Shown here: in pieces, positions 1 to 50,784 of the stretch
How positions within the stretch are numbered: the stretch's first letter is position 1
How the letters are laid out: each line of letters begins with the position of its first letter
Source: Nemertoderma westbladi
Taxonomy: Eukaryota > Animalia > Xenacoelomorpha
Assembly: GCA_032718475.1 (NCBI GenBank)
Contig: JAUCBJ010001918.1
Coordinates: 1-50,784 of the forward strand
Reading direction: 5' to 3'
Length of the DNA: 50,784 bases
The notes under the pieces: generated by a model
Seen by the model: the letters and a program-made list of their open reading frames with translations, nothing else
The model's database searches: none
Told to the model about the DNA's origin: nothing
Made by a program: the position numbers and the translations under genes

Positions 1-224
1 ATAGGAATATATAGAGCATCAAAGCACATAGAAAAGAGTCATATTGTCATGATATTATAGCGTGTGTAAGTAGTTAGTTGCCTGTATTGGTTAGCAACAC
101 TATGTCCTGGAATTGAATGTAGTAATTAGTGATTTGAACACAACAAATCATTGGGGTTATATGAAATTTTCAGCATAGATATAATAGAACCTGTAGTTTC
201 CCATCCCCTTCCCAAGAATCCAAC

Positions 225-362
225 CTTGTCGGTCACCATGACGTCACTATAAGCGTGAACTTTGTATGCGCCTCTGATCTTCCGAACTCCGGGATATAAA
301 AGTTTAGCCATATTGATAAATGCGACTCCGTGGAATGTGTAACTGGTATCCTCCACTGACTC
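225..362 (-). CDS. CFAP70: Internal coding exon of CFAP70/TTC18 (ESVEDTSYTFHGVAFINMAKLLYPGVRKIRGAYKVHAYSDVMVTDK); gene continues off the left end
   Basis: Acceptor cttttccag| before 362, donor AAG|gttgga after 225; 138 nt, phase 0/0. Peptide resembles the vertebrate CFAP70 segment [29 protein letters not shown] (recalled, not searched). Confidence 0.85.
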
Positions 363-940
363 CTGGAAAAGTGTGACAACATTTAAATAAGCGAATGATG
401 AATGTAAATTAATTAATATATTAATTATTAATAATTAATATAATAATGTCCAGGTTTATAAACAAGTTATATAAGAAGAATAAGAAGAATTTAAATTTAT
501 AGCAGATAGTGTTGCAAATTGACCGCAAGTGGCAAAGGTGATCTTCAGCTCAAATTGACAGCAAGTGAAATAAAGTTTAGTTTAATATTTTGGAGAGAAA
601 ACACCGCCTCTGTATGTTGTTTGTAACCTGCTCCTTTCTCTTATTAAAGTTTTCAATCAAATGAAATAAATTTTTTATAAACCCCCTAAATACCTGTTGG
701 TGTTTGCGGTCATTTATTGTGCCGTTATTGTCTGGTTTGACAAATCATTTTGGATATAATAAGGACAATGAAAACAATTCAAACTGCAAACAACCCAAAC
801 AAACTACACTACGGGGCCTACGAAACAATAATTATAGTCAATCCTCGCTCTCCATCATCAGTCCCATTATTGTAAACAAATTGAATAATAATTATGACTC
901 CCATGCACTTGCACTACTACTCTGTGAGATACATAATTTT

Positions 941-2210
941 ACACGAAGTGGGGCCTTCGCGCAGCACGTGAAATGAGTTAATGCTAAGTATCAACTCGAA
1001 AGGATTATAAAAACATAGGAGAAGATTTTCCCGGAAAACGTTAACCCTCTAGCGGGAGACTGGGTAACTGAAGAAGGAAGGATTAGTTTCCCTACAAAGC
1101 CACAGCCTATGGTCTATTACATATCTACCAAGTTTCCGATTGACGGATCATAAATAACGAAATGTTGGAAGGTTTTCACTTTCATACATTTAGCCCTCTA
1201 GCGGCATATTAAAGAACTACGGATCGATCACCTTCCTCACAAAGACGAGGCATGTGGTCTAGTACATACCGGTACTGTATATTCCAAAATTCAGCTTAAA
1301 TAGATTAAGATCAAGGAATTCGCGAAGGTTATCACTTTCCTACATTTCGCCCTCTAGCGGCAGACTCGAAAACTCCGGACCGATTACTGTCCACACAAAG
1401 ACTTAGGATGTCTTCTAGTACATATATGACAAGTTTCAGCGTAATCAGATCATAAACAACTAAATGGAAGAATAATTTCACATTCGGGACATTTCGCCCT
1501 CTAGCGGCAGACTGGAGAACTGCAGACAGATTAGCCTCCTTTGAAATTTACAGCTAATGGTCTAGTACATACTTCCCAAGTTTCAGCTTAAACGGATTAA
1601 AAGCAAAGAAATGGGTGGCCATTTAATGTTTAGACATGTGGCCCTCTACCGGCAGACTGGAAAACTTCGGACCGATTACAATCCACACAAAGACTCAGGA
1701 TGTCATCTAGTACATATATGACAAGTTTCAGCGTAATCAGATCATAAACAACTAAATGGAAGAATAATTTCACATTCGGGACATTTCGCCCTCTAGCGGC
1801 AGACTGGAGAACTGCAGACAGATTAGCCTCCTTTGAAATTTACAGCTAATGGTCTAGTACATACTTCCCAAGTTTCAGCTTAAACGGATTAAAAGCAAAG
1901 AAATGGGTGGCCATTTAATGTTTAGACATGTGGCCCTCTAGCGGGAGACCATTGCACTGATGGTGTCTGAAAGTCTCTCAAAAATCTCAACTTTTGCTCA
2001 TATTGATACCTACAAATTTTCAACTTGGCAGCTTTAAATCCGACAAAGTTATTAGCATGTCAAAATCGTAACGACGACGACGACGACGACGACGACAACG
2101 ACGACGACGACACGACGACGACGACGACAACTATTTGCATAAATTGACCCACCCCCTAACAGTGTCAATTCGCTAAGGCTCCGCCAACTTCGTGGCTCGC
2201 CCCACATGAT
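941..2210. mobile_element. Non-autonomous Helentron/DINE-1-like (HINE-type) element with about 147-bp internal tandem repeats
   Basis: Imperfect subterminal inverted repeats (acacgaagtggggccttcgcg at 941 vs cgctaaggctccgccaacttcgtgg at 2171), seven core units each with CCCTCTA(G/C)CGG, a near-exact 292-bp internal duplication, (GAC)n near the 3' end, T-run at the 5' flank. Confidence 0.6.
2071..2130. repeat. (GAC/ACG)n microsatellite, about 19 imperfect units
   Basis: Directly visible acgacgacg run inside the element above. Confidence 0.95.
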
Positions 2211-2471
2211 CTTAATTTAGTTATTCATGCTTATACTTGCTACCAAGGCAACAACTTGCTACCTAGGTGCAGTGTACCGGTACAATATTTATGTTGTTTA
2301 GTCACCAGTAGGACTATTAATTCCAAGTGTTGCATGCTGTCGTTCCTTTGGCATCCTGTCAACCCCTGCATTTGTTTTCGCTGTGTTCTGGTTATTGCAA
2401 CAGGTTTTAAAGTCGAGAATGTGTGAAAACAATTCTAATTAACTAGATATTTTATAGAGACACTATTTACT

Positions 2472-3143
2472 ATGTCGGATGTAGCTGATGTTGAGTTACC
2501 GAACGGTGACTTATCTGACGAAGACGTGGAAACCTTAAGCTCCGGCGAAGTCGCAAAGAAACTCCAGGAAGCCTGGCTTAACGAAAAGTTTGCCCCCGAG
2601 TTGCTGACCCCGGCAACCGATATTCTAGAATGTATGTTGGAGCAGATCGAATCGCTGGATGCGAACCTTCGTACCGCGATGGATTCGGGACACATTAGCG
2701 CGAAGATGCCAATACATCGGATGGAGTTGGAACGACTGCGATACGTTGTAGTTAGTTACATTCGAACGCGATTGGCTAAAATCCAAGGGAATGTGTGGCA
2801 GATATTAGCCAATGAGAGTGAGCGGATCAAACTGATGCCCAATGAGAAGGTTTTCGCTGAGGGTTATAGGGCTTCCGTGGAAGAAGTCTTTGAATCCAGT
2901 GCGCTCTCCAAACTCCCCGGTAGCTTCCGGACTCTGGACAGAACCAGTCTGGAGACGGTAGGACGACCCAATCTCAACAGTTACGTGTTCGCCCAGATAG
3001 GGGAACACCAGACTGGTTTAGCTATCCCGGAGCCAACGGGAGACACTGAGGATATTGTGGACTTGGAGGCCGGTTCCAAACACTTACTACCATACAAATG
3101 CATTATGAGTCAAATACAGGATGGGCAAGTGAATCTTACGTAG
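2472..3143 (+). CDS. GINS4: DNA replication complex GINS subunit SLD5, 223 aa, uninterrupted CDS
   Basis: Sld5 motifs AWLNEKFAPELL, MELERLRYVVVSYIRTRLAKI, PNLNSYVF, DLEAGSKHLLPY; typical length. Confidence 0.95.
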   Translation: MSDVADVELPNGDLSDEDVETLSSGEVAKKLQEAWLNEKFAPELLTPATDILECMLEQIESLDANLRTAMDSGHISAKMPIHRMELERLRYVVVSYIRTRLAKIQGNVWQILANESERIKLMPNEKVFAEGYRASVEEVFESSALSKLPGSFRTLDRTSLETVGRPNLNSYVFAQIGEHQTGLAIPEPTGDTEDIVDLEAGSKHLLPYKCIMSQIQDGQVNLT

Positions 3144-4148
3144 ATGTTGCGTTCAGGCCTACCTAATCCGCAGTCTACATAAATATATATAAAGCATATT
3201 CCTTTAATTCATTTTGCTTCCAGACCGCCTTAATAAGTTTGTTTGTTACAGTTATTATTCATACCGGTATAGAAGTCATTCGTATATTTTTATAACAGTG
3301 TTTCGGTGTTTCGTTAAACACAAATGCTCTCTCTTCCATTATACATCAATGATGTCATATATAAATTAAACGTCCGATGTTCTAATAATACGGCTTATTA
3401 GCATTTTAACATCATCCCAGTTATATAACAACCCCATGACTGACCCCTTTAGTTGTATAACTGGTAACAGATTGCGTTAAAACGTGGCGCCACCAGTAAT
3501 GCAATATAGTGGGGGCGGTTCTATTGATGGAATAATTATGTGTGCCAATATAGAATACTATGAGACTTAGAAATCATCACGGACTTCAGAGCCGTACCAG
3601 TCCAACTAACCCAGTTCGGGATTAGTCTACCGCACGGGGATAATATTGAGGATTGTTAAGTTATTAAAGTATATTATTTTACGCAACAAATTTGTTCAAA
3701 CCAAACCAGCACAAAAGAAATATTATTAACAACTAAGTCGTGGGTTAAGTTGGGGGTTAAATCCCAATATTATTATGTATCAGCTAATTGATATAAACTA
3801 ATAAAGTCGTACGTTTTATAGCACACATTGACACTCAACTCATCATCAGTTATTACACTACTAATTGGGTAATTAACACAGCGATAGAGGTGTCACAGAG
3901 ATCCTGAAACCATCATAATCATGGTTATTTCAATAAATGTATGAGTTTCCGTTTATAAATATAAATTAGATTTCTCTAAGTCCATTATTACAATGAATAC
4001 AATCCATTGAAACATCTGTTGCCATTCCTTTACCCTGCACTGAGTGCACTAAGTAATGTAATGTAAGATGTTGTGTATTGAAATGACATCACCATCTACC
4101 CACAACCTCCACCTATTAATCACACAACTCTCAAATATAAATAACCAG

Positions 4149-6236
4149 CTAATAACTTCTTCCAAATAACGTATAATTAACCGCGGTTCTAGAACACGAC
4201 TTATGGACGCATTTAATTCCTTTAGACTGTATTTCCTCCTGGGTAACCGGTTGTTTGAACGGCACACACAGGGACTTGGCGCCCATAGAGGGAGCTCCTT
4301 CCTCGACCTCCAATCTCGCACTGTCAGCCTTTATACGATCCTCACATTCCTCAACGTGGCAGAAAGGGGCCTGGATGATCATTCGCTGATCCAACATCGA
4401 ACAAAACTCATCCCAGGAATCTGTTACCCCCAAGTGTTCATCCAGTTGTTGTTTAGCGCGATCGTACAACCATTTCTGGATGACATCCAACAGTTGAGTC
4501 ACGTCATTGACGAGGTCATCAACCGCTATATCTACTCTCTCGCCATTGTCGCGTCTCACAGCTACAACTTTGTTCATCGCGATATCTTTAGGCCCAATTT
4601 CAACTCTCAAGGGGACGCCCTTCAACTCCCAGTGATTAAACTTCCATCCAGGAGAGTAATTTTCACGGAAATCTCCTTTAACACGCAACCCAGATTTCTT
4701 GAGAAGGCCTTCGTATCGGACGCAGGTATCCAGGATGGATTCCTTGACTTCCGGTTTCATTCCTGCAGTGATCCCGCACGGAATGACTACCACCTGCAAG
4801 GTCGCCAACCTCGGTGGCATCACAAGCCCCTGATTATCTCCGTGAACCATGGCCATCACGCCTATAGTCCGGGTAGTCAACCCCCAGGAGTTCTGGAACA
4901 CGTGAAGATGTTCCGACGGATTCTTGGGATCCTCGTACATAATGTCGAACATTTTACTAAAGTTTTGGCCCAGATGGTGGCTAGTGGCTCCCTGTATGGC
5001 CCTCCCACTCCCTGGAATATACGCCTCAATGGTCGTCGTAAAATCCGCACCTGCGAACTTCTCCTTTTCGGTTTTGCGACCACGCACTACCGGTATGGCC
5101 ATTAATTCCTCGTAGATTCTCGCGTAGAGTTCTAGAATCGTGTGCACTTCGTCCACCGCCTCCTCCCGTGTAGCGAAGGCAGTGTGGCCTTCCTGCCATA
5201 GAAACTCTCTGGTTCGTAGGAACGGCTGCGGATGTTTGAACTCCCATCGGACCACGTTGTTCCACTGATTCAGTCGCAGCGGGAGGTCCCTGTGCGACTG
5301 GATCCACTTCGCGTAAGCCGGGTACATAACCGTCTCGCTGGTGGGTCGCACCGCGATCGGTTGGTCCAGCTCCGATTGGCCGGATCTCGTTACCCAGGCA
5401 ACCTCGGGCGCAAAGTCCGCGATGTGGGTCTTCTCTTTCTCGAGGGCGTTCTTGGACACGAACATCGGGAAGTAAACGTTCTCTACGCCGAGCCCTTTTA
5501 TCGCGTCATCGAACCAACGTACGATCTTCTCCCAAACCGCGTAGCTCCAATTCCTCAGGATGTAACAACCAGAAACATCGTAGTATTCGATCATTTCCGC
5601 CTTTATTATAACCTGGGTGTACCACTCGCTGAAGTTACCTTCCTTCGTGGCTTCCAGACCCAGCCTTGTCTGTTTCTTCGTTTCTCCTTCCACAACCTTC
5701 CCACCTTCAGCTGCAGCCTCTTTATTAACCTTATCGCTTTTCTTCGCCTGTCTTCCAGCACTAATTTCCTCGCCTGTTAGGTTCTTATATTCGAGTTTTA
5801 AGTCAAGTAATTTCTTTATTTCGATATCCAACACATCCTTTGAAGCCGCTGACGATTTCAGCTCCCTAACTTTCTCTCCTTGCTCCGAAATATCGCGCGT
5901 TAGTTTCTCAATTGTTTCCATTTTATCTCCAGAAATAATAACCTGTTTCTTTTTTTCAGCTTTCTTATCTTTTTTCTTCAATTTTTCCTCTTTATTAATA
6001 ACTTTACTAGCTTTACTCCCTAAATCCTCAGTGACACTAACACCCGGCACAGATGGCGTCCACTGCCTCCCACTCAACTCCTTATACTCTGTCTTTAGAG
6101 CCAATAGCGTCGCCACTTCAGCTGTAACCGCCTCCTTATTGGCTGATGATTGTTTCAGCTCCCTTATTAAGTCTCCCTGTTGGCGAATGTTGGCGTCCAA
6201 ACCAGCCAATCGGTGTCCAGCAGCCAGAGGATCCGC
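4149..6236 (-). CDS. EPRS: EPRS exon 3: two WHEP repeats plus complete prolyl-tRNA synthetase
   Basis: Acceptor ttgtag|GCG in frame with ORF 4149-6209. WHEP repeats IRQQGDLIRELK...LLALKTEYK and ISEQGEKVRELK...LLDLKLEYK; ProRS motifs RPTSET, FLRTREFLWQEGHT, GATSHHLGQNF, C-terminal LFGRSY. Confidence 0.96.
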   Translation of the reverse strand, partial: ADPLAAGHRLAGLDANIRQQGDLIRELKQSSANKEAVTAEVATLLALKTEYKELSGRQWTPSVPGVSVTEDLGSKASKVINKEEKLKKKDKKAEKKKQVIISGDKMETIEKLTRDISEQGEKVRELKSSAASKDVLDIEIKKLLDLKLEYKNLTGEEISAGRQAKKSDKVNKEAAAEGGKVVEGETKKQTRLGLEATKEGNFSEWYTQVIIKAEMIEYYDVSGCYILRNWSYAVWEKIVRWFDDAIKGLGVENVYFPMFVSKNALEKEKTHIADFAPEVAWVTRSGQSELDQPIAVRPTSETVMYPAYAKWIQSHRDLPLRLNQWNNVVRWEFKHPQPFLRTREFLWQEGHTAFATREEAVDEVHTILELYARIYEELMAIPVVRGRKTEKEKFAGADFTTTIEAYIPGSGRAIQGATSHHLGQNFSKMFDIMYEDPKNPSEHLHVFQNSWGLTTRTIGVMAMVHGDNQGLVMPPRLATLQVVVIPCGITAGMKPEVKESILDTCVRYEGLLKKSGLRVKGDFRENYSPGWKFNHWELKGVPLRVEIGPKDIAMNKVVAVRRDNGERVDIAVDDLVNDVTQLLDVIQKWLYDRAKQQLDEHLGVTDSWDEFCSMLDQRMIIQAPFCHVEECEDRIKADSARLEVEEGAPSMGAKSLCVPFKQPVTQEEIQSKGIKCVHKSCSRTAVNYTLFGRSY

Positions 6237-6610
6237 CTACAATAAATACTAATGATTATTAGTTAATTCATAAATTGTAATTAATAACATAATTTTGTTT
6301 TATAATGTAAATAGTAAGTCGGGCAAAACATAATCGAACCGCCTATATAGTGAATCTCAGATATGAAGAAATACATTTATTTTTGCTGTGTCCTTTTATT
6401 TTTACAATAAAATTAAAATTCTTAACATATCAACTATAAGGAAAATAATAATAAAATAATAAATAATAAGGAAAATTAAATAATTTCCGTCCCGGACAAT
6501 CGGACACTTGTGTCGGGTCGATTATTTTTTTGAAAAACTGTGAAACAATTATCAGCTATTATATTTAACGATTCTATAGTGTGTTTATAAACAACTCAAT
6601 CGTTCCTAAC

Positions 6611-7541
6611 CTTTTTCGTTCCCTCCTCTGAGCGTTCTACCTCCCCACGTCCGGATCGATGTTCCCCCTTAATCGATTTCGATCCGACGTCTTTCTGACT
6701 GCCGTCCGGTATGTATATCAGTTGGCATGGAGACGGCCTACTGGTGTACTTATTAACGGGTTGATACGGAGAATCGCAGATATAGAAACCCTTCCGTTGC
6801 AACTGAATAACATCGCCTTTAACTAAAACCGATAAACAGGGATCCCCCAACATTAGTTCCTCCTTGCGAGTTTCTTTGTTAATAAAATCCTTGAAGTTGT
6901 CGTCTTTACCCAAAACCGCCTTGGATATTAAATGATTAAACTCATTGCAAACAGTCGGTACAGTTTCAGCTAGATGTGTATCCGCCAACCAGGTTAACTT
7001 TAACGTTTTCTTATAGTCCGTGTTCTCCAGGTTGAGTTTCGCTTTGACTTCGGTAACGCGCTTGGTATCGTCCCGTAACACTTCTGTAACGATGACGTTA
7101 CCCCAGTTAATCAGCGTTACTACGGCCCCTTCCGCCAGTAACTCCGCGTCTACCGAGTCTATGAATATATCCGGGGCGAACCAAACTGTTTTATTACCGA
7201 CTTCTGGGTTCTTAGGATGTTTAGAGACTTCCTTAGACTCGGTAACAGCCCCGACGACTCGCATAGTTACCGCGTGTAACTTAGCAACAGCCGTGTATCT
7301 CGCGGCTACTGGGTCTATTCGCTTTTTGTTGATAGACCATATTTTGTCCCACTCCATAGTGACTACAGACTTGGAGCCGCCCTGCGCGACTATAAAGTCC
7401 TTTAGTGCGTCGACAGTGAGCCCTTTACGTAACATCCCCCGCACCGTAGGGAACCTAGGGTCATCCCATCCCTCAACAAATCCTTCCTCAACGAACCAAG
7501 TTAGTTTCCTTTTAGATAACAACGTGTACTGCAGGTTCAAC
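6611..7541 (-). CDS. EPRS: EPRS exon 2: rest of the GluRS catalytic domain and anticodon-binding domain
   Basis: Acceptor ttttag|G completes WEYAR/LNLQYTLLSKRKL; GWDDPRFPTVRG and IQLQRKGFY motifs; donor AAG|gttagg (phase 0). Confidence 0.95.
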
Positions 7542-8069
7542 CTAAAATGTACCAATAATCCGAGTAAAATAAAAAATAAGAGAAGATATAAATACATGTG
7601 CGTACGTTATAAATAAACTTTCAGTTTCTGTCCGAATCACCCCCCCTCACCACCCCCCCCCCCCCCTTCATCTCACACCCACCACTCCAGGGTATTTTGT
7701 TTTCAAATATTTAATTTTCGATAAGTTAATGTGCATCAAATTATATTTCCATTAGTTGTGTATTATCTGTTGTGAATATCATATAGCGTGGAGGATTAAA
7801 GATTAAAAAAATAATAATAATTTTATGCTAATAATGTGACGCACACAATTGCAGCACGAGAGCATGCGTTGCAGGGATATTATATAGAATTAATGGCGCA
7901 AAAAGACCACAAATAAGAAATATGTGGGTTTAATATTTAGTGGGTTTTAAATTTAAATTAAATTTAATTAATTTAAAATATTAAGGGAAAGGAGCAGATT
8001 ACAGTATCGGTGTTATATAACCAAAAGTATAAACAAAACTTTGTACTAATTTCAGCTACCAGTAGTAAA

Positions 8070-9875
8070 GTAACTGGATGCACCAATTTGTAACCTGGTA
8101 TTCAAATTAGAAACTGGGTACTCCAATCTGTAACTGGATGCACCGATCTGTAACCTGGTATTCAAATTAGAAACTGGGTACTCCAATCTGTAACTGGATG
8201 CACCGATCTGTAACCTGGTATTCAAATGAGAAACTGGGTACTCTAATCTGTAACTGGATGCACCGAATTGTAACCTGGTATTCAAATTAGAAACTGGGTA
8301 CTCCAATCTGTAACTGGATGCACCGATCTGTAACCTGGTATTCAAATTAGAAACTGGGTACTCCAATCTGTAACTGGATGCACCGATTTGTAACCTGGTA
8401 TTCAAATTAGAAACTGGGTACTCCAATCTGTAACTGGATGCACCGATCTGTAACCTGGTATTCAAATTAGAAACTGGGTACTCCAATCTGTAACTGGATG
8501 CACCGATCTGTAACCTGGTATTCAAATTAGAAACTGGGTACTCCAATCTGTAACTGGATGCACCGATTTGTAACCTGGTATTCAAATTAGAAACTGGGTA
8601 CTCCAATCTGTAACTGGATGCACCGATCTGTAACCTGGTATTCAAATTAGAAACTGGGTTCTCCAATCTGTAACTGGATGCACCGATTTGTAACCTGGTA
8701 TTCAAATTAGAAACTGGGTACTCCAATCTGTAACTGGATGCACCGATCTGTAACCTGGTATTCAAATTAGAAACTGGGTACTCCAATCTGTAACTGGATG
8801 CACCGATTTGTAACCTGGTATTCAAATTAGAAACTGGGTACTCCAATCTGTAACTGGATGCACCGATCTGTAACCTGGTATTCAAATTAGAAACTGGGTA
8901 CTCCAATCTGTAACTGGATGCACCGATTTGTAACCTGGTATTCAAATTAGAAACTGGGTACTCCAATCTGTAACTGGATGCACCGATCTGTAACCTGGTA
9001 TTCAAATTAGAAACTGGGTACTCCAATCTGTAACTGGATGCACCGATTTGTAACCTGGTATTCAAATTAGAAACTGGGTACTCCAATCTGTAACTGGATG
9101 CACCGATTTGTAACCTGGTATTCAAATTAGAAACTGGGTACTCCAATCTGTAACTGGATGCACCGATCTGTAACCTGGTATTCAAATTAGAAACTGGGTA
9201 CTCCAATCTGTAACTGGATGCACCGATCTGTAACCTGGTATTCAAATGAGAAACTGGGTACTCCAATCTGTAACTGGATGCACCGAATTGTAACCTGGTA
9301 TTCAAATTAGAAACTGGGTACTCCAATCTGTAACTGGATGCACCGATTTGTAACCTGGTATTCAAATTAGAAACTGGGTACTCCAATCTGTAACTGGATG
9401 CACCGATCTGTAACCTGGTATTCAAATTAGAAACTGGGTACTCCAATCTGTAACTGGATGCACCGATTTGTAACCTGGTATTCAAATTAGAAACTGGGTA
9501 CTCCAATCTGTAACTGGATGCACCGATCTGTAACCTGGTATTCAAATTAGAAACTGGGTACTCCAATCTGTAACTGGATGCACCGATTTGTAACCTGGTA
9601 TTCAAATTAGAAACTGGGTACTCCAATCTGTAACTGGATGCACCGATTGGTAACCTGGTATTCAAATTAGAAACTGGGTACTCCAATCTGTAACTGGATG
9701 CACCGATTTGTAACCTGGTATTCAAATTAGAAACTGGGTACTCCAATCTGTAACTGGATGCACCGATTGGTAACCTGGTATTCAAATTAGAAACTGGGTA
9801 CTCCAATCTGTAACTGGATGCACCGATTTGTTACCTGGTATTCAAATTAGAAACTGGGTACTCCAATATGTAACT
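8070..9875. repeat. 60-bp tandem array (about 30 near-identical copies, three ~20-bp subunits) in EPRS intron 1
   Basis: Unit aatctgtaactggatgcaccgat(c/t)tgtaacctggtattcaaattagaaactgggtactcc recurs in register on each 60-nt line. Confidence 0.98.
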
Positions 9876-9936
9876 GAAATCTGAAAACTGAAATTGGTAA
9901 CCATGTACTGAAATAAGTAACTGGAGACTGAAATTG

Positions 9937-10062
9937 GTAACCGGTTGCACCAATATGTAATCAGGTGCTCCAATTAGTAACCGGTTGCACCAATATGTAA
10001 TCAGGTGCTCCAATTAGTAACCGGTTGCACCAATATGTAATCAGGTGCTCCAATTAGTAACC
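9937..10062. repeat. 40-bp tandem repeat x3 (two ~20-bp subunits related to the 60-bp array)
   Basis: gtaaccggttgcaccaatatgtaatcaggtgctccaatta at 9937, 9977 and 10017. Confidence 0.95.
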
Positions 10063-10428
10063 GAACACTGAAATTTAAATCTGGGTGATCTATTGATAAT
10101 TCTTCCAATCTTTGTATATCTCAGTTGTTTCTCAATGAAATTCAGATTTCAGTTACTTACTATTTCGAAATCCAGTTACATATTTGGATTCCAAGCAACG
10201 CAATTGCTTTGTAATGATACATAAAAATCGTCAAGAATGGCCGAGGTGCAATTGAACAAAATCAATTTTGTTAAATCAATTTTTCAGACAAATTTGGTGA
10301 AAAATGCTGTGCGAAAAAACGTTTGGTACTTTCTTGGACTGTGGAATTTGTAATTGTAGTGTAAAATATCACAGAAATTCGTAAAATCGACCGCCCCCCA
10401 CACTTATCCCGCCCCCCTCCCCACTCAC

Positions 10429-11666
10429 CTCGCATACTCCCACACATGCGGACTCCGTAACCCCAATTCCCGTAGGAACCAGTAGTACTGATCGTCGCGA
10501 TCCCGGTACTCCGTGGTCCTCAGGGCGTGAGTGACTCCCTCCACCGAGTCCACTATCGGACACGCGAAATCGTAAGTGGGATAGACCCGGTAGCGATCCC
10601 CGGTCACCAGATGTGGCTCCGACTTGCACCGATAGATGGTGGGGTCCCGCAGACACCCGTTATCCGACGCCATATCGATCCTCGCGCGCAGACAGCATCG
10701 CAACCCAACCTCCGAGCCCGCAACCATCTCCGCCCAACCGCGCAGGTTCTCCTCAACCGAGTTCCCTCGCCTCCGCGACTCGCTACGCTCTTCCCGCTCG
10801 CGTCGCATTGTCTCCGCGTCCGTATCGTCGACGTACGCCTTCCCTTCCCGTATCAACTTATCCGCGAACCCCAACAACTCCTCGAAGAAGTCGCTCGTGT
10901 GGCTAAACTGATCCGGTTTGATCCTCAACATCTCCAAATCCTCGAGGATGACTTTCTCGAAGTCTGCCTTTTCCTTTGCGGGATTCGTATCGTCAAACCG
11001 CATTATCAACTTCCCTTGGAAGGCCGTCTGGTAATGGGCGTTGAGCAGCGCCGCCTTAGCGTGTCCGATGTGTAGATATCCAGACGCCTCGGGCGGGAAC
11101 CGCACCACAACCTTCCCCATCTCGGCCCCGGGCAGCGCCACGTACTTCCCTTCTTCCTTCCGTTGTGGCGTCGTTTCTTTCCGCTTTGGAATCGACGTAG
11201 AGACCCGTTGGAACCCCGGGATTTGGGACAGATGCGAAAACCACCGAGACACGTGGGGTTGTCCGGGATTGGCTTTGTAGTCCGCGAGGTACAAGGCGCC
11301 CCAAACAGCGAAGTCCGCCAACGTAACGTTGTGTCCAACCAGGAAGGTCCTAGGAGCGAGACTATAGTTTAATTCGATGAGTCCTTCATCCGAAGGGAGT
11401 CTCATCACGGAGTAATCCAACCAATGATCTACCTCTGTCTGTTGCACAGGGTCCCCCCCATACAGACGGAGTTCCGGAGATTGACGAGCTAAGTACCGCG
11501 CTATAGAGAACCCAGAAGTTAGCTTTATATTAGCGGCGAGTTGCAGTTGAGTTGCGTCTCCCCATTTGATGTTGACAGATTCTTTGGAATGTTCCGCTGC
11601 TAGAAGGGCCGCTATTGGTGGGTTGATCTTCGACGCTGTTAGAACTGGGATCGATAAGGCAGGCAT
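10429..11666 (-). CDS. EPRS: EPRS coding exon 1: GST-like domain plus N-terminal part of glutamyl-tRNA synthetase; spliced CDS 4257 nt, 1418 aa
   Basis: RFPPEASGYLHIGH (HIGH motif), MRFDDTNP, YPTYDFACPIVD; donor AG|gtgagt in phase 2, matching exon 2. Confidence 0.96.
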
Positions 11667-13427
11667 GGTCGATGGTTTCGATAGATATTTAATAACAATA
11701 AAATGTATATATATAATATTTTCTCATCAATAACAGAAGCAGAATAAACTCACAGTATGCTATGCAGTAGAGCATTGTAGGCCTACGTACAGTAAGTAAG
11801 GTTCACGTTCAGTGTTAATTAGAAAGGCAACAGTTGAACAGCAAAAAAGTAAAAGAAGTTAGGCTACCCTACCGTCATGCGTCATACCGTAGGTGGTAGG
11901 TCAGTAGGTAAGGTGCTCGACTGACCATAATAAATTATATCCAAACCGGGCCATACAGCAACTGAGCAATGGCAAATAAGCGATGCTGCTTGCTGCAGGC
12001 GAGCGAAGCGAGCTAAAATCCCGCGAGCGAAGCGAGCTAATGTTTTGGGGTTATGTTACGGTATGTCTGTTGTTAATGTGTTTTTTGAATTAGCTGAATA
12101 GAGTAAACTCTAACCATAACATAATCCTTAACAATCAATACTGAATACTGGAATACACAATAAACAGATAAACCCGGGAAACAAGTGTGACATTTGATTT
12201 AAACAATTATGTCAGTACGTGTCCCAAGAGAAACCATTGAAGCTTTGGGACACCAGGCGCCAGGACATGTCACTCAAAAACTCAAAACCTTAGTGGTCGG
12301 TGAAACAATCTCACTCTTCTGCAGTGAATACACGATCGTAGGGCCATCGCGCAGGACGAGGCTCAGTTATCAGATACAGATTAAAATTGAGCAATTATAT
12401 CCCAAAATCGGTACTTAAGAAATTTAAATAAATAAATAAGAAATTTAACCAAACCGCCTATAAGAATAAATCAAAGAAGAAAGGAAAGTTCCCCTTTACC
12501 TTATGCCGATAGTATTGATACTGGAATATTAATTTATCATGTCAATGCCTCAACGAAATCATTTAGCTAAAATATCTAAAGAATCACCATTAAATTCAGC
12601 CAATCATTGTGCAAGATAGAGAAAGCTCAGTGGAAGGATGATTACAATGTTTCCCAGCTAGGCAATATCACATGTATCAAGAACGTCAAGCAGCCAAGAC
12701 TAGATGTATAGAGTGATGGAATGCATTTTAACTTAATTACGTTTAGATCAATTAAAAACACATTTCTTAAAGCAAATCTCTTGAACTAATTAAAAACTAT
12801 AATGGAATGGTGTATGGGGATTACAGCAGTATAACTTTTAAGTATAATTATTTAAATCTTATACTAGAAAATAATTAATATCCTTTAAGGAGGCAGGTTG
12901 AAATTGGTGTTTTTACCCTAATCAACTTAATTAACTAATTAACTGCTATTATCTTCTGATCTTAGCTTCTCGAAGGCCACGCGAAAATTCAACTTGGAAA
13001 ATTTCAAAACTTTGGCCAGACTACATGTGTACTAAGTTTGGTTAAATTTCATTATCATTTGGCTGAGTTATTAACGTTTACAATTGGAATTGGACACAAC
13101 AGAACGACAGAACAACAGACACACCGATTGAGTTAGTGGTACCGGTACCTGTATGCCACAGAACATGGTAGAGTACCGGTACCTCACCTCAGTCTGTCAG
13201 TACCTGTCTGCCTGTAACTGCAATGAAAAGCAAACTGTCTCGGCGGTCTGTCTGACCTAATCTCACCATACTGCCATAACTGCATAAGCAAATACCGTAA
13301 GGAAATAAATGCAAAAGTAAAGTAGGCCTACGGGCTACGGCCCTACGGCTGTACGGAATGAAATAGGCCTAATCAATAATGGTTGAACAGTTGAATGGAA
13401 AGGTTTCTTGTCTGACTGTGGAGATCC

Positions 13428-13555
13428 GAGATCAACTACAACTGTACGATCTGTATCCCGTGTTGTGCTGAGTGCTGGAGTGGAAGATCAACTACGATCT
13501 GTATCCCCTGTTGTGTTGAGTGGAAGATCGACTACGGTACGATCTGTATCCCATG
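13428..13555. repeat. Three degenerate ~45-55-bp direct repeats
   Basis: gatc(a/g)actac...acgatctgtatccc...tgttgtg repeated three times. Confidence 0.75.
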
Positions 13556-14182
13556 TCCCATTTTCTTGTCAACAGGCAGACAGGCATTCACTGATGCCTG
13601 AACGAAATAAGTCAGTAAGTGTAGGCCTCAAGCAGTAAGTAAATCAAAGTTAGCCGGCATTCAGACGTTAAGCTGTTAAGAGTCTAACCAAGCTGCCAAG
13701 GACTACCTGACAGCCTGACTACTGAAGCTTCAGTCTGTCAGTACGGTAGTCTGGTAGTCTTTGAGAGTCTAACCAAATAATCTGCTTTTCAGTACCGGTA
13801 TTACGATAAATCCAAATTTATCAGAAATTCAAATGTACAACTGTACTGCATTTCAATGTATTGCATCATACGGTACATCATGCTCACGCAACTGTATGTG
13901 TTCTGGTGTTGCCTAGTTACGTTATGGCAATAAAAGCGATAATGATGCAATACTGTATACACATTTTTTTTAAACAAAAATCTTCTTGAGAACCAAGTTG
14001 AATGAACAAAATATGAAATATATATTCTGTGACCTCCCGACGAGTTTCCGGGCAGAGCCTTGTGTCAAAAAAATTTAGTTTGAATTCAAAATGTTTCCAA
14101 AAACAATAATTAGTATTGAAAAAGTCTTCCAATCATCAATATTACACCATAGTTACACTGAAGCAATTCTTCATCCACCAGT

Positions 14183-14475
14183 TAGCTGCTCTGGAGTGGT
14201 CACGCCTTTGCTTCTAGCTGGCTAGGTCACGGGTTCGATCCCGGTCCGAACCAGTTTGAAATTCGTAACTATGGTGCGCCAACCCAGCGATATGGGAATT
14301 GGGAACGGATTCTGCTAGAGGAGTAAATAAAAAGGGTTGGATATTTATGTAGGGTTCACCCTTGGGAATCAGTGTGGCGCCCTACGCGCCTTCTGTAGGT
14401 AGCCAAGAAAGTGAGCCTTCGGGTTGCCTCCAGTTGTTTCGTGTTCATGTTCAACTCCCCTCATGTTCAACTTTA
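14183..14475 (+). mobile_element. tRNA-derived SINE
   Basis: A-box-like ctggagtggtc (~14191), B box GGTTCGATCCC (14232-14242), about 200-bp body, short repeated tail catgttcaact; no convincing cloverleaf. Confidence 0.65.
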
Positions 14476-14614
14476 CCGATCATTTTTTCTTTAATTCTTC
14501 GTACTTTTTAATTATTTCTTGGTATTGAGATTGAGGGTATTTATACAATAATGTCTTATGTTACTTATAATGGCTTTGCAAAGATTATAAATCTGTCACA
14601 GACATCTAAATTTC

Positions 14615-15208
14615 GTTGCCGACCAAAAATTATTAATTTATGGTCGACCAAAAATTATTAATTTATGGTCGGCCATAACTTAATTCCTGGTTGTTTGAAT
14701 TTCCCGGTAACTTGTAGGTCGAGATTTTGACTGGCCATTCATTGGTTAGGGTAGTGGGAAACCATCCAATTGCACGTTTATTTGAATGTATTTACTTAAA
14801 GTAACCAATGAATGGCCTGTCCAAATCTCACCCTACAAGGTACCGGGAAATTCAAACTTCCAGAAATTAATTTATGGTCGACCATAAATTAATTTTTGGT
14901 AAACCATAAATTAATTTTTGGTAAACCATAAATAAATTTTTGGTCGACCATAAATGATTTATTGGTCGACCATAAATTAATTTTTGGTCGACCATAAATT
15001 AATTTTTAGTTGACCATAAATTAATCTTTGGCCGACCCGTCGACCATAAATTAAATTTTTGTCGACCATAAATTATGACGTCATGGAGAATTTCTGGGAA
15101 AAAAATAAAAAATTAATTAATTAATTGGCAAAGATCAGCCACCGTTTACTAATGACGAAAAGGAGTAAGAAACAAGCGCGAAATCGCGCAAAGGTCCGCG
15201 TCTACTAA
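14615..15208. mobile_element. Foldback / non-autonomous DNA element: long imperfect hairpin plus ~22-bp tandem repeats
   Basis: Arm ~14640-14747 is inverted at ~14802-14910; ggtcgaccataaattaattttt repeats to ~15075; terminal hairpin gcgcgaaatcgcgc at ~15176. Confidence 0.55.
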
Positions 15209-15635
15209 CGCATAAACTGTCTCCTCGAATGGCTTACTTCCAAATCTTACTATCAAAAAAATTCACCGGAATGGGAGGATTGAACTCGGTACCTAGAGAT
15301 TCCAAGTCATTCGCCCATATAACCAATCATTCTATGTATATACAGTTAGAAAGAGGGAAATTTAAAAACCGTACGTTGGTAAAGGTACAGTCAGTATCTT
15401 GCTGTCTGTCTGTCTTCGGCCATCTCTTGGTAATGCTTGTACTGCTACAGCCTACCGGCGGTATGTAATTGTATTTTGCGGTACGATACGTTATGGGGAT
15501 GGAATGCACGTCCTAATCGTCAACGTTATCCACTGACCCATCGAATAGACGTAATCGATTTTGAGAATCCTGTACCATACACTGCACTGCCTGACTACCA
15601 GACTCCAGACTGCTGCACGCTGCACCGCACCCAAC

Positions 15636-15671
15636 CAAGGCCATCTAAATAACGTTATTTAGATGGCCTTG
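15636..15671. repeat. Perfect 36-bp palindrome
   Basis: caaggccatctaaataac|gttatttagatggccttg, no spacer. Confidence 0.95.
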
Positions 15672-15936
15672 ACCGCTCCAGACACCACACCACTCACCAG
15701 TACTGAGAGTGAGAGACTGACACACTACTACAGTTGACAGTTTGAGACACTAAAAAATAGGCCCACTTATTACTTTGCTCTTTCTTGGAAGTCAGGAAGT
15801 GCACCTAACTGCCTAACAGCCGAAGTAATTTGTAACCAAACCATACAGCCATATAGATGTATAGGCATAGGCCTATACTGCTGACTGCAGTACTGCTATG
15901 TATGTATATCACTACTGTACTACAGTACTATGTTCA

Positions 15937-17856
15937 ATGTTTCGCGTATTAACTATCAATGGCATTAGTAATACAGTCAGTGTTATAAAACCTTCAGTTT
16001 TCGTATTAACCTGTTACCAATCTTCCTACAAACTACGACAAACTTTCACTGTAAACCGAAGACGCGCAAACTCTCAAGATTGTAACACTCAGAGTCAGCC
16101 ATTCGATATTGCCATGGCTACCAACTCAGAGCATCACATTATCAAGGAAGGACTGGCGGAAATCATGTGCCCTTCAGCCAATCAGGTCTTCTACAATCCA
16201 GTACAAGAGTTCAACCGCGATCTAACGGTGGCGGTTGTTAATGTTGAGATAGTTGCGACCCTGGGTGGCACCAATAATGTGGCGCAGTGCGACGAACTTA
16301 GCCACGAAACTTCCGCCAACCGAAAGCGATTCGCAATCCTCGAAGCTCTCTCGGCTACTGGACTGCGTTCTATTCGCTTCGCCAAGGAGGTCCCGGGTGT
16401 AACCATGGTGACAGCCAATGACATATCGAGTTCGGCCGCGGCGATTATTGCGGCAAACATCGAGCGTAACGGGGTGGGTCATCTGGTAACCCCTAGCAAC
16501 CGGGACGCGGTCGCACTGATGAAGGAGTCCGCGGGTTCCTATGACGTCATCGACGTGGACCCGTACGGAAGTCCGTGTGGGTTCCTGGACGCGGCGGTAG
16601 AGGGCGTCACAAGCGGCGGACTCCTGTGCATCACCTTCACAGACGTCGCCATCCTCCACGGGAAGAACCCCGAGACCTGCTACGCCCGCTACGGGGCGTC
16701 CTCGTTGCGTGCCGGATGCGGCCACGAGATGGCGCTACGCATCGGGCTCCATGCCGTCAGCCAATCAGCGGCGCGCCACGGCCGATACATAGAGCCGCTG
16801 GTCTCTCTCCGCGCCGACTTCTACATCCGTCTGTTCGTCAGGGTTACTCGCGGGCAATCCGTTGTCAAGGGCAACGCGGCCGCTACCAGTATCGTCTATA
16901 TGTGTCCGCATTGCGAGTCGCACTGGTTGCAGCCGCTAGGGGGCGCCAGAGGGCCAGACAGTCGGGGACAGCCGCTCTACTGTGCCGCCTCGGCGGTGGA
17001 GATGCCCCCTGGCGGACGCTGCGCGCATTGCGGAACGGGACTGCGCGTCGGCGGCCCTATCTGGGCCGGTCCGATCCACAGCCGGGAGTATATCGGGAGA
17101 ATTCTAGCACATCTGGGGAGTGGCGCCATCCAGCGGCCGGTTGACGGAACTCCACCGGACGCCACCCAGCGGCCAGTAGAGGCAACACAACCTGACGCCA
17201 CCCATCGGCCGGTAGAGGGACCTCCACGTTACGCCACCCAGCGGCTGGTTGACGGAACTCCTCCACGGTACGCCACCCAACGACGGATGGAAGGCACCCT
17301 CGCCGTAATGTTGGAGGAGCTCCCAGACGTCCCGCTCCATTACTCCATCGATAAACTCTCCGCCGCTCTGAAGCTACGCGGCTCCCCCACCCAGTTGGAG
17401 CTGCGCAGCGCGCTCATTGCAGCGGGTTACACCGTCTCCTACTGCCACACAAATAAACTATCAGTTAAAACCAACGCGCCGGCCCGCGTCCTCTGGGACC
17501 TCATGTTGCTATGGCACCGAGCGCACTCGGACACGGACCCCACTCCCTCCTCGGTGTCGGCTGTCTGTCAGCTACGCCGACGGACACCCGACATCGTCGC
17601 CGACTTTACGGTCCGTCCCGAAGCCACGCCGCCCTCCAAGTTTAATAAACTCGCGCGATTCCCGTTGAATCCGACGCCAAACTGGGGCCCTGGGAGTCGG
17701 GCGAAACGGCTGGCAAACAACCCGGAGGATTTAGTCGCTAAACGTTTGAGATTGCAAGGGAAGCGGTCTGGGGGAAGTAAACAGTCTGAAGGTAACGGCA
17801 CAACGTTGGCAGATAGTGGCACAGTGTCAGTAGATAGCGACAGTGTCGGTAGATAG
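15937..17856 (+). CDS. TRMT1: tRNA (guanine26-N2)-dimethyltransferase Trm1, uninterrupted CDS; in-frame starts possible at 15898, 15937 and 16114 (gccATGg)
   Basis: VFYNPVQEFNRDL, ILEALSATGLRSIRFAKE, DVIDVDPYGSP, DFYIRLFVRV, two CxxC motifs, GGPIWAGPIH, PNWGP. Confidence 0.95.
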   Translation: MFRVLTINGISNTVSVIKPSVFVLTCYQSSYKLRQTFTVNRRRANSQDCNTQSQPFDIAMATNSEHHIIKEGLAEIMCPSANQVFYNPVQEFNRDLTVAVVNVEIVATLGGTNNVAQCDELSHETSANRKRFAILEALSATGLRSIRFAKEVPGVTMVTANDISSSAAAIIAANIERNGVGHLVTPSNRDAVALMKESAGSYDVIDVDPYGSPCGFLDAAVEGVTSGGLLCITFTDVAILHGKNPETCYARYGASSLRAGCGHEMALRIGLHAVSQSAARHGRYIEPLVSLRADFYIRLFVRVTRGQSVVKGNAAATSIVYMCPHCESHWLQPLGGARGPDSRGQPLYCAASAVEMPPGGRCAHCGTGLRVGGPIWAGPIHSREYIGRILAHLGSGAIQRPVDGTPPDATQRPVEATQPDATHRPVEGPPRYATQRLVDGTPPRYATQRRMEGTLAVMLEELPDVPLHYSIDKLSAALKLRGSPTQLELRSALIAAGYTVSYCHTNKLSVKTNAPARVLWDLMLLWHRAHSDTDPTPSSVSAVCQLRRRTPDIVADFTVRPEATPPSKFNKLARFPLNPTPNWGPGSRAKRLANNPEDLVAKRLRLQGKRSGGSKQSEGNGTTLADSGTVSVDSDSVGR

Positions 17857-18259
17857 CGGCACAGTGTCAGTAGAAACCGCAAATCTCAAGGTACAGAGAA
17901 CGGTATAGACTAGTTTATGTTGACAACTAGATCCTGTGCGGCGGAGACAACCGGGTGGTTCTCATTATCCGTATCTCAACCGGGTGGTACCAACTGGTTC
18001 GTTATAGTCATTTATCTTGGATTCAACAAATTTATTAATATATTTTACTAATAATATATTCCGTCTCAAAAATATTTAAGTCTCAAAATATATTTATTTA
18101 TTTTTGACGTATCTTTGGATAATCGGGGTATTTATGTATTTGTGGATGAGATCAACATTAACGTTTGGTTGATGTGCTAAAATGCGAGCTTTTAGTTTTA
18201 TTCTTAAATTGTTAAATTTTGGACAGAAAATATCCCATAAATAATATATAAATAATAAC

Positions 18260-21200
18260 GCTAATAGTGACTACCTTAGAGCTACATCATGCTACATGCT
18301 CTGCTAATAGTGACTACCTTAGAGCTACATCATGCTACATGCTCTGCTAATAGTGACTACCTTAAAGCTACACCATGCTACATGCTCTGCTAATAGAGAC
18401 TACCTTAGAGCTCCATCATGCTACATGCTCTGCTAATAGAGACTACCTTAGAGCTACATCATGCTACATGCTCTGCTAATAGTGACTACCTTAGAGCTAC
18501 ATCATGCTACGTTCTCTGCTAATAGTGACTACCTTAGAGCTACATCATGCTACATGCTCTGCTAATAGTGACTACCTTAGAGCTACATCATGCTACATGC
18601 TCTGCTAATAGTGACTACCTTAAAGCTACACCATGCTACATGCTCTGCTAATAGAGACTACCTTAGAGCTCCATCATGCTACATGCTCTGCTAATAGAGA
18701 CTACCTTAGAGCTACATCATGCTACATGCTCTGCTAATAGAGACTACCTTAGAGCTCCATCATGCTACATGCTCTGCTAATTGAGACTACCTTAGGGCTA
18801 CATCATGCTACATGCTCTGCTAATAGTGAGTACCTTAGAGTAGAGCTACATCATGCTACATTCTCTGCTAATAGAGACTACCTTAGAGCTCCATCATGCT
18901 ACATTATCTGCTAATAGTGACTACCTTAGAGCTACATCATGCTACATGCTCTGCTAATAGTGAGTACCTTAGAGTAGAGCTACATCATGCTACATTCTCT
19001 GCTAATAGTGACTACCTTAGAGCTACATCATGCTACATTATCTGCTAATAGTGACTACCTTAGAGCTACATCATGCTACATGCTCTGCTAATAGTGACTA
19101 CCTTAGAGCTACATCATGCTACATGCTCTGCTAATAGTGACTACCTTAGAGCTACATCATGCTACATGCTCTGCTAATAGAGACTACGTTAGAGCTACAT
19201 CATGCTACATGCTCTGCTAATAGTGAGTACCTTAGAGTAGAGCTACATCATGCTACATTATCTGCTAATAGTGACTACCTTAGAGCTACATCATGCTACA
19301 TTATCTGCTAATAGTGACTACCTTAGAGCTACATCATGCTACATGCTCTGCTAATAGTGACTACCTTAGAGCTACATCATGCTACATGCTCTGCTAATAG
19401 TGACTACCTTAGAGCTACATCATGCTACATGCTCTGCTAATAGTGACTACCTTAGAGCTTCATCATGCTACATGCTCTGCTAATAGTGACTACCTTAGAG
19501 CTACATCATGCTACATGCTCTGCTAATAGTGACTACCTTAGAGCTACATCATGCTACGTGCTCTGCTAATAGTGAGTACCTTAGAGTAGAGCTACATCAT
19601 GCTACATTATCTGCTAATAGTGACTACCTTAGAGCTACATCATGCTACATTATCTGCTAATAATGACTACCTTAGAGCTACATCATGCTACATGCTCTGC
19701 TAATAGTGACTACCTTAGAGCTACATCATGCTACATGCTCTGCTAATAGTGACTACCTTAGAGCTACATCATGCTACATGCTCTGCTAATAGTGACTACC
19801 TTAGAGCTTCATCATGCTACATGCTCTGCTAATAGTGACTACCTTAGAGCTACATCATGCTACATGCTCTGCTAATAGTGACTACCTTAGAGCTACATCA
19901 TGCTACGTGCTCTGCTAATAGTGAGTACCTTAGAGTAGAGCTACATCATGCTACATTATCTGCTAATAGTGACTACCTTAGAGCTACATCATGCTACATT
20001 ATCTGCTAATAATGACTACCTTAGAGCTACATCATGCTACATGCTCTGCTAATAGAGACTATACCTTAGAGCTACATCATGCTACATGCTCTACTAATAG
20101 TGAGTACCTTAGAGCTACATCATGCTACTTGCTCTGCTAATAGAGACTACCTTAGAGTAGAGCTACCTTAGAGCTACATCATGCTACATGCTCTACTAAT
20201 AGTGAGTACCTTAGAGCTACATCATGCTACATGCTCTGCTAATAGTGAGTACCTTAGAGCTACATCATGCTACATGCTGTGCTAATAGTGACTACCTTAG
20301 AGTAGAGCTACCTTAGAGCTACATCATGCTACATGCTCTACTAATAGTGAGTACCTTAGAGCTACATCATGCTACATGCTCTGTCTGCAAATAGTGAGTA
20401 CCTTAGAGCTACATCATGCTACATGCTGTGCTAATAGTGACTACCTTAGAGCTACATCATGCTACATGCTCTGCTAATAGTGAGTACCTTAGAGTAGAGC
20501 TACATCATGCTACATGCTCTGCTAATAGTGACTACCTTAGTGCTGCATCATGCTACATGCTCTGCTAATAGTGAGTACCTTAGAGTAGAGCTACATCATG
20601 CTACATGCTCTGCTAATAGTGACTACCTTAGAGCTACATCATGCTACATTCTCTGCTAATAGTGACTACCTTGGAGCTACATCATGCTACATGCTCTGCT
20701 AATAGAGACTACCTTAGAGCTACATCATGCTACATGCTCTGCTAATAGTGAGTACCTTAGTGCTACATCATGCTACATGCTCTGCTAATAGTGACTACCT
20801 TACGGCTACATCATGCTACATGCTCTGCTAATAGTGACTACCTTAGAGCTACATCATGCTACATGCTCTGCTAATAGTGACTACCTTAGAGCTACATCAT
20901 GCTACATGCTCTGCTAATAGTGAGTACCTTAGAGCTACATCATGCTACATAGTGAGCACCTTAGAGTAGAGCTACATCATGCTACATTCTCTGCTAATAG
21001 TGACTACCTTAGAGCTACATCATGCTACATGCTTTGCTAATAGTGACTACCTTAGAGCTAAATCATGCTACATGCTCTGCTGATAGTGAGTACCTTAGAG
21101 TAGAGCTACATCATGCTACATGCTCTGCTGATAGTGAGTACCTTAGAGCTACATCATGCTACATGCTCTGCTAATAGTGACTACCTTAGTGCTACATCAT

Positions 21201-23061
21201 GCTACATGCTCTGCTAATAGTGACTACCTTAGTGCTACATCATGCTACATTCTCTGCTAATAGTGACTACCTTAGAGCTACATCATGCTACATGCTCTGC
21301 TAATAGTGACTACCTTAGAGCTACATCATGCTACATGCTCTGCTAATAGTGACTACCTTAGAGCTACATCATGCTACGTGCTCTGCTGATAGTGAGTACC
21401 TTAGAGTATAGCTACATCATGCTACATGCTCAGCTAATAGTGACTACCTTAGAGCTACATCATGCTACATGCTCTGCTAATAGTGACTACCTTAGAGCTA
21501 CATCATGCTACATGCTCTGCAAATAGTGACTACCTTAGAGCTACATCATGCTACATGCTCTGCTGATAGTGAGTACCTTAGAGTAGAGCTACATCATGCT
21601 ACATGCTCTGCTAATAGTGACTACCTTAGAGCTACATCATGCTACATGCTCTGTTAATAGTGACTACCTTAGAGCTACATCATGCTACATGCTCTGCTAA
21701 TAGTGACTACCTTAGAGCTACATCATGCTACATGCTCTGCTAATAGTGACTACCTTAGAGCTACATCATGCTACATGCTCTGCTGATAGTGAGTACCTTA
21801 GAGTAGAGCTACATCATGCTACATGCTCTGCTAATAGTGACTACCTTAGAGCTATATCATGCTACATGCTCTGTTAATAGTGACTACCTTAGAGCTACAT
21901 CATGCTACATGCTCTGCTAATAGTGAGTACCTTAGAGTAGAGCTACATCATGCTACATGCTCTGCTAATAGTGAGTACCTTAGAGTAGAGCTACATCATG
22001 CTACATGCTCTGCTAATAGTGACTACCTTAGAGCTACATCATGCTACATGATCTGCTAATAGTGACTACCTTAGAGCTACATCATGCTACATGCTCTGCT
22101 AATAGAGACTACCTTAGAGCTACATCATGCTACATGCTCTGCTAATAGAGACTACCTTAGAGTAGAGCTACACCATGCTACATGCTCTGCTAATAGTGAG
22201 TACCTTAGAGTAGAGCTACATCATGCTACATGCTCTGCTAATAGTGACTACCTTAGAGCTACATCATGCTACATGCTCTGCTAATAGTGACTACCTTAGT
22301 GCTACATCATGCTACATGCTCTGCTAATAGTGACTACCATAGAGCTACATCATGCTACATGCTCTGCTAATAGTGACTACCTTAGAGCTACATCATGCTA
22401 CGTGCTCTGCTGATAGTGAGTACCTTAGAGCTACATCATGCTACATGCTCTGCTAATAGTGAGTACGTTAGAGTAGAGCTACATCATGCTACATGCTCTG
22501 CTAATAGAGAATATACCTTAGAGCTACATCATGCTACACGCTTTGATAATAGTGACTACCTTAGAGCTACATCATGCTACATGATCTGCTAATAGAGACT
22601 ACCTTAGAGTAGAGCTACACCATGCCACATGCTCTGCTAATAGTGAGTACCTTAGAGTAGAGCTACATCATGCTACATGCTCTGCTAATAGTGACTACCT
22701 TAGAGCTACATCATGCTACATGCTCTGCTAATAGTGACTACCTTAGAGCTACATCATGCTACATGCTCTGCTGATAGTGAGTACCTTAGAGTAGAGCTAC
22801 ATCATGCTACATGCTCTGCTAATAGTGACTACCTTAGAGCTACATCATGCTACATGCTCTGCTAATAGAGACTACCTTAGAGTAGAGCTACACCATGCTA
22901 CATGCTCTGCTAATAGTGAGTACCTTAGAGTAGAGCTACATCATGCTACATGCTCTGCTAATAGTGACTACCTTAGAGCTACATCATGCTACATGCTCTG
23001 CTAATAGTGACTACCTTAGAGCTACATCATGCTACATGCTCTGCTAATAGTGACTACCTTA
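18260..23061. repeat. 43-bp (variant 48-bp) satellite array, about 108 units; minus strand carries TAAG|GTAGTC in each unit
   Basis: Unit gctaatagtgactaccttagagctacatcatgctacatgctct; 5-nt gtaga insertion variant; local higher-order periods of 258 and 349 bp. Confidence 0.98.
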
Positions 23062-23108
23062 TATCTATATCCTCTACTTTGCGGCGGTTTTTCATAAACA
23101 TTCGATGG
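23058..23108 (-). CDS. Candidate 51-nt symmetric cassette exon (PSNVYEKPPQSRGYRYK) in the CFAP70 intron
   Basis: Acceptor ttgcctgcag|, donor TAAG|gtagtc coinciding with the start of the 43-bp array; open in phase 0. No homology support that I can recall. Confidence 0.35.
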
Positions 23109-23591
23109 CTGCAGGCAATCAATAGAATTAATATAATTAATATCAGCAAAATTTACAACAAAATAATAATAGAATAGATCAATGCTTGTAAATGTATTCC
23201 AATTGAAAGTTAACATTGTTGAATGATTATGCAGATCAGATACAGCATAGAGATCCTATAGATTGAGTTGATCGCTGATCGGTTGGTAGCATTTTATTAC
23301 TATTTATTGCAAAATAATGTAATAAATAGTAATAAAATTACTTTATTTGCTACCTTAACTTTATAGCGGCGACGACGTATTGTCGACTTGCTATAAAACA
23401 ATGCGAGCGCGATTCAAACAAACAGTGTCCAATAAATGCCTTAATCATAATGGGTAAAATAACTAGCTCCATAATATTCATGCCAAATATTATTATGATT
23501 ACAACAAATATTTTTGTAAGTTTTACGAAATTACAAGAACGTACTCGTACTCTGTAGTTATGAGATTTCCATCACCCACCTTTACCTTTCA

Positions 23592-26500
23592 GGCTATTTT
23601 CTGCTGTTTGTCCTTTGGAATTGCTTTTACTCACCTTTCACTTGGCTGCTTTCTGCTGTTTGTCCGTTGGAATTGCTTTGACTCACCTTCCCTCTCGGCT
23701 GCTTTCTGCTGTTTGTCCTTTAGAATTGCTTTGACTCACCTCCGCACTCGGCTGCTTTCTGCTGTTTGTCCGTTGGAATTGCTTTGACTCACCTTTCACT
23801 TGGCTGCTTTCTGCTGTTTGTCCGTTGGAATTACTTTTACTCAGCTTTCCCTTGGCTGCTTTCTGCTGTTTGTCCGTTGGAATTGCTTTGACTCACCTTC
23901 CCTTTCGGCTGCTTTCTGCTGTTTGTCCGTTGGAATTGCTTTGAATCACCTTCCCTTTCGGCTGCTTTCTGCTGTTTGTCCGTTGGAATTGCTTTGACTC
24001 ACCTTTCCCTTGGCTGCTTTCTGCTGTTTGTCCTTTGGAATTGCTTTGACTCACCTTCCCTCTCGTCTACTTTCTTCTGTTTGTCCGTTGGAATTGCTTT
24101 GACCCACCTTCCCTCTCGGCGGCTTTATGCTGTTTGTCCGTTGGAATTGCTTTGACTCACCTTCCCTCTCGTCTACTTTCTTCTGTTTGTCCGTTGGAAT
24201 TGCTTTGACCCACCTTCCCCTTGGCTGCTTTCTGCTGTTTGTCCGTTGGAATTGCTTTGACTCACCTTCCCTCTCGTCTACTTTCTTCTGTTTGTCCGTT
24301 GGAATTGCTTTGACCCACCTTCCCTCTCGGCGGCTTTATGCTGTTTGTCCGTTGGAATTGCTTTGTCTCACCTTCCCTCTCGGCTGCTTTCTGCTGTTTG
24401 TCCGTTGGAATTGCTTTGACTCACCTTCCCTCTCGGCTGCTTTCTGCTGTTTGTCCGTTGGAATTGCTTTTACTCACCTTCCCTCTCGGCTGCTTTCTGC
24501 TGTTTGTCCGTTGGAATTGCTTTGAATCACCTTCCCTTTCGGCTGCTTTCTGCTGTTTGTCCTTTGGAATTGCTTTGACTCACCTTCCCTCTCGTCTACT
24601 TTCTGCTGTTTGTTCGTTGGAATTGCTTTGACTCACCTTTCCCTTGGCTGCTTTCTGCTGTTTGTCCGTTGGAATTGCTTTGTCTCACCTTCCCTCTCGG
24701 CTGCTTTCTGCTGTTTGTCCGTTGGAATTGCTTTGACTCACCTTCCCTCTCGTCTACTTTCTGCTGTTTGTTCGTTGGAATTGCTTTGACTCACCTTTCC
24801 CTTGGCTGCTTTCTGCTGTTTGTCCGTTGGAATTGCTTTGACTCACCTTCCCTCTCGTCTACTTTCTGCTGTTTGTCCGTTGGAATTGCTTTGTCTCACC
24901 TTCCCTCTCGGCTGCTTTCTGCTGTTTGTCCGTTGGAATTGCTTTGACTCACCTTCCCTCTCGTCTACTTTCTGCTGTTTGTCCGTTGGAATTGCTTTGA
25001 CTCACCTTCCCTCTCGTCTACTTTCTGCTGTTTGTCCGTTGGAATTGCTTTGACCCACCTTCCCCTTGGCTGCTTTCTGCTGTTTGTCCGTTGGAATTGC
25101 TTTGACTCACCATCCCTCTCGGCTGCTTTCTGCTGTTTGTCCGTTGGAATTGCTTTGACTCACCTTCCCTCTCGGCTGCTTTCTGCTGTTTGTCCGTTGG
25201 AATTGCTTTTACTCACCTTCCCTCTCGGCTGCTTTCTGCTGTTTGTCCGTTGGAATTGCTTTGACTCGCCTTTCCACTTGCCCACTTTCTGCTGTTTGTC
25301 CTTTGGAATTGCTTTGACTCACCTTCCCTCTCGTCTACTTTCTGCTGTTTGTTCGTTGGAATTGCTTTGACTCACCTTTCCCTTGGCTGCTTTCTGCTGT
25401 TTGTCCGTTGGAATTGCTTTGACTCACCTTCCCTCTCGGCTGCTTTCTGCTGTTTGTCCGTTGGAATTGCTTTGACTCACCTTCCCTCTCGTCTACTTTC
25501 TGCTGTTTGTCCGTTGGAATTGCTTCGACTCACCTTCCCCTCGGCTACTTTCTGCTGTTTGTCCGTTGGAATTGCTTTGACTCACCTTCCCTCTCGTCTA
25601 CTTTCTGCTGTTTGTCCGTTGGAATTGCTTTGACTCAGCTTTTCCTTGGCTGCTTTCTGCTGTTTGTCCTTTGGAATTGCTTTGACGCACCTTCCCTCTC
25701 GTCTACTTTCTGCTGTTTGTTCGTTGGAATTGCTTTGACTCACCTTCCCTCTCGTCTACTTTCTGCTGTTTGTCCGTTGGAATTGCTTTGACTCACCTTT
25801 CCCTTGGCTGCTTTCTGTTGTTTGTCCGTTGGAATTGCTTTGACTCACCTTCCCCTAGGCGGCTTTGTCCGTTGGAATTGCTTTGACTCACCTTCCCTCT
25901 CGTCTACTTTCTGCTGTTTGTCCGTTGGAATTGCTTTGACTCACCTTCCCTCTCGTCTACTTTCTGCTGTTTGTCCGTTGGAATTGCTTTGACTCACCTT
26001 TCCCTTGGCTGCTTTCTGTTGTTTGTCCGTTGGAATTGCTTTGACTCACCTTCCCCTAGGCGGCTTTGTCCGTTGGAATTGCTTTGACTCACCTTCCCTC
26101 TCGTCTACTTTCTGCTGTTTGTCCGTTGGAATTGCTTTGACTCAGCTTTTCCTTGGCTGCTTTCTGCTGTTTGTCCTTTGGAATTGCTTTGACTCACCTT
26201 CCCTCTCGTCTACTTTCTGCTGTTTGTTCGTTGGAATTGCTTTGACTCACCTTCCCTCTCGTCTACTTTCTGCTGTTTGTCCGTTGGAATTGCTTTGACT
26301 CACCTTTCCCTTGGCTGCTTTCTGTTGTTTGTCCGTTGGAATTGCTTTGACTCACCTTCCCCTAGGCGGCTTTGTCCGTTGGAATTGCTTTGACTCACCT
26401 TCCCTCTCGTCTACTTTCTGCTGTTTGTCCGTTGGAATTGCCTACTTTCTGCTGTTTGTCCGTTGGAATTGCTTTGACTCACCTTCCCTTTCGGCTGCTT

Positions 26501-29500
26501 TCTGCTGTTTGTCCGTTGGAATTGCTTTGACTCAGCTTTTCCTTGGCTGCTTTCTGCTGTTTGTACGTTGGAATTGCTTTGACTCACCTTTCCCTTGGCT
26601 GCTTTCTGCTGTTTGTCCTTTGGAATTGCTTTGACTCACCTTCCCTCTCGTCTACTTTCTGCTGTTTGTCCCTTCCCTCTCGTCTACTTTCTGCTGTTTG
26701 TCCGTTGGAATTGCTTTGACTCACCTTTCCCTTGGCTGCTTTCTGTTGTTTGTCCGTTGGAATTGCTTTGACTCACCTTCCCCTAGGCGGCTTTGTCCGT
26801 TGGAATTGCTTTGACTCACCTTCCCTCTCGTCTACTTTCTGCTGTTTGTCCGTTGGAATTGCTTTGACTCAGCTTTTCCTTGGCTGCTTTCTGCTGTTTG
26901 TCCGTTGAAATTACTTTGACTCACCTTTCCCTTGGCTGCTTTCTGTTGTTTGTCCGTTGGAATTGTTTTGACTCACCTTCCCCTAGGCGGCTTTGTCCGT
27001 TGGAATTGCTTTGACTCACCTTTCCCTTGGTTGCTTTCTGCTGTTTGTCCGTTGGAATTGCTTTGACTCACCTTTCCCTTGGCTGCTTTCTGCTGTTTGT
27101 CCTTTAGAATTGCTTTGACTCACCTTCCCTCTCGTCTACTTTCAGATGTTTGTCCGTTGGAATTGCTTTGACTCACCTTCCCACTCGGCTGCTTTCTGCT
27201 GTTTGTCCGTTGGAATTGCTTTGATTCACCTTCCCTCTCGGCGGCTTTATGCTGTTTGTCCGTTGGAATTGCTTTGACTCACCTTCCCTCTCGGCTGCTT
27301 TCTGCTGTTTGTCCGTTGGAATTGCTTTGACTCGCCTTTCCACTTGCCCACTTTCTGCTGTTTGTCCGTTGGAATTGCTTTGACTCACCTTCCCTCTCGT
27401 CTACTTTCTTCTGTTTGTCCGTTGGAATTGCTTTGACCCACCTTCCCTCTCGGCGGCTTTATGCTGTTTGTCCGTTGGAATTGCTTTGACTCACCTTCCC
27501 TCTCGTCTACTTTCTTCTGTTTGTCCGTTGGAATTGCTTCGACTCACCTTCCCCTTGGCTGCTTTCTGCTGTTTGTCCATTGGAATTGCTTTGACTCACC
27601 TTCCCCTAGGCAGCTTTGTCCGTTGGAATTGCTTTGACTCACCTTCCCTCTCGTCTACTTTCTTCTGTTTGTCCGTTGGAATTGCTTTGACTCGCCTTTC
27701 CACTTGCCCACTTTCTGCTGTTTGTCCGTTGGAATTGCTTTGACTCACCTTCCCTCTCGTCTACTTTCTTCTGTTTGTCCGTTGGAATTGCTTTGACCCA
27801 CCTTCCCTCTCGGCGGCTTTATGCTGTTTGTCCGTTGGAATTGCTTTGACTCACCTTCCCTCTCGTCTACTTTCTTCTGTTTGTCCGTTGGAATTGCTTT
27901 GCCTCACCTTTCCTCTCGTCTACTTTCTGCTGTTTGTCCGTTGGAATTCCATTGACTCACCTTCCCCTAGGCAGCTTTGTCCGTAGGAATTGCTTTGACT
28001 CACCTTCCTTCTCGTCTACGTTCTGCTGTTTGTCCGTTGGAATTGCTTTGACTCACCTTTCCCTTGGCTGCTTTCTGCTGTTTGTCCGTTGGAATTGCTT
28101 TGACTCACCTTTCCTCTCGTCTACTTTCTGCTGTTTGTCCGTTGGAATTCCATTGACTCACCTTCCCCTAGGCAGCTTTGTCCGTTGGAATTGCTTTGAC
28201 TCACCTTTCCCTTGGCTGCTTTCTGTTGTTTGTCCGTTGGAATTGCTTTGACTCGCCTTTCCCTTGGCTGCTTTATGTTGTTTGTCCGTAGGAATTGCTT
28301 TGACTCACCTTTCCCTTGGCTGCTTTCTGTTGTTTGTCCGTAGGAATTGCTTTGACTCACCTTTCCCTTGGCTGCTTTCTGCTGTTTGTCCGTTGGAATT
28401 GCTTTGACTCACCTTCCCTCTCGGCTGCTTTATGCTGTTTGTCCGTTGGAATTGCTTTGACTCACCTTCCCACTCGGCTGCTTTCTGCTGTTTGTCCGTT
28501 GGAATTGCTTTGATTCACCTTCCCCTTGGTTGCTTTCTGCTGTTTGTCCTTTGGAATTGCTTTTACTCACCTTTCCCTTGGCTGCTTTCTGCTGTTTGTC
28601 CGTTGGAATTGCTTTGACTCACCTTCCCTCTCGGCTGCTTTATGCTGTTTGTCCGTTGGAATTGCTTTGACTCACCTTTCCCTTGGCTGCTTTCTGCTGT
28701 TTGTCCGTTGAAATTGCTTTTACTCACCTTTCACTTGGCTGCTTTCTGCTGTTTGTCCGTTGGAATTGCTTTGACTCACCTTCCCCCTCGGCTGCTTTCT
28801 GCTGTTTGTCCGTTGGAATTGCTTTGACTCACCTTCCCTCTCGGCGGCTTTATGCTGTTTGTCCGTTGGAATTGCTTTTACTCACCTTCCCCCTCGGCTG
28901 CTTTTTGCTGTTTGTCCTTTGGAATTGCTTTGACTCACCTTCCCACTCGGCTGCTTTCTGCTGTTTGTCCGTTGGAATTGCTTTGATTCACCTTCCCTCT
29001 CGGCGGCTTTATGCTGTTTGTCCGTTGGAATTGCTTTGACTCACCTTCCCTCTCGGCTGCTTTCTGCTGTTTGTCCGTTGGAATTGCTTTGACTCGCCTT
29101 TCCACTTGCCCACTTTCTGCTGTTTGTCCGTTGGAATTGCTTTGACCCACCTTCCCTCTCGGCGGCTTTATGCTGTTTGTCCGTTGGAATTGCTTTGACT
29201 CACCTTCCCTCTCGTCTACTTTCTTCTGTTTGTCCGTTGGAATTGCTTCGACTCACCTTCCCCTTGGCTGCTTTCTGCTGTTTGTCCATTGGAATTGCTT
29301 TGACTCACCTTCCCCTAGGCAGCTTTGTCCGTTGGAATTGCTTTGACTCACCTTTCCCTTGGCTGCTTTCTGCTGTTTGTCCGTTGGAATTGCTTTGACT
29401 CACCTTCCCCTAGGCAGCTTTGTCCGTTGGAATTGCTTTGACTCACCTTTCCCTTGGCTGCTTTCTGTTGTTTGTCCGTTGGAATTGCTTTGACTCGCCT

Positions 29501-32500
29501 TTCCCTTGGCTGCTTTCTGTTGTTTGTCCGTTGGAATTGCTTTGACTCACCTTTCCCTTGGCTGCTTTCTGTTGTTTGTCCGTTGGAATTGCTTTGACTC
29601 ACCTTTCCTCTCGTCTACTTTCTGCTGTTTGTCCGTTGGAATTCCATTGACTCACCTTCCCCTAGGCAGCTTTGTCCGTTGGAATTGCTTTGACTCACCT
29701 TTCCCTTGGCTGCTTTCTGTTGTTTGTCCGTTGGAATTGCTTTGACTCGCCTTTCCCTTGGCTGCTTTCTGTTGTTTGTCCGTTGGAATTGCTTTGACTC
29801 ACCTTTCCCTTGGCTGCTTTCTGTTGTTTGTCCGTTGGAATTGCTTTGACTCACCTTTCCTCTCGTCTACTTTCTGCTGTTTGTCCGTTGGAATTCCATT
29901 GACTCACCTTCCCCTAGGCAGCTTTGTCCGTTGGAATTGCTTTGACTCACCTTCCCCCTCGGCTGCTTTCTGCTGTTTGTCCTTTGGAATTGCTTTGACT
30001 CACCTTCCCACTCGGCTGCTTTCTGCTGTTTGTCCGTTGGAATTGCTTTGATTCACCTTCCCCCTCGGCTGCTTTCTGCTGTTTGTCCTTTGGAATTGCT
30101 TTGACTCACCTTCCCACTCGGCTGCTTTCTGCTGTTTGTCCGTTGGAATTGCTTTTACTCACCTCTCACTTGGCTGCTTTCTGCTGTTTGTCCGTTGGAA
30201 TTGCTTTGACTCACCTTCCCTCTCGGCTGCTTTCTGCTGTTTGTCCGTAGGAATTGCTTTGACTCACCTTCCCACTCGGCTGCTTTCTGCTGTTTGTCCG
30301 TTGGAATTGCTTTTACTCACCTCTCACTTGGCTGCTTTCTGCTGTTTGTCCGTTGGAATTGCTTTGACTCACCTTCCCTCTCGGCTGCTTTCTGCTGTTT
30401 GTCCGTTGGAATTGCTTTGGCCCACCTTCCCTCTCGGCTGCTTTCTGCTGTTTGTCCGTTGGAATTGCTTTGACTCACCTTCCCTCTCGGCTGCTTTCTG
30501 CTGTTTGTCCGTAGGAATTGCTTTGACTCACCTTTCCCTTGGCTGCTTTCTGCTGTTTGTCCGTAGGAATTGCTTTGACTCACCTTCCCCTTGGCTGCTT
30601 TCTGCTGTTTGTCCGTTGGAATTGCTTTGAATCACCTTCCCTTTCGGCTGCTTTCTGCTGTTTGTCCGTTGGAATTGCTTTGATTCACCTTCCCCTTGGC
30701 TGCTTTCTGCTGTTTGTCCGTAGGAATTGCTTTGACTCACCTTTCACTCGGCTGCTTTCTGCTGTTTGTCCGTTGGAATTGCTTTTACTCACCTCTCACT
30801 TGGCTGCTTTCTGCTGTTTGTCCGTTGGAATTGCTTTGACTCACCTTCCCTCTCGGCTGCTTTCTGCTGTTTGTCCGTTGGAATTGCTTTGGCCCACCTT
30901 CCCTCTCGGCTGCTTTCTGCTGTTTGTCCGTTGGAATTGCTTTGACTCACCTTCCCTCTCGGCTGCTTTCTGCTGTTTGTCCGTAGGAATTGCTTTGACT
31001 CACCTTTCCCTTGGCTGCTTTCTGCTGTTTGTCCGTAGGAATTGCTTTGACTCACCTTCTCCTTGGCTGCTTTCTGCTGTTTGTCCGTTGGAATTGCTTT
31101 GAATCACCTTCCCTTTCGGCTGCTTTCTGCTGTTTGTCCGTTGGAATTGCTTTGATTCACCTTCCCCTTGGCTGCTTTCTGCTGTTTGTCCGTAGGAATT
31201 GCTTTGACTCACCTTCCCCTTGGCTGCTTTCTGCTGTTTGTCCGTTGGAATTGCTTTGACTCACCATCCCTCTCGGCTGCTTTCTGCTGTTTGTCCGTTG
31301 GAATTGCTTTGACTCACCTTTCCACTTGCCCACTTTCTGCTGTTTGTCCGTTGGAATTGCTTTGAATCAACTTCCCTTTCGGCTGCTTTCTGCTGTTTGT
31401 CCGTTGGAATTGCTTTGACTCACCTTTACACTTGCCCACTTTCTGCTGTTTGTCCGTTGGAATTGCTTTGACTCACCTCCCCTCTCGTCTACTTTCTTCT
31501 GTTTGTCCGTTGGAATTGCTTCGACTCACCTTCCCCTCGGCTACTTTCTGCTGTTTGTCCGTTGGAATTGCTTTGACTCACCTTCCCTCTCGGCTGCTTT
31601 ATGCTGTTTGTCCGTTGGAATTGCTTTGACTCACCTTTCCACTTGCCCACTTTCTGCTGTTTGTCCGTTGGAATTGCTTTGACTCACCTTCCCTCTCGGC
31701 TGCTTTATGCTGTTTGTCCGTTGGAATTGCTTTGACTCACCTTTCCACTTGCCCACTTTCTGCTGTTTGTCCGTTGGAATTGCTTTGACTCACCTTCCCT
31801 CTCGGCTGCTTTATGCTGTTTGTCCGTTGGAATTGCTTTGACTCACCTTTCCACTTGCCCACTTTCTGTTGTTTGTCCGTAGGAATTGCTTTGACTCACC
31901 TTTCCCTTGGCTGCTTTCTGCTGTTTGTCCGTTGGAATTGCTTTGACTCACCTTCCCTCTCGTCTACTTTCTTCTGTTTGTCCGTTGGAATTGCTTTGAC
32001 TCACCTCCCCTCTCGTCTACTTTCTTCTGTTTGTCCGTTGGAATTGCTTCGACTCACCTTCCCCTCGGCTACTTTCTGCTGTTTGTCCGTTGGAATTGCT
32101 TTGACTCAGCTTTTCCTTGGCTGCTTTCTGCTGTTTGTCCGTTGGAATTGCTTTGACTCACCTTTCCCTTGGCTGCTTTCTGCTGTTTGTCCATTGGAAT
32201 TGCTTTGACTCACCTTCCCCTAGGCGGCTTTGTCCGTTGGAATTGCTTTGACTCACCTTTCCCTTGGCTGATTTCTGCTGTTTGTCCGTTGGAATTGCTT
32301 TGACTCACCTTTCCCTTGGCTGCTTTCTGCTGTTTGTCCGTTGGAATTCCTTTGACTCACCTTTCCCTTGGCTGCTTTCTGTTGTTTGTCCGTAGGAATT
32401 GCTTTGACTCACCTTTCCCTTGGCTGCTTTCTGTTGTTTGTCCGTAGGAATTGCTTTGACTCGCCTTTCCCTTGGCTGCTTTCTGTTGTTTGTCCGTAGG

Positions 32501-35500
32501 AATTGCTTTGACTCACCTTCCTTCTCGTCTACGTTCTGTTGTTTGTCCGTAGGAATTGCTTTGACTCGCCTTTCCCTTGGCTGCTTTCTGTTGTTTGTCC
32601 GTAGGAATTGCTTTGACTCACCTTCCTTCTCGTCTACGTTCTGTTGTTTGTCCGTTGGAATTGCTTTTACTCACCTTTCCCTTGGCTGCTTTCTGTTGTT
32701 TGTCCGTAGGAATTGCTTTGACTCACCTTCCTTCTCGTCTACGTTCTGTTGTTTGTCCGTTGGAATTGCTTTGATTCACCTTTCACTTGGCTGCTTTCTG
32801 TTGTTTGTCCGTTGGAATTGCTTTGACTCACCTTCCCCTTGGCTGCTTTCTGCTGTTTGTCCGTTGGAATTGCTTTGACTCACCTTTCCACTTGGCTGCT
32901 TTCTGTTGTTTGTCCGTTGGAATTGCTTTTACTCACCTTTCCCTTGGCTGCTTTCTGTTGTTTGTCCGTAGGAATTGCTTTGACTCACCTTTCCCTTGGC
33001 TGCTTTCTGTTGTTTGTCCGTAGGAATTGCTTTGACTCACCTTTCCCTTGGCTGCTTTCTGCTGTTTGTCCGTAGGAATTGCTTTGACTCACCTTCCCCT
33101 TGGCTGCTTTCTGCTGTTTGTCCGTTGGAATTGCTTTGACTCACCTTTCCACTTGGCTGCTTTCTGCTGTTTGTCCGTTGGAATTGCTTTGACTCACCTT
33201 TCCCTTGGCTGCTTTCTGTTGTTTGTCCGTAGGAATTGCTTTGACTCACCTTTCCCTTGGCTGCTTTCTGCTGTTTGTCCGTAGGAATTGCTTTGACTCA
33301 CCTTCCCCTTGGCTGCTTTCTGCTGTTTGTCCGTTGGAATTGCTTTGACTCACCTTCCCACTCGGCTGCTTTCTGTTGTTTGTCCGTTGGAATTGCTTTG
33401 ACTCACCTTCCTTCTCGTCTACGTTCTGTTGTTTGTCCGTAGGAATTGCTTTGACTCGCCTTTCCCTTGGCTGCTTTCTGTTGTTTGTCCGTAGGAATTG
33501 CTTTGACTCACCTTCCTTCTCGTCTACGTTCTGTTGTTTGTCCGTTGGAATTGCTTTTACTCACCTTTCCCTTGGCTGCTTTCTGTTGTTTGTCCGTAGG
33601 AATTGCTTTGACTCACCTTTCCCTTGGCTGCTTTCTGTTGTTTGTCCGTAGGAATTGCTTTGACTCACCTTTCCCTTGGCTGCTTTCTGCTGTTTGTCCG
33701 TAGGAATTGCTTTGACTCACCTTCCCCTTGGCTGCTTTCTGCTGTTTGTCCGTTGGAATTGCTTTGACTCACCTTTCCACTTGGCTGCTTTCTGCTGTTT
33801 GTCCGTTGGAATTGCTTTGACTCACCTTTCCCTTGGCTGCTTTCTGTTGTTTGTCCGTAGGAATTGCTTTGACTCACCTTCCTTCTCGTCTACGTTCTGC
33901 TGTTTGTCCGTTGGAATTGCTTTGACTCACCTTTCCCTTGGCTGCTTTCTGTTGTTTGTCCGTAGGAATTGCTTTGACTCACCTTTCCCTTGGCTGCTTT
34001 CTGTTGTTTGTCCGTAGGAATTGCTTTGACTCACCTTTCCCTTGGCTGCTTTCTGCTGTTTGTCCGTAGGAATTGCTTTGACTCACCTTTCCCTTGGCTG
34101 CTTTCTGCTGTTTGTCCGTTGGAATTGCTTTGACTCACCTTCCCACTCGGCTGCTTTCTGCTGTTTGTCCGTTGGAATTGCTTTGACTCACCTTCCCACT
34201 CGGCTGCTTTCTGCTGTTTGTCCGTAGGAATTGCTTTGACTCACCTTCCTTCTCGTCTACGTTCTGCTGTTTGTCCGTTGGAATTGCTTTGACTCACCTT
34301 TCCCTTGGCTGCTTTCTGCTGTTTGTCCGTTGGAATTGCTTTGACTCACCTTCCCACTCGGCTGCTTTCTGCTGTTTGTCCGTAGGAATTGCTTTGACTC
34401 ACCTTTCCCTTGGCTGCTTTCTGCTGTTTGTCCGTTGGAATTGCTTTGACTCACCTTCCCACTCGGCTGCTTTCTGCTGTTTGTCCGTTGGAATTGCTTT
34501 GACTCACCTTTCCCTTGGCTGCTTTCTGTTGTTTGTCCGTAGGAATTGCTTTGACTCACCTTTCCCTTGGCTGCTTTCTGCTGTTTGTCCGTAGGAATTG
34601 CTTTGACTCACCTTTCCCTTGGCTGCTTTCTGCTGTTTGTCCGTAGGAATTGCTTTGACTCACCTTTCCCTTGGCTGCTTTCTGCTGTTTGTCCGTTGGA
34701 ATTGCTTTGACTCACCTTCCCACTCGGCTGCTTTCTGCTGTTTGTCCGTTGGAATTGCTTTGACTCACCTTCCCTCTCGGCTGCTTTCTGCTGTTTGTCC
34801 GTAGGAATTGCTTTGACTCACCTTCCCACTCGGCTGCTTTCTGCTGTTTGTCCGTTGGAATTGCTTTTACTCACCTCTCACTTGGCTGCTTTCTGCTGTT
34901 TGTCCGTTGGAATTGCTTTGACTCACCTTCCCTCTCGGCTGCTTTCTGCTGTTTGTCCGTTGGAATTGCTTTGGCCCACCTTCCCTCTCGGCTGCTTTCT
35001 GCTGTTTGTCCGTTGGAATTGCTTTGACTCACCTTCCCTCTCGGCTGCTTTCTGCTGTTTGTCCGTAGGAATTGCTTTGACTCACCTTTCCCTTGGCTGC
35101 TTTCTGCTGTTTGTCCGTAGGAATTGCTTTGACTCACCTTCCCCTTGGCTGCTTTCTGCTGTTTGTCCGTTGGAATTGCTTTGAATCACCTTCCCTTTCG
35201 GCTGCTTTCTGCTGTTTGTCCGTTGGAATTGCTTTGATTCACCTTCCCCTTGGCTGCTTTCTGCTGTTTGTCCGTAGGAATTGCTTTGACTCACCTTTCA
35301 CTCGGCTGCTTTCTGCTGTTTGTCCGTTGGAATTGCTTTTACTCACCTCTCACTTGGCTGCTTTCTGCTGTTTGTCCGTTGGAATTGCTTTGACTCACCT
35401 TCCCTCTCGGCTGCTTTCTGCTGTTTGTCCGTTGGAATTGCTTTGGCCCACCTTCCCTCTCGGCTGCTTTCTGCTGTTTGTCCGTTGGAATTGCTTTGAC

Positions 35501-38500
35501 TCACCTTCCCTCTCGGCTGCTTTCTGCTGTTTGTCCGTAGGAATTGCTTTGACTCACCTTTCCCTTGGCTGCTTTCTGCTGTTTGTCCGTAGGAATTGCT
35601 TTGACTCACCTTCTCCTTGGCTGCTTTCTGCTGTTTGTCCGTTGGAATTGCTTTGAATCACCTTCCCTTTCGGCTGCTTTCTGCTGTTTGTCCGTTGGAA
35701 TTGCTTTGATTCACCTTCCCCTTGGCTGCTTTCTGCTGTTTGTCCGTAGGAATTGCTTTGACTCACCTTCCCCTTGGCTGCTTTCTGCTGTTTGTCCGTT
35801 GGAATTGCTTTGACTCACCATCCCTCTCGGCTGCTTTCTGCTGTTTGTCCGTTGGAATTGCTTTGACTCACCTTTCCACTTGCCCACTTTCTGCTGTTTG
35901 TCCGTTGGAATTGCTTTGAATCAACTTCCCTTTCGGCTGCTTTCTGCTGTTTGTCCGTTGGAATTGCTTTGACTCACCTTTACACTTGCCCACTTTCTGC
36001 TGTTTGTCCGTTGGAATTGCTTTGACTCACCTCCCCTCTCGTCTACTTTCTTCTGTTTGTCCGTTGGAATTGCTTCGACTCACCTTCCCCTCGGCTACTT
36101 TCTGCTGTTTGTCCGTTGGAATTGCTTTGACTCACCTTCCCTCTCGGCTGCTTTATGCTGTTTGTCCGTTGGAATTGCTTTGACTCACCTTTCCACTTGC
36201 CCACTTTCTGCTGTTTGTCCGTTGGAATTGCTTTGACTCACCTTCCCTCTCGGCTGCTTTATGCTGTTTGTCCGTTGGAATTGCTTTGACTCACCTTTCC
36301 ACTTGCCCACTTTCTGCTGTTTGTCCGTTGGAATTGCTTTGACTCACCTTCCCTCTCGGCTGCTTTATGCTGTTTGTCCGTTGGAATTGCTTTGACTCAC
36401 CTTTCCACTTGCCCACTTTCTGTTGTTTGTCCGTAGGAATTGCTTTGACTCACCTTTCCCTTGGCTGCTTTCTGCTGTTTGTCCGTTGGAATTGCTTTGA
36501 CTCACCTTCCCTCTCGTCTACTTTCTTCTGTTTGTCCGTTGGAATTGCTTTGACTCACCTCCCCTCTCGTCTACTTTCTTCTGTTTGTCCGTTGGAATTG
36601 CTTCGACTCACCTTCCCCTCGGCTACTTTCTGCTGTTTGTCCGTTGGAATTGCTTTGACTCAGCTTTTCCTTGGCTGCTTTCTGCTGTTTGTCCGTTGGA
36701 ATTGCTTTGACTCACCTTTCCCTTGGCTGCTTTCTGCTGTTTGTCCATTGGAATTGCTTTGACTCACCTTCCCCTAGGCGGCTTTGTCCGTTGGAATTGC
36801 TTTGACTCACCTTTCCCTTGGCTGATTTCTGCTGTTTGTCCGTTGGAATTGCTTTGACTCACCTTTCCCTTGGCTGCTTTCTGCTGTTTGTCCGTTGGAA
36901 TTCCTTTGACTCACCTTTCCCTTGGCTGCTTTCTGTTGTTTGTCCGTAGGAATTGCTTTGACTCACCTTTCCCTTGGCTGCTTTCTGTTGTTTGTCCGTA
37001 GGAATTGCTTTGACTCGCCTTTCCCTTGGCTGCTTTCTGTTGTTTGTCCGTAGGAATTGCTTTGACTCACCTTCCTTCTCGTCTACGTTCTGTTGTTTGT
37101 CCGTAGGAATTGCTTTGACTCGCCTTTCCCTTGGCTGCTTTCTGTTGTTTGTCCGTAGGAATTGCTTTGACTCACCTTCCTTCTCGTCTACGTTCTGTTG
37201 TTTGTCCGTTGGAATTGCTTTTACTCACCTTTCCCTTGGCTGCTTTCTGTTGTTTGTCCGTAGGAATTGCTTTGACTCACCTTCCTTCTCGTCTACGTTC
37301 TGTTGTTTGTCCGTTGGAATTGCTTTGATTCACCTTTCACTTGGCTGCTTTCTGTTGTTTGTCCGTTGGAATTGCTTTGACTCACCTTCCCCTTGGCTGC
37401 TTTCTGCTGTTTGTCCGTTGGAATTGCTTTGACTCACCTTTCCACTTGGCTGCTTTCTGTTGTTTGTCCGTTGGAATTGCTTTTACTCACCTTTCCCTTG
37501 GCTGCTTTCTGTTGTTTGTCCGTAGGAATTGCTTTGACTCACCTTTCCCTTGGCTGCTTTCTGTTGTTTGTCCGTAGGAATTGCTTTGACTCACCTTTCC
37601 CTTGGCTGCTTTCTGCTGTTTGTCCGTAGGAATTGCTTTGACTCACCTTCCCCTTGGCTGCTTTCTGCTGTTTGTCCGTTGGAATTGCTTTGACTCACCT
37701 TTCCACTTGGCTGCTTTCTGCTGTTTGTCCGTTGGAATTGCTTTGACTCACCTTTCCCTTGGCTGCTTTCTGTTGTTTGTCCGTAGGAATTGCTTTGACT
37801 CACCTTTCCCTTGGCTGCTTTCTGCTGTTTGTCCGTAGGAATTGCTTTGACTCACCTTCCCCTTGGCTGCTTTCTGCTGTTTGTCCGTTGGAATTGCTTT
37901 GACTCACCTTCCCACTCGGCTGCTTTCTGTTGTTTGTCCGTTGGAATTGCTTTGACTCACCTTCCTTCTCGTCTACGTTCTGTTGTTTGTCCGTAGGAAT
38001 TGCTTTGACTCGCCTTTCCCTTGGCTGCTTTCTGTTGTTTGTCCGTAGGAATTGCTTTGACTCACCTTCCTTCTCGTCTACGTTCTGTTGTTTGTCCGTT
38101 GGAATTGCTTTTACTCACCTTTCCCTTGGCTGCTTTCTGTTGTTTGTCCGTAGGAATTGCTTTGACTCACCTTTCCCTTGGCTGCTTTCTGTTGTTTGTC
38201 CGTAGGAATTGCTTTGACTCACCTTTCCCTTGGCTGCTTTCTGCTGTTTGTCCGTAGGAATTGCTTTGACTCACCTTCCCCTTGGCTGCTTTCTGCTGTT
38301 TGTCCGTTGGAATTGCTTTGACTCACCTTTCCACTTGGCTGCTTTCTGCTGTTTGTCCGTTGGAATTGCTTTGACTCACCTTTCCCTTGGCTGCTTTCTG
38401 TTGTTTGTCCGTAGGAATTGCTTTGACTCACCTTCCTTCTCGTCTACGTTCTGCTGTTTGTCCGTTGGAATTGCTTTGACTCACCTTTCCCTTGGCTGCT

Positions 38501-39728
38501 TTCTGTTGTTTGTCCGTAGGAATTGCTTTGACTCACCTTTCCCTTGGCTGCTTTCTGTTGTTTGTCCGTAGGAATTGCTTTGACTCACCTTTCCCTTGGC
38601 TGCTTTCTGCTGTTTGTCCGTAGGAATTGCTTTGACTCACCTTTCCCTTGGCTGCTTTCTGCTGTTTGTCCGTTGGAATTGCTTTGACTCACCTTCCCAC
38701 TCGGCTGCTTTCTGCTGTTTGTCCGTTGGAATTGCTTTGACTCACCTTCCCACTCGGCTGCTTTCTGCTGTTTGTCCGTAGGAATTGCTTTGACTCACCT
38801 TCCTTCTCGTCTACGTTCTGCTGTTTGTCCGTTGGAATTGCTTTGACTCACCTTTCCCTTGGCTGCTTTCTGCTGTTTGTCCGTTGGAATTGCTTTGACT
38901 CACCTTCCCACTCGGCTGCTTTCTGCTGTTTGTCCGTAGGAATTGCTTTGACTCACCTTTCCCTTGGCTGCTTTCTGCTGTTTGTCCGTTGGAATTGCTT
39001 TGACTCACCTTCCCACTCGGCTGCTTTCTGCTGTTTGTCCGTTGGAATTGCTTTGACTCACCTTTCCCTTGGCTGCTTTCTGTTGTTTGTCCGTAGGAAT
39101 TGCTTTGACTCACCTTTCCCTTGGCTGCTTTCTGCTGTTTGTCCGTAGGAATTGCTTTGACTCACCTTTCCCTTGGCTGCTTTCTGCTGTTTGTCCGTAG
39201 GAATTGCTTTGACTCACCTTTCCCTTGGCTGCTTTCTGCTGTTTGTCCGTTGGAATTGCTTTGACTCACCTTCCCACTCGGCTGCTTTCTGCTGTTTGTC
39301 CGTTGGAATTGCTTTGACTCACCTTCCCCTTGGCTGCTTTCTGCTGTTTGTCCGTTGGAATTGCTTTGACTCACCTTCCCACTCGGCTGCTTTCTGCTGT
39401 TTGTCCGTTGGAATTGCTTTGACTCACCTTTCCCTTGGCTGCTTTCTGTTGTTTGTCCGTAGGAATTGCTTTGACTCACCTTTCCCTTGGCTGCTTTCTG
39501 TTGTTTGTCCGTAGGAATTGCTTTGACTCACCTTTCCCTTGGCTGCTTTCTGCTGTTTGTCCGTAGGAATTGCTTTGACTCACCTTCCCCTTGGCTGCTT
39601 TCTGCTGTTTGTCCGTTGGAATTGCTTTGACTCACCTTTCCCTTGGCTGCTTTCTGCTGTTTGTCCGTTGGAATTGCTTTGACTCACCTTTCCCTTGGCT
39701 GCTTTCTGTTGTTTGTCCGTAGGAATTG
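23592..39728. repeat. 52/53-bp satellite array of about 16.1 kb (about 310 units), derived from the CFAP70 exon end plus its 5' splice site
   Basis: Minus-strand unit caattccaacggacaaacagcagaaagcagccaagggaaag|gtgagtcaaag; the terminal unit is the last 41 nt of exon 39688-39781. Confidence 0.98.
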
Positions 39729-39781
39729 TTCTCATTACTTCAACCGGCCAGTACCGAGTCGACGCTATCTTTGATTGTAAC
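39688..39781 (-). CDS. CFAP70: CFAP70 internal exon ((K)LQSKIASTRYWPVEVMRTIPTDKQQKAAKGK)
   Basis: Acceptor tttattag|G, donor AAG|gtgagt; 94 nt, phase 2 to 0; only this frame is open. Resembles recalled CFAP70 FQKRIADCRLWPVEITR. Confidence 0.85.
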
Positions 39782-40127
39782 CTAATAAACAATAATAATC
39801 CCGCCTGATTACAACATATTCCCAACTCTACTATATTTAACGCCATGAATCAAGAAATATATAAATTAATGATGAGCTACGGGTTTAATATTTCACTGAG
39901 TGAAATATATTAGATAGAGTATTCCTACCGTATTTTTATATAATATTTTAAGTGGCTGCTTACAAAGTTTATTATATTGCCAACATACCGGAAGACAGGC
40001 CAATATCCGTTATCAGATAAATTATTCTGTGAAAAAGCAACCTCAGTGTCATTCTTATAAGATATCAGGGAAATAAATAGATCCCTTAATAATTGATAAT
40101 TTGTTATAATTAAGTAGATAAACTAAC

Positions 40128-40277
40128 TTTTGCGCCAAATTTGGTTCAACGAAATGACAGCGTTCCATGTTCCACACAACGCGGTTCTTATTCTGTTCGG
40201 CATCGGAACGCATATCGTGGTCGTCTTTGGAACGGAGTTCCCCACACTCATCCTCGTAGTGTGTTTGTGGTAAACAA
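40128..40277 (-). CDS. CFAP70: CFAP70 internal exon (CLPQTHYEDECGELRSKDDHDMRSDAEQNKNRVVWNMERCHFVEPNLAQ)
   Basis: Acceptor gtgttccag|T, donor AA|gttagt; 150 nt, phase 2/2, joins the next exon in frame. Resembles recalled CFAP70 YEEEEGELNHPEDSEFRNQAE...RIIWDLESRCYLDP. Confidence 0.85.
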
Positions 40278-40781
40278 CTGGAACACAAATAATAAACAAC
40301 TAGAACACAAACAATAAACAACTGGGACACAAACAATAAACAACTGGAACACAAACAATAAACAACTGGGACACAAACAATAAACAACTGGAACACAAAC
40401 AATAAGCGACTGGAAAACAAACAATAAACAACTGGAACACAAACAATATACAACTGAAACACAAACAACTGGAACACAAATAATAAACAACTGGAACACA
40501 AACAATAAACAACTGGAACACAAACAATATACAACTGAAACACAAACAACTGGAACACAAATAATAAACAACTGGAACACAAACAATAAACAATTGGAAC
40601 ACAAACAATAAACAACTGGAACACAAACAATAAACAACTGAAACACAAACACAAACAATAAACAACTGGAACACAAACAATAAACAACTGGAACACAAAC
40701 AATAATCAACTGGAACACTAATAATAAACAACTGCAACACAAACAATAAACAACTGGAACACTAACAATAATCAACTAGAA
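40271..40781. repeat. 22-bp tandem array (about 23 units) derived from the CFAP70 3' splice site
   Basis: Minus-strand unit ttgtttgtgttccag|ttgttta; the last copy is the real acceptor plus the first 7 exon nucleotides. Confidence 0.95.
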
Positions 40782-43700
40782 CTCTGTCCAATTGAATTAA
40801 CAACGTGTGTCCAACTTACCTGTCAGTTATATAAGAACTCTGTCCAACTGAATTAACAACGTGTGTCCAAATTACCGGTCAGTTATATAAGAACTCTGCC
40901 CAACTGAATTAACAACGTGTGTCCATATTACGGGTCAGTTATATAAGAACTCTGTCCAACTGAATTAACAACGTGTGTCCAAATTACCGGTCAGTTATAT
41001 AAGAACTCTGCCCAACTGAATTAACAACGTGTGTCTAACTTACCTGTCAGTTATATAAGAACTCTGACCAACTGAATTAACAACGTGTGTCTAACTTACC
41101 TGTCAGTTATATAAGAACTCTGCCCAACTGAATTAATAACTTGTGTCCAACTTACCTGTCAGTTATATAAGAACTATAAGAACTCTGCCCAACTGAATTA
41201 ACAACGTGTGTCTAACTTACCTGTCAGTTATATAAGAACTCTGCCCAACTGAATTAATAACTTGTGTCCAACTTACCGGTCAGTTATATAAGAACTCTGC
41301 CCAACTGAATTAACAACGTGTGTCCAAATTACCGGTCAGTTATATAAGAACTCTGCCCAACTGAATTAACAACGTGTGTCCAACTTACCGGTCAGTTATA
41401 TAAGAACTCTGCCCAACTGAATTAATAACTTGTGTCCAACTTACCTGTCAGTTATATAAGAACTCTGTCCAACTGAATTAACAACGTGTGTCCAAATTAC
41501 CGGTCAGTTATATAAGAACTCTGCCCAACTGAATTAACAACGTGTGTCCAACTTACCGGTCAGTTATATAAGAACTCTGCCCAACTGAATTAATAACTTG
41601 TGTCCAACTTACCTGTCAGTTATATAAGAACTCTGTCCAACTGAATTAACAACGTGTGTCCAAATTACCGGTCAGTTATATAAGAACTCTGCCCAACTGA
41701 ATTAACAACGTGTGTCTAACTTACCTGTCAGTTATATAAGAACTCTGCCCAACTGAATTAATAACTTGTGTCCAACTTACCTGTCAGTTATATAAGAACT
41801 CTGTCCAACTGAATTAACAACGTGTGTCCAAATTACCGGTCAGTTATATAAGAACTCTGCCCAACTGAATTAACAACGTGTGTCCAACTTACCTGTCAGT
41901 TATATAAGAACTCTGTCCAACTGAATTAACAACGTGTGTCCAACTTACCTGTTAGTTATATAAGAACTCTGTCCAACTGAATTAACAACGTGTGTCCAAC
42001 TTACCGGTCAGTTATATAAGAACTCTGCCCAACTGAATTAACAACGTGTGTCTAACTTACCTGTCAGTTATATAAGAACTCTGCCCAACTGAATTAATAA
42101 CTTGTGTCCAACTTACCGGTCAGTTATATAAGAACTCTGCCCAACTGAATTAATAACTTGTGTCCAACTTACCGGTCAGTTATATAAGAACTCTGCCCAA
42201 CTGAATTAACAACGTGTGTCCAACTTACGGGTCAGTTATAAGAACTCTGCCCAACTGAATTAACAACGTGTGTCTAACTTACCTGTCAGTTATATAAGAA
42301 CTCTGCCCAACTGAATTAATAACTTGTGTCCAACTTACCGGTCAGTTATATAAGAACTCTGTCCAACTGAATTAACAACTTGTGTTCAACTTACCTGTCA
42401 GTTATATAAGAACTCTGCCCAACTGAATTAACAACGTGTGTCTAACTTACCTGTCAGTTATATAAGAACTCTGCCCAACTGAATTAATAACTTGTGTCAA
42501 ACTTACCGGTCAGTTATATAAGAACTCTGTCCAACTGAATTAACAACTTGTGTTCAACTTACCTGTCAGTTATATAAGAACTCTGTCCAACTGAATTAAC
42601 AACGTGTGTCCAACTTACCGGTCAGTTATATAAGAACTCTGTCCAACTGAATTAACAACGTGTGTCCAACTTACCGGTCAGTTGAATAAGAACTCTGCCC
42701 AACTGAATTAATAACTTGTGTCCAACTTACCGGTCAGTTATATAAGAACTCTGCCCAACTGAATTAATAACTTGTGTCCAACTTACCGGTCAGTTATATA
42801 AGAACTCTGCCCAACTGAATTAACAACGTGTGTCCAACTTACGGGTCAGTTATAAGAACTCTGCCCAACTGAATTAACAACGTGTGTCTAACTTACCTGT
42901 CAGTTATATAAGAACTCTGCCCAACTGAATTAATAACTTGTGTCCAACTTACCGGTCAGTTATATAAGAACTCTGTCCAACTGAATTAACAACTTGTGTT
43001 CAACTTACCTGTCAGTTATATAAGAACTCTGCCCAACTGAATTAACAACGTGTGTCTAACTTACCTGTCAGTTATATAAGAACTCTGCCCAACTGAATTA
43101 ATAACTTGTGTCAAACTTACCGGTCAGTTATATAAGAACTCTGTCCAACTGAATTAACAACTTGTGTTCAACTTACCTGTCAGTTATATAAGAACTCTGT
43201 CCAACTGAATTAACAACGTGTGTCCAACTTACCGGTCAGTTATATAAGAACTCTGTCCAACTGAATTAACAACGTGTGTCCAACTTACCGGTCAGTTGAA
43301 TAAGAACTACGTCCAACTGAATTAACAGCGTATGTCCAACTTACCTGTCAGTTATATAAGAACTCTGTCCAACTGAATTAATAACTTGTGTTCAACTTAC
43401 CTGTCAGTTATATAAGAACTCTGTCCAACTGAATTAACAACGTGTGTCCAACTTACGGGTCAGTTATATAAGAACTCTGCCGAACTGAATTAACAACGTG
43501 TGTCTAACTTACCTGTCAGTTATATAAGAACTCTGCCCAACTGAATTAATAACTTGTGTCAAACTTACCGGTCAGTTATATAAGAACTCTGTCCAACTGA
43601 ATTAACAACTTGTGTTCAACTTACCTGTCAGTTATATAAGAACTCTGTCCAACTGAATTAACAACGTGTGTCCAACTTACCGGTCAGTTATATAAGAACT

Positions 43701-46700
43701 CTGTCCAACTGAATTAACAACGTGTGTCCAACTTACCGGTCAGTTGAATAAGAACTCCGTCCAACTGAATTAACAGCGTATGTCCAACTTACCTGTCAGT
43801 TATATAAGAACTCTGTCCAACTGAATTAACAACTTGTGTCCAACTTACCTGTCAGTTATATAAGAACTCTGCCCAACTGAATTAACAACTTGTGTCCAAC
43901 TTACCGGTCAGTTATATAACCAACTGAATTAACAACGTGTGTCCAACTTACCTGTCATTTATATAAGAACTCTGTCCAACTGAATTAACAACGTGTGTCC
44001 AACTTAACTGTCAGTTATAAAAGAATTCTGCCCAACTGAATTAACAAGGTGTGTCCAACTTACCTGTCAGTTATATAAGAACTCTGCCCAACTGAATTAA
44101 CAACGTGTGTCCAACTTACCTGTCAGTTATATAAGAACTCTGCCCAACTGAATTAACAACGTGTGTCCAACTTACCGGTCAGTTATATAAGAACTCTGTC
44201 CAACTTAATTAACAACGTGTGTCCAACTTACCGGTCAGTTAAATAAGAACTCTGCCCAACTTATTTAACAACGTGTGTCCAACTTACCTGTCAGTTATAT
44301 AAGAACCTTGTCCAACTGTATTAACAACGTGTGTTCAAATTACCGGTCAGTTATATAAGAACTCTGCCCAACTGAATTAACAACGTGTGTTCAACTTACG
44401 GGTCAGTTATATAAGAACTCTGCCCAACTGAATTAACAACGTGTGTCTAACTTACCTGTCAGTTATATAAGAACTCTGCCCAACTGAATTAATAACTTGT
44501 GTCCAACTTACCGGTCAGTTATATAAGAACTCTGTCCAACTGAATTAACAACTTGTGTTCAACTTACCTGTCAGTTATATAAGAACTCTGTCCAACTGAA
44601 TTAACAACGTGTGTCCAACTTACCGGTCAGTTATATAAGAACTCTGTCCAACTGAATTAACAACGTGTGTCCAACTTTCCGGTCAGTTAAATAAGAACTC
44701 CGTCCAACTGAATTAACAGCGTATGTCCAACTTACCTGTCAGTTATATAAGAACTCTGTCCAACTGAATTAACAACTTGTGTCCAACTTACCTGTCAGTT
44801 ATATAAGAACTCTGCCCAACTGAATTAACAACTTGTGTCCAACTTACCGTTCAGTTATATAACCAACTGAATTAACAACGTGTGTCCAACTTACCTGTCA
44901 TTTATATAAGAACTCTGTCCAACTGAATTAAAAACGTGTGTCCAACTTAACCGTCAGTTATAAAATAATTCTGCCCAACTGAATTAACAAGGTGTGTCCA
45001 ACTTACCTGTCAGTTATATAAGAACTCTGCCCAACTGAATTAACAACGTGTTTCCAACTTACGTGTCAGTTATATAAGAACTCTGCCCAACTGAATTAAC
45101 AACGTGTGTCCAAATTACCGGTCAGTTATATAAGAACTCTGCCCAACTGAATTAACAACGTGTGTCCAACTTACCGGTCAGTTATATAAGAACTCTGCCC
45201 AACTGAATTAATAACTTGTGTCCAACTTACCTGTCAGTTATATAAGAACTCTGTCCAACTGAATTAACAACGTGTGTCCAAATTACCGCTTAGTTATATA
45301 AGAACTCTGCCCAACTGAATTAACAACGTGTGTCTAACTTACCTGTCAGTTATATAAGAACTCTGCCCAACTGAATTAACAAGGTGTGTCTAACTTACCT
45401 GTCAGTTATATAAGAACCCTGCCCAACTGAATTAATAACTTGTGTCAAACTTACCGGTCAGTTATATAAGAACTCTGTCCAACTGAATTAACAACTTGTG
45501 TTCAACTTACCTGTCAGTTATATAAGAACTCTGTCCAACTGAATTAACAACGTGTGTCCAACTTACCGGTCAGTTATATAAGAACTCTGTCCAACTGAAT
45601 TAACAACGTGTGTCCAACTTACCGGTCAGTTGAATAAGAACTCCGTCCAACTGAATTAACAGCGTATGTCCAACTTACCTGTCAGTTATATAAGAACTCT
45701 GTCCAACTGAATTAATAACTTGTGTTCAACTTACCTGTCAGTTATATAAGAACTCTGTCCAACTGAATTAACAACGTGTGTCCAACTTACGGGTCAGTTA
45801 TATAAGAACTCTGCCCAACTGAATTAACAACGTGTGTCTAACTTACCTGTCAGTTATATAAGAACTCTGCCCAACTGAATTTATAACTTGTGTCAAACTT
45901 ACCGGTCAGTTATATAAGAACTCTGTCCAACTGAATTAACAACTTGTGTTCAACTTACCTGTCAGTTATATAAGAACTCTGTCCAACTGAATTAACAACG
46001 TGTGTCCAACTTACCGGTCAGTTATATAAGAACTCTGTCCAACTGAATTAACAACGTGTGTCCAACTTACCGGTCAGTTGAATAAGAACTCCGTCCAACT
46101 GAATTAACAGCGTATGTCCAACTTACCTGTCAGTTATATAAGAACTCTGTCCAACTGAATTAACAACTTGTGTCCAACTTACCTGTCAGTTATATAAGAA
46201 CTCTGCCCAACTGAATTAACAACTTGTGTCCAACTTACCGGTCAGTTATATAACCAACTGAATTAACAACGTGTGTCCAACTTACCTGTCATTTATATAA
46301 GAACTCTGTCCAACTGAATTAACAACGTGTGTCCAACTTAACTGTCAGTTATAAAAGAATTCTGCCCAACTGAATTAACAAGGTGTGTCCAACTTACCTG
46401 TCAGTTATATAAGAACTCTGCCCAACTGAATTAACAACGTGTGTCCAACTTACCTGTCAGTTATATAAGAACTCTGCCCAACTGAATTAACAACGTGTGT
46501 CCAACTTACCGGTCAGTTATATAAGAACTCTGTCCAACTTAATTAACAACGTGTGTCCAACTTACCGGTCAGTTAAATAAGAACTCTGCCCAACTTATTT
46601 AACAACGTGTGTCCAACTTACCTGTCAGTTATATAAGAACCTTGTCCAACTGTATTAACAACGTGTGTTCAAATTACCGGTCAGTTATATAAGAACTCTG

Positions 46701-49700
46701 CCCAACTGAATTAACAACGTGTGTTCAACTTACGGGTCAGTTATATAAGAACTCTGCCCAACTGAATTAACAACGTGTGTCTAACTTACCTGTCAGTTAT
46801 ATAAGAACTCTGCCCAACTGAATTAATAACTTGTGTCCAACTTACCGGTCAGTTATATAAGAACTCTGTCCAACTGAATTAACAACTTGTGTTCAACTTA
46901 CCTGTCAGTTATATAAGAACTCTGTCCAACTGAATTAACAACGTGTGTCCAACTTACCGGTCAGTTATATAAGAACTCTGTCCAACTGAATTAACAACGT
47001 GTGTCCAACTTTCCGGTCAGTTAAATAAGAACTCCGTCCAACTGAATTAACAGCGTATGTCCAACTTACCTGTCAGTTATATAAGAACTCTGTCCAACTG
47101 AATTAACAACTTGTGTCCAACTTACCTGTCAGTTATATAAGAACTCTGCCCAACTGAATTAACAACTTGTGTCCAACTTACCGTTCAGTTATATAACCAA
47201 CTGAATTAACAACGTGTGTCCAACTTACCTGTCATTTATATAAGAACTCTGTCCAACTGAATTAAAAACGTGTGTCCAACTTAACCGTCAGTTATAAAAG
47301 AATTCTGCCCAACTGAATTAACAAGGTGTGTCCAACTTACCTGTCAGTTATATAAGAACTCTGCCCAACTGAATTAACAACGTGTTTCCAACTTACGTGT
47401 CAGTTATATAAGAACTCTGCCCAACTGAATTAACAACGTGTGTCCAACTTACCGGTCAGTTATATAAGAACTCTGTCCAACTTAATTAACAACGTGTGTC
47501 CAACTTACCGGTCAGTTAAATAAGAACTCTGCCCAACTTATTTAACAACGTGTGTCCAACTTACCTGTCAGTTATATAAGAACCTTGTCCAACTGTATTA
47601 ACAACGTGTGTTCAAATTACCGGTCAGTTATATAAGAACTCTGCCCAACTGAATTAACAACGTGTGTTCAACTTACGGGTCAGTTATATAAGAACTCTGC
47701 CCAACTGAATTAACAACGTGTGTCTAACTTACCTGTCAGTTATATAAGAACTCTGCCCAACTGAATTAATAACTTGTGTCCAACTTACCGGTCAGTTATA
47801 TAAGAACTCTGTCCAACTGAATTAACAACGTGTGTCCAACTTTCCGGTCAGTTAAATAAGAACTCCGTCCAACTGAATTAACAGCGTATGTCCAACTTAC
47901 CTGTCAGTTATATAAGAACTCTGTCCAACTGAATTAACAACTTGTGTCCAACTTACCTGTCAGTTATATAAGAACTCTGCCCAACTGAATTAACAACTTG
48001 TGTCCAACTTACCGTTCAGTTATATAACCAACTGAATTAACAACGTGTGTCCAACTTACCTGTCATTTATATAAGAACTCTGTCCAACTGAATTAAAAAC
48101 GTGTGTCCAACTTAACCGTCAGTTATAAAAGAATTCTGCCCAACTGAATTAACAAGGTGTGTCCAACTTACCTGTCAGTTATATAAGAACTCTGCCCAAC
48201 TGAATTAACAACGTGTTTCCAACTTACGTGTCAGTTATATAAGAACTCTGCCCAACTGAATTAACAACGTGTGTCCAAATTACCGGTCAGTTATATAAGA
48301 ACTCTGCCCAACTGAATTAACAACGTGTGTCCAACTTACCGGTCAGTTATATAAGAACTCTGCCCAACTGAATTAATAACTTGTGTCCAACTTACCTGTC
48401 AGTTATATAAGAACTCTGTCCAACTGAATTAACAACGTGTGTCCAAATTACCGCTTAGTTATATAAGAACTCTGCCCAACTGAATTAACAACGTGTGTCT
48501 AACTTACCTGTCAGTTATATAAGAACTCTGCCCAACTGAATTAACAAGGTGTGTCTAACTTACCTGTCAGTTATATAAGAACCCTGCCCAACTGAATTAA
48601 TAACTTGTGTCAAACTTACCGGTCAGTTATATAAGAACTCTGTCCAACTGAATTAACAACTTGTGTTCAACTTACCTGTCAGTTATATAAGAACTCTGTC
48701 CAACTGAATTAACAACGTGTGTCCAACTTACCGGTCAGTTATATAAGAACTCTGTCCAACTGAATTAACAACGTGTGTCCAACTTACCGGTCAGTTGAAT
48801 AAGAACTCCGTCCAACTGAATTAACAGCGTATGTCCAACTTACCTGTCAGTTATATAAGAACTCTGTCCAACTGAATTAATAACTTGTGTTCAACTTACC
48901 TGTCAGTTATATAAGAACTCTGTCCAACTGAATTAACAACGTGTGTCCAACTTACGGGTCAGTTATATAAGAACTCTGCCCAACTGAATTAACAACGTGT
49001 GTCTAACTTACCTGTCAGTTATATAAGAACTCTGCCCAACTGAATTTATAACTTGTGTCAAACTTACCGGTCAGTTATATAAGAACTCTGTCCAACTGAA
49101 TTAACAACTTGTGTTCAACTTACCTGTCAGTTATATAAGAACTCTGTCCAACTGAATTAACAACGTGTGTCCAACTTACCGGTCAGTTATATAAGAACTC
49201 TGTCCAACTGAATTAACAACGTGTGTCCAACTTACCGGTCAGTTGAATAAGAACTCCGTCCAACTGAATTAACAGCGTATGTCCAACTTACCTGTCAGTT
49301 ATATAAGAACTCTGTCCAACTGAATTAACAACTTGTGTCCAACTTACCTGTCAGTTATATAAGAACTCTGCCCAACTGAATTAACAACTTGTGTCCAACT
49401 TACCGGTCAGTTATATAACCAACTGAATTAACAACGTGTGTCCAACTTACCTGTCATTTATATAAGAACTCTGTCCAACTGAATTAACAACGTGTGTCCA
49501 ACTTAACTGTCAGTTATAAAAGAATTCTGCCCAACTGAATTAACAAGGTGTGTCCAACTTACCTGTCAGTTATATAAGAACTCTGCCCAACTGAATTAAC
49601 AACGTGTGTCCAACTTACCTGTCAGTTATATAAGAACTCTGCCCAACTGAATTAACAACGTGTGTCCAACTTACCGGTCAGTTATATAAGAACTCTGTCC

Positions 49701-50784
49701 AACTTAATTAACAACGTGTGTCCAACTTACCGGTCAGTTAAATAAGAACTCTGCCCAACTTATTTAACAACGTGTGTCCAACTTACCTGTCAGTTATATA
49801 AGAACCTTGTCCAACTGTATTAACAACGTGTGTTCAAATTACCGGTCAGTTATATAAGAACTCTGCCCAACTGAATTAACAACGTGTGTTCAACTTACGG
49901 GTCAGTTATATAAGAACTCTGCCCAACTGAATTAACAACGTGTGTCTAACTTACCTGTCAGTTATATAAGAACTCTGCCCAACTGAATTAATAACTTGTG
50001 TCCAACTTACCGGTCAGTTATATAAGAACTCTGTCCAACTGAATTAACAACTTGTGTTCAACTTACCTGTCAGTTATATAAGAACTCTGTCCAACTGAAT
50101 TAACAACGTGTGTCCAACTTACCGGTCAGTTATATAAGAACTCTGTCCAACTGAATTAACAACGTGTGTCCAACTTTCCGGTCAGTTAAATAAGAACTCC
50201 GTCCAACTGAATTAACAGCGTATGTCCAACTTACCTGTCAGTTATATAAGAACTCTGTCCAACTGAATTAACAACTTGTGTCCAACTTACCTGTCAGTTA
50301 TATAAGAACTCTGCCCAACTGAATTAACAACTTGTGTCCAACTTACCGTTCAGTTATATAACCAACTGAATTAACAACGTGTGTCCAACTTACCTGTCAT
50401 TTATATAAGAACTCTGTCCAACTGAATTAAAAACGTGTGTCCAACTTAACCGTCAGTTATAAAAGAATTCTGCCCAACTGAATTAACAAGGTGTGTCCAA
50501 CTTACCTGTCAGTTATATAAGAACTCTGCCCAACTGAATTAACAACGTGTTTCCAACTTACGTGTCAGTTATATAAGAACTCTGCCCAACTGAATTAACA
50601 ACGTGTGTCCAACTTACCGGTCAGTTATATAAGAACTCTGTCCAACTTAATTAACAACGTGTGTCCAACTTACCGGTCAGTTAAATAAGAACTCTGCCCA
50701 ACTTATTTAACAACGTGTGTCCAACTTACCTGTCAGTTATATAAGAACCTTGTCCAACTGTATTAACAACGTGTGTTCAAATTA
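40778..50784. repeat. 56-bp satellite array (at least 10 kb, at least 178 units, runs off the window) with C(A/C)G|GTAAGT on the minus strand
   Basis: Unit agaactctg(t/c)ccaactgaattaacaacgtgtgtccaacttacc(t/g)gtcagttatata; recurrent 47-bp deletion variant. Confidence 0.98.

Follow-up and report, generated by a model that had tools for sequence, protein, structure and literature searches.

Three housekeeping genes probably nested within one minisatellite-rich intron of CFAP70 in Nemertoderma westbladi

Can three complete genes of replication and translation lie together inside a single intron of a gene for a cilia and flagella protein? The question is raised by a stretch of 50,784 bp from Nemertoderma westbladi (assembly GCA_032718475.1, contig JAUCBJ010001918.1, positions 1–50,784; hereafter the window), in which the initial annotation had read 39688–39781 and 225–362 as consecutive phase-0 exons of CFAP70 (here exons A and B) and had placed three genes within the one intron between them. 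Both claims agree with the colinear homology and with the splice junction seen in RNA-like contigs that are described below, and we put at roughly 0.87 the probability that positions 363–39687 of the minus strand are one real CFAP70 intron, 39,325 nt long with GT..AG ends, that nests complete SLD5/GINS4, EPRS, and TRMT1 genes. Tandem arrays make up about 23.4 kb (60%) of this interval and the three-gene block 15.4 kb, the tandem repeat consisting mostly of copies of the splice signal of exon A itself. This share of minisatellite, about 60%, was absent from the first reading.

All CFAP70 exons in the window are on the minus strand. Exon A (39688–39781, 94 nt) translates as (x)LQSKIASTRYWPVEVMRTIPTDKQQKAAKGK and ends in phase 0 at the donor AAG/GTGAGT (the slash marks the splice boundary); exon B (225–362; 138 nt, phase 0 to phase 0) has the acceptor ttttccag/GAG and the donor AAG/GTTGGA, and its translation is ESVEDTSYTFHGVAF...VTDK. 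Upstream of exon A and separated from it by an intron of 346 nt (39782–40127), which is skipped by contigs of two sequencing runs (X4 and X5), lies exon Z (40128–40277, 150 nt), identified by tblastn, a PDB match, and the X4 contig; it was missing from the first reading. The joined frame of exons Z, A, and B comprises 127 codons with zero stops.

A search of the contig with CFAP70 proteins, proposed with the initial annotation and run as tblastn with eight mollusc queries, bears out the exon order. Every one of the eight matched exon B (E 1e-13 to 2e-12), exon Z (E 3e-10 to 8e-6), and exon A (E 1e-5 to 0.036), and in all eight the order Z, A, B is colinear with residues ~260–376 of the protein; in query P0003, for example, Z extends to residue 293, A covers 305–331, and B covers 334–376. 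Against the PDB CFAP70 chain 9ijj_k, exon B aligns with residues 333–373 (E 3.9e-10) and exon Z with residues 253–291 (E 2.4e-4); exon A alone, a query of 31 aa and too short for such a search, gave no PDB match. Of 36 scored candidates, 34 were matched by exon B; those with names are mollusc CFAP70/TTC18 at 56–63% identity, and one unnamed match reaches 47%. The assignment to CFAP70 thus comes from similarity to the conserved N-terminal region of the mollusc proteins and of 9ijj_k. TPR families of Pfam are listed for the proteins matched by exon B, and the C-terminal part of CFAP70 falls outside the window.

The three genes at 2472–17856 lie wholly between exon B and exon A. SLD5/GINS4 (2472–3143, plus strand, antisense to the host) is a single open reading frame (ORF) from ATG to stop, with the Pfam domains Sld5 and SLD5_C over 2439–3143. 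EPRS, the bifunctional Glu/Pro-tRNA ligase (4149–11666, minus strand, and so on the strand of the host), has three coding exons at 11666–10429, 7541 to about 6611, and 6236–4149, with 6611 and 6641 as candidate donors of the second. The corresponding minus-strand ORFs with Pfam matches (11723–10425, 7606–6596, and 6236–4149) carry GST_C and the GluRS core, the GluRS C-terminal domains, two WHEP domains, the ProRS core, the anticodon-binding domain, and ProRS-C, and the best relatives, annelid, bivalve, nemertean, and brittle-star proteins, are 59–62% identical. TRMT1, the tRNA G26 N2,N2-dimethyltransferase (15898–17856, plus strand), is again a single ORF antisense to the host, with candidate start codons at 15898, 15937, and 16114, the Pfam TRM domain over 15871–17856 (E 7e-105), and about 42% identity to its best relatives.

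Each nested gene therefore has an ATG, a stop, and the full set of its characteristic Pfam domains; a GC3 of 0.55–0.67 is common to all three. Of the words sampled from positions 100–7600, fractions of 0.71 and 0.51 are held by X4 and X5, respectively. A retrogene origin of these nearly intronless genes is not supported, and no poly(A) remnant was seen in their flanks. No protein match above ~63% identity was found in the searches with CFAP70, TRMT1, and EPRS.

Positions 1–18259 connect exon B with all three genes. This region is interrupted by short arrays only, the largest of which (1.8 kb) lies in EPRS intron 1; the EPRS exons flanking that array split one Pfam domain at positions 236/234. 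With the mollusc queries, tblastn found no further CFAP70 match between the exons at E < 0.2 in 1–18259. Elsewhere in the intron, no Rfam family reached its gathering score, no tRNA genes were found, and no Pfam families were present in nine spacer ORFs. Poly(A) hexamers in 1 kb numbered one on the host strand and four on the opposite strand, too few to interpret.

The junction that would remove this interval from the host mRNA, 39688/362, was to be looked for in RNA according to the initial annotation, and it is present in spliced contigs of two runs, X4 and X5, from different studies. In X4, a 2624-nt record with a depth of 121.6 carries exons Z, A, and B joined exactly at 39688/362: record positions 862–1018 correspond to window 40280–40124 (exon Z), 1019–1109 to 39777–39687 (exon A), and 1107–1246 to 364–225 (exon B). 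Near exon B, the cover of this contig is limited to 225–364. The exon B record has the same length, depth, and strand as the record of exons Z and A, and the letters left loose at 39687 are those of the start of exon B and those left loose at 364 are those of the end of exon A; from these features and the abutting coordinates we infer that the two records are one contig. In X5, a 151-nt record omits the Z–A intron and extends 15 letters into exon B.

The run listing labels both X4 and X5 "DNA?", and their pattern of cover points to RNA. The 346-nt Z–A intron has zero cover in both, their contigs joining across it, while in the DNA runs X1 and X3 it is covered at 25 and 27 and the spliced joint has a depth of 0, so that in those runs the spliced form is no retrocopy. 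Evidence from contigs is blind to rare isoforms, such as those using decoy donors or splicing exon A to EPRS exons.

Much of the intron is built from its own 5' end. A 52/53-bp array of 16 kb and ~300 units (23598–39728, minus strand) begins inside exon A, and its unit comprises the end of exon A and the GTGAGT donor, the founding unit being the last 41 nt of exon A and the first 11 nt of the intron. The copies number 309.5 by TRF and 299 units in 77 variants by anchor; the commonest variant, with 20 copies, matches the end of exon A letter for letter, and 246 units carry GTRAGT. Measured against the exon A unit, the mean edit distance is 1.2–2.6 near exon A and climbs to 5.9–7.2 at the far end, and the whole is one polar array whose divergence grows away from exon A. 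The RNA-like contig uses the first of the ~300 donor copies, a single array unit separating the unique part of exon A from exon B in X4; all of the next 11 donor copies, when tested, led to a premature stop. Within the array, positions 30172–39328 contain a perfect tandem duplication of 4554 bp in 2.0 copies, with eight mismatches in a 4620-nt comparison, all at the two ends. This duplication hints at instability of array length, and it may also be an assembly loop, in which case the intron may be ~34.8 rather than 39.3 kb long.

The intron upstream of exon Z shows the same kind of growth at both of its ends. A 22-bp array of 3' splice sites (40278–40782, minus strand; unit TTGTTTATTGTTTGTGTTCCAG) contains 22 YAG/TTG sites and ends at exon Z, and the acceptor used is the last of the 22 copies (40278), where exon Z begins in the X4 contig. 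Adjoining it, a 56-bp array (40778–50784, minus strand) of at least ~180 units continues past the end of the window; its unit consists of the 3' end of exon Y, the next upstream CFAP70 exon, and the donor CAG/GTAAGT. This array contains 68 exact copies of the 30 letters found just before exon Z in the X4 contig, as well as 153 GTRAGT motifs, 83 of them within CAG/GTAAGT. The unit thus holds the exon end found in the mRNA, and the actual Y junction lies outside the window. The visible part of the Y–Z intron is made up entirely of units copied from its two ends, at least 180 from the donor and 22 from the acceptor. That this array copies an exon directly upstream of exon A is ruled out, since exon Z and the 346-nt intron intervene. 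The normal splicing recorded in the X4 contig uses the authentic sites among all these copies, one donor unit and the last acceptor. By rough arithmetic, chance would place about 0.2 arrays with a junction-spanning unit in the window; two are visible there, and RNA shows one more.

Two further minisatellites in the window are of another kind. The 43-bp array at 18260–23061 (~108 units, 4.8 kb; unit inspected by eye) showed no splice-site anchor and was rejected as a splice-site array, having the poor motif AAG/GTAGTC only and no adjoining exon. The 60-bp array at 8070–9876 (30 units, within EPRS intron 1) was likewise rejected, because its start, ~360 nt from the EPRS donor, shows that it is not anchored at a junction; Pfam matches of the open frame through it (Flagellin_C, DUF3614, and 0 stretches) are repeat artefacts.

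Arrays of this size bear on the reading most likely to compete with a single real intron, which we nonetheless consider very unlikely: that exons A and B are adjacent in the mRNA and the gene block or the arrays have been wrongly joined between them, so that the true intron differs. The unique parts are bordered by long arrays (16 kb, 4.8 kb, and at least 10 kb), the perfect 4554-bp repeat resembles a possible assembler loop, and the short-word contigs of X1 and X3 end at the array edge. Indeed no contig or read was found across the arrays, the DNA contigs of X1 and X3 ending at 39699, so the physical link between exon A and the gene block comes from the assembly alone. Array words in the DNA runs are hundreds-fold deeper than the flank, a figure that is not a copy number. 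A 1205-nt contig of X5 matches the array unit over 58 nt before entering sequence absent from the window, its loose end having no match there, so a related repeat may exist elsewhere in the genome. One lancelet array is also described as misassembled in a draft genome (PMC3087553). Against a misjoin, exons Z, A, and B have the expected order and orientation, and the divergence of units changes gradually along the array with no break. Exon B is also tied to GINS4, EPRS, and TRMT1 by 18 kb of mostly unique sequence with no other CFAP70 exon, and any layout in cis therefore nests these genes between A and B. A misjoin inside an array, which the initial annotation had regarded as fatal to its proposal, would alter the length of the intron and leave the nesting standing.

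Still less probable is trans-splicing, in which the exons up to A and those from B onward would form two RNAs joined in trans, with no 39-kb transcript. Its appeal is that a host transcript in cis must pass a gene on the same strand that has its own 3' end, but about one third of human nested genes are on the strand of their host (PMC4394429). The common strand, the right order, the ordinary GT..AG ends, and the normal polypyrimidine acceptor fit splicing in cis, and upstream of exon B there was no sign of a promoter or leader for a separate transcription unit.

The idea that A and B come from two CFAP70 copies, or that one of them is a decaying relic, has only the distance between the exons in its favor and is scarcely credible: Z, A, and B occur in open frame on one spliced X4 contig, so the exons are not from two gene copies, and exon B, more similar to the named mollusc CFAP70 proteins than TRMT1 in the same window is to its best relatives, looks constrained. 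Two outcomes by which the initial annotation would have fallen, a junction never observed and exons of separate copies, are thereby excluded.

Under the reading of one long intron transcribed in cis, RNA polymerase II would leave exon A, cross the 16 kb of donor copies, the 43-bp array, and antisense TRMT1, continue past the poly(A) site of sense EPRS and across antisense GINS4, and so reach the acceptor at 363/362. By analogy with human F7 intron 7, the spliceosome likely scans from 5' to 3' and selects the first donor that it meets; transcripts from later donor copies would meet a premature stop and would likely be degraded. Expression of the nested genes would be driven by putative promoters belonging to each of the three. 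For the arrays, the most likely origin is a duplicated exon-intron junction that multiplied by slippage or unequal exchange, and they most likely persist as neutral or mildly harmful ballast. A bolder scheme, in which splice junctions of this lineage seed directional amplification that can build whole introns of >10 kb from copies of their own donor and acceptor, and the arrays, as hundreds of U1-binding sites, suppress premature cleavage and polyadenylation and so favor transcription to the end of a 39-kb intron that houses a housekeeping gene on the host strand, strikes us as unlikely.

The initial annotation overstated the case in calling multi-gene nesting unusual. One intron of human NF1 hosts three coding genes (OMG, EVI2A, and EVI2B), MOB2 harbors 13 nested genes, and in Drosophila about 10% of genes are nested, as reported in PMC4394429. 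Like the NF1 intron, that of CFAP70 contains several complete, functionally unrelated coding genes and the host mRNA splices across them; all three NF1 guests are antisense, whereas in CFAP70 EPRS is on the host strand and two genes are antisense. Compared with the NF1 and MOB2 cases as given there, the nested genes of CFAP70 are core housekeeping genes, and ~60% of its intron is minisatellite. No literature pairing CFAP70 with a nested gene was found.

The arrays, too, have known counterparts. The lancelet "mirage" minisatellites, in Adh3 and the globins BflGb6 and BflGb9, have units that span an exon-intron boundary, with both 5' and 3' boundaries open to amplification, and as in CFAP70 many units retain AG/GT signals while normal splicing is undisturbed (PMC3087553). 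The lancelet arrays quoted in that account are small (3 and 6 units in BflGb6), whereas those of CFAP70 have ~300, at least 180, and 22 units and extend up to 16 kb, and, unlike the lancelet examples, the visible part of one CFAP70 intron is composed of such copies only. In human F7 intron 7, a 37-bp VNTR likewise starts with a unit spanning the exon-intron boundary, so that an authentic donor is followed by identical, silent pseudo-donors, and choice of the upstream-most donor was shown experimentally with minigenes (PMC1557585). F7 has several, minigene-tested copies, and CFAP70 has hundreds, with steady-state contigs as the evidence.

The CFAP70 locus is thus a large example of two known arrangements, multi-gene nesting and splice-junction minisatellites, with arrays of unusual size, and it leaves what is known of either arrangement unchanged. 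It carries two practical warnings: gene finders are prone to split CFAP70 in two at the nested block, and array sizes may be wrong in assemblies. It also offers a natural test of spliceosome choice, in which the right donor has to be told from ~300 near-identical copies and the right acceptor from 22, and, in an animal lineage that has been little sampled, it gives a clean case of multi-gene nesting, backed by RNA, that includes an essential gene on the strand of its host.

The window DNA is eukaryotic, and three successive CFAP70 exons were identified on its minus strand. Exon Z (40277-40128) is followed by exon A (39781-39688), which has the acceptor ttattag, reads LQSKIASTRYWPVEVMRTIPTDKQQKAAKGK, and ends at the donor AAG|GTGAGT, and by exon B (362-225), which has the acceptor ttttccag and reads ESVEDTSYTFHGVAFINMAKLLYPGVRKIRGAYKVHAYSDVMVTDK; joined, the three give 127 codons with no stop. 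The initial annotation had placed exons A and B correctly and had overlooked exon Z. Exon B was matched by 34 of 36 scored candidates from a large protein collection, the named ones being mollusc CFAP70/TTC18 (56-63% identity; one unnamed match, 47%), and it aligned with residues 333-373 of the solved CFAP70 chain 9ijj_k (E 3.9e-10). Exon Z matched residues 253-291 of the same chain, and exon A alone found no match in the PDB. The motif FHG[VI]A occurs in 11 of the 34 exon B matches, preceded by ...KIAKCRYWPVEVMRLPQPAAAKGKKDEEGAISFHGVAF... or near variants, a text that corresponds to exon A running straight into exon B. In tblastn searches, exons B, A, and Z were each matched by all eight mollusc CFAP70 proteins in colinear order. 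Homologue text and colinearity thus agree with the earlier proposal that A and B are adjacent in coding order.

The stretch was found in five sequencing runs from three studies, all labelled "DNA?", and two of these runs, X4 and X5, behave as RNA. An X4 record of 2624 nt (depth 121.6, minus strand) carries exon Z at record positions 862-1018 and exon A at 1019-1109, skipping the 346 nt between them, the ends of which are GT..AG. A second X4 alignment, of a record of equal length, depth, and strand, covers 364-225 at record positions 1107-1246. The three record positions shared by the two alignments are the letters AG|G, compatible with both sides; where the alignments stop, the unaligned letters at 39687 correspond to the beginning of exon B in reverse complement, and the ones at 364 to the last letters of exon A. 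We infer that the two records are one single contig. Its 861 positions ahead of exon Z amount to approximately 252 codons and a short leader, in agreement with exon Z, the alignment of which to the solved protein begins at residue 253. A 151-nt record of X5, a run from a different study that shares its sample with the DNA run X1, skips the same 346-nt intron and then extends 15 letters into exon B. The junction from exon A to exon B, which the initial annotation had proposed to look for in RNA, is therefore present in contigs of both runs. In the DNA runs X1 and X3 the 346-nt intron has depths of 25 and 27 and the spliced joint a depth of 0, so the spliced form is not a retrocopy in those runs.

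The intron between exons A and B (363-39687) is 39,325 nt long and contains three recognizable genes, GINS4, EPRS, and TRMT1, as had been claimed from the sequence. SLD5/GINS4 (2472-3143, plus strand) and TRMT1 (within 15871-17856, plus strand) are single ORFs antisense to CFAP70. EPRS (11666-4149, minus strand) lies on the host strand in three coding exons, which carry, respectively, GST_C and the GluRS core, the GluRS C-terminal domains, and two WHEP domains with a complete ProRS part. Best identities to relatives are 59-62% for EPRS and approximately 42% for TRMT1. EPRS is arranged head to head with TRMT1, at a spacing of approximately 4.4 kb, and tail to tail with GINS4, their stops being approximately 1 kb apart (3144-4148). 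On the EPRS strand of this interval the only AATAAA/ATTAAA is at 3208; it is 65 nt away from the stop of GINS4, and the two 3' ends may therefore overlap. Coding GC3 is 0.50-0.67, in nested genes and CFAP70 alike, versus approximately 38% GC in the surroundings. GINS4, EPRS, and TRMT1 have 0, 2, and 0 introns, and the observed CFAP70 exons measure 94-150 nt; no retrocopy marks were seen at the nested genes (2472-17856). The TRMT1 ORF includes an in-frame 36-bp repeat (17124-17279, 4.2 units) coding QRPV(D/E)GTPP..AT-like motifs. Nine spacer ORFs of the intron showed no Pfam family, and the intron yielded no tRNA and no Rfam family at gathering score.

Tandem arrays make up approximately 23.4 kb (60%) of this intron. 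The largest (23598-39728) comprises 299 units, each 52/53 nt long, which fall into 77 variants; 20 copies belong to the commonest variant, which reproduces exactly the final 41 nt of exon A followed by GTGAGTCAAAG. GTRAGT is kept in 246 units. Units close to exon A have a mean edit distance of 1.2-2.6 from the exon A unit, and this figure climbs to 5.9-7.2 at the far end. A premature stop results when the exon A donor is read through, and also when splicing occurs at any one of the 11 donor copies that come next. Within the array, a tandem 4554-bp repeat (30172-39328) shows only 8 mismatches in a 4620-nt comparison, all at its two ends, versus a difference of approximately 10% between neighbouring units; this repeat reflects either an unequal exchange that happened very recently or a loop made by the assembler. 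For 58 nt, a 1205-nt RNA-like contig of X5 agrees with an array unit (39651-39708), and it then runs into sequence absent from the window; such a contig may come from a related repeat at another locus or be a chimera.

None of the arrays is spanned by a contig, and the X1 and X3 contigs end at 39699. The nesting does not depend on the arrays, because the sequence 1-18259 links exon B with GINS4, EPRS, and TRMT1. A single sizeable array interrupts that segment; it separates two EPRS exons across which one Pfam domain is divided, at positions 236/234, and tblastn with mollusc CFAP70 found no further CFAP70 exon in the segment. Provided that exons A and B are joined in cis, the three genes necessarily lie in between; trans-splicing of the two exons is the remaining alternative, and nothing speaks for such joining. 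A misjoin, or an artefactual 4554-bp duplication, would alter the length of the intron (approximately 34.8 rather than 39.3 kb) and leave the arrangement as it is.

Junction copies also fill the intron upstream of exon Z. Directly before this exon lie 22 copies, each with a YAG|TTG acceptor, of a 22-nt unit composed of 15 nt of intron end and 7 nt of exon start, and the acceptor used is the last of the 22. Adjoining them, and running off the window, is a 56-nt array of approximately 180 units, with 153 GTRAGT, 83 of these within CAG|GTAAGT; it contains 68 exact matches to the 30 letters that the X4 contig carries just ahead of exon Z. The exon-like part of its unit reads ...NSVGQSSYITD, which fits ...NSVYITDS... 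of the mollusc CFAP70 protein P0031. In the visible part (40278-50784) of this intron, the upstream exon of which, Y, lies outside the window, approximately 180 donor-junction copies thus abut 22 acceptor-junction copies with no sequence between them, so that these 10.5 kb are built solely from the intron's own two ends. The contigs, which are blind to rare isoforms, transcript ends, and expression levels, establish exact Z-A-B junctions, with the first donor copy and the last acceptor copy in use.

Two other arrays, of 43 and 60 bp, were ruled out as junction arrays, neither being anchored on a splice junction. The 60-bp minisatellite, in EPRS intron 1 (8052-9830), contains a minus-strand open frame of 592 codons; Flagellin_C and DUF3614 scores on this frame were spurious, with no matched stretch. 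A very high-copy element at 940-1949 (X1 word depth 20,000-146,000, versus approximately 25 in the flanks) is followed by a 147/292-bp tandem repeat, and many contigs terminate or fork at positions 940 and 971.

To express CFAP70, the polymerase would have to transcribe at least 39 kb in cis and pass through the 3' end of EPRS. The most upstream donor is probably picked by 5'-to-3' scanning, a choice demonstrated for the F7 intron 7 VNTR (PMC1557585), and nonsense-mediated decay would remove transcripts that use decoy donors. The arrays were probably born by junction duplication followed by slippage or unequal exchange, the origin proposed for the lancelet "mirages," in which both boundaries can be amplified and splicing remains normal (PMC3087553).

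Nested genes are common: they make up approximately 10% of the genes of Drosophila and number 373 in humans, two-thirds of the latter being antisense to their hosts, with three coding genes in one intron of NF1 and 13 nested genes in MOB2 (PMC4394429). Splice-junction minisatellites are already in print (PMC3087553, PMC1557585). In the literature searched, no paper combines "CFAP70" with "nested gene." The CFAP70 locus is therefore a further case of known arrangements. It is distinctive in the size of its arrays, in its acceptor-side array, and in an intron visibly built from its own ends.

What the first reader, a model, noticed from the sequence alone, without database searches (positions are those of the whole stretch)
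4149..11666. EPRS is nested on the same strand as its host, with phase-compatible cross-splicing
Most nested genes are antisense. Here host transcripts must skip the EPRS splice sites and 3' end. The CFAP70 donor (39688), EPRS exon 3 acceptor (6236), EPRS exon 2 donor (6611) and CFAP70 acceptor (362) are all phase 0, so CFAP70-WHEP-ProRS or GluRS-CFAP70 chimeras would be in frame. By eye I find no minus-strand AATAAA between the EPRS stop and GINS4 (3144-4148), only an ATTAAA near 3203, consistent with a weak poly(A) site that permits read-through (inference).
Basis: partly seen in the sequence, partly recalled or inferred. Interest (0 to 1): 0.7.

Follow-up and report, generated by a model that had tools for sequence, protein, structure and literature searches.

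The report
EPRS nested same-strand inside CFAP70 intron
In this animal the gene for an essential protein-synthesis enzyme (EPRS) lies, in the same direction and with two other housekeeping genes, inside one 39-kb intron of a cilia gene (CFAP70); the layout is real as assembled and of a known kind, and the proposed hybrid proteins are likely no more than occasional splicing errors.

Summary
The nesting is confirmed. EPRS (minus strand, three exons, 1,418 aa) lies between two CFAP70 exons (39781-39688 and 362 onward) that are consecutive in the protein. The 39,325-nt intron also holds antisense GINS4 and TRMT1 and tandem arrays.

The four phase-0 sites are real but are only two introns. A match with at least one of EPRS's two introns is expected 56-72% of the time. 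The other EPRS acceptor (7541, phase 2) gives a stop 9 codons after the join, and the in-frame joins would cut CFAP70 inside a predicted beta-sandwich.

The missing AATAAA is not significant (0 seen, 1.19 expected, P=0.29). Antisense TRMT1 lacks one too, and the intron holds 17 sense-strand AATAAA elsewhere.

No RNA run was listed, so no junction was tested. Same-strand nesting is about 29% of Drosophila nested genes. What is atypical here is a large, spliced, essential gene inside a cilia-specific host. Also seen: three arrays copy CFAP70's own splice sites (240 extra exact donors after the upstream exon), a kind known from human F7.

Verdict: new member of a known kind; functional chimera about 4%.

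The parts
10429..11666 (-). EPRS exon 1 (coding part): GST-like domain and first part of GluRS; donor phase 2
   Evidence: start codon not resolved against a possible 5' micro-exon
6611..7541 (-). EPRS exon 2 (931 nt): rest of GluRS; acceptor phase 2, donor phase 0 in the linker before the first WHEP
4149..6236 (-). EPRS exon 3 (coding part): two WHEP domains and ProRS, stop at 4151-4149; acceptor phase 0
40128..40277 (-). CFAP70 exon A (150 nt, phase 2 at both ends)
39688..39781 (-). CFAP70 exon B (94 nt, phase 2 to phase 0), the exon before the host intron
225..362 (-). CFAP70 exon C, the exon after the host intron; starts phase 0; 3' end probably 225 (alternative 191, not resolved)
363..39687 (-). 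CFAP70 host intron B-C, 39,325 nt as assembled, phase 0
   Evidence: length uncertain because of exact kilobase duplications in the array
2472..3143 (+). GINS4/SLD5, single coding exon, 223 aa, nested antisense, convergent with EPRS
16114..17856 (+). TRMT1, single coding exon, 580 aa, nested antisense, divergent from EPRS
23598..39728 (-). 52/53-bp tandem array (about 310 units) made of the end of exon B plus its donor; 240 further exact AAG|GTGAGT copies from 39635 to 23634
3144..4148 (.). Space between the EPRS and GINS4 stops, holding both 3' ends; minus strand has no AATAAA but AATACA 4079, TATAAA 3957/3820/3294, ATTAAA 3208
8070..9876 (.). 60-bp tandem array (30 units) inside EPRS intron 1
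18260..23061 (.). 43-bp tandem array (about 108 units) inside the host intron

Best explanation
EPRS is an intact gene lying on the same strand inside one long CFAP70 intron, and the two genes likely work as independent transcription units, with hybrid RNAs likely arising only as rare errors. Shown by sequence: the nesting, intact frames and splice phases. Inferred: EPRS starts at its own promoter upstream of 11666 in all cells and ends at a non-canonical poly(A) site within about 1 kb of its stop. CFAP70 is transcribed mainly in sperm-forming and motile-ciliated cells, uses the first donor after exon B, and splices to 362, discarding EPRS, GINS4, TRMT1 and the arrays as intron. Removal of EPRS's own introns from the host pre-mRNA would be harmless. 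The costs are occasional use of an EPRS acceptor (7541 gives an early stop; 6236 gives an in-frame transcript ending at the EPRS 3' end) and some early termination, tolerated as leak. Origin (inferred): the nested genes entered an old CFAP70 intron and drifted to fixation.
For: Exons B and C are adjacent in homologues with no gap needing another exon: the spacing between two conserved motifs is 30 residues here (counted by hand from the join printed) and 25-41 in 33 of 33 homologues. No other CFAP70 exon is detected between them. Bivalve isoforms carry optional inserts at this same point, which suggests an old exon junction. Phase match is at chance level and the poly(A) gap is not significant. 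B to 7541 stops 9 codons after the join. The B/C junction maps to a loop between strands 314-322 and 340-347 of a beta-rich repeat in a mollusc CFAP70 model. Same-strand nesting with spliced inner genes is documented in Drosophila (50 hosts in Table 1 of PMC3814207) and 'many' parallel cases in a ctenophore. First-donor choice among identical copies is shown for human F7 (abstract). Mouse Cfap70 is highest in testis and moderate in ciliated tissues.
Against: No RNA of this organism was examined, so CFAP70 transcription across the intron is unverified. The pair reverses the usual pattern: same-strand nested genes in Drosophila are mostly single-exon (72.53%) and narrowly expressed, whereas EPRS is spliced and housekeeping, so it is presumably active in the same cells as CFAP70; interference at an active nested promoter is shown for H13/Mcts2 (abstract). 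The B-to-6236 join is in frame and would end at the normal EPRS stop, so it would likely escape decay. The structural model is weak around the junction (block pLDDT 40-65) and is of a mollusc protein.
Confidence: 0.8

Rival explanations
1. Regulated cross-splicing makes a functional hybrid: CFAP70 N-terminus plus WHEP-WHEP-ProRS, or GST-GluRS plus the CFAP70 C-terminal TPR region.
For: Both joins are open frames. EPRS intron 2 lies between the GluRS and WHEP domains, so the EPRS halves stay whole. A natural GluRS-only form of human EPRS exists (passage of PMC4394549).
Against: In-frame status is expected by chance 56-72% of the time; skipping exon B would also make exon A in frame with EPRS exon 2. 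The join cuts a predicted CFAP70 beta-sandwich. The donor at 6611 has its own acceptor 374 nt away against 6.2 kb to 362. No CFAP70 segment in 0 of 270 EPRS/GluRS-like proteins held, weak because none is from a close relative.
Confidence: 0.04
2. Interference is substantial and shapes expression: active EPRS transcription truncates most CFAP70 transcripts in the intron or at the EPRS 3' end, so full-length CFAP70 is made only where this is overcome.
For: Mechanism shown for H13/Mcts2 and for other nested genes (abstracts). 17 sense-strand AATAAA lie in the intron, 7 of them upstream of EPRS at 23347-23298 and 18202-18036.
Against: No RNA data. CFAP70 exons are intact, so enough full-length RNA is presumably made. 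AATAAA excess in those AT-rich stretches was not tested beyond shuffle means (12 seen, 8.9 expected over 9,145 nt).
Confidence: 0.09
3. The nesting is an assembly error, or CFAP70 is broken or split here and not transcribed across EPRS.
For: An exact 4,603-nt duplication inside the 53-bp array and a 2,653-nt one in the 56-bp array may be assembly products.
Against: Exon C is tied to EPRS by 3.8 kb of mostly single-copy DNA containing GINS4, with no copy of exon B in it, so exon B must lie beyond EPRS unless C is an orphan copy. All three exons are stop-free with matching phases.
Confidence: 0.07

Closest known systems
[quoted passage not shown]
   Same: A whole protein-coding gene inside one intron of another on the same strand, with inner introns; several genes in one host.
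   Different: There the inner gene is usually single-exon (72.53%), short (median CDS about 818 nt), narrowly expressed and often testis-biased, in a broadly expressed host. Here the inner gene is a 4.26-kb-CDS housekeeping enzyme with two introns and the host is a cilia/sperm gene.
Nested intronic genes of the ctenophore Hormiphora californensis (PMC8527503, passages)
   Same: Invertebrate genome with 2,357 nested genes in 1,654 hosts, several per host, 'many' parallel to the host.
   Different: That genome uses spliced leaders; no leader or Rfam match was found here and trans-splicing was not testable.
Mouse H13/Mcts2 and human nested-gene interference (PMC13309782, PMC3192792; abstracts)
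   Same: An active nested gene can cause intronic polyadenylation or exonisation of the host, the expected leak here.
   Different: Shown by experiment there and tied to an imprinted promoter for H13/Mcts2; untested here.
Human F7 intron 7 37-bp VNTR (PMC1557585, abstract)
   Same: A tandem repeat that starts across the exon end and copies the donor; the first donor is the one in frame.
   Different: Here 240 further exact copies over 16 kb as assembled, and two more junctions of the same gene are amplified.
Drosophila axonemal genes with satellite-filled giant introns, kl-3 and kl-5 (PMC6508621; search listing only)
   Same: Axonemal gene with repeat-filled long introns.
   Different: Those introns are megabase-sized; this one is 39 kb and carries housekeeping genes.

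Membership tests
Same-strand nested (intronic) protein-coding gene | Inner coding region lies wholly between two consecutive exons of the host | tested here: met
   Exons B and C adjacent in the profile (301-330, 330-373), none between; spacing within homologue range
Same-strand nested (intronic) protein-coding gene | Both genes on the same strand | tested here: met
   Both on minus
Same-strand nested (intronic) protein-coding gene | Both genes intact | tested here: inconclusive
   EPRS complete; only 3 CFAP70 exons (127 codons) lie in the window, all intact; rest of the gene not available
Same-strand nested (intronic) protein-coding gene | Host transcript spans the inner gene (B-C junction in RNA) | not testable with these tools
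   No RNA run was listed
Same-strand nested (intronic) protein-coding gene | Inner gene has its own start and 3' end and shares no exon with the host | not testable with these tools
   Needs 5' and 3' end sequencing; own ATG fits homologue N-termini
Functional chimeric (cross-spliced) transcript | Join is in frame | tested here: met
   chance expectation 0.56-0.72
Functional chimeric (cross-spliced) transcript | Join respects domain boundaries of both partners | tested here: not met
   Met for EPRS; for CFAP70 it falls in a loop between strands of a predicted beta-rich domain (low-confidence model)
Functional chimeric (cross-spliced) transcript | Junction seen in RNA, regulated, conserved | not testable with these tools
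   no close relative found
Splice-donor minisatellite (F7 IVS7 type) | First repeat unit spans the exon-intron boundary and copies the donor | tested here: met
   Array 23598-39728 overlaps exon B; 240 further exact donors
Splice-donor minisatellite (F7 IVS7 type) | Only the first donor is used | not testable with these tools
   Copies 2 and 3 are out of phase with 362 and copies 4 to 9 (the rest of the first 8 extra copies checked) lie past a stop; use in RNA untested

The most novel reading that the evidence does not exclude
In sperm-forming or ciliated cells this animal splices CFAP70 exon B onto the last EPRS exon (or EPRS exon 2 onto CFAP70 exon C) on purpose, making a tRNA-synthetase half tethered to a central-pair protein, so that nesting re-splits the fused EPRS and gives cilia their own ProRS/WHEP or GluRS form.
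Probability: 0.04. Interest if true: 0.75.

Novelty: new member of a known kind. Interest (0 to 1): 0.27.

Why it matters
As it stands it is one more same-strand nested gene, with the unusual polarity of an essential spliced gene inside a cilia-specific host. It would be a handy natural test of how a polymerase passes an active same-strand gene, its poly(A) site and about 240 decoy donors, if RNA for the species exists. It also warns annotators that CFAP70 will be split or fused with EPRS here. Only a regulated chimera would make it important, and nothing seen here points to one beyond chance.

Tried and rejected

RNA runs for 2400-7560: none was listed; this is no evidence either way, and no reads were laid.

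Lineage: no close relative (best EPRS core identities 62-70%; GINS4 35-42% among the 24 listed of 478 candidates; EPRS exon 1 best-scoring hit 58%). A tree of 41 sequences (query plus 40 hand-picked of 109 usable hits, no non-bilaterian outgroup, midpoint root) puts it on a long branch among deuterostomes and spiralians with weak support; phylum not determined.

Exon B alone found nothing in PDB or Pfam; it was identified by profile and tblastn. A weak CFAP70-like stretch at 580-744 (E 2.5; a stop codon just upstream in the tblastn alignment) was considered as a nearer upstream exon and rejected.

Selection against sense-strand AATAAA in the intron: not seen (12 vs 8.9 expected; plus strand 25 vs 14.7). 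Rfam: 0 matches. Single-sequence fold of exon C was uninformative. Alternative EPRS 5' micro-exon scored the same as the plain ATG (93.4 and 90.1 vs 93.4 bits). Donor array as U1 shield for the EPRS 3' end: judged unlikely, the last copy is 19.5 kb upstream (range of U1 protection recalled, not looked up).

Literature: 'CFAP70 + nested + intron' gave 2 cancer papers, listing only; 'nested intronic genes + same strand + genome' gave 1; searches listed no report of this pair by title or abstract start. The library lacks most subscription journals. Earlier-findings look-ups by genome, relatives, sequence and chimera words were empty.
Full report
Gene models. On the minus strand, 11666-10429, 7541-6611 and 6236-4149 have GT/AG ends and join into 1,418 codons and one stop. 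Pfam finds GST_C, the GluRS catalytic and anticodon domains, two WHEP repeats and ProRS; the 120 listed of 1,802 hits for exon 3 are nearly all EPRS or ProRS proteins. Intron 1 is phase 2 and intron 2 phase 0, the latter after codon 723, between GluRS and the first WHEP. GINS4 (+, 2472-3143) and TRMT1 (+, 16114-17856) are single coding exons. No close relative was found and the phylum is undetermined; it is an animal on a long branch.

Host. The exon at 362 matches mouse CFAP70 (E 3.7e-10) and 33 of 37 candidates, the named ones being mollusc proteins, mostly labelled CFAP70 or its synonym TTC18. A profile of these 33 over all 2,274 six-frame segments hits only three, all minus, in protein order: A (40277-40128), B (39781-39688), C (from 362). 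They join without a stop, phases 2 and 0. B and C are adjacent in the profile, the motif spacing across the join (30 residues, hand count) lies in the homologue range 25-41, and bivalve isoforms have optional inserts at that point, which suggests an old junction (inference). So EPRS, GINS4 and TRMT1 lie in a 39,325-nt CFAP70 intron. The nesting does not hang on the arrays: C is tied to EPRS by 3.8 kb with no copy of B in it. Array lengths are less sure: exact duplications of 4,603 and 2,653 nt occur.

Phases. Both proposed joins are open frames. But a donor and acceptor of one intron share a phase by definition, so the four sites are one coincidence. The chance that at least one of two nested introns matches the host is 0.56 with equal phases, 0.58 with recalled animal frequencies (0.47/0.30/0.23, not from a call), and 0.72 given a phase-0 host. 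Other joins: B to 7541, the modelled EPRS acceptor met first, stops after 9 codons; exon 1 to exon 3 stops early; exon 1 to C stops within C; A to exon 2 is in frame. In an AlphaFold model of a mollusc CFAP70 (16-row alignment, mean pLDDT 57) the junction (about residue 331-333) sits in a loop between strands 314-322 and 340-347, in a strand-strand-helix-strand pattern that repeats the N-terminal domain; the model's best matches are mouse and Chlamydomonas central-pair chains. Either chimera would thus likely carry a cut beta-sandwich; confidence in this is moderate. None of 270 EPRS/GluRS-like proteins held carries a CFAP70 segment, which is weak evidence.

Poly(A). No minus-strand AATAAA in 3144-4148 and ATTAAA at 3208 are confirmed. 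Shuffles expect 1.19 and give none in 29% of 1,000 runs. Variant hexamers lie nearer (AATACA 70 nt after the stop). TRMT1, which has no same-strand host in view, has none in 403 nt after its stop (one control). The host intron carries 17 sense-strand AATAAA, with no depletion in 9,145 nt of non-coding, non-array DNA (12 vs 8.9). The hexamer therefore says nothing about read-through.

Mechanism. Shown: layout, intact frames, phases. Inferred: two independent units. EPRS uses its own promoter and a non-canonical end. CFAP70, which in mouse is highest in testis and moderate in ciliated tissues (PMC13345628, passages), takes the first donor after B and the acceptor at 362. Of the first 8 extra donor copies checked, two are out of phase and six lie past a stop; first-donor choice is shown for human F7 (PMC1557585, abstract). 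The expected leak is early termination or use of an EPRS acceptor, as for H13/Mcts2 and other nested genes (PMC13309782, PMC3192792, abstracts). B to 6236 would end at the EPRS stop and likely escape decay, so some such reads would not be surprising and would not show function. No RNA run was listed, so none of this is tested.

Comparison. In Drosophila 71.27% of nested genes are antisense; same-strand ones are 72.53% single-exon, and Table 1 lists 50 same-strand hosts with spliced inner genes (PMC3814207, passages; confirmed in PMC5174743, passages). Mouse and human show only a slight bias (PMC11694760, passages). Hormiphora has 2,357 nested genes, many parallel (PMC8527503, passages). The class is known. 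This case differs in polarity: a large spliced housekeeping gene in a cilia-specific host. Earlier scan notes list other same-strand nested housekeeping genes in invertebrates (unchecked leads). A GluRS-only human EPRS form exists (PMC4394549, passages), the nearest precedent for a half-enzyme. I found no report of this pair.

Beside the finding. Three arrays are built from CFAP70's own splice sites: the 53-bp array (end of B plus donor), a 22-bp array at the acceptor of A (19 acceptor-like copies), and a 56-bp array from 40778 to the window edge whose unit translates like the homologue stretch just before exon A and carries a phase-2 donor (83 CAG|GTAAGT) that fits A. The kind is known from F7 and was noted many times in this scan.

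Verdict. Observation confirmed, interpretation partly supported. New member of a known kind, interest 0.27; functional chimera about 4%, interest 0.75 if true.

Noticed in passing
window 23598-39728 (-): 52/53-bp array seeded on the end of CFAP70 exon B and its donor; 240 further exact donor copies over 16 kb; only the first is in frame with the acceptor at 362 among the copies checked.
   Followed up: partly
window 40778-50784 (-): 56-bp array (about 180 units) whose unit looks like the end of the CFAP70 exon upstream of the window plus its phase-2 donor (83 CAG|GTAAGT, 53 CCG|GTAAGT); the AG|GT form resembles recursive splice sites but lacks a clear pyrimidine tract.
   Followed up: partly
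window 40271-40782 (-): 22-bp array (about 24 units) that copies the acceptor and first bases of CFAP70 exon A. Three of the six CFAP70 splice sites represented in the three introns upstream of exon C are thus amplified.
   Followed up: partly
window 30172-39328 and 44967-50784: Exact duplications of 4,603 nt (offset 4,554) and 2,653 nt (offset 3,165) inside arrays: very recent expansion or assembly product.
   Followed up: no
window 2472-3143, 4149-11666, 16114-17856: All three nested housekeeping genes are intron-poor (0, 2, 0 coding introns) while CFAP70 keeps short exons; recalled vertebrate orthologues have many introns. Could reflect retroposition or lineage-wide intron loss in housekeeping genes; untested.
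   Followed up: no
window 11775-11635 (-): Possible extra EPRS 5' micro-exon (ATG 11775, donor 11753, phase-1 acceptors 11644 or 11635); scores no better than the ATG at 11666.
   Followed up: partly
window 14620-15076 and 15636-15671: Inverted 22-25-bp repeat arrays forming a 300-450-nt palindrome, and a perfect 36-nt palindrome, between EPRS and TRMT1; possibly a non-autonomous transposon relic.
   Followed up: no
window 17124-17279 and 17811-17874 (+): 36-bp and 21-bp tandem repeats inside the TRMT1 coding exon, in frame.
   Followed up: no
window 1045-1949: 147/292-bp tandem repeat between CFAP70 exon C and GINS4.
   Followed up: no

What the first reader, a model, noticed from the sequence alone, without database searches (positions are those of the whole stretch)
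18260..50784. Satellite arrays built from the host gene's own splice junctions
Seen: four arrays with unrelated units (43, 52/53, 22 and 56 bp) each contain a splice site on the CFAP70 sense strand. The three whose anchored end is visible start exactly at an exon boundary and share sequence with the exon (one of those exons is only a candidate). The pre-mRNA would carry roughly 600 extra donor-like sites and about 20 extra acceptors. Inference: repeated independent origin at junctions suggests a splice-site-linked amplification mechanism, or selection for dense U1-binding arrays (suppression of premature polyadenylation, stepwise splicing, intron delay). It recalls the satellite-filled giant introns of Drosophila Y-linked axonemal dynein genes (kl-3, kl-5), but here the unit is the junction itself.
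Basis: partly seen in the sequence, partly recalled or inferred. Interest (0 to 1): 0.92.

Follow-up and report, generated by a model that had tools for sequence, protein, structure and literature searches.

The report
Splice-junction "mirage" arrays in CFAP70 introns
Three of four tandem arrays in this animal's cilia gene CFAP70 are copies of the gene's own exon edges with their splice signals, repeated up to about 300 times, and the one joined, likely RNA-derived sequence found uses the outermost real sites, so this is likely a very large but tolerated example of a repeat type already known from lancelets and humans.

Summary
The four arrays are real. Three are copied splice junctions of a minus-strand CFAP70 gene: the 52/53-bp array (308 units; last 41 exon bases + 11 intron bases), the 56-bp array (179 units in the window; last 50 bases of the upstream exon + GTAAGT, anchor found beyond the window) and the 22-bp array (15 intron + 7 exon bases). 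The 43-bp array is not supported: its donor is chance-level (P=0.62) and its candidate exon is not needed by homologues. One contig from another sample, likely RNA-derived, joins the first donor to the last acceptor across both arrays of one intron. Donor motifs are not specially conserved and the arrays hold no poly(A) hexamers, so a selected U1 array is not supported. This is the known "mirage"/F7-type junction-spanning minisatellite; this scan has reported it many times on other genomes. What stands out is size and three junctions in three consecutive exons. Why such arrays seem to start at junctions stays open: 3 of 8 arrays here against about 3% expected each, but the window was picked for this.

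The parts
40778..50784 (-). 56-bp donor array, 179 units in the window, continues beyond it; unit = last 50 bases of the upstream CFAP70 exon + first 6 intron bases (GTAAGT). The authentic exon lies beyond 50784.
   Evidence: 179 units, 168 with GT, 83 perfect U1 match; unit reads WTHVVNSVGQSSYITD in the predicted register, best of 112 registers against 9 homologue segments, 1/2001 and 1/301 in shuffles; X1 record 5: one full unit followed by unique exon
40271..40782 (-). 22-bp acceptor array, about 23 units; unit = last 15 intron bases + first 7 bases of exon A; abuts the 56-bp array with no unique DNA between in this assembly
   Evidence: (21 upstream acceptor-like sites, 6 in frame, 5 of them stop-free)
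40128..40277 (-). CFAP70 exon A (150 nt, phase 2/2)
   Evidence: (tblastn best E 1.4e-8); (X4 record 22 joins the upstream exon to its first base)
39782..40127 (-). ordinary 346-nt intron A-B, no array at either end
39688..39781 (-). CFAP70 exon B (94 nt, phase 2/0), carries the WPVE motif; its last 41 bases are the exonic part of the 52/53-bp unit
   Evidence: (23 of 33 homologues hit this bin)
23598..39728 (-). 52/53-bp donor array, 308 units, 16.1 kb; unit = last 41 bases of exon B + first 11 intron bases; holds an exact 4603-bp block duplicated at offset 4554
   Evidence: (286 of 308 keep GT, 251 match U1 at 7 of 9)
   Evidence: W-to-F spacing 30 without it, 47 with it; homologues median 31, 18 of 19 at most 37; 25 such cassette-like windows in 7.5 kb of non-array DNA
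18260..23061 (.). 43-bp array, about 108 units; intronic, donor-like word is chance-level; junction origin not shown
16114..17856 (+). TRMT1, single open frame, nested antisense in CFAP70 intron B-D
4149..11666 (-). EPRS (three coding exons), nested on the same strand as CFAP70 in intron B-D
2472..3143 (+). SLD5/GINS4, single open frame, nested antisense in intron B-D
225..362 (-). CFAP70 exon D (138 nt, phase 0/0), the FHGVA exon that follows exon B in homologues
   Evidence: (33 of 33 long homologues)

Best explanation
Three arrays are tandem copies of CFAP70's own exon-intron boundaries (mirage or F7-type minisatellites) that likely began as short local duplications across existing junctions, likely grew by unequal exchange, and are likely tolerated passengers because the spliceosome takes the outermost site. 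Shown: unit anatomy, anchoring at three junctions, large exact internal blocks, and one joined sequence that uses the first donor and last acceptor. Inferred: slippage at short direct repeats as the seed (the same 6 bases start exon A and lie 15 bases upstream in the intron; the last 5 bases of the upstream exon recur exactly one unit, 56 bases, earlier), neutrality, and removal of rare decoy-donor products by nonsense-mediated decay. The 43-bp array is likely an ordinary intronic minisatellite.
For: Anatomy. Anchor of the 56-bp array: X1 record 5, 539 bp at single-copy depth 30.7, one unit then unique sequence that reads D-K-D-V-Q-Q-R-Q-K-R before the unit's W, matching the Aplysia homologue at that place. 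Outermost sites used: X4 record 22 (2624 bp, another sample and study) carries exactly the 50 exonic bases once, and its next 30 shown letters equal the first 30 bases of exon A (compared by eye). X4 behaves like an RNA assembly: 0.86 of EPRS-region words against 0.81-0.87 expected for spliced mRNA; 814 bases before the W codon against residue 219-252 in 7 homologues; 1 record laid against 27 and 275 in X1 and X2. Turnover: exact blocks of 4603, 2653 and 1417 bp. No donor-specific conservation. Decoy donors are unproductive: a stop follows at once in 175 of 179 56-bp copies; in the 53-bp array the first two shift the frame and a stop lies 105 bases in. Introns A-B and B-D sit at about the places where genomic homologue fragments break (read by eye), so the arrays grew at old junctions. 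Four other arrays in the window are not at junctions. Precedent: PMC1557585, PMC3087553, PMC3902484.
Against: A purely random origin does not explain 3 of 8 arrays at junctions (P 0.0004-0.003; post hoc). X4 is only guessed to be DNA or RNA by the tool and is a single collapsed contig, so minor isoforms and an intron-less DNA copy are not excluded. No joined sequence was seen for the exon B donor, the largest array. Stepwise splicing would give the same mature junction, and 83 copies of the 56-bp unit are YAG|GT. Five upstream acceptors would give stop-free in-frame inserts of 22-120 residues, so the acceptor array is not protected by decay. The acceptor of candidate exon C is not an outlier (7 of 11 pyrimidines; real ones 6-9). 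The exact blocks could be assembly over-expansion.
Confidence: 0.75

Rival explanations
1. Junction-biased origin: a process tied to transcription or splicing (paused polymerase, R-loops or breaks at splice sites in germ-line-expressed genes) seeds duplications preferentially at exon edges in this lineage; the arrays are then tolerated as in the main explanation. Compatible with the main reading on function, different on origin.
For: 3 of 8 arrays and 3 of about 11 junctions, expected about 2-4% per array; three unrelated units at consecutive exons of one gene; both donor and acceptor types; the scan's notes list the type in many other animals (unchecked); PMC3087553 calls the genomic mechanism unclear.
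Against: The window was chosen for this feature; no genome is held, so no unbiased count; short direct repeats at two of the three anchors suffice for slippage; four of four EPRS junctions and three other CFAP70 junction ends have no array; survivor bias (wholly exonic duplications are purged) contributes.
Confidence: 0.25
2. Selected function: dense U1 sites protect the long CFAP70 pre-mRNA from premature polyadenylation, serve as stepwise splicing points, or delay expression.
For: About 16 strong donors per kb in two arrays against 0.5 per kb in the rest of the intron; the intron holds a same-strand nested gene (EPRS) whose end must be read through; 83 YAG|GT copies in the 56-bp array; both large arrays give very high contig depth in a second sample too.
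Against: No donor-specific conservation (ranks 14 of 53, 54 of 56); 0 poly(A) hexamers inside the arrays, 27 of 30 more than 5 kb beyond the last strong copy while U1 protection is quoted at about 500 nt in Drosophila (PMC4889658 passages); the 3 nearby hexamers would have been near the authentic donor before expansion (inference); 0 of 282 AG|GT sites of the 53-bp array are YAG|GT and pyrimidine counts are 1-5 of 11.
Confidence: 0.08
3. Assembly artefact or dispersed satellite families inserted by chance near exons.
For: Exact 4.6-kb and 2.7-kb duplicated blocks; no shown contig bridges the 22-bp/56-bp fusion at 40778 (288 records not shown); no long reads seen.
Against: Units are the local exon's own coding sequence; units occur in contigs of X1, X2 and X3 at many times single-copy depth, and one contig covers 23040-23627 without a difference in X1 and in the independent X2 (it reaches only about 20 and 30 letters into the two arrays). 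Only the copy number is open to this objection.
Confidence: 0.05
4. All four arrays are junction copies: exon C is a real, lineage-specific cassette exon and the 43-bp unit is its diverged donor.
For: 51 nt, phase 0/0, open frame, CAG acceptor; 11 of its last 14 bases match the unit; GT kept in 106 of 106 anchored copies (the anchor pattern itself favours GT).
Against: Homologue spacing fits without it (30 against median 31; 47 with it); donor 5 of 9, chance P 0.62; such windows are common (25 in 7.5 kb); in the other arrays the exon copy is near-identical to the unit.
Confidence: 0.15

Closest known systems
Amphioxus 'mirage' minisatellites (Adh3, globins BflGb6 and BflGb9, troponin C, PGBD5). 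Seen: passages of PMC3087553 and one passage of PMC3902484; the original Adh3 paper PMC117041 was not held and is known to me only through these citations.
   Same: Tandem units spanning exon-intron boundaries, both donor and acceptor side, unit sizes 10-160 bp, normal splicing reported, concerted evolution within clusters.
   Different: Copy numbers here are 23, at least 179 and 308 (globin clusters: 3-6 units); arrays reach 16 kb; another, unplaced animal lineage (best homologues 40-43% identical); length polymorphism not tested here.
Human F7 intron 7 37-bp VNTR, with CBS intron 13, interferon-inducible 6-16 intron 2, lamin B2 and PDGF cases. Seen: abstract, Introduction and Discussion of PMC1557585.
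   Same: First unit straddles the donor; downstream copies are functional-looking pseudo-sites; the most upstream site is normally used.
   Different: 5-25 copies there, one array per gene named; units there are mostly intronic (F7: 4 exon + 33 intron bases), here mostly exonic (41 of 52, 50 of 56). In 6-16 and CBS two pseudo-sites are also used; not testable here.
Drosophila Y-linked gigantic genes kl-3 and kl-5. Seen: passages of PMC11207136, search listing and abstract start of PMC6508621.
   Same: Axonemal gene with repeat-filled, enlarged introns.
   Different: Megabase introns of satellite DNA transcribed over days there; 10.5+ kb and 39.3 kb here, with units copied from the gene's own exons and half of the long intron made of nested genes.
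Internal tandem repeats at exon-intron boundaries that create introns (PMC2812944, outline and passages; Rogers model as cited there).
   Same: Tandem duplication across or beside splice signals.
   Different: Introns A-B and B-D appear older than their arrays; whether the intron upstream of exon A is old was not established.

Membership tests
Mirage / F7-type junction-spanning minisatellite | Tandem unit spans an exon-intron boundary of the host gene | tested here: met
   52/53-bp, 56-bp and 22-bp arrays
Mirage / F7-type junction-spanning minisatellite | Same feature for the 43-bp array | tested here: not met
   Flanking exon unsupported, donor chance-level; no RNA read could test it directly
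Mirage / F7-type junction-spanning minisatellite | Terminal unit is the authentic junction and copies run into the intron | tested here: met
   Exons A and B in the window; upstream exon in X1 record 5
Mirage / F7-type junction-spanning minisatellite | Unit length in the minisatellite range (10-160 bp in PMC3087553) | tested here: met
   22, 52/53 and 56 bp
Mirage / F7-type junction-spanning minisatellite | Normal splicing uses the authentic site (56-bp and 22-bp arrays) | tested here: met
   X4 record 22; one contig, run not on record as RNA
Mirage / F7-type junction-spanning minisatellite | Normal splicing uses the authentic site (52/53-bp array) | not tested
Mirage / F7-type junction-spanning minisatellite | Length instability between alleles or cells | not testable with these tools
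   Only collapsed contigs available; exact internal blocks point to recent turnover
Drosophila-type gigantic satellite introns | Introns of hundreds of kb to Mb | tested here: not met
   Intron B-D 39,325 bp; the upstream intron is at least 10.5 kb, its full length lies outside the window
Drosophila-type gigantic satellite introns | Y linkage and dedicated spermatocyte expression program | not testable with these tools
   No genome, no run on record as RNA
Recursive splicing points (definition recalled: pyrimidine tract + YAG directly followed by a donor) | Acceptor-like sequence before AG|GT, 52/53-bp array | tested here: not met
   0 of 282 are YAG|GT, 1-5 pyrimidines of 11; real acceptors 6-9
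Recursive splicing points (definition recalled: pyrimidine tract + YAG directly followed by a donor) | Acceptor-like sequence before AG|GT, 56-bp array | tested here: inconclusive
   83 of 88 are YAG|GT but with 4-5 pyrimidines of 11, just under the real range; needs nascent RNA

The most novel reading that the evidence does not exclude
In this lineage a splicing- or transcription-coupled process seeds tandem amplification at exon edges so often that whole introns of long ciliary genes become donor array fused to acceptor array, as assembled here upstream of exon A, and the spliceosome still picks the outermost pair among hundreds of equal sites; a genome-wide count would then expose a mutation bias at splice sites and give a natural test of splice-site choice at 300 copies.
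Probability: 0.2. Interest if true: 0.7.

Novelty: new member of a known kind. Interest (0 to 1): 0.27.

Why it matters
As it stands, it is a large, clean example of a described repeat type, with sequence evidence that first-donor and last-acceptor choice holds across at least 10.5 kb and some 200 decoy sites, about ten times the copy number of the human cases in PMC1557585. It would matter more if a genome-wide count showed that arrays start at junctions more than chance allows, because the origin of mirages is called unclear in PMC3087553 and I found no genome-wide enrichment test in five searches (open-access library only).

Tried and rejected
Whole genome: none held, so the genome-wide test could not be run. 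RNA: no RNA holder listed. No shown record bridges the 22-bp/56-bp fusion at 40778 with 31 letters on both sides (22 records shown, 288 not). Summed contig depths were not used as copy numbers. Word-index protein search with exon D found nothing; the full scan did. The tblastn output was cut between about 20,200 and 27,800, so it says nothing on candidate exon C; only the motif spacing does (19 of 33 long homologues had both motifs; the other 14 were left out). The profile used 9 of 33 homologues, two of them one residue out of register. Rfam: 0 matches. Lineage: SLD5 and TRMT1 searches gave only 40-43% best identity across many animals; a paper search on a glass-sponge guess returned nothing; the lineage is left unplaced. 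Look-ups of earlier notes on this genome, on relatives and by TRMT1 sequence were empty. PMC10078293 passages added nothing. No supplementary files were opened; the mirage alignments in those of PMC3087553 might bear on the comparison of unit anatomy. Rejected: arrays as coding repeats of CFAP70 (X4 join, stops, homologue spacing); arrays as creators of introns A-B and B-D; folding or complex prediction as irrelevant.
Full report
Setting. The window comes from an animal with no close relative among the proteins searched (best identities 40-43% for SLD5 and TRMT1). No genome is held. The left third encodes SLD5 (+), EPRS (-, three coding exons) and TRMT1 (+). A full scan with the exon at 362-225 returned 82 proteins; four of eight looked up are named CFAP70 by a source. 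These homologues also match exon A (40277-40128) and exon B (39781-39688) in the right order on the minus strand. Exon B and exon D are consecutive in homologues, so the intron between them is 39,325 bp and holds the 52/53-bp array, the 43-bp array and three nested genes. That B and D are joined in RNA was not seen directly.

Observation. All four arrays exist at the stated places and make up 31.4 of the 32.5 kb of the finding. No unit matches outside its own array in the window. The 52/53-bp array has 308 donor-phase units, 286 with GT and 251 matching the U1 consensus at 7 of 9 positions; its first unit is the last 41 bases of exon B and the first 11 of the intron. The 22-bp array has 23 anchored units of 15 intron and 7 exon bases and ends 7 bases inside exon A. 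The terminal units straddle the boundaries; they do not start at them.

The 56-bp array. Its anchor is outside the window. Read in the phase that exon A requires, the unit's last 50 bases give WTHVVNSVGQSSYITD, which is the best of 112 registers against nine homologue segments (score 8.7, next -10.3; 1 of 2001 shuffles at fixed register, 1 of 301 for the best register; 9 of 33 homologues passed the pattern). Laying public contigs on 40735-40885 then showed the anchor: X1 record 5 (539 bp, depth 30.7) is one full unit followed by unique sequence that continues the CFAP70 frame. So the unit is 50 exon bases plus GTAAGT. Of 179 units in the window, 168 keep GT and 83 are a perfect U1 match.

The 43-bp array. 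Its best donor-like word matches 5 of 9 positions, which 62% of 5000 shuffled units reach; two mid-intron control arrays reach 6 of 9. The candidate 51-nt exon is in frame, but the distance between the WPVE and FHG motifs is 30 residues without it and 47 with it, against a median of 31 in 19 homologues, 18 of them at most 37. Windows that look like such a cassette exon occur 25 times in 7.5 kb of non-array DNA. Against my reading: its acceptor is not weaker than real ones (7 of 11 pyrimidines, real 6-9), and 11 of its last 14 bases match the unit; I read the latter as a decayed edge unit. I give the exon about 15%.

Which sites are used. X4 record 22 (2624 bp, depth 121.6, a different sample and study) carries the 50 exonic bases once, with the same unique exon sequence on one side and, on the other, 30 shown letters equal to the first 30 bases of exon A (compared by eye). 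This is the first donor joined to the last acceptor, with both arrays gone. The tool lists X4's kind only as a guess, DNA. I infer an RNA assembly from three points: it holds 0.86 of the words of 3900-7600, where spliced EPRS predicts 0.81-0.87; it has 814 bases before the W codon, which is residue 219-252 in seven homologues; and one record was laid where X1 and X2 gave 27 and 275. An intron-less DNA copy remains possible, and a contig hides minor isoforms. No join was seen for the exon B donor.

Are the arrays in other individuals? One contig covers 23040-23627 with no difference in X1 and in the independent X2, reaching about 20 and 30 letters into the two arrays, and unit contigs are far above single-copy depth in X1, X2 and X3. 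This supports presence, not length. Exact blocks of 4603 bp (offset 4554), 2653 bp and 1417 bp show recent block-wise growth or some assembly over-expansion. As assembled, the last 56-bp unit runs straight into the first 22-bp unit; no shown contig bridges that point.

Tests of function. If U1 binding were selected, the donor 9-mer should be the best-kept part of the unit. It ranks 14 of 53 and 54 of 56 windows, and the -2 A is changed in half of the 56-bp units (copies are not independent events). The arrays hold no AATAAA or ATTAAA on the sense strand; 27 of the 30 in intron B-D lie more than 5 kb past the last strong donor copy, while protection is quoted at about 500 nt in Drosophila (PMC4889658, passages). 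The 53-bp copies cannot be recursive sites by sequence (0 of 282 YAG|GT); the 56-bp copies are borderline (83 of 88 YAG|GT, 4-5 pyrimidines), and stepwise splicing would give the same mature join, so it is not excluded. Use of a decoy donor would be unproductive: a stop follows immediately in 175 of 179 56-bp copies, and 105 bases into the 53-bp array, after two frame-shifting copies. Five of 21 upstream acceptors would give stop-free in-frame inserts.

Origin. Short direct repeats sit at two anchors: six bases shared by the start of exon A and the intron 15 bases upstream, and the last five bases of the upstream exon recurring exactly 56 bases earlier (read). Slippage followed by unequal exchange is the simplest route; this is inference. 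Genomic fragments among the homologues break at about the A-B and B-D positions (read by eye), so these introns look older than their arrays. Four further arrays in the window (60-bp and 40-bp in EPRS intron 1, a palindromic 22-bp, a 292-bp) are not at junctions, so this genome makes arrays freely. Still, 3 of 8 at junctions exceeds uniform placement (P 0.0004-0.003). That figure is post hoc, in a window selected for the feature, and only motivates a genome-wide test.

Comparison. Minisatellites whose first unit spans a donor are described for human F7, CBS, 6-16, lamin B2 and PDGF, with 5-25 copies and the most upstream site normally used (PMC1557585: abstract, Introduction, Discussion). Donor-side and acceptor-side cases in amphioxus are named mirages, do not disturb splicing, and have an origin called unclear (PMC3087553 passages; PMC3902484 passage). 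The original Adh3 paper was not held. The Drosophila gigantic genes differ in scale and in the source of the repeat (PMC11207136 passages; PMC6508621 listing). Earlier notes of this scan report the same kind in sharks, rays, urchins, an abalone, an annelid and other invertebrates, including a 260-copy, 11-kb case in a cilia gene and multi-intron cases; I did not check their DNA. Five searches showed no genome-wide test of junction enrichment; the library is open-access only.

Verdict. Observation partly confirmed: three of four arrays. New, very large member of a known kind; likely tolerated passengers (0.75). Selected U1 function 0.08. The open and testable point is a junction bias in origin. 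Interest 0.27.

Noticed in passing
window 363-39687: The CFAP70 intron B-D holds three housekeeping genes: TRMT1 and SLD5 antisense and intron-less in their coding parts, and EPRS on the same strand as CFAP70, so the host transcript would have to read through EPRS and its end.
   Followed up: partly
window 40278-50784: As assembled, the visible part of this intron is donor array directly fused to acceptor array, with no unique DNA; the join falls in a short shared word. Not bridged by any shown contig.
   Followed up: partly
window 8070-10063 and 10170-10206: 60-bp (30 copies) and 40-bp arrays in EPRS intron 1 are built from related 20-bp subunits, with a weak inverted copy nearby; not at a junction.
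   Followed up: partly
window 14618-15075: Fold-back structure: 92-nt arms at 89% complementarity and a palindromic 22-bp array; looks like a MITE or fold-back element (label recalled, untested).
   Followed up: no
window 1020-2165: Two 292-bp units made of about 147-bp subunits, followed by an (ACG)n microsatellite; the layout recalls Helentron-associated non-autonomous elements, and each subunit carries a CTCF-like word (both labels recalled, untested).
   Followed up: no
window 17124-17279: In-frame 36-bp repeat (about 4 copies) inside the TRMT1 coding sequence.
   Followed up: no
   Followed up: no
window 40055-40705, - strand: The acceptor array is stop-free in the exon A frame for over 140 codons, so upstream acceptors at multiples of three units would add hydrophobic inserts.
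   Followed up: partly

Follow-up and report, generated by a model that had tools for sequence, protein, structure and literature searches.

A 310-Unit Mirage-Type Intronic Repeat Probably Derived from an Exon/Donor Junction of CFAP70 in Nemertoderma westbladi

Amphioxus Adh3 is said to carry "mirage" minisatellites, reportedly described by Canestro et al. in 2002. Mirages are also present in the amphioxus globin genes BflGb6 and BflGb9, where they are tandem duplications of exon-intron borders on either the donor or the acceptor side; regular splicing is kept, and the copies within a cluster undergo concerted evolution while the edges escape homogenization (PMC3087553). In the human F7 gene, the 37-bp VNTR of intron 7 comprises 5 to 9 copies of a unit that takes 4 nt from the exon and 33 nt from the intron and has the weak donor UGG|gugggu, and oriented scanning/exon definition was demonstrated experimentally (Borensztajn et al. 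2006, PMC1557585). That paper also lists human IFI6 (6-16) intron 2, CBS intron 13, LMNB2, and PDGF intron 4 as cases in which a donor is reiterated 10 to 25 times, the two nearest pseudo-sites being used as well in 6-16 and CBS (PMC1557585).

Here we describe a repeat of this type in CFAP70 of Nemertoderma westbladi, found in a 50,784-nt stretch of DNA (the window; Table 1). We regard it as highly probable that the array is a very large mirage-type intronic repeat that arose from a 52-nt exon/donor piece, amplified 310 times, of which the first site is spliced, and that is likely neutral. Repeats of this kind are already on record, as the amphioxus mirages and in human F7, IFI6, and CBS, a point that an earlier note on this DNA did not mention; the CFAP70 array is a new, extreme case. 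No junction-spanning array with hundreds of copies was found in the literature searched, and one may still be in print.

Table 1. Positions of the CFAP70 exons, junction-derived arrays, and associated features in the window
Feature	Coordinates	Strand	Details
Exon C of CFAP70	225..362	-	138 nt; PDB 9ijj_k residues 332-386, E 5e-10; X4 contig
Distal flank of the array	23062..23597	.	Unique sequence; same flank joined to repeat unit in X3 contig
Junction-derived tandem array	23598..39728	-	310 units, 52/53 nt (14 of 43 nt), 16.1 kb
4,554-bp block, twice in tandem	30172..39328	-	About 87 units per block; 30172-34774 = 34726-39328
Exon B of CFAP70	39688..39781	-	94 nt; encodes ..LQSKIASTRYWPVEVMRTIPTDKQQKAAKGK; last 41 nt = first repeat unit
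Ordinary intron between exons A and B	39782..40127	-	GT..AG, 346 nt, without array; X4 contig
Exon A of CFAP70	40128..40277	-	150 nt; PDB 9ijj chain k residues 253-291, E 2e-4; X4 contig
Acceptor array	40271..40782	-	24 copies of 22 nt; exon A acceptor (TTGTTTGTGTTCCAG|TTGTTTA)
56-nt donor array	40778..50784	-	At least 178 units, runs off the window; unit carries CAG|GTAAGT

By sequence homology, the host gene is confirmed as CFAP70, as an earlier note on this DNA had proposed. Exons A and C match PDB 9ijj_k (Table 1), and the combined translation of exons A, B, and C aligns end to end with all eight chosen mollusc or unnamed CFAP70 proteins (43 to 54% identity, E 1e-29 to 1e-37). Exon B alone (an 89-aa frame) retrieved no CFAP70 in the PDB search, being too short and of low complexity, and its identity therefore rests on the spliced alignment.

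The RNA evidence consists of one assembled contig from one run, X4, which is labeled "DNA?" and whose RNA origin we infer from the splicing of this very contig (2,624 nt, depth 121.6). Letters 862 to 1018 correspond to window positions 40280 to 40124 and are followed by a skip of 346 nt (CT..AC on the plus strand, cut +4); letters 1019 to 1109 correspond to 39777 to 39687 and letters 1107 to 1246 to 364 to 225, with no other letters in between. Both sides of exon B are joined in the contig, and the 30 letters of its loose end are identical to exon C starting at position 361. The contig thus joins 39688 to 362, so that the authentic exon B donor, AAG|GTGAGT at 39688|39687, is used in the assembled RNA with exon C as its acceptor partner 39.3 kb downstream, which is the length of the intron. 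The earlier proposal that the first copy is the true donor is borne out. Contigs drop rare isoforms, and donors 2 and 3 may be used at a low level. The X4 contigs do not cover the units at 39560 to 39686, the A-B intron, or the acceptor unit at 40285 to 40300, which reflects a gap in coverage only and does not count against use of the pseudo-sites.

This arrangement is like that of F7: there too the first unit straddles the border between exon and intron, identical pseudo-donors come after the authentic donor, and the mRNA uses the most upstream donor alone, as CFAP70 does in the one contig. CFAP70 differs from F7, which was tested by mutation, in its 310 copies over 16 kb, the 41 exonic nt in each unit, and its full-consensus AAG|GTGAGT. 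Compared with 6-16 and CBS as described in the same source, no CFAP70 contig has a pseudo-site in use (contigs can miss such use), and the copy number is ten times higher.

The array unit corresponds to the 41 nt at the 3' end of exon B together with the 11 nt that open the intron, a division that had been read from the sequence beforehand and was recovered by our own segmentation. Unit 1 starts at 39728 or 39727, with 41 or 40 nt of exon and 11 or 12 nt of intron, the phase being arbitrary by one base. The earlier count of about 310 copies of AAG|GTGAGT holds for the units themselves, the exact 9-mer being present in 241 of the 310 and the GTGAGT core in 254; the other GTGAGT-bearing 9-mers are GAG|GTGAGT (10 units) and ATG|GTGAGT (3 units). 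On the gene strand the array is 70.7% purine, and its longest pyrimidine run is 5, with none of 6. Since the units lack a pyrimidine tract, the copies are donors without acceptors, again in agreement with the first reading of the sequence. A recursive-splicing (ratchet) site was considered and rejected, AAAG|GTGAGT being present but the pyrimidine tract absent. Use of donor 2 or 3 would add 52 or 104 nt, respectively, each shifting the frame, and all donors after the third, as well as read-through, meet the TGA at 39582-39580. Only the first donor keeps the CFAP70 frame, as had been claimed. No special RNA structure masking the later donors was found (z = 0.32; 120 of 200 shuffled sequences folded equally well or better), and no Rfam family reached the gathering score within the window.

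Tandem Repeats Finder reported the array at 23598-39728 with a period of 53 (also 105), 309.5 copies, 89% matches, and 3% indels, i.e., a head-to-tail tandem array, as in the mirage and F7 repeats. The count of 310 units comes from an anchor-based segmentation of the minus strand, in which the 309 unit spacings were 53 nt (151 times), 52 nt (142), 43 nt (14), 85 nt (1), and 31 nt (1). As in those known repeats, the edge unit lies on a real exon-intron border, documented by the spliced contig, and splicing takes the outermost, authentic site, in one contig for both the donor and acceptor arrays; rare use of the copies is possible. The unit fits the minisatellite scale of the published cases considered (units of 10 to 160 bp, 3 to 25 copies), whereas 310 copies over 16 kb lie far above it: the difference is one of size, not of kind.

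Such a size could in principle mostly be an assembly artefact, a much shorter minisatellite having been inflated by the assembler. The stretches 30172-34774 and 34726-39328 have no mismatch over 4,603 positions, which is unusual where other units differ; this perfect 4,554-bp duplication could be an assembly error, the copy number then being off by about 87 units. However, 222 units remain outside the duplicated block, with 83 distinct sequences in nonperiodic order. In addition, the summed depth of unit words was hundreds of times that of the single-copy flank in three DNA runs from at least two samples (18,275 versus 27, 7,557 versus 25, and 1,097 versus 5), a summed depth not being a copy number. 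Both flanks of the array are also present in an independent sample: the X3 contig joins the distal flank to a unit (29 of 30 letters alike), and the exon B/array border is found in the X2 and X3 contigs (DNA from another sample and study). Contigs from the other samples are too short to size the array. Taken with these data, inflation by the assembler is very unlikely. The perfect internal duplication itself points to recent unequal exchange.

Alignment of the units showed that those near the exon resemble it more closely. The mean number of differences from the exon copy was 3.75, 3.87, and 6.65 in three groups of units (95, 87, and 127, respectively), with 3.8 for the exon-near units versus 6.65 for the distal ones. 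Similarity fell with distance (Spearman rho 0.40, 309 units), also after one copy of the perfect duplication was dropped (rho 0.43, 222 units; reached by none of 221 circular shifts). An exon-type variant had been said to appear first at about 27983 and to be enriched toward the exon. The exon-type T variant (CCT) was carried by 73 of 308 aligned units, the most distal of which starts at 27991, and variants of the exon type occur only in the 11.7 kb closest to the exon. The far end, noted as degenerate at about 23590, is so in its last unit (about 23622). The idea of polar growth fared less well: similarity does drop with distance, but the array consists of two zones with patchy blocks and the 4,554-bp duplication, which falls in the near zone, and there is no smooth gradient. 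Similarly, the variants CCT/CCA, CAA/CAG, and GGA/GGG, which the earlier note had singled out as synonymous in the exon frame, are real, but the selection of these three was partial: variants just as common occur at codon positions 1 and 2 (positions 27, 30, and 32), and of the 13 sites in the exon part at which 10 or more units carry the minor allele, 7 are third positions (binomial P 0.10, not significant). A 1-nt insertion is carried by 151 units. No differences from the window were listed within exon B in the X2 or X3 contigs, contigs being weak on polymorphism.

As to the direction of copying, the end of the exon translation, ..AAKGK, lines up with ..AAAKGKK or ..SGKGKK in the orthologues, which argues that the exon end is ancestral and that the array derives from the exon. 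The reverse order, in which the satellite is older and one of its units was taken up by the exon to form the exon's 3' end (exonization), is extremely unlikely. It would accommodate the TIPTDKQQ stretch, which has a 4-residue insertion relative to seven of the eight aligned orthologues, yet it sits poorly with the conserved motif and with the next exon, which follows AAKGK in phase 0 as in the protein alignment. Two other arrays in CFAP70 also copy junctions, which fits junction duplication and not three separate captures.

These two arrays adjoin each other on the 5' side of exon A. In the acceptor array, CAG|TTG is kept in 20 of 24 copies, and the final copy is the one used (40278|40277, X4 contig). 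The 56-nt array contains 83 exact CAG|GTAAGT sites and 153 units with GTAAGT. At least 30 nt of its unit directly precede exon A in the mRNA contig, which has a loose end at 40280, indicating that the 56-nt unit copies the end of the previous exon together with its donor. As far as the window extends, one CFAP70 intron is made up of nothing but these two arrays, one of donors and one of acceptors, and the gene has three junction arrays, of 310, at least 178, and 24 units. The amphioxus mirages resemble them in being tandem copies of exon-intron borders with splicing kept and edges not homogenized, but their reported clusters have few units (3 to 6 for BflGb6).

The 39.3-kb intron contains the SLD5, EPRS, and TRMT1 genes. 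The best hit in a search with SLD5 is only 39% identical. Two arrays within the EPRS intron (60 nt, 8070-9876; 40 nt, 9932-10063) were considered as junction derived and rejected, as they begin some 350 nt away from the donor; a 43-nt array at 18260-23061 had no link to any known exon.

EPRS lies on the CFAP70 strand and has its own polyadenylation site, a layout that invites the suggestion that the array is a working device, whose hundreds of consensus U1 sites would retain U1 snRNP on the nascent transcript and could protect the 39-kb intron from premature cutting, or which could tune CFAP70 by unproductive splicing and decay. The 254 units with intact GTGAGT, the 83 perfect CAG|GTAAGT sites in the neighboring intron, and the presence of three junction arrays within one gene would all be in keeping with this suggestion. 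However, conservation of the donor positions does not exceed that of the other quiet positions in the unit, and mutation has already changed 56 of the 310 cores (e.g., 13 GCGAGT, 10 GTGAAT, 7 CTGAGT, and 7 GTGGGT). The far zone decays, the EPRS 3' end lies over 19 kb downstream of the array, and the F7 and amphioxus globin repeats are described as not interfering with splicing (PMC1557585, PMC3087553). A functional role is thus unlikely, and the array is likely a neutral, harmless by-product rather than a control device.

We infer the following course for a neutral repeat of this type. A single short tandem duplication spanning the exon/intron border would have been the starting event, followed by expansion to 310 copies through unequal exchange, to which the 4,554-bp duplication and the blockwise unit map both point. 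The exon copy would be held by protein-coding selection, which would account for degeneration being limited to the far edge and for the exon-like units that fill the near zone. The whole array is removed within the 39.3-kb intron, the approximately 250 intact downstream donors being predicted to remain silent because the most upstream donor, next to a defined exon, is taken. The rule invoked, 5'-to-3' oriented scanning or exon definition, is carried over from the human F7 repeat. A slip to a later donor would cause a frameshift or reach the TGA at 39582-39580, with nonsense-mediated decay the probable outcome.

Three junction arrays in one gene are more than random placement of arrays would lead one to expect, and a junction-specific mechanism or function is possible. 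On a bolder and rather doubtful reading, splice junctions may be hot spots of satellite birth in this lineage: amplification of their own donors and acceptors would be expanding the CFAP70 introns from tens of bases into the range of tens of kilobases, with the exon copy acting as a fixed master edge that reseeds the near array. The gene would then function only through a strict splicing rule of "outermost site next to the exon body," obeyed despite hundreds of perfect competing sites. If so, splice-site choice would be under a natural stress test at this locus, which would also be a case of early intron gigantism in a flagellar gene. The Drosophila Y-linked axonemal dynein genes kl-3 and kl-5 have gigantic satellite-filled introns (PMC6508621) and, like CFAP70, are genes of cilia or flagella with introns swollen by tandem satellite DNA; those introns, however, are megabase sized and filled with simple satellites that do not stem from their own splice junctions, compared with 39 kb in CFAP70. 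Intron gigantism of the Drosophila type (hundreds of kilobases to megabases, simple satellites, a testis-specific program) was hence rejected for an intron of only 39.3 kb. In the model of Rogers, introns are gained when an AG|GT proto-splice site is duplicated in tandem (PMC2891723, PMC3265369). It is similar in that a splice signal is tandemly duplicated and the duplicate spliced out, but there the new intron arises inside an exon, at a position lacking in orthologues and with the length of the duplication, whereas in CFAP70 an existing junction would have multiplied in an existing intron.

Choice among identical splice sites has been studied in human repeats of 5 to 25 copies. In CFAP70, 254 full-consensus donors are spread over 16 kb, joined by no fewer than 83 perfect CAG|GTAAGT sites in the previous intron and by 20 intact acceptors, and in both cases that can be checked within the window the outermost site is used in the assembled mRNA. 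An extreme test of the oriented-scanning and exon-definition models would be possible at this locus. Gene predictors may choose any of the hundreds of equal donors, a warning for annotation. The locus also illustrates a route by which short introns may expand into many kilobases starting at their own borders.

The 52/53-nt units of the main array, which occupies part of the CFAP70 intron between exons B and C, are copies of the exon B/intron border, and the assembled RNA described below uses the first of its donors and, in the intron upstream of exon A, the last of the acceptors. Tandem Repeats Finder reported a single array of 309.5 copies (period 53, and 105; 89% matches, 3% indels), and segmentation anchored on the conserved unit start gave 310 units, in agreement with the roughly 310 copies described in an earlier note on this DNA. 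On the minus strand the unit reads AATTCC..GGAAAG|GTGAGTCAAAGC. Spacings (n = 309) were 53 nt (151), 52 nt (142), 43 nt (14), 85 nt (1), and 31 nt (1). The units comprise 83 distinct sequences, with 20 identical to the exon copy, that copy included. The donor 9-mer was AAG|GTGAGT in 241 units, GAG|GTGAGT in 10, and ATG|GTGAGT in 3, the donor core being changed in the remaining 56 of 310. On the gene strand the array is 70.7% purine with no pyrimidine run longer than 5, and the units are thus donors without anything acceptor-like, as had been proposed; the lack of a pyrimidine tract also rules out a recursive-splicing site. There was no hint of donor masking by RNA folding (z = 0.32; 120 of 200 shuffles folded at least as well).

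CFAP70 exons, arrays, and genes lying within the CFAP70 intron
Feature	Position	Strand	Basis or content
CFAP70 exon A	40277..40128	-	PDB 9ijj chain k, residues 253-291, E 2e-4
CFAP70 exon B	39781..39688	-	spliced alignment; too short for recognition on its own
CFAP70 exon C	362..225	-	PDB 9ijj chain k, residues 332-386, E 5e-10
CFAP70 intron between exons B and C	363-39687	-	39.3 kb
Main array	23598-39728	-	52/53-nt units
22-nt acceptor array	40271-40782	-	upstream of exon A; 24 copies of exon A acceptor plus first 7 nt, TTGTTTGTGTTCCAG|TTGTTTA
56-nt donor array	40778-50784	-	directly upstream of 22-nt array; at least 178 units, runs off window
SLD5/GINS4	2475-3143	+	Pfam; inside 39.3-kb CFAP70 intron
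EPRS, fused Glu/Pro-tRNA synthetase	4149-11723	- (CFAP70's strand)	Pfam; inside CFAP70 intron
TRMT1	~15871-17856	+	Pfam; inside CFAP70 intron
60-nt and 40-nt arrays	8070-10063		EPRS intron
43-nt satellite	18260-23061		within CFAP70 intron; 108 copies, 88% matches

The gene model is supported by the computed translation of exons A, B, and C, which aligned end to end with all eight CFAP70 proteins chosen for comparison (seven named mollusc proteins and one unnamed) at 43 to 54% identity (E 1e-29 to 1e-37). The repeated part of exon B encodes ..AAKGK, which aligns with the conserved ..AAAKGKK / ..SGKGKK motif of CFAP70 proteins. By this protein comparison the exon end is old, and it is the array that was copied from the exon border rather than the reverse.

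Splicing was read from a contig of 2,624 letters (depth 121.6) assembled from X4, a sequencing run labelled "DNA?". Contig letters 862 to 1018 correspond to window positions 40280-40124, 1019 to 1109 to 39777-39687 after a skip of 346 nt bounded by GT..AG on the gene strand, and 1107 to 1246 to 364-225, with no other letters in any of the three segments; a 30-letter loose end past 39687 is exon C from position 361. The contig therefore joins the end of exon B directly to exon C, and the first donor (39688|39687) is the site used, as the earlier note held. The contig is taken to stem from RNA; the same splice would also be preserved in a processed retrocopy. The frame computation bore out the consequences predicted for the other donors: the second and third add 52 and 104 nt, a frameshift in either case, while the fourth, every later donor, and plain read-through meet a TGA at 39582-39580. 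CFAP70 is obtained from donor 1 only.

Two further arrays in CFAP70 derive from splice junctions. CAG|TTG is intact in 20 of the 24 copies of the 22-nt acceptor array, and the acceptor used by the X4 contig is the last of them (40278|40277). Of the units in the adjoining 56-nt array, 83 carry CAG|GTAAGT and 153 carry GTAAGT. The 30 contig letters preceding exon A match part of the 56-nt unit exactly and are present in 68 units, which indicates that the array is made of copies of the previous exon's end together with its donor. Within the window, the intron upstream of exon A consists of the donor array followed by the acceptor array and nothing else, suggesting that the ancestral intron may have been very short, such that any small duplication would have been forced to include a border.

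The arrays of the EPRS intron are of another kind. The 60-nt (30 copies, 97% matches) and 40-nt arrays start about 350 nt past the donor and are thus ordinary intronic minisatellites, not junction derived. For the 43-nt satellite, no exon source was found; its minus strand carries a weak donor-like motif, ..CTCTAAG|GTAGTC... The EPRS intron also has long G runs on the minus strand at 7650-7690 and 10395-10425, one right after the donor (GTGAGTGGGGAGGGGGGCGGG) and the other about 50 to 80 nt ahead of 7606, where the next coding block's frame opens. With EPRS on its own strand, CFAP70 transcription must pass through the EPRS 3′ end. Between EPRS and TRMT1 (14620-15037) lie 22-nt (8 copies) and 25-nt repeats sharing the core CCATAAATTAATTTTTGGTCGA in opposite orientation. 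The TRMT1 open frame contains a 36-nt repeat (17124-17279, 4.2 copies) encoding repeated ..PVDGTPP.ATQR.. and, at its very end, a 21-nt repeat (17811-17874). Positions 857-2247 are part of a very high-copy dispersed repeat, with summed contig depths of 10^4 to 10^5 in the DNA runs versus about 20 to 30 for the flanks; it is abundant in X4 too, and includes a 292/147-nt tandem duplication (1342-1949) and an (ACG)19 run (2071-2128).

Divergence from the exon copy increases with distance along the main array (Spearman rho 0.40, all 309 units). In bins of ten units, mean differences were about 2 to 4 in the exon-near part, rising to about 6 in a patch at ~36.6-35.5 kb, and 5.5 to 10.8 in the majority of distal bins; by zone, they were 3.75 (39676-34726, 95 units), 3.87 (34725-30172, 87 units), and 6.65 (30171-23598, 127 units). 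Of the 308 units that were aligned (two of odd length were omitted), 73 carry the exon-type T (CCT), and the farthest T-type unit starts at 27991, close to the limit of ~27983 noted earlier. The gradient is not smooth: the map of unit types is blockwise, and segments 30172-34774 and 34726-39328 are identical (0 mismatches), so that a block of 4,554 bp, or about 87 units, is present twice in tandem. This duplication reflects unequal exchange in the very recent past or else a mistake in the assembly; with one copy left out, rho was 0.43 (222 units), a value matched by none of 221 circular shifts.

The variants singled out in the earlier note as synonymous in the exon frame (CCT/CCA, CAA/CAG, and GGA/GGG; unit positions 7, 19, and 37) are indeed common, but non-silent ones are equally so: second-codon-position variants at 27 and 30 (72 and 66 minor units), a first-position variant at 32 (153 minor units), and an extra nucleotide inserted in 151 units. 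Among the 13 sites of the exon part at which 10 or more units carry the minor form, 7 are third positions (binomial P = 0.10), and nothing in the array copies points to coding constraint. Only at the three silent sites (7, 19, and 37) does the exon copy depart from its closest relatives in the array, a pattern that, for three sites only, would fit a selected edge copy.

Contigs from X2 and X3, which come from a sample and study other than those of X1, the probable source run, cover 39699-40300 with two intron differences. In one contig of X3 the distal flank is joined to a repeat unit, with 29 of 30 letters matching 23569-23598. Summed depths of unit words in X1 to X3 were hundreds of times those of the flank, and although these depths are not a copy number, they serve as a hint of a long array in the other samples as well.

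The array most likely goes back to a single short tandem duplication spanning the exon/intron border, harmless while the outer site is chosen, and was then probably enlarged by unequal exchange. Downstream donors are predicted to be ignored because, of the functional donors, splicing would select the one furthest upstream, adjoining a defined exon, by analogy with the human F7 repeat, for which PMC1557585 describes 5′-to-3′ oriented scanning demonstrated with 50 constructs; slips to later donors would be removed by nonsense-mediated decay. The array is most likely neutral.

PMC1557585 also lists human genes with a minisatellite whose first unit spans the exon-intron border: F7 (5 to 9 copies), IFI6/6-16 (25 pseudo-sites, the nearest two used as well), CBS (15 to 20), LMNB2 (10 to 15), and PDGF (16 to 18). 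In the amphioxus "mirages" of Adh3 and globin genes, as presented in PMC3087553, either border is tandemly duplicated, with regular splicing, concerted evolution inside the cluster, and edges outside homogenization. Drosophila-type intron gigantism is ruled out by scale (39 kb versus Mb), and we do not assign the main array to Rogers-type intron gain as outlined in PMC2891723. No published report of a junction array with hundreds of copies was found in the literature searched. The CFAP70 locus has the defining features of junction-spanning "mirage"/F7-type minisatellites, differing from them in its ten-fold more copies, in the presence of three arrays in one gene, and in having one intron built of border copies. 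The observation is real and was rendered correctly in the earlier note, and the CFAP70 array is an extreme case of an already known class.

What the first reader, a model, noticed from the sequence alone, without database searches (positions are those of the whole stretch)
40778..50784. The 56-bp unit predicts the unseen upstream exon end
On the minus strand the unit reads GTT GTT AAT TCA GTT GGA CAG AGT TCT TAT ATA ACT GAC AG|gtaagt. The phase 2 end joins exon 40277 to give ...GQSSYITDS-CLPQTHYEDECGEL, which aligns without gaps to recalled human ...ANNIPDAFIVGGxYEEEEGEL. The array should therefore end, beyond the window, in a CFAP70 exon. Each unit also contains ttaattcag and ctgacag|gt, so 28-nt microexons or recursive AG|GT sites are formally possible.
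Basis: inference. Interest (0 to 1): 0.7.

Follow-up and report, generated by a model that had tools for sequence, protein, structure and literature searches.

The report
Splice-donor "mirage" repeat in CFAP70 intron
A 56-base piece matching the end of one exon of an animal cilia gene (CFAP70), splice signal included, is repeated at least 179 times in the next intron; the source exon likely lies just beyond the window and the copies are likely ignored in splicing, as in a kind of repeat already described in lancelet and human genes.

Summary
The 56-bp unit (179 donor junctions, at least 10 kb) matches CFAP70 immediately upstream of exon 40277 in 1 of 112 registers; 0 of 500 shuffles matched as well. 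Its GT sits at an ancestral phase-2 exon end: 35 of 36 related loci have the matching acceptor, and 7 of 7 clearly matched upstream exons end there. Correction: about 50 bases of the unit are exonic, not 41; only GTAAGT is intronic. A 53-bp array starting inside a visible exon of the same gene shows the same anatomy. This is a "mirage" minisatellite (lancelet Adh3, globins; human F7 intron 7); this scan noted the same kind on other DNA. Microexons or later donors would meet a stop (167 of 167 microexons). Recursive use of AG|GT is untested: 83 of 179 junctions keep it, and an acceptor matrix did not exclude it. Unusual only in size, and in that the visible intron consists solely of a donor array fused to an acceptor array.

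The parts
40778..50784 (-). [quoted passage not shown]
40820..40869 (-). exon-derived 50 nt of the last complete unit (16 codons from Trp to Asp, then 2 nt of a split codon), followed by the pseudo-donor at 40819
40271..40782 (-). 22-bp acceptor 'mirage' array, 24 AG-type junctions, the last being the authentic acceptor of exon 40277; abuts the 56-bp array with no unique DNA between, at a shared GTTCT
40128..40277 (-). CFAP70 exon A (150 nt, phase 2 at both ends), the exon to which the unseen exon is predicted to splice
39688..39781 (-). CFAP70 exon B (94 nt); its last 41 nt are the first copy of the 53-bp array
23598..39728 (-). 52/53-bp donor 'mirage' array, 308 donor junctions, starting inside exon B: the visible in-window model for the 56-bp array
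225..362 (-). CFAP70 exon C, next homologous exon, 39.3 kb downstream of exon B

Best explanation
The array is a tandem repeat whose unit matches the last 50 or so coding bases of the upstream CFAP70 exon plus the GTAAGT donor, so it likely arose by duplication of that exon/intron junction and likely runs up to the real exon beyond the window, with the copies probably silent in splicing. Shown: unit content, reading frame and phase, ancestral position of the intron, and the same anatomy with a visible source exon in the 53-bp array. Inferred: a first duplication across the junction (slippage or unequal exchange at a short shared motif), growth by minisatellite turnover and kilobase block duplications, and loss or absence of unique intron DNA between the donor and acceptor arrays. 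Inferred by analogy with human F7 intron 7: only the first donor is used, because it is the nearest 5' site after the exon's own acceptor; any slip to a later donor or microexon meets a stop and would be cleared by nonsense-mediated decay, so the array is tolerated rather than functional.
For:: against 13 CFAP70 homologues (13 of 34, about one per genus) the unit scores 23.9 in the phase-predicted register; next best of 112 registers -4.4; 0 of 2000 shuffles at that register (max 7.6) and 0 of 500 shuffles at their best register (max 18.0) reach it; Trp -16 in 13 of 13, Ile -3 in 12 of 13, Asp/Glu -1 in 13 of 13; 35 of 36 related genomic loci have AG at the same phase-2 acceptor; in all 7 loci where an unconstrained search found a clear upstream exon (score above 60) it ends at the unit's donor position with GT; motif search finds that exon end in 21 of 36 loci (16 of 23 sequence clusters; Trp 16 codons before the end in 6 clusters, 17 in 7, 18 in 3); the 53-bp array starts in exon B; 33 of 307 units carry the exon's last 41 nt exactly; mean distance 3.0 in the 50 units nearest the exon, 6.3 in the farthest 50 (values capped at 9); a stop follows the split codon at 175 of 179 donors; 167 of 167 possible microexons carry a stop; 54 of 178 units have a stop inside the copied coding part. 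Papers: PMC1557585, PMC3087553, PMC3902484.
Against: The exon was not seen and no transcript was examined, so adjacency and silence are inferred. Two family residues (Pro -13 in 12 of 13, Gly -12 in 11 of 13) are not matched by the unit. Decoy donors are not purged: 153 of 179 keep GTAAGT and 241 of 308 keep AAG|GTGAGT in the 53-bp array. A crude acceptor matrix gave the AG of AG|GT 5.5 and the internal AG 4.3, inside the range of the five authentic window acceptors (1.4-8.2), so their use is not excluded. F7 has 5-9 sites in mammalian cells; this is at least 179 in an unidentified animal. The search required a phase-2 GT, so it is not independent of the claim.
Confidence: 0.8

Rival explanations
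1. Same origin, but the AG|GT junctions act as dual-specific or recursive sites, so that the intron is removed in steps; the mature mRNA would be unchanged.
For: 83 of 179 junctions read AG|GT, all of these CAG|GTAAGT; the acceptor matrix did not exclude them (5.5). AGGT sites in tandem repeats are used in human UBC (PMC10809524, abstract) and a duplicated AGGT can make an intron, at 6-16% efficiency (PMC3265369, discussion).
Against: AG|GT follows automatically from copying an exon that ends in AG. The A is changed in 89 of 178 units, one of the two most variable columns (copies are not independent events). Only 5 of 11 bases before it are pyrimidines, against 6-9 at the five authentic acceptors, and the modal unit has other AGs 18 and 20 nt upstream. 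Mouse recursive sites are conserved, pyrimidine-rich and in introns over 51 kb (PMC8797253, passages).
Confidence: 0.08
2. The 28-nt stretch between the internal AG and the next GT is a poison microexon that is included at some rate and tunes CFAP70 level through nonsense-mediated decay.
For: The internal AG is present at 178 of 179 junctions, T-rich upstream, and 167 candidate microexons have both AG and GT; all carry a stop.
Against: An internal AG as good arises in 29% of 3000 shuffled units; 22 of 56 columns are invariant, so its invariance is unremarkable. Flanking spacers are only 28 nt, too short for neighbours to be spliced together (general knowledge). No such repeat at this junction in 36 related loci.
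Confidence: 0.06
3. The unit is exon-derived but the array no longer abuts a working exon (detached copy, broken gene), or its length is partly an assembly artefact.
For: The proximal end is unseen. Exact repeats of 2653 bp (lag 3165) in the 56-bp array and 4603 bp (lag 4554) in the 53-bp array fit either recent block duplication or assembly error.
Against: Exons A, B and C are open, in order, in compatible phases and 41-65% identical to mollusc CFAP70 over the aligned parts; the unit's phase fits exon A; the sister array is attached to its exon; 46 distinct units argue that the array itself is real.
Confidence: 0.05
4. The resemblance to CFAP70 is chance and the array is an unrelated satellite.
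For: Only 7 of 16 residues are identical to the closest homologue shown; tblastn alone gives E of 5-15.
Against: Register, phase and donor position all coincide with the ancestral exon end; 0 of 500 shuffles match as well in any register.
Confidence: 0.01

Closest known systems
Amphioxus 'mirage' minisatellites (Adh3, troponin C, globins BflGb6/BflGb9, PGBD5). Seen: passages of PMC3087553 and PMC3902484; the Adh3 and troponin C papers only through those passages
   Same: Tandem copies of an exon/intron boundary, at donors and at acceptors, several per gene, unit length within the 10-72 bp quoted for Adh3, many but not all copies keeping AG/GT.
   Different: Copy numbers quoted are 2-7 for globins and PGBD5; here at least 179 and 308. 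Here a donor array and an acceptor array are fused and make up all of the visible intron. Host is an unidentified animal with intron-poor housekeeping genes. Normal splicing was shown there by RT-PCR, not here.
Human F7 intron 7 37-bp VNTR (PMC1557585; abstract and discussion read)
   Same: First repeat element spans the exon/intron junction; a row of identical pseudo-donors follows.
   Different: Five to nine sites against at least 179; exclusive use of the first site was shown experimentally there and is only inferred here.
Human UBC tandem dual-specific AGGT sites (PMC10809524; abstract only)
   Same: Tandem array with AGGT at each unit boundary that could serve as donor or acceptor.
   Different: UBC units are coding, in frame and productively spliced; here units are 56 nt, out of frame, stop-bearing, and over half have lost AG|GT.
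Intron birth by tandem duplication of an AGGT site (PMC3265369, abstract and discussion; PMC2812944, passages)
   Same: Duplication across AG|GT makes a GT...AG segment automatically.
   Different: No new intron is born here: the intron position is ancestral (35 of 36 related loci); the repeat expanded an old intron.

Membership tests
Mirage / junction-spanning minisatellite | Head-to-tail tandem array of short units | tested here: met
   56 bp x 179.7, 91% matches
Mirage / junction-spanning minisatellite | Unit contains exon sequence of the host gene and the adjoining splice signal | tested here: met
   Unique register against CFAP70 homologues, donor at the ancestral exon end
Mirage / junction-spanning minisatellite | Terminal unit overlaps the authentic junction | not testable with these tools
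   Beyond the window for the 56-bp array, no genome held; met for the 53-bp and 22-bp arrays of the same gene
Mirage / junction-spanning minisatellite | Normal splicing at the authentic site only | not testable with these tools
   No RNA run could be laid on the locus
Mirage / junction-spanning minisatellite | Length polymorphism or instability | not testable with these tools
   One haplotype only; exact kilobase duplications inside the array are compatible but could be assembly error
Recursive / dual-specific splice sites | AG|GT motif inside a long intron | tested here: met
   83 of 179 junctions; intron at least 10.5 kb
Recursive / dual-specific splice sites | Strong 3' splice site with pyrimidine tract before AG|GT | tested here: inconclusive
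   5 of 11 pyrimidines against 6-9 at authentic sites, but matrix score 5.5 within the authentic range 1.4-8.2; matrix trained on 22 acceptors of other species
Recursive / dual-specific splice sites | Site conserved under selection | tested here: not met
   The A is changed in 89 of 178 units; no such array in 36 related loci
Recursive / dual-specific splice sites | Junction reads, lariats or saw-tooth coverage | not testable with these tools
   No RNA available; short reads could not be placed uniquely in this array anyway
Coding microexon cluster | Frame-preserving, stop-free microexons | tested here: not met
   157 of 167 are 28 nt; 167 of 167 carry a stop in frame
CFAP70 (TTC18) host gene | Homology and colinear exons | tested here: met
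   three exons colinear with residues 250-376 of mollusc CFAP70 P0003

The most novel reading that the evidence does not exclude
An intron built entirely from its own amplified splice junctions (at least 179 donors fused to 24 acceptors, no unique DNA) that is removed stepwise through the AG|GT junctions, or that feeds poison microexons to tune a ciliary gene: a mirage turned into working splicing machinery.
Probability: 0.1. Interest if true: 0.7.

Novelty: new member of a known kind. Interest (0 to 1): 0.25.

Why it matters
As it stands it is a large example of a known repeat class. Its value is as a natural stress test of splice-site choice: one gene must pick 1 donor among at least 179 and 308 near-identical ones and 1 acceptor among 24, far beyond the 5-9 sites of the F7 model, in an intron with no visible unique DNA to carry a branch point or enhancer. 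It also shows that such arrays can fill 65% of a gene-dense window (five arrays) and can mislead gene prediction. If stepwise or poison splicing were shown, it would be a new use of these repeats.

Tried and rejected
Whole genome: none held. Sequencing runs for 39735-40275: no RNA holder listed, so no reads could be laid; this blank is no evidence. Word-index protein search with exon A: no candidates. Exact look-up of the GINS4 and TRM1 proteins: 0 of 2 in the collection. Exact 21-mer of the unit in metagenome contigs: 0 matches. EPRS search to place the organism: best identities 69-70% spread over cnidarians, molluscs, echinoderms and annelids (120 of 2041 hits listed), so lineage unresolved beyond 'animal'. 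RNA structure masking the donors: three units fold worse than shuffles (z +1.81; 194 of 200 fold as well), rejected. Purging of decoy donors by selection: not seen in the 53-bp array. Coding array: longest open stretch 35 codons, rejected. Array units matching other window DNA: only the 53-bp unit did (exon B), none for the 43- and 60-bp units. One search was a mis-framed translation and the last translation was off frame (redone); one search split 72 units in two because of an internal sub-repeat (redone). Paper searches: searches gave the papers cited or unrelated ones; two searches gave none; none described a CFAP70 case or an array of this size, within the open library only. No supplements were read; copy numbers for lancelet Adh3 may be larger than those I saw quoted.

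Full report
What is there. Tandem Repeats Finder gives a 56-bp array from 40778 to the window end, 179.7 copies at 91% matches. Cut at a fixed anchor it has 179 donor-type junctions and 178 complete units (168 of 56 nt, 7 of 47, 2 of 54, 1 of 65; 46 distinct), mean 3.1 differences from the majority unit. It abuts a 22-bp array (40271-40782) with no unique DNA between, and that array ends in the acceptor of an exon at 40277.

Host gene. The exon 40277-40128 matches mouse CFAP70 (9ijj_k, E 2.4e-4). A search with the exon at 362-225 returned 34 proteins: those with a specific name are CFAP70/TTC18, the rest hypothetical or unnamed. tblastn with these places three colinear exons on the minus strand: A 40277-40128, B 39781-39688, C 362-225, with compatible phases. 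The organism is an animal with no close annotated relative (best EPRS identity 70%; exact look-ups empty). No genome is held.

Does the unit match the missing exon end? I scored the commonest unit against the 16 residues that precede exon A's split codon in 13 homologues (13 of the 34, about one per genus; 12 molluscs and one unnamed). Matches include Trp -16 (13 of 13), Gly -8 (9 of 13), Ser -6 (8 of 13), Tyr -4 (9 of 13), Ile -3 (12 of 13) and Asp/Glu -1 (13 of 13); the split codon would be Ser, as in 9 of 13. Against: Pro -13 and Gly -12 of the family are not matched. The mouse chain shows the same gapless Trp-to-Asp spacing.

Is the donor at a real exon end? A profile scan of metagenome contigs gave 36 genomic loci with an exon A homologue, 23 clusters at 97% identity. 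In 35 of 36 an AG stands at the same phase-2 position; L006 appears to lack the intron. An upstream search that did not ask for GT found a clear exon (score above 60) in 7 loci, and all 7 end at the unit's donor position with GT. A motif search that did require a phase-2 GT found the exon end in 21 of 36 loci, 16 of 23 clusters, with the Trp 16 (6 clusters), 17 (7) or 18 (3) codons before it; the other 15 loci gave none. None of the 36 has a repeat at this junction. The intron is ancestral and the array is lineage-specific.

In-window model. The 52/53-bp array (23598-39728) begins inside exon B: its unit is the exon's last 41 nt plus 11 intron bases. Of 307 units 33 carry the exon tail exactly, and units near the exon are closer to it (mean 3.0 against 6.3 differences, capped at 9). 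This shows the anatomy predicted for the 56-bp array, and warns that the true exon may differ from the commonest unit by a few bases. Of 11 splice sites in the window (counting the inferred one), 3 carry such arrays, all in CFAP70.

Microexons and recursive sites. Reading through the first donor meets a stop at once in 175 of 179 contexts, and all 167 possible microexons carry a stop, so neither route gives protein. The A of AG|GT is changed in 89 of 178 units, though copies are not independent events. Against my reading, a matrix built from 22 acceptors of other species scored the AG of AG|GT at 5.5, inside the range of the five authentic window acceptors (1.4-8.2), so sequence alone does not exclude recursive use; by pyrimidine count it is just below them. 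Folding gives no masking structure. No RNA could be examined.

Mechanism. Shown: content, frame, phase, ancestral position, sister arrays. Inferred: one duplication across the junction, then minisatellite turnover and block duplication (exact repeats of 2653 and 4603 bp, which could also be assembly error), and use of the first donor only. The last step rests on human F7 intron 7, where only the most upstream of 5-9 identical donors is used (PMC1557585, abstract and discussion), and on lancelet mirages, reported not to disturb splicing (PMC3087553 and PMC3902484, passages). Clearance of slips by nonsense-mediated decay is general knowledge, not tested.

Known kind. It works like, and on the testable features belongs to, the mirage class. 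I reached this reading before consulting earlier notes (stated); a word search then listed 8 notes of the same kind in other genomes, unchecked by me; none on this genome or sequence. Recursive splicing (PMC8797253, passages), UBC dual sites (PMC10809524, abstract) and intron birth by duplication (PMC3265369; PMC2812944, passages) are the nearest alternatives and fit less well.

Verdict. Prediction likely right (about 0.9 that the array ends in the CFAP70 exon), split point corrected, function likely none. New member of a known kind, notable for size and for an intron whose visible 10.5 kb is only donor and acceptor copies. Interest 0.25; 0.7 if stepwise or poison splicing were shown (probability about 0.1).

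Noticed in passing
window 362-39688: The 39.3-kb CFAP70 intron between exons B and C holds three whole genes: a GINS4/SLD5-like ORF (+, 2472-3143, single exon; name recalled from the sequence, not from a call), EPRS (-, about 11667-4149, three exons, same strand as the host) and a TRM1-like ORF (+, 16114-17856, single exon; name recalled). Nested, intron-poor housekeeping genes inside an intron-retaining ciliary gene.
   Followed up: partly
window 23058-23108 (-) and 18260-23061: The 43-bp array (108 copies) starts after a possible 51-nt in-frame, phase-0 exon (CAG acceptor, weak donor AAG|GTAGTC). Some mollusc CFAP70s have a short optional insert at this point. It may be a fourth mirage on an optional exon, or just a diverged terminal repeat unit; no homology test was passed.
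   Followed up: partly
window 40271-40782 (-): Acceptor array with 24 near-identical AG sites; the branch point of exon A must lie in repeat DNA.
   Followed up: partly
window 8070-10063: 60-bp array (30 copies, 97%) and a related 40-bp array inside EPRS intron 1, not at a splice site; one minus-strand frame is open for 592 codons, probably because 60 is a multiple of 3.
   Followed up: no
window 30172-39330 and 44967-50784: Exact duplications of 4603 bp (lag 4554) and 2653 bp (lag 3165) inside the arrays: very recent block duplications or assembly error.
   Followed up: no
window 40778-50784: The 56-bp unit has an internal 9-base near-repeat 23 nt apart, giving 23- and 33-bp sub-periods; some variants look like out-of-register conversion.
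   Followed up: no
window 17124-17279 (+): 36-bp coding repeat (4.2 copies) inserted in the TRM1-like ORF.
   Followed up: no
window 1342-1949: 147/292-bp tandem repeat in the intron just upstream of exon C.
   Followed up: no
L006:700-900: A CFAP70 homologue that appears to lack the otherwise conserved introns on both sides of exon A: intron loss or a transcript-derived contig.
   Followed up: no
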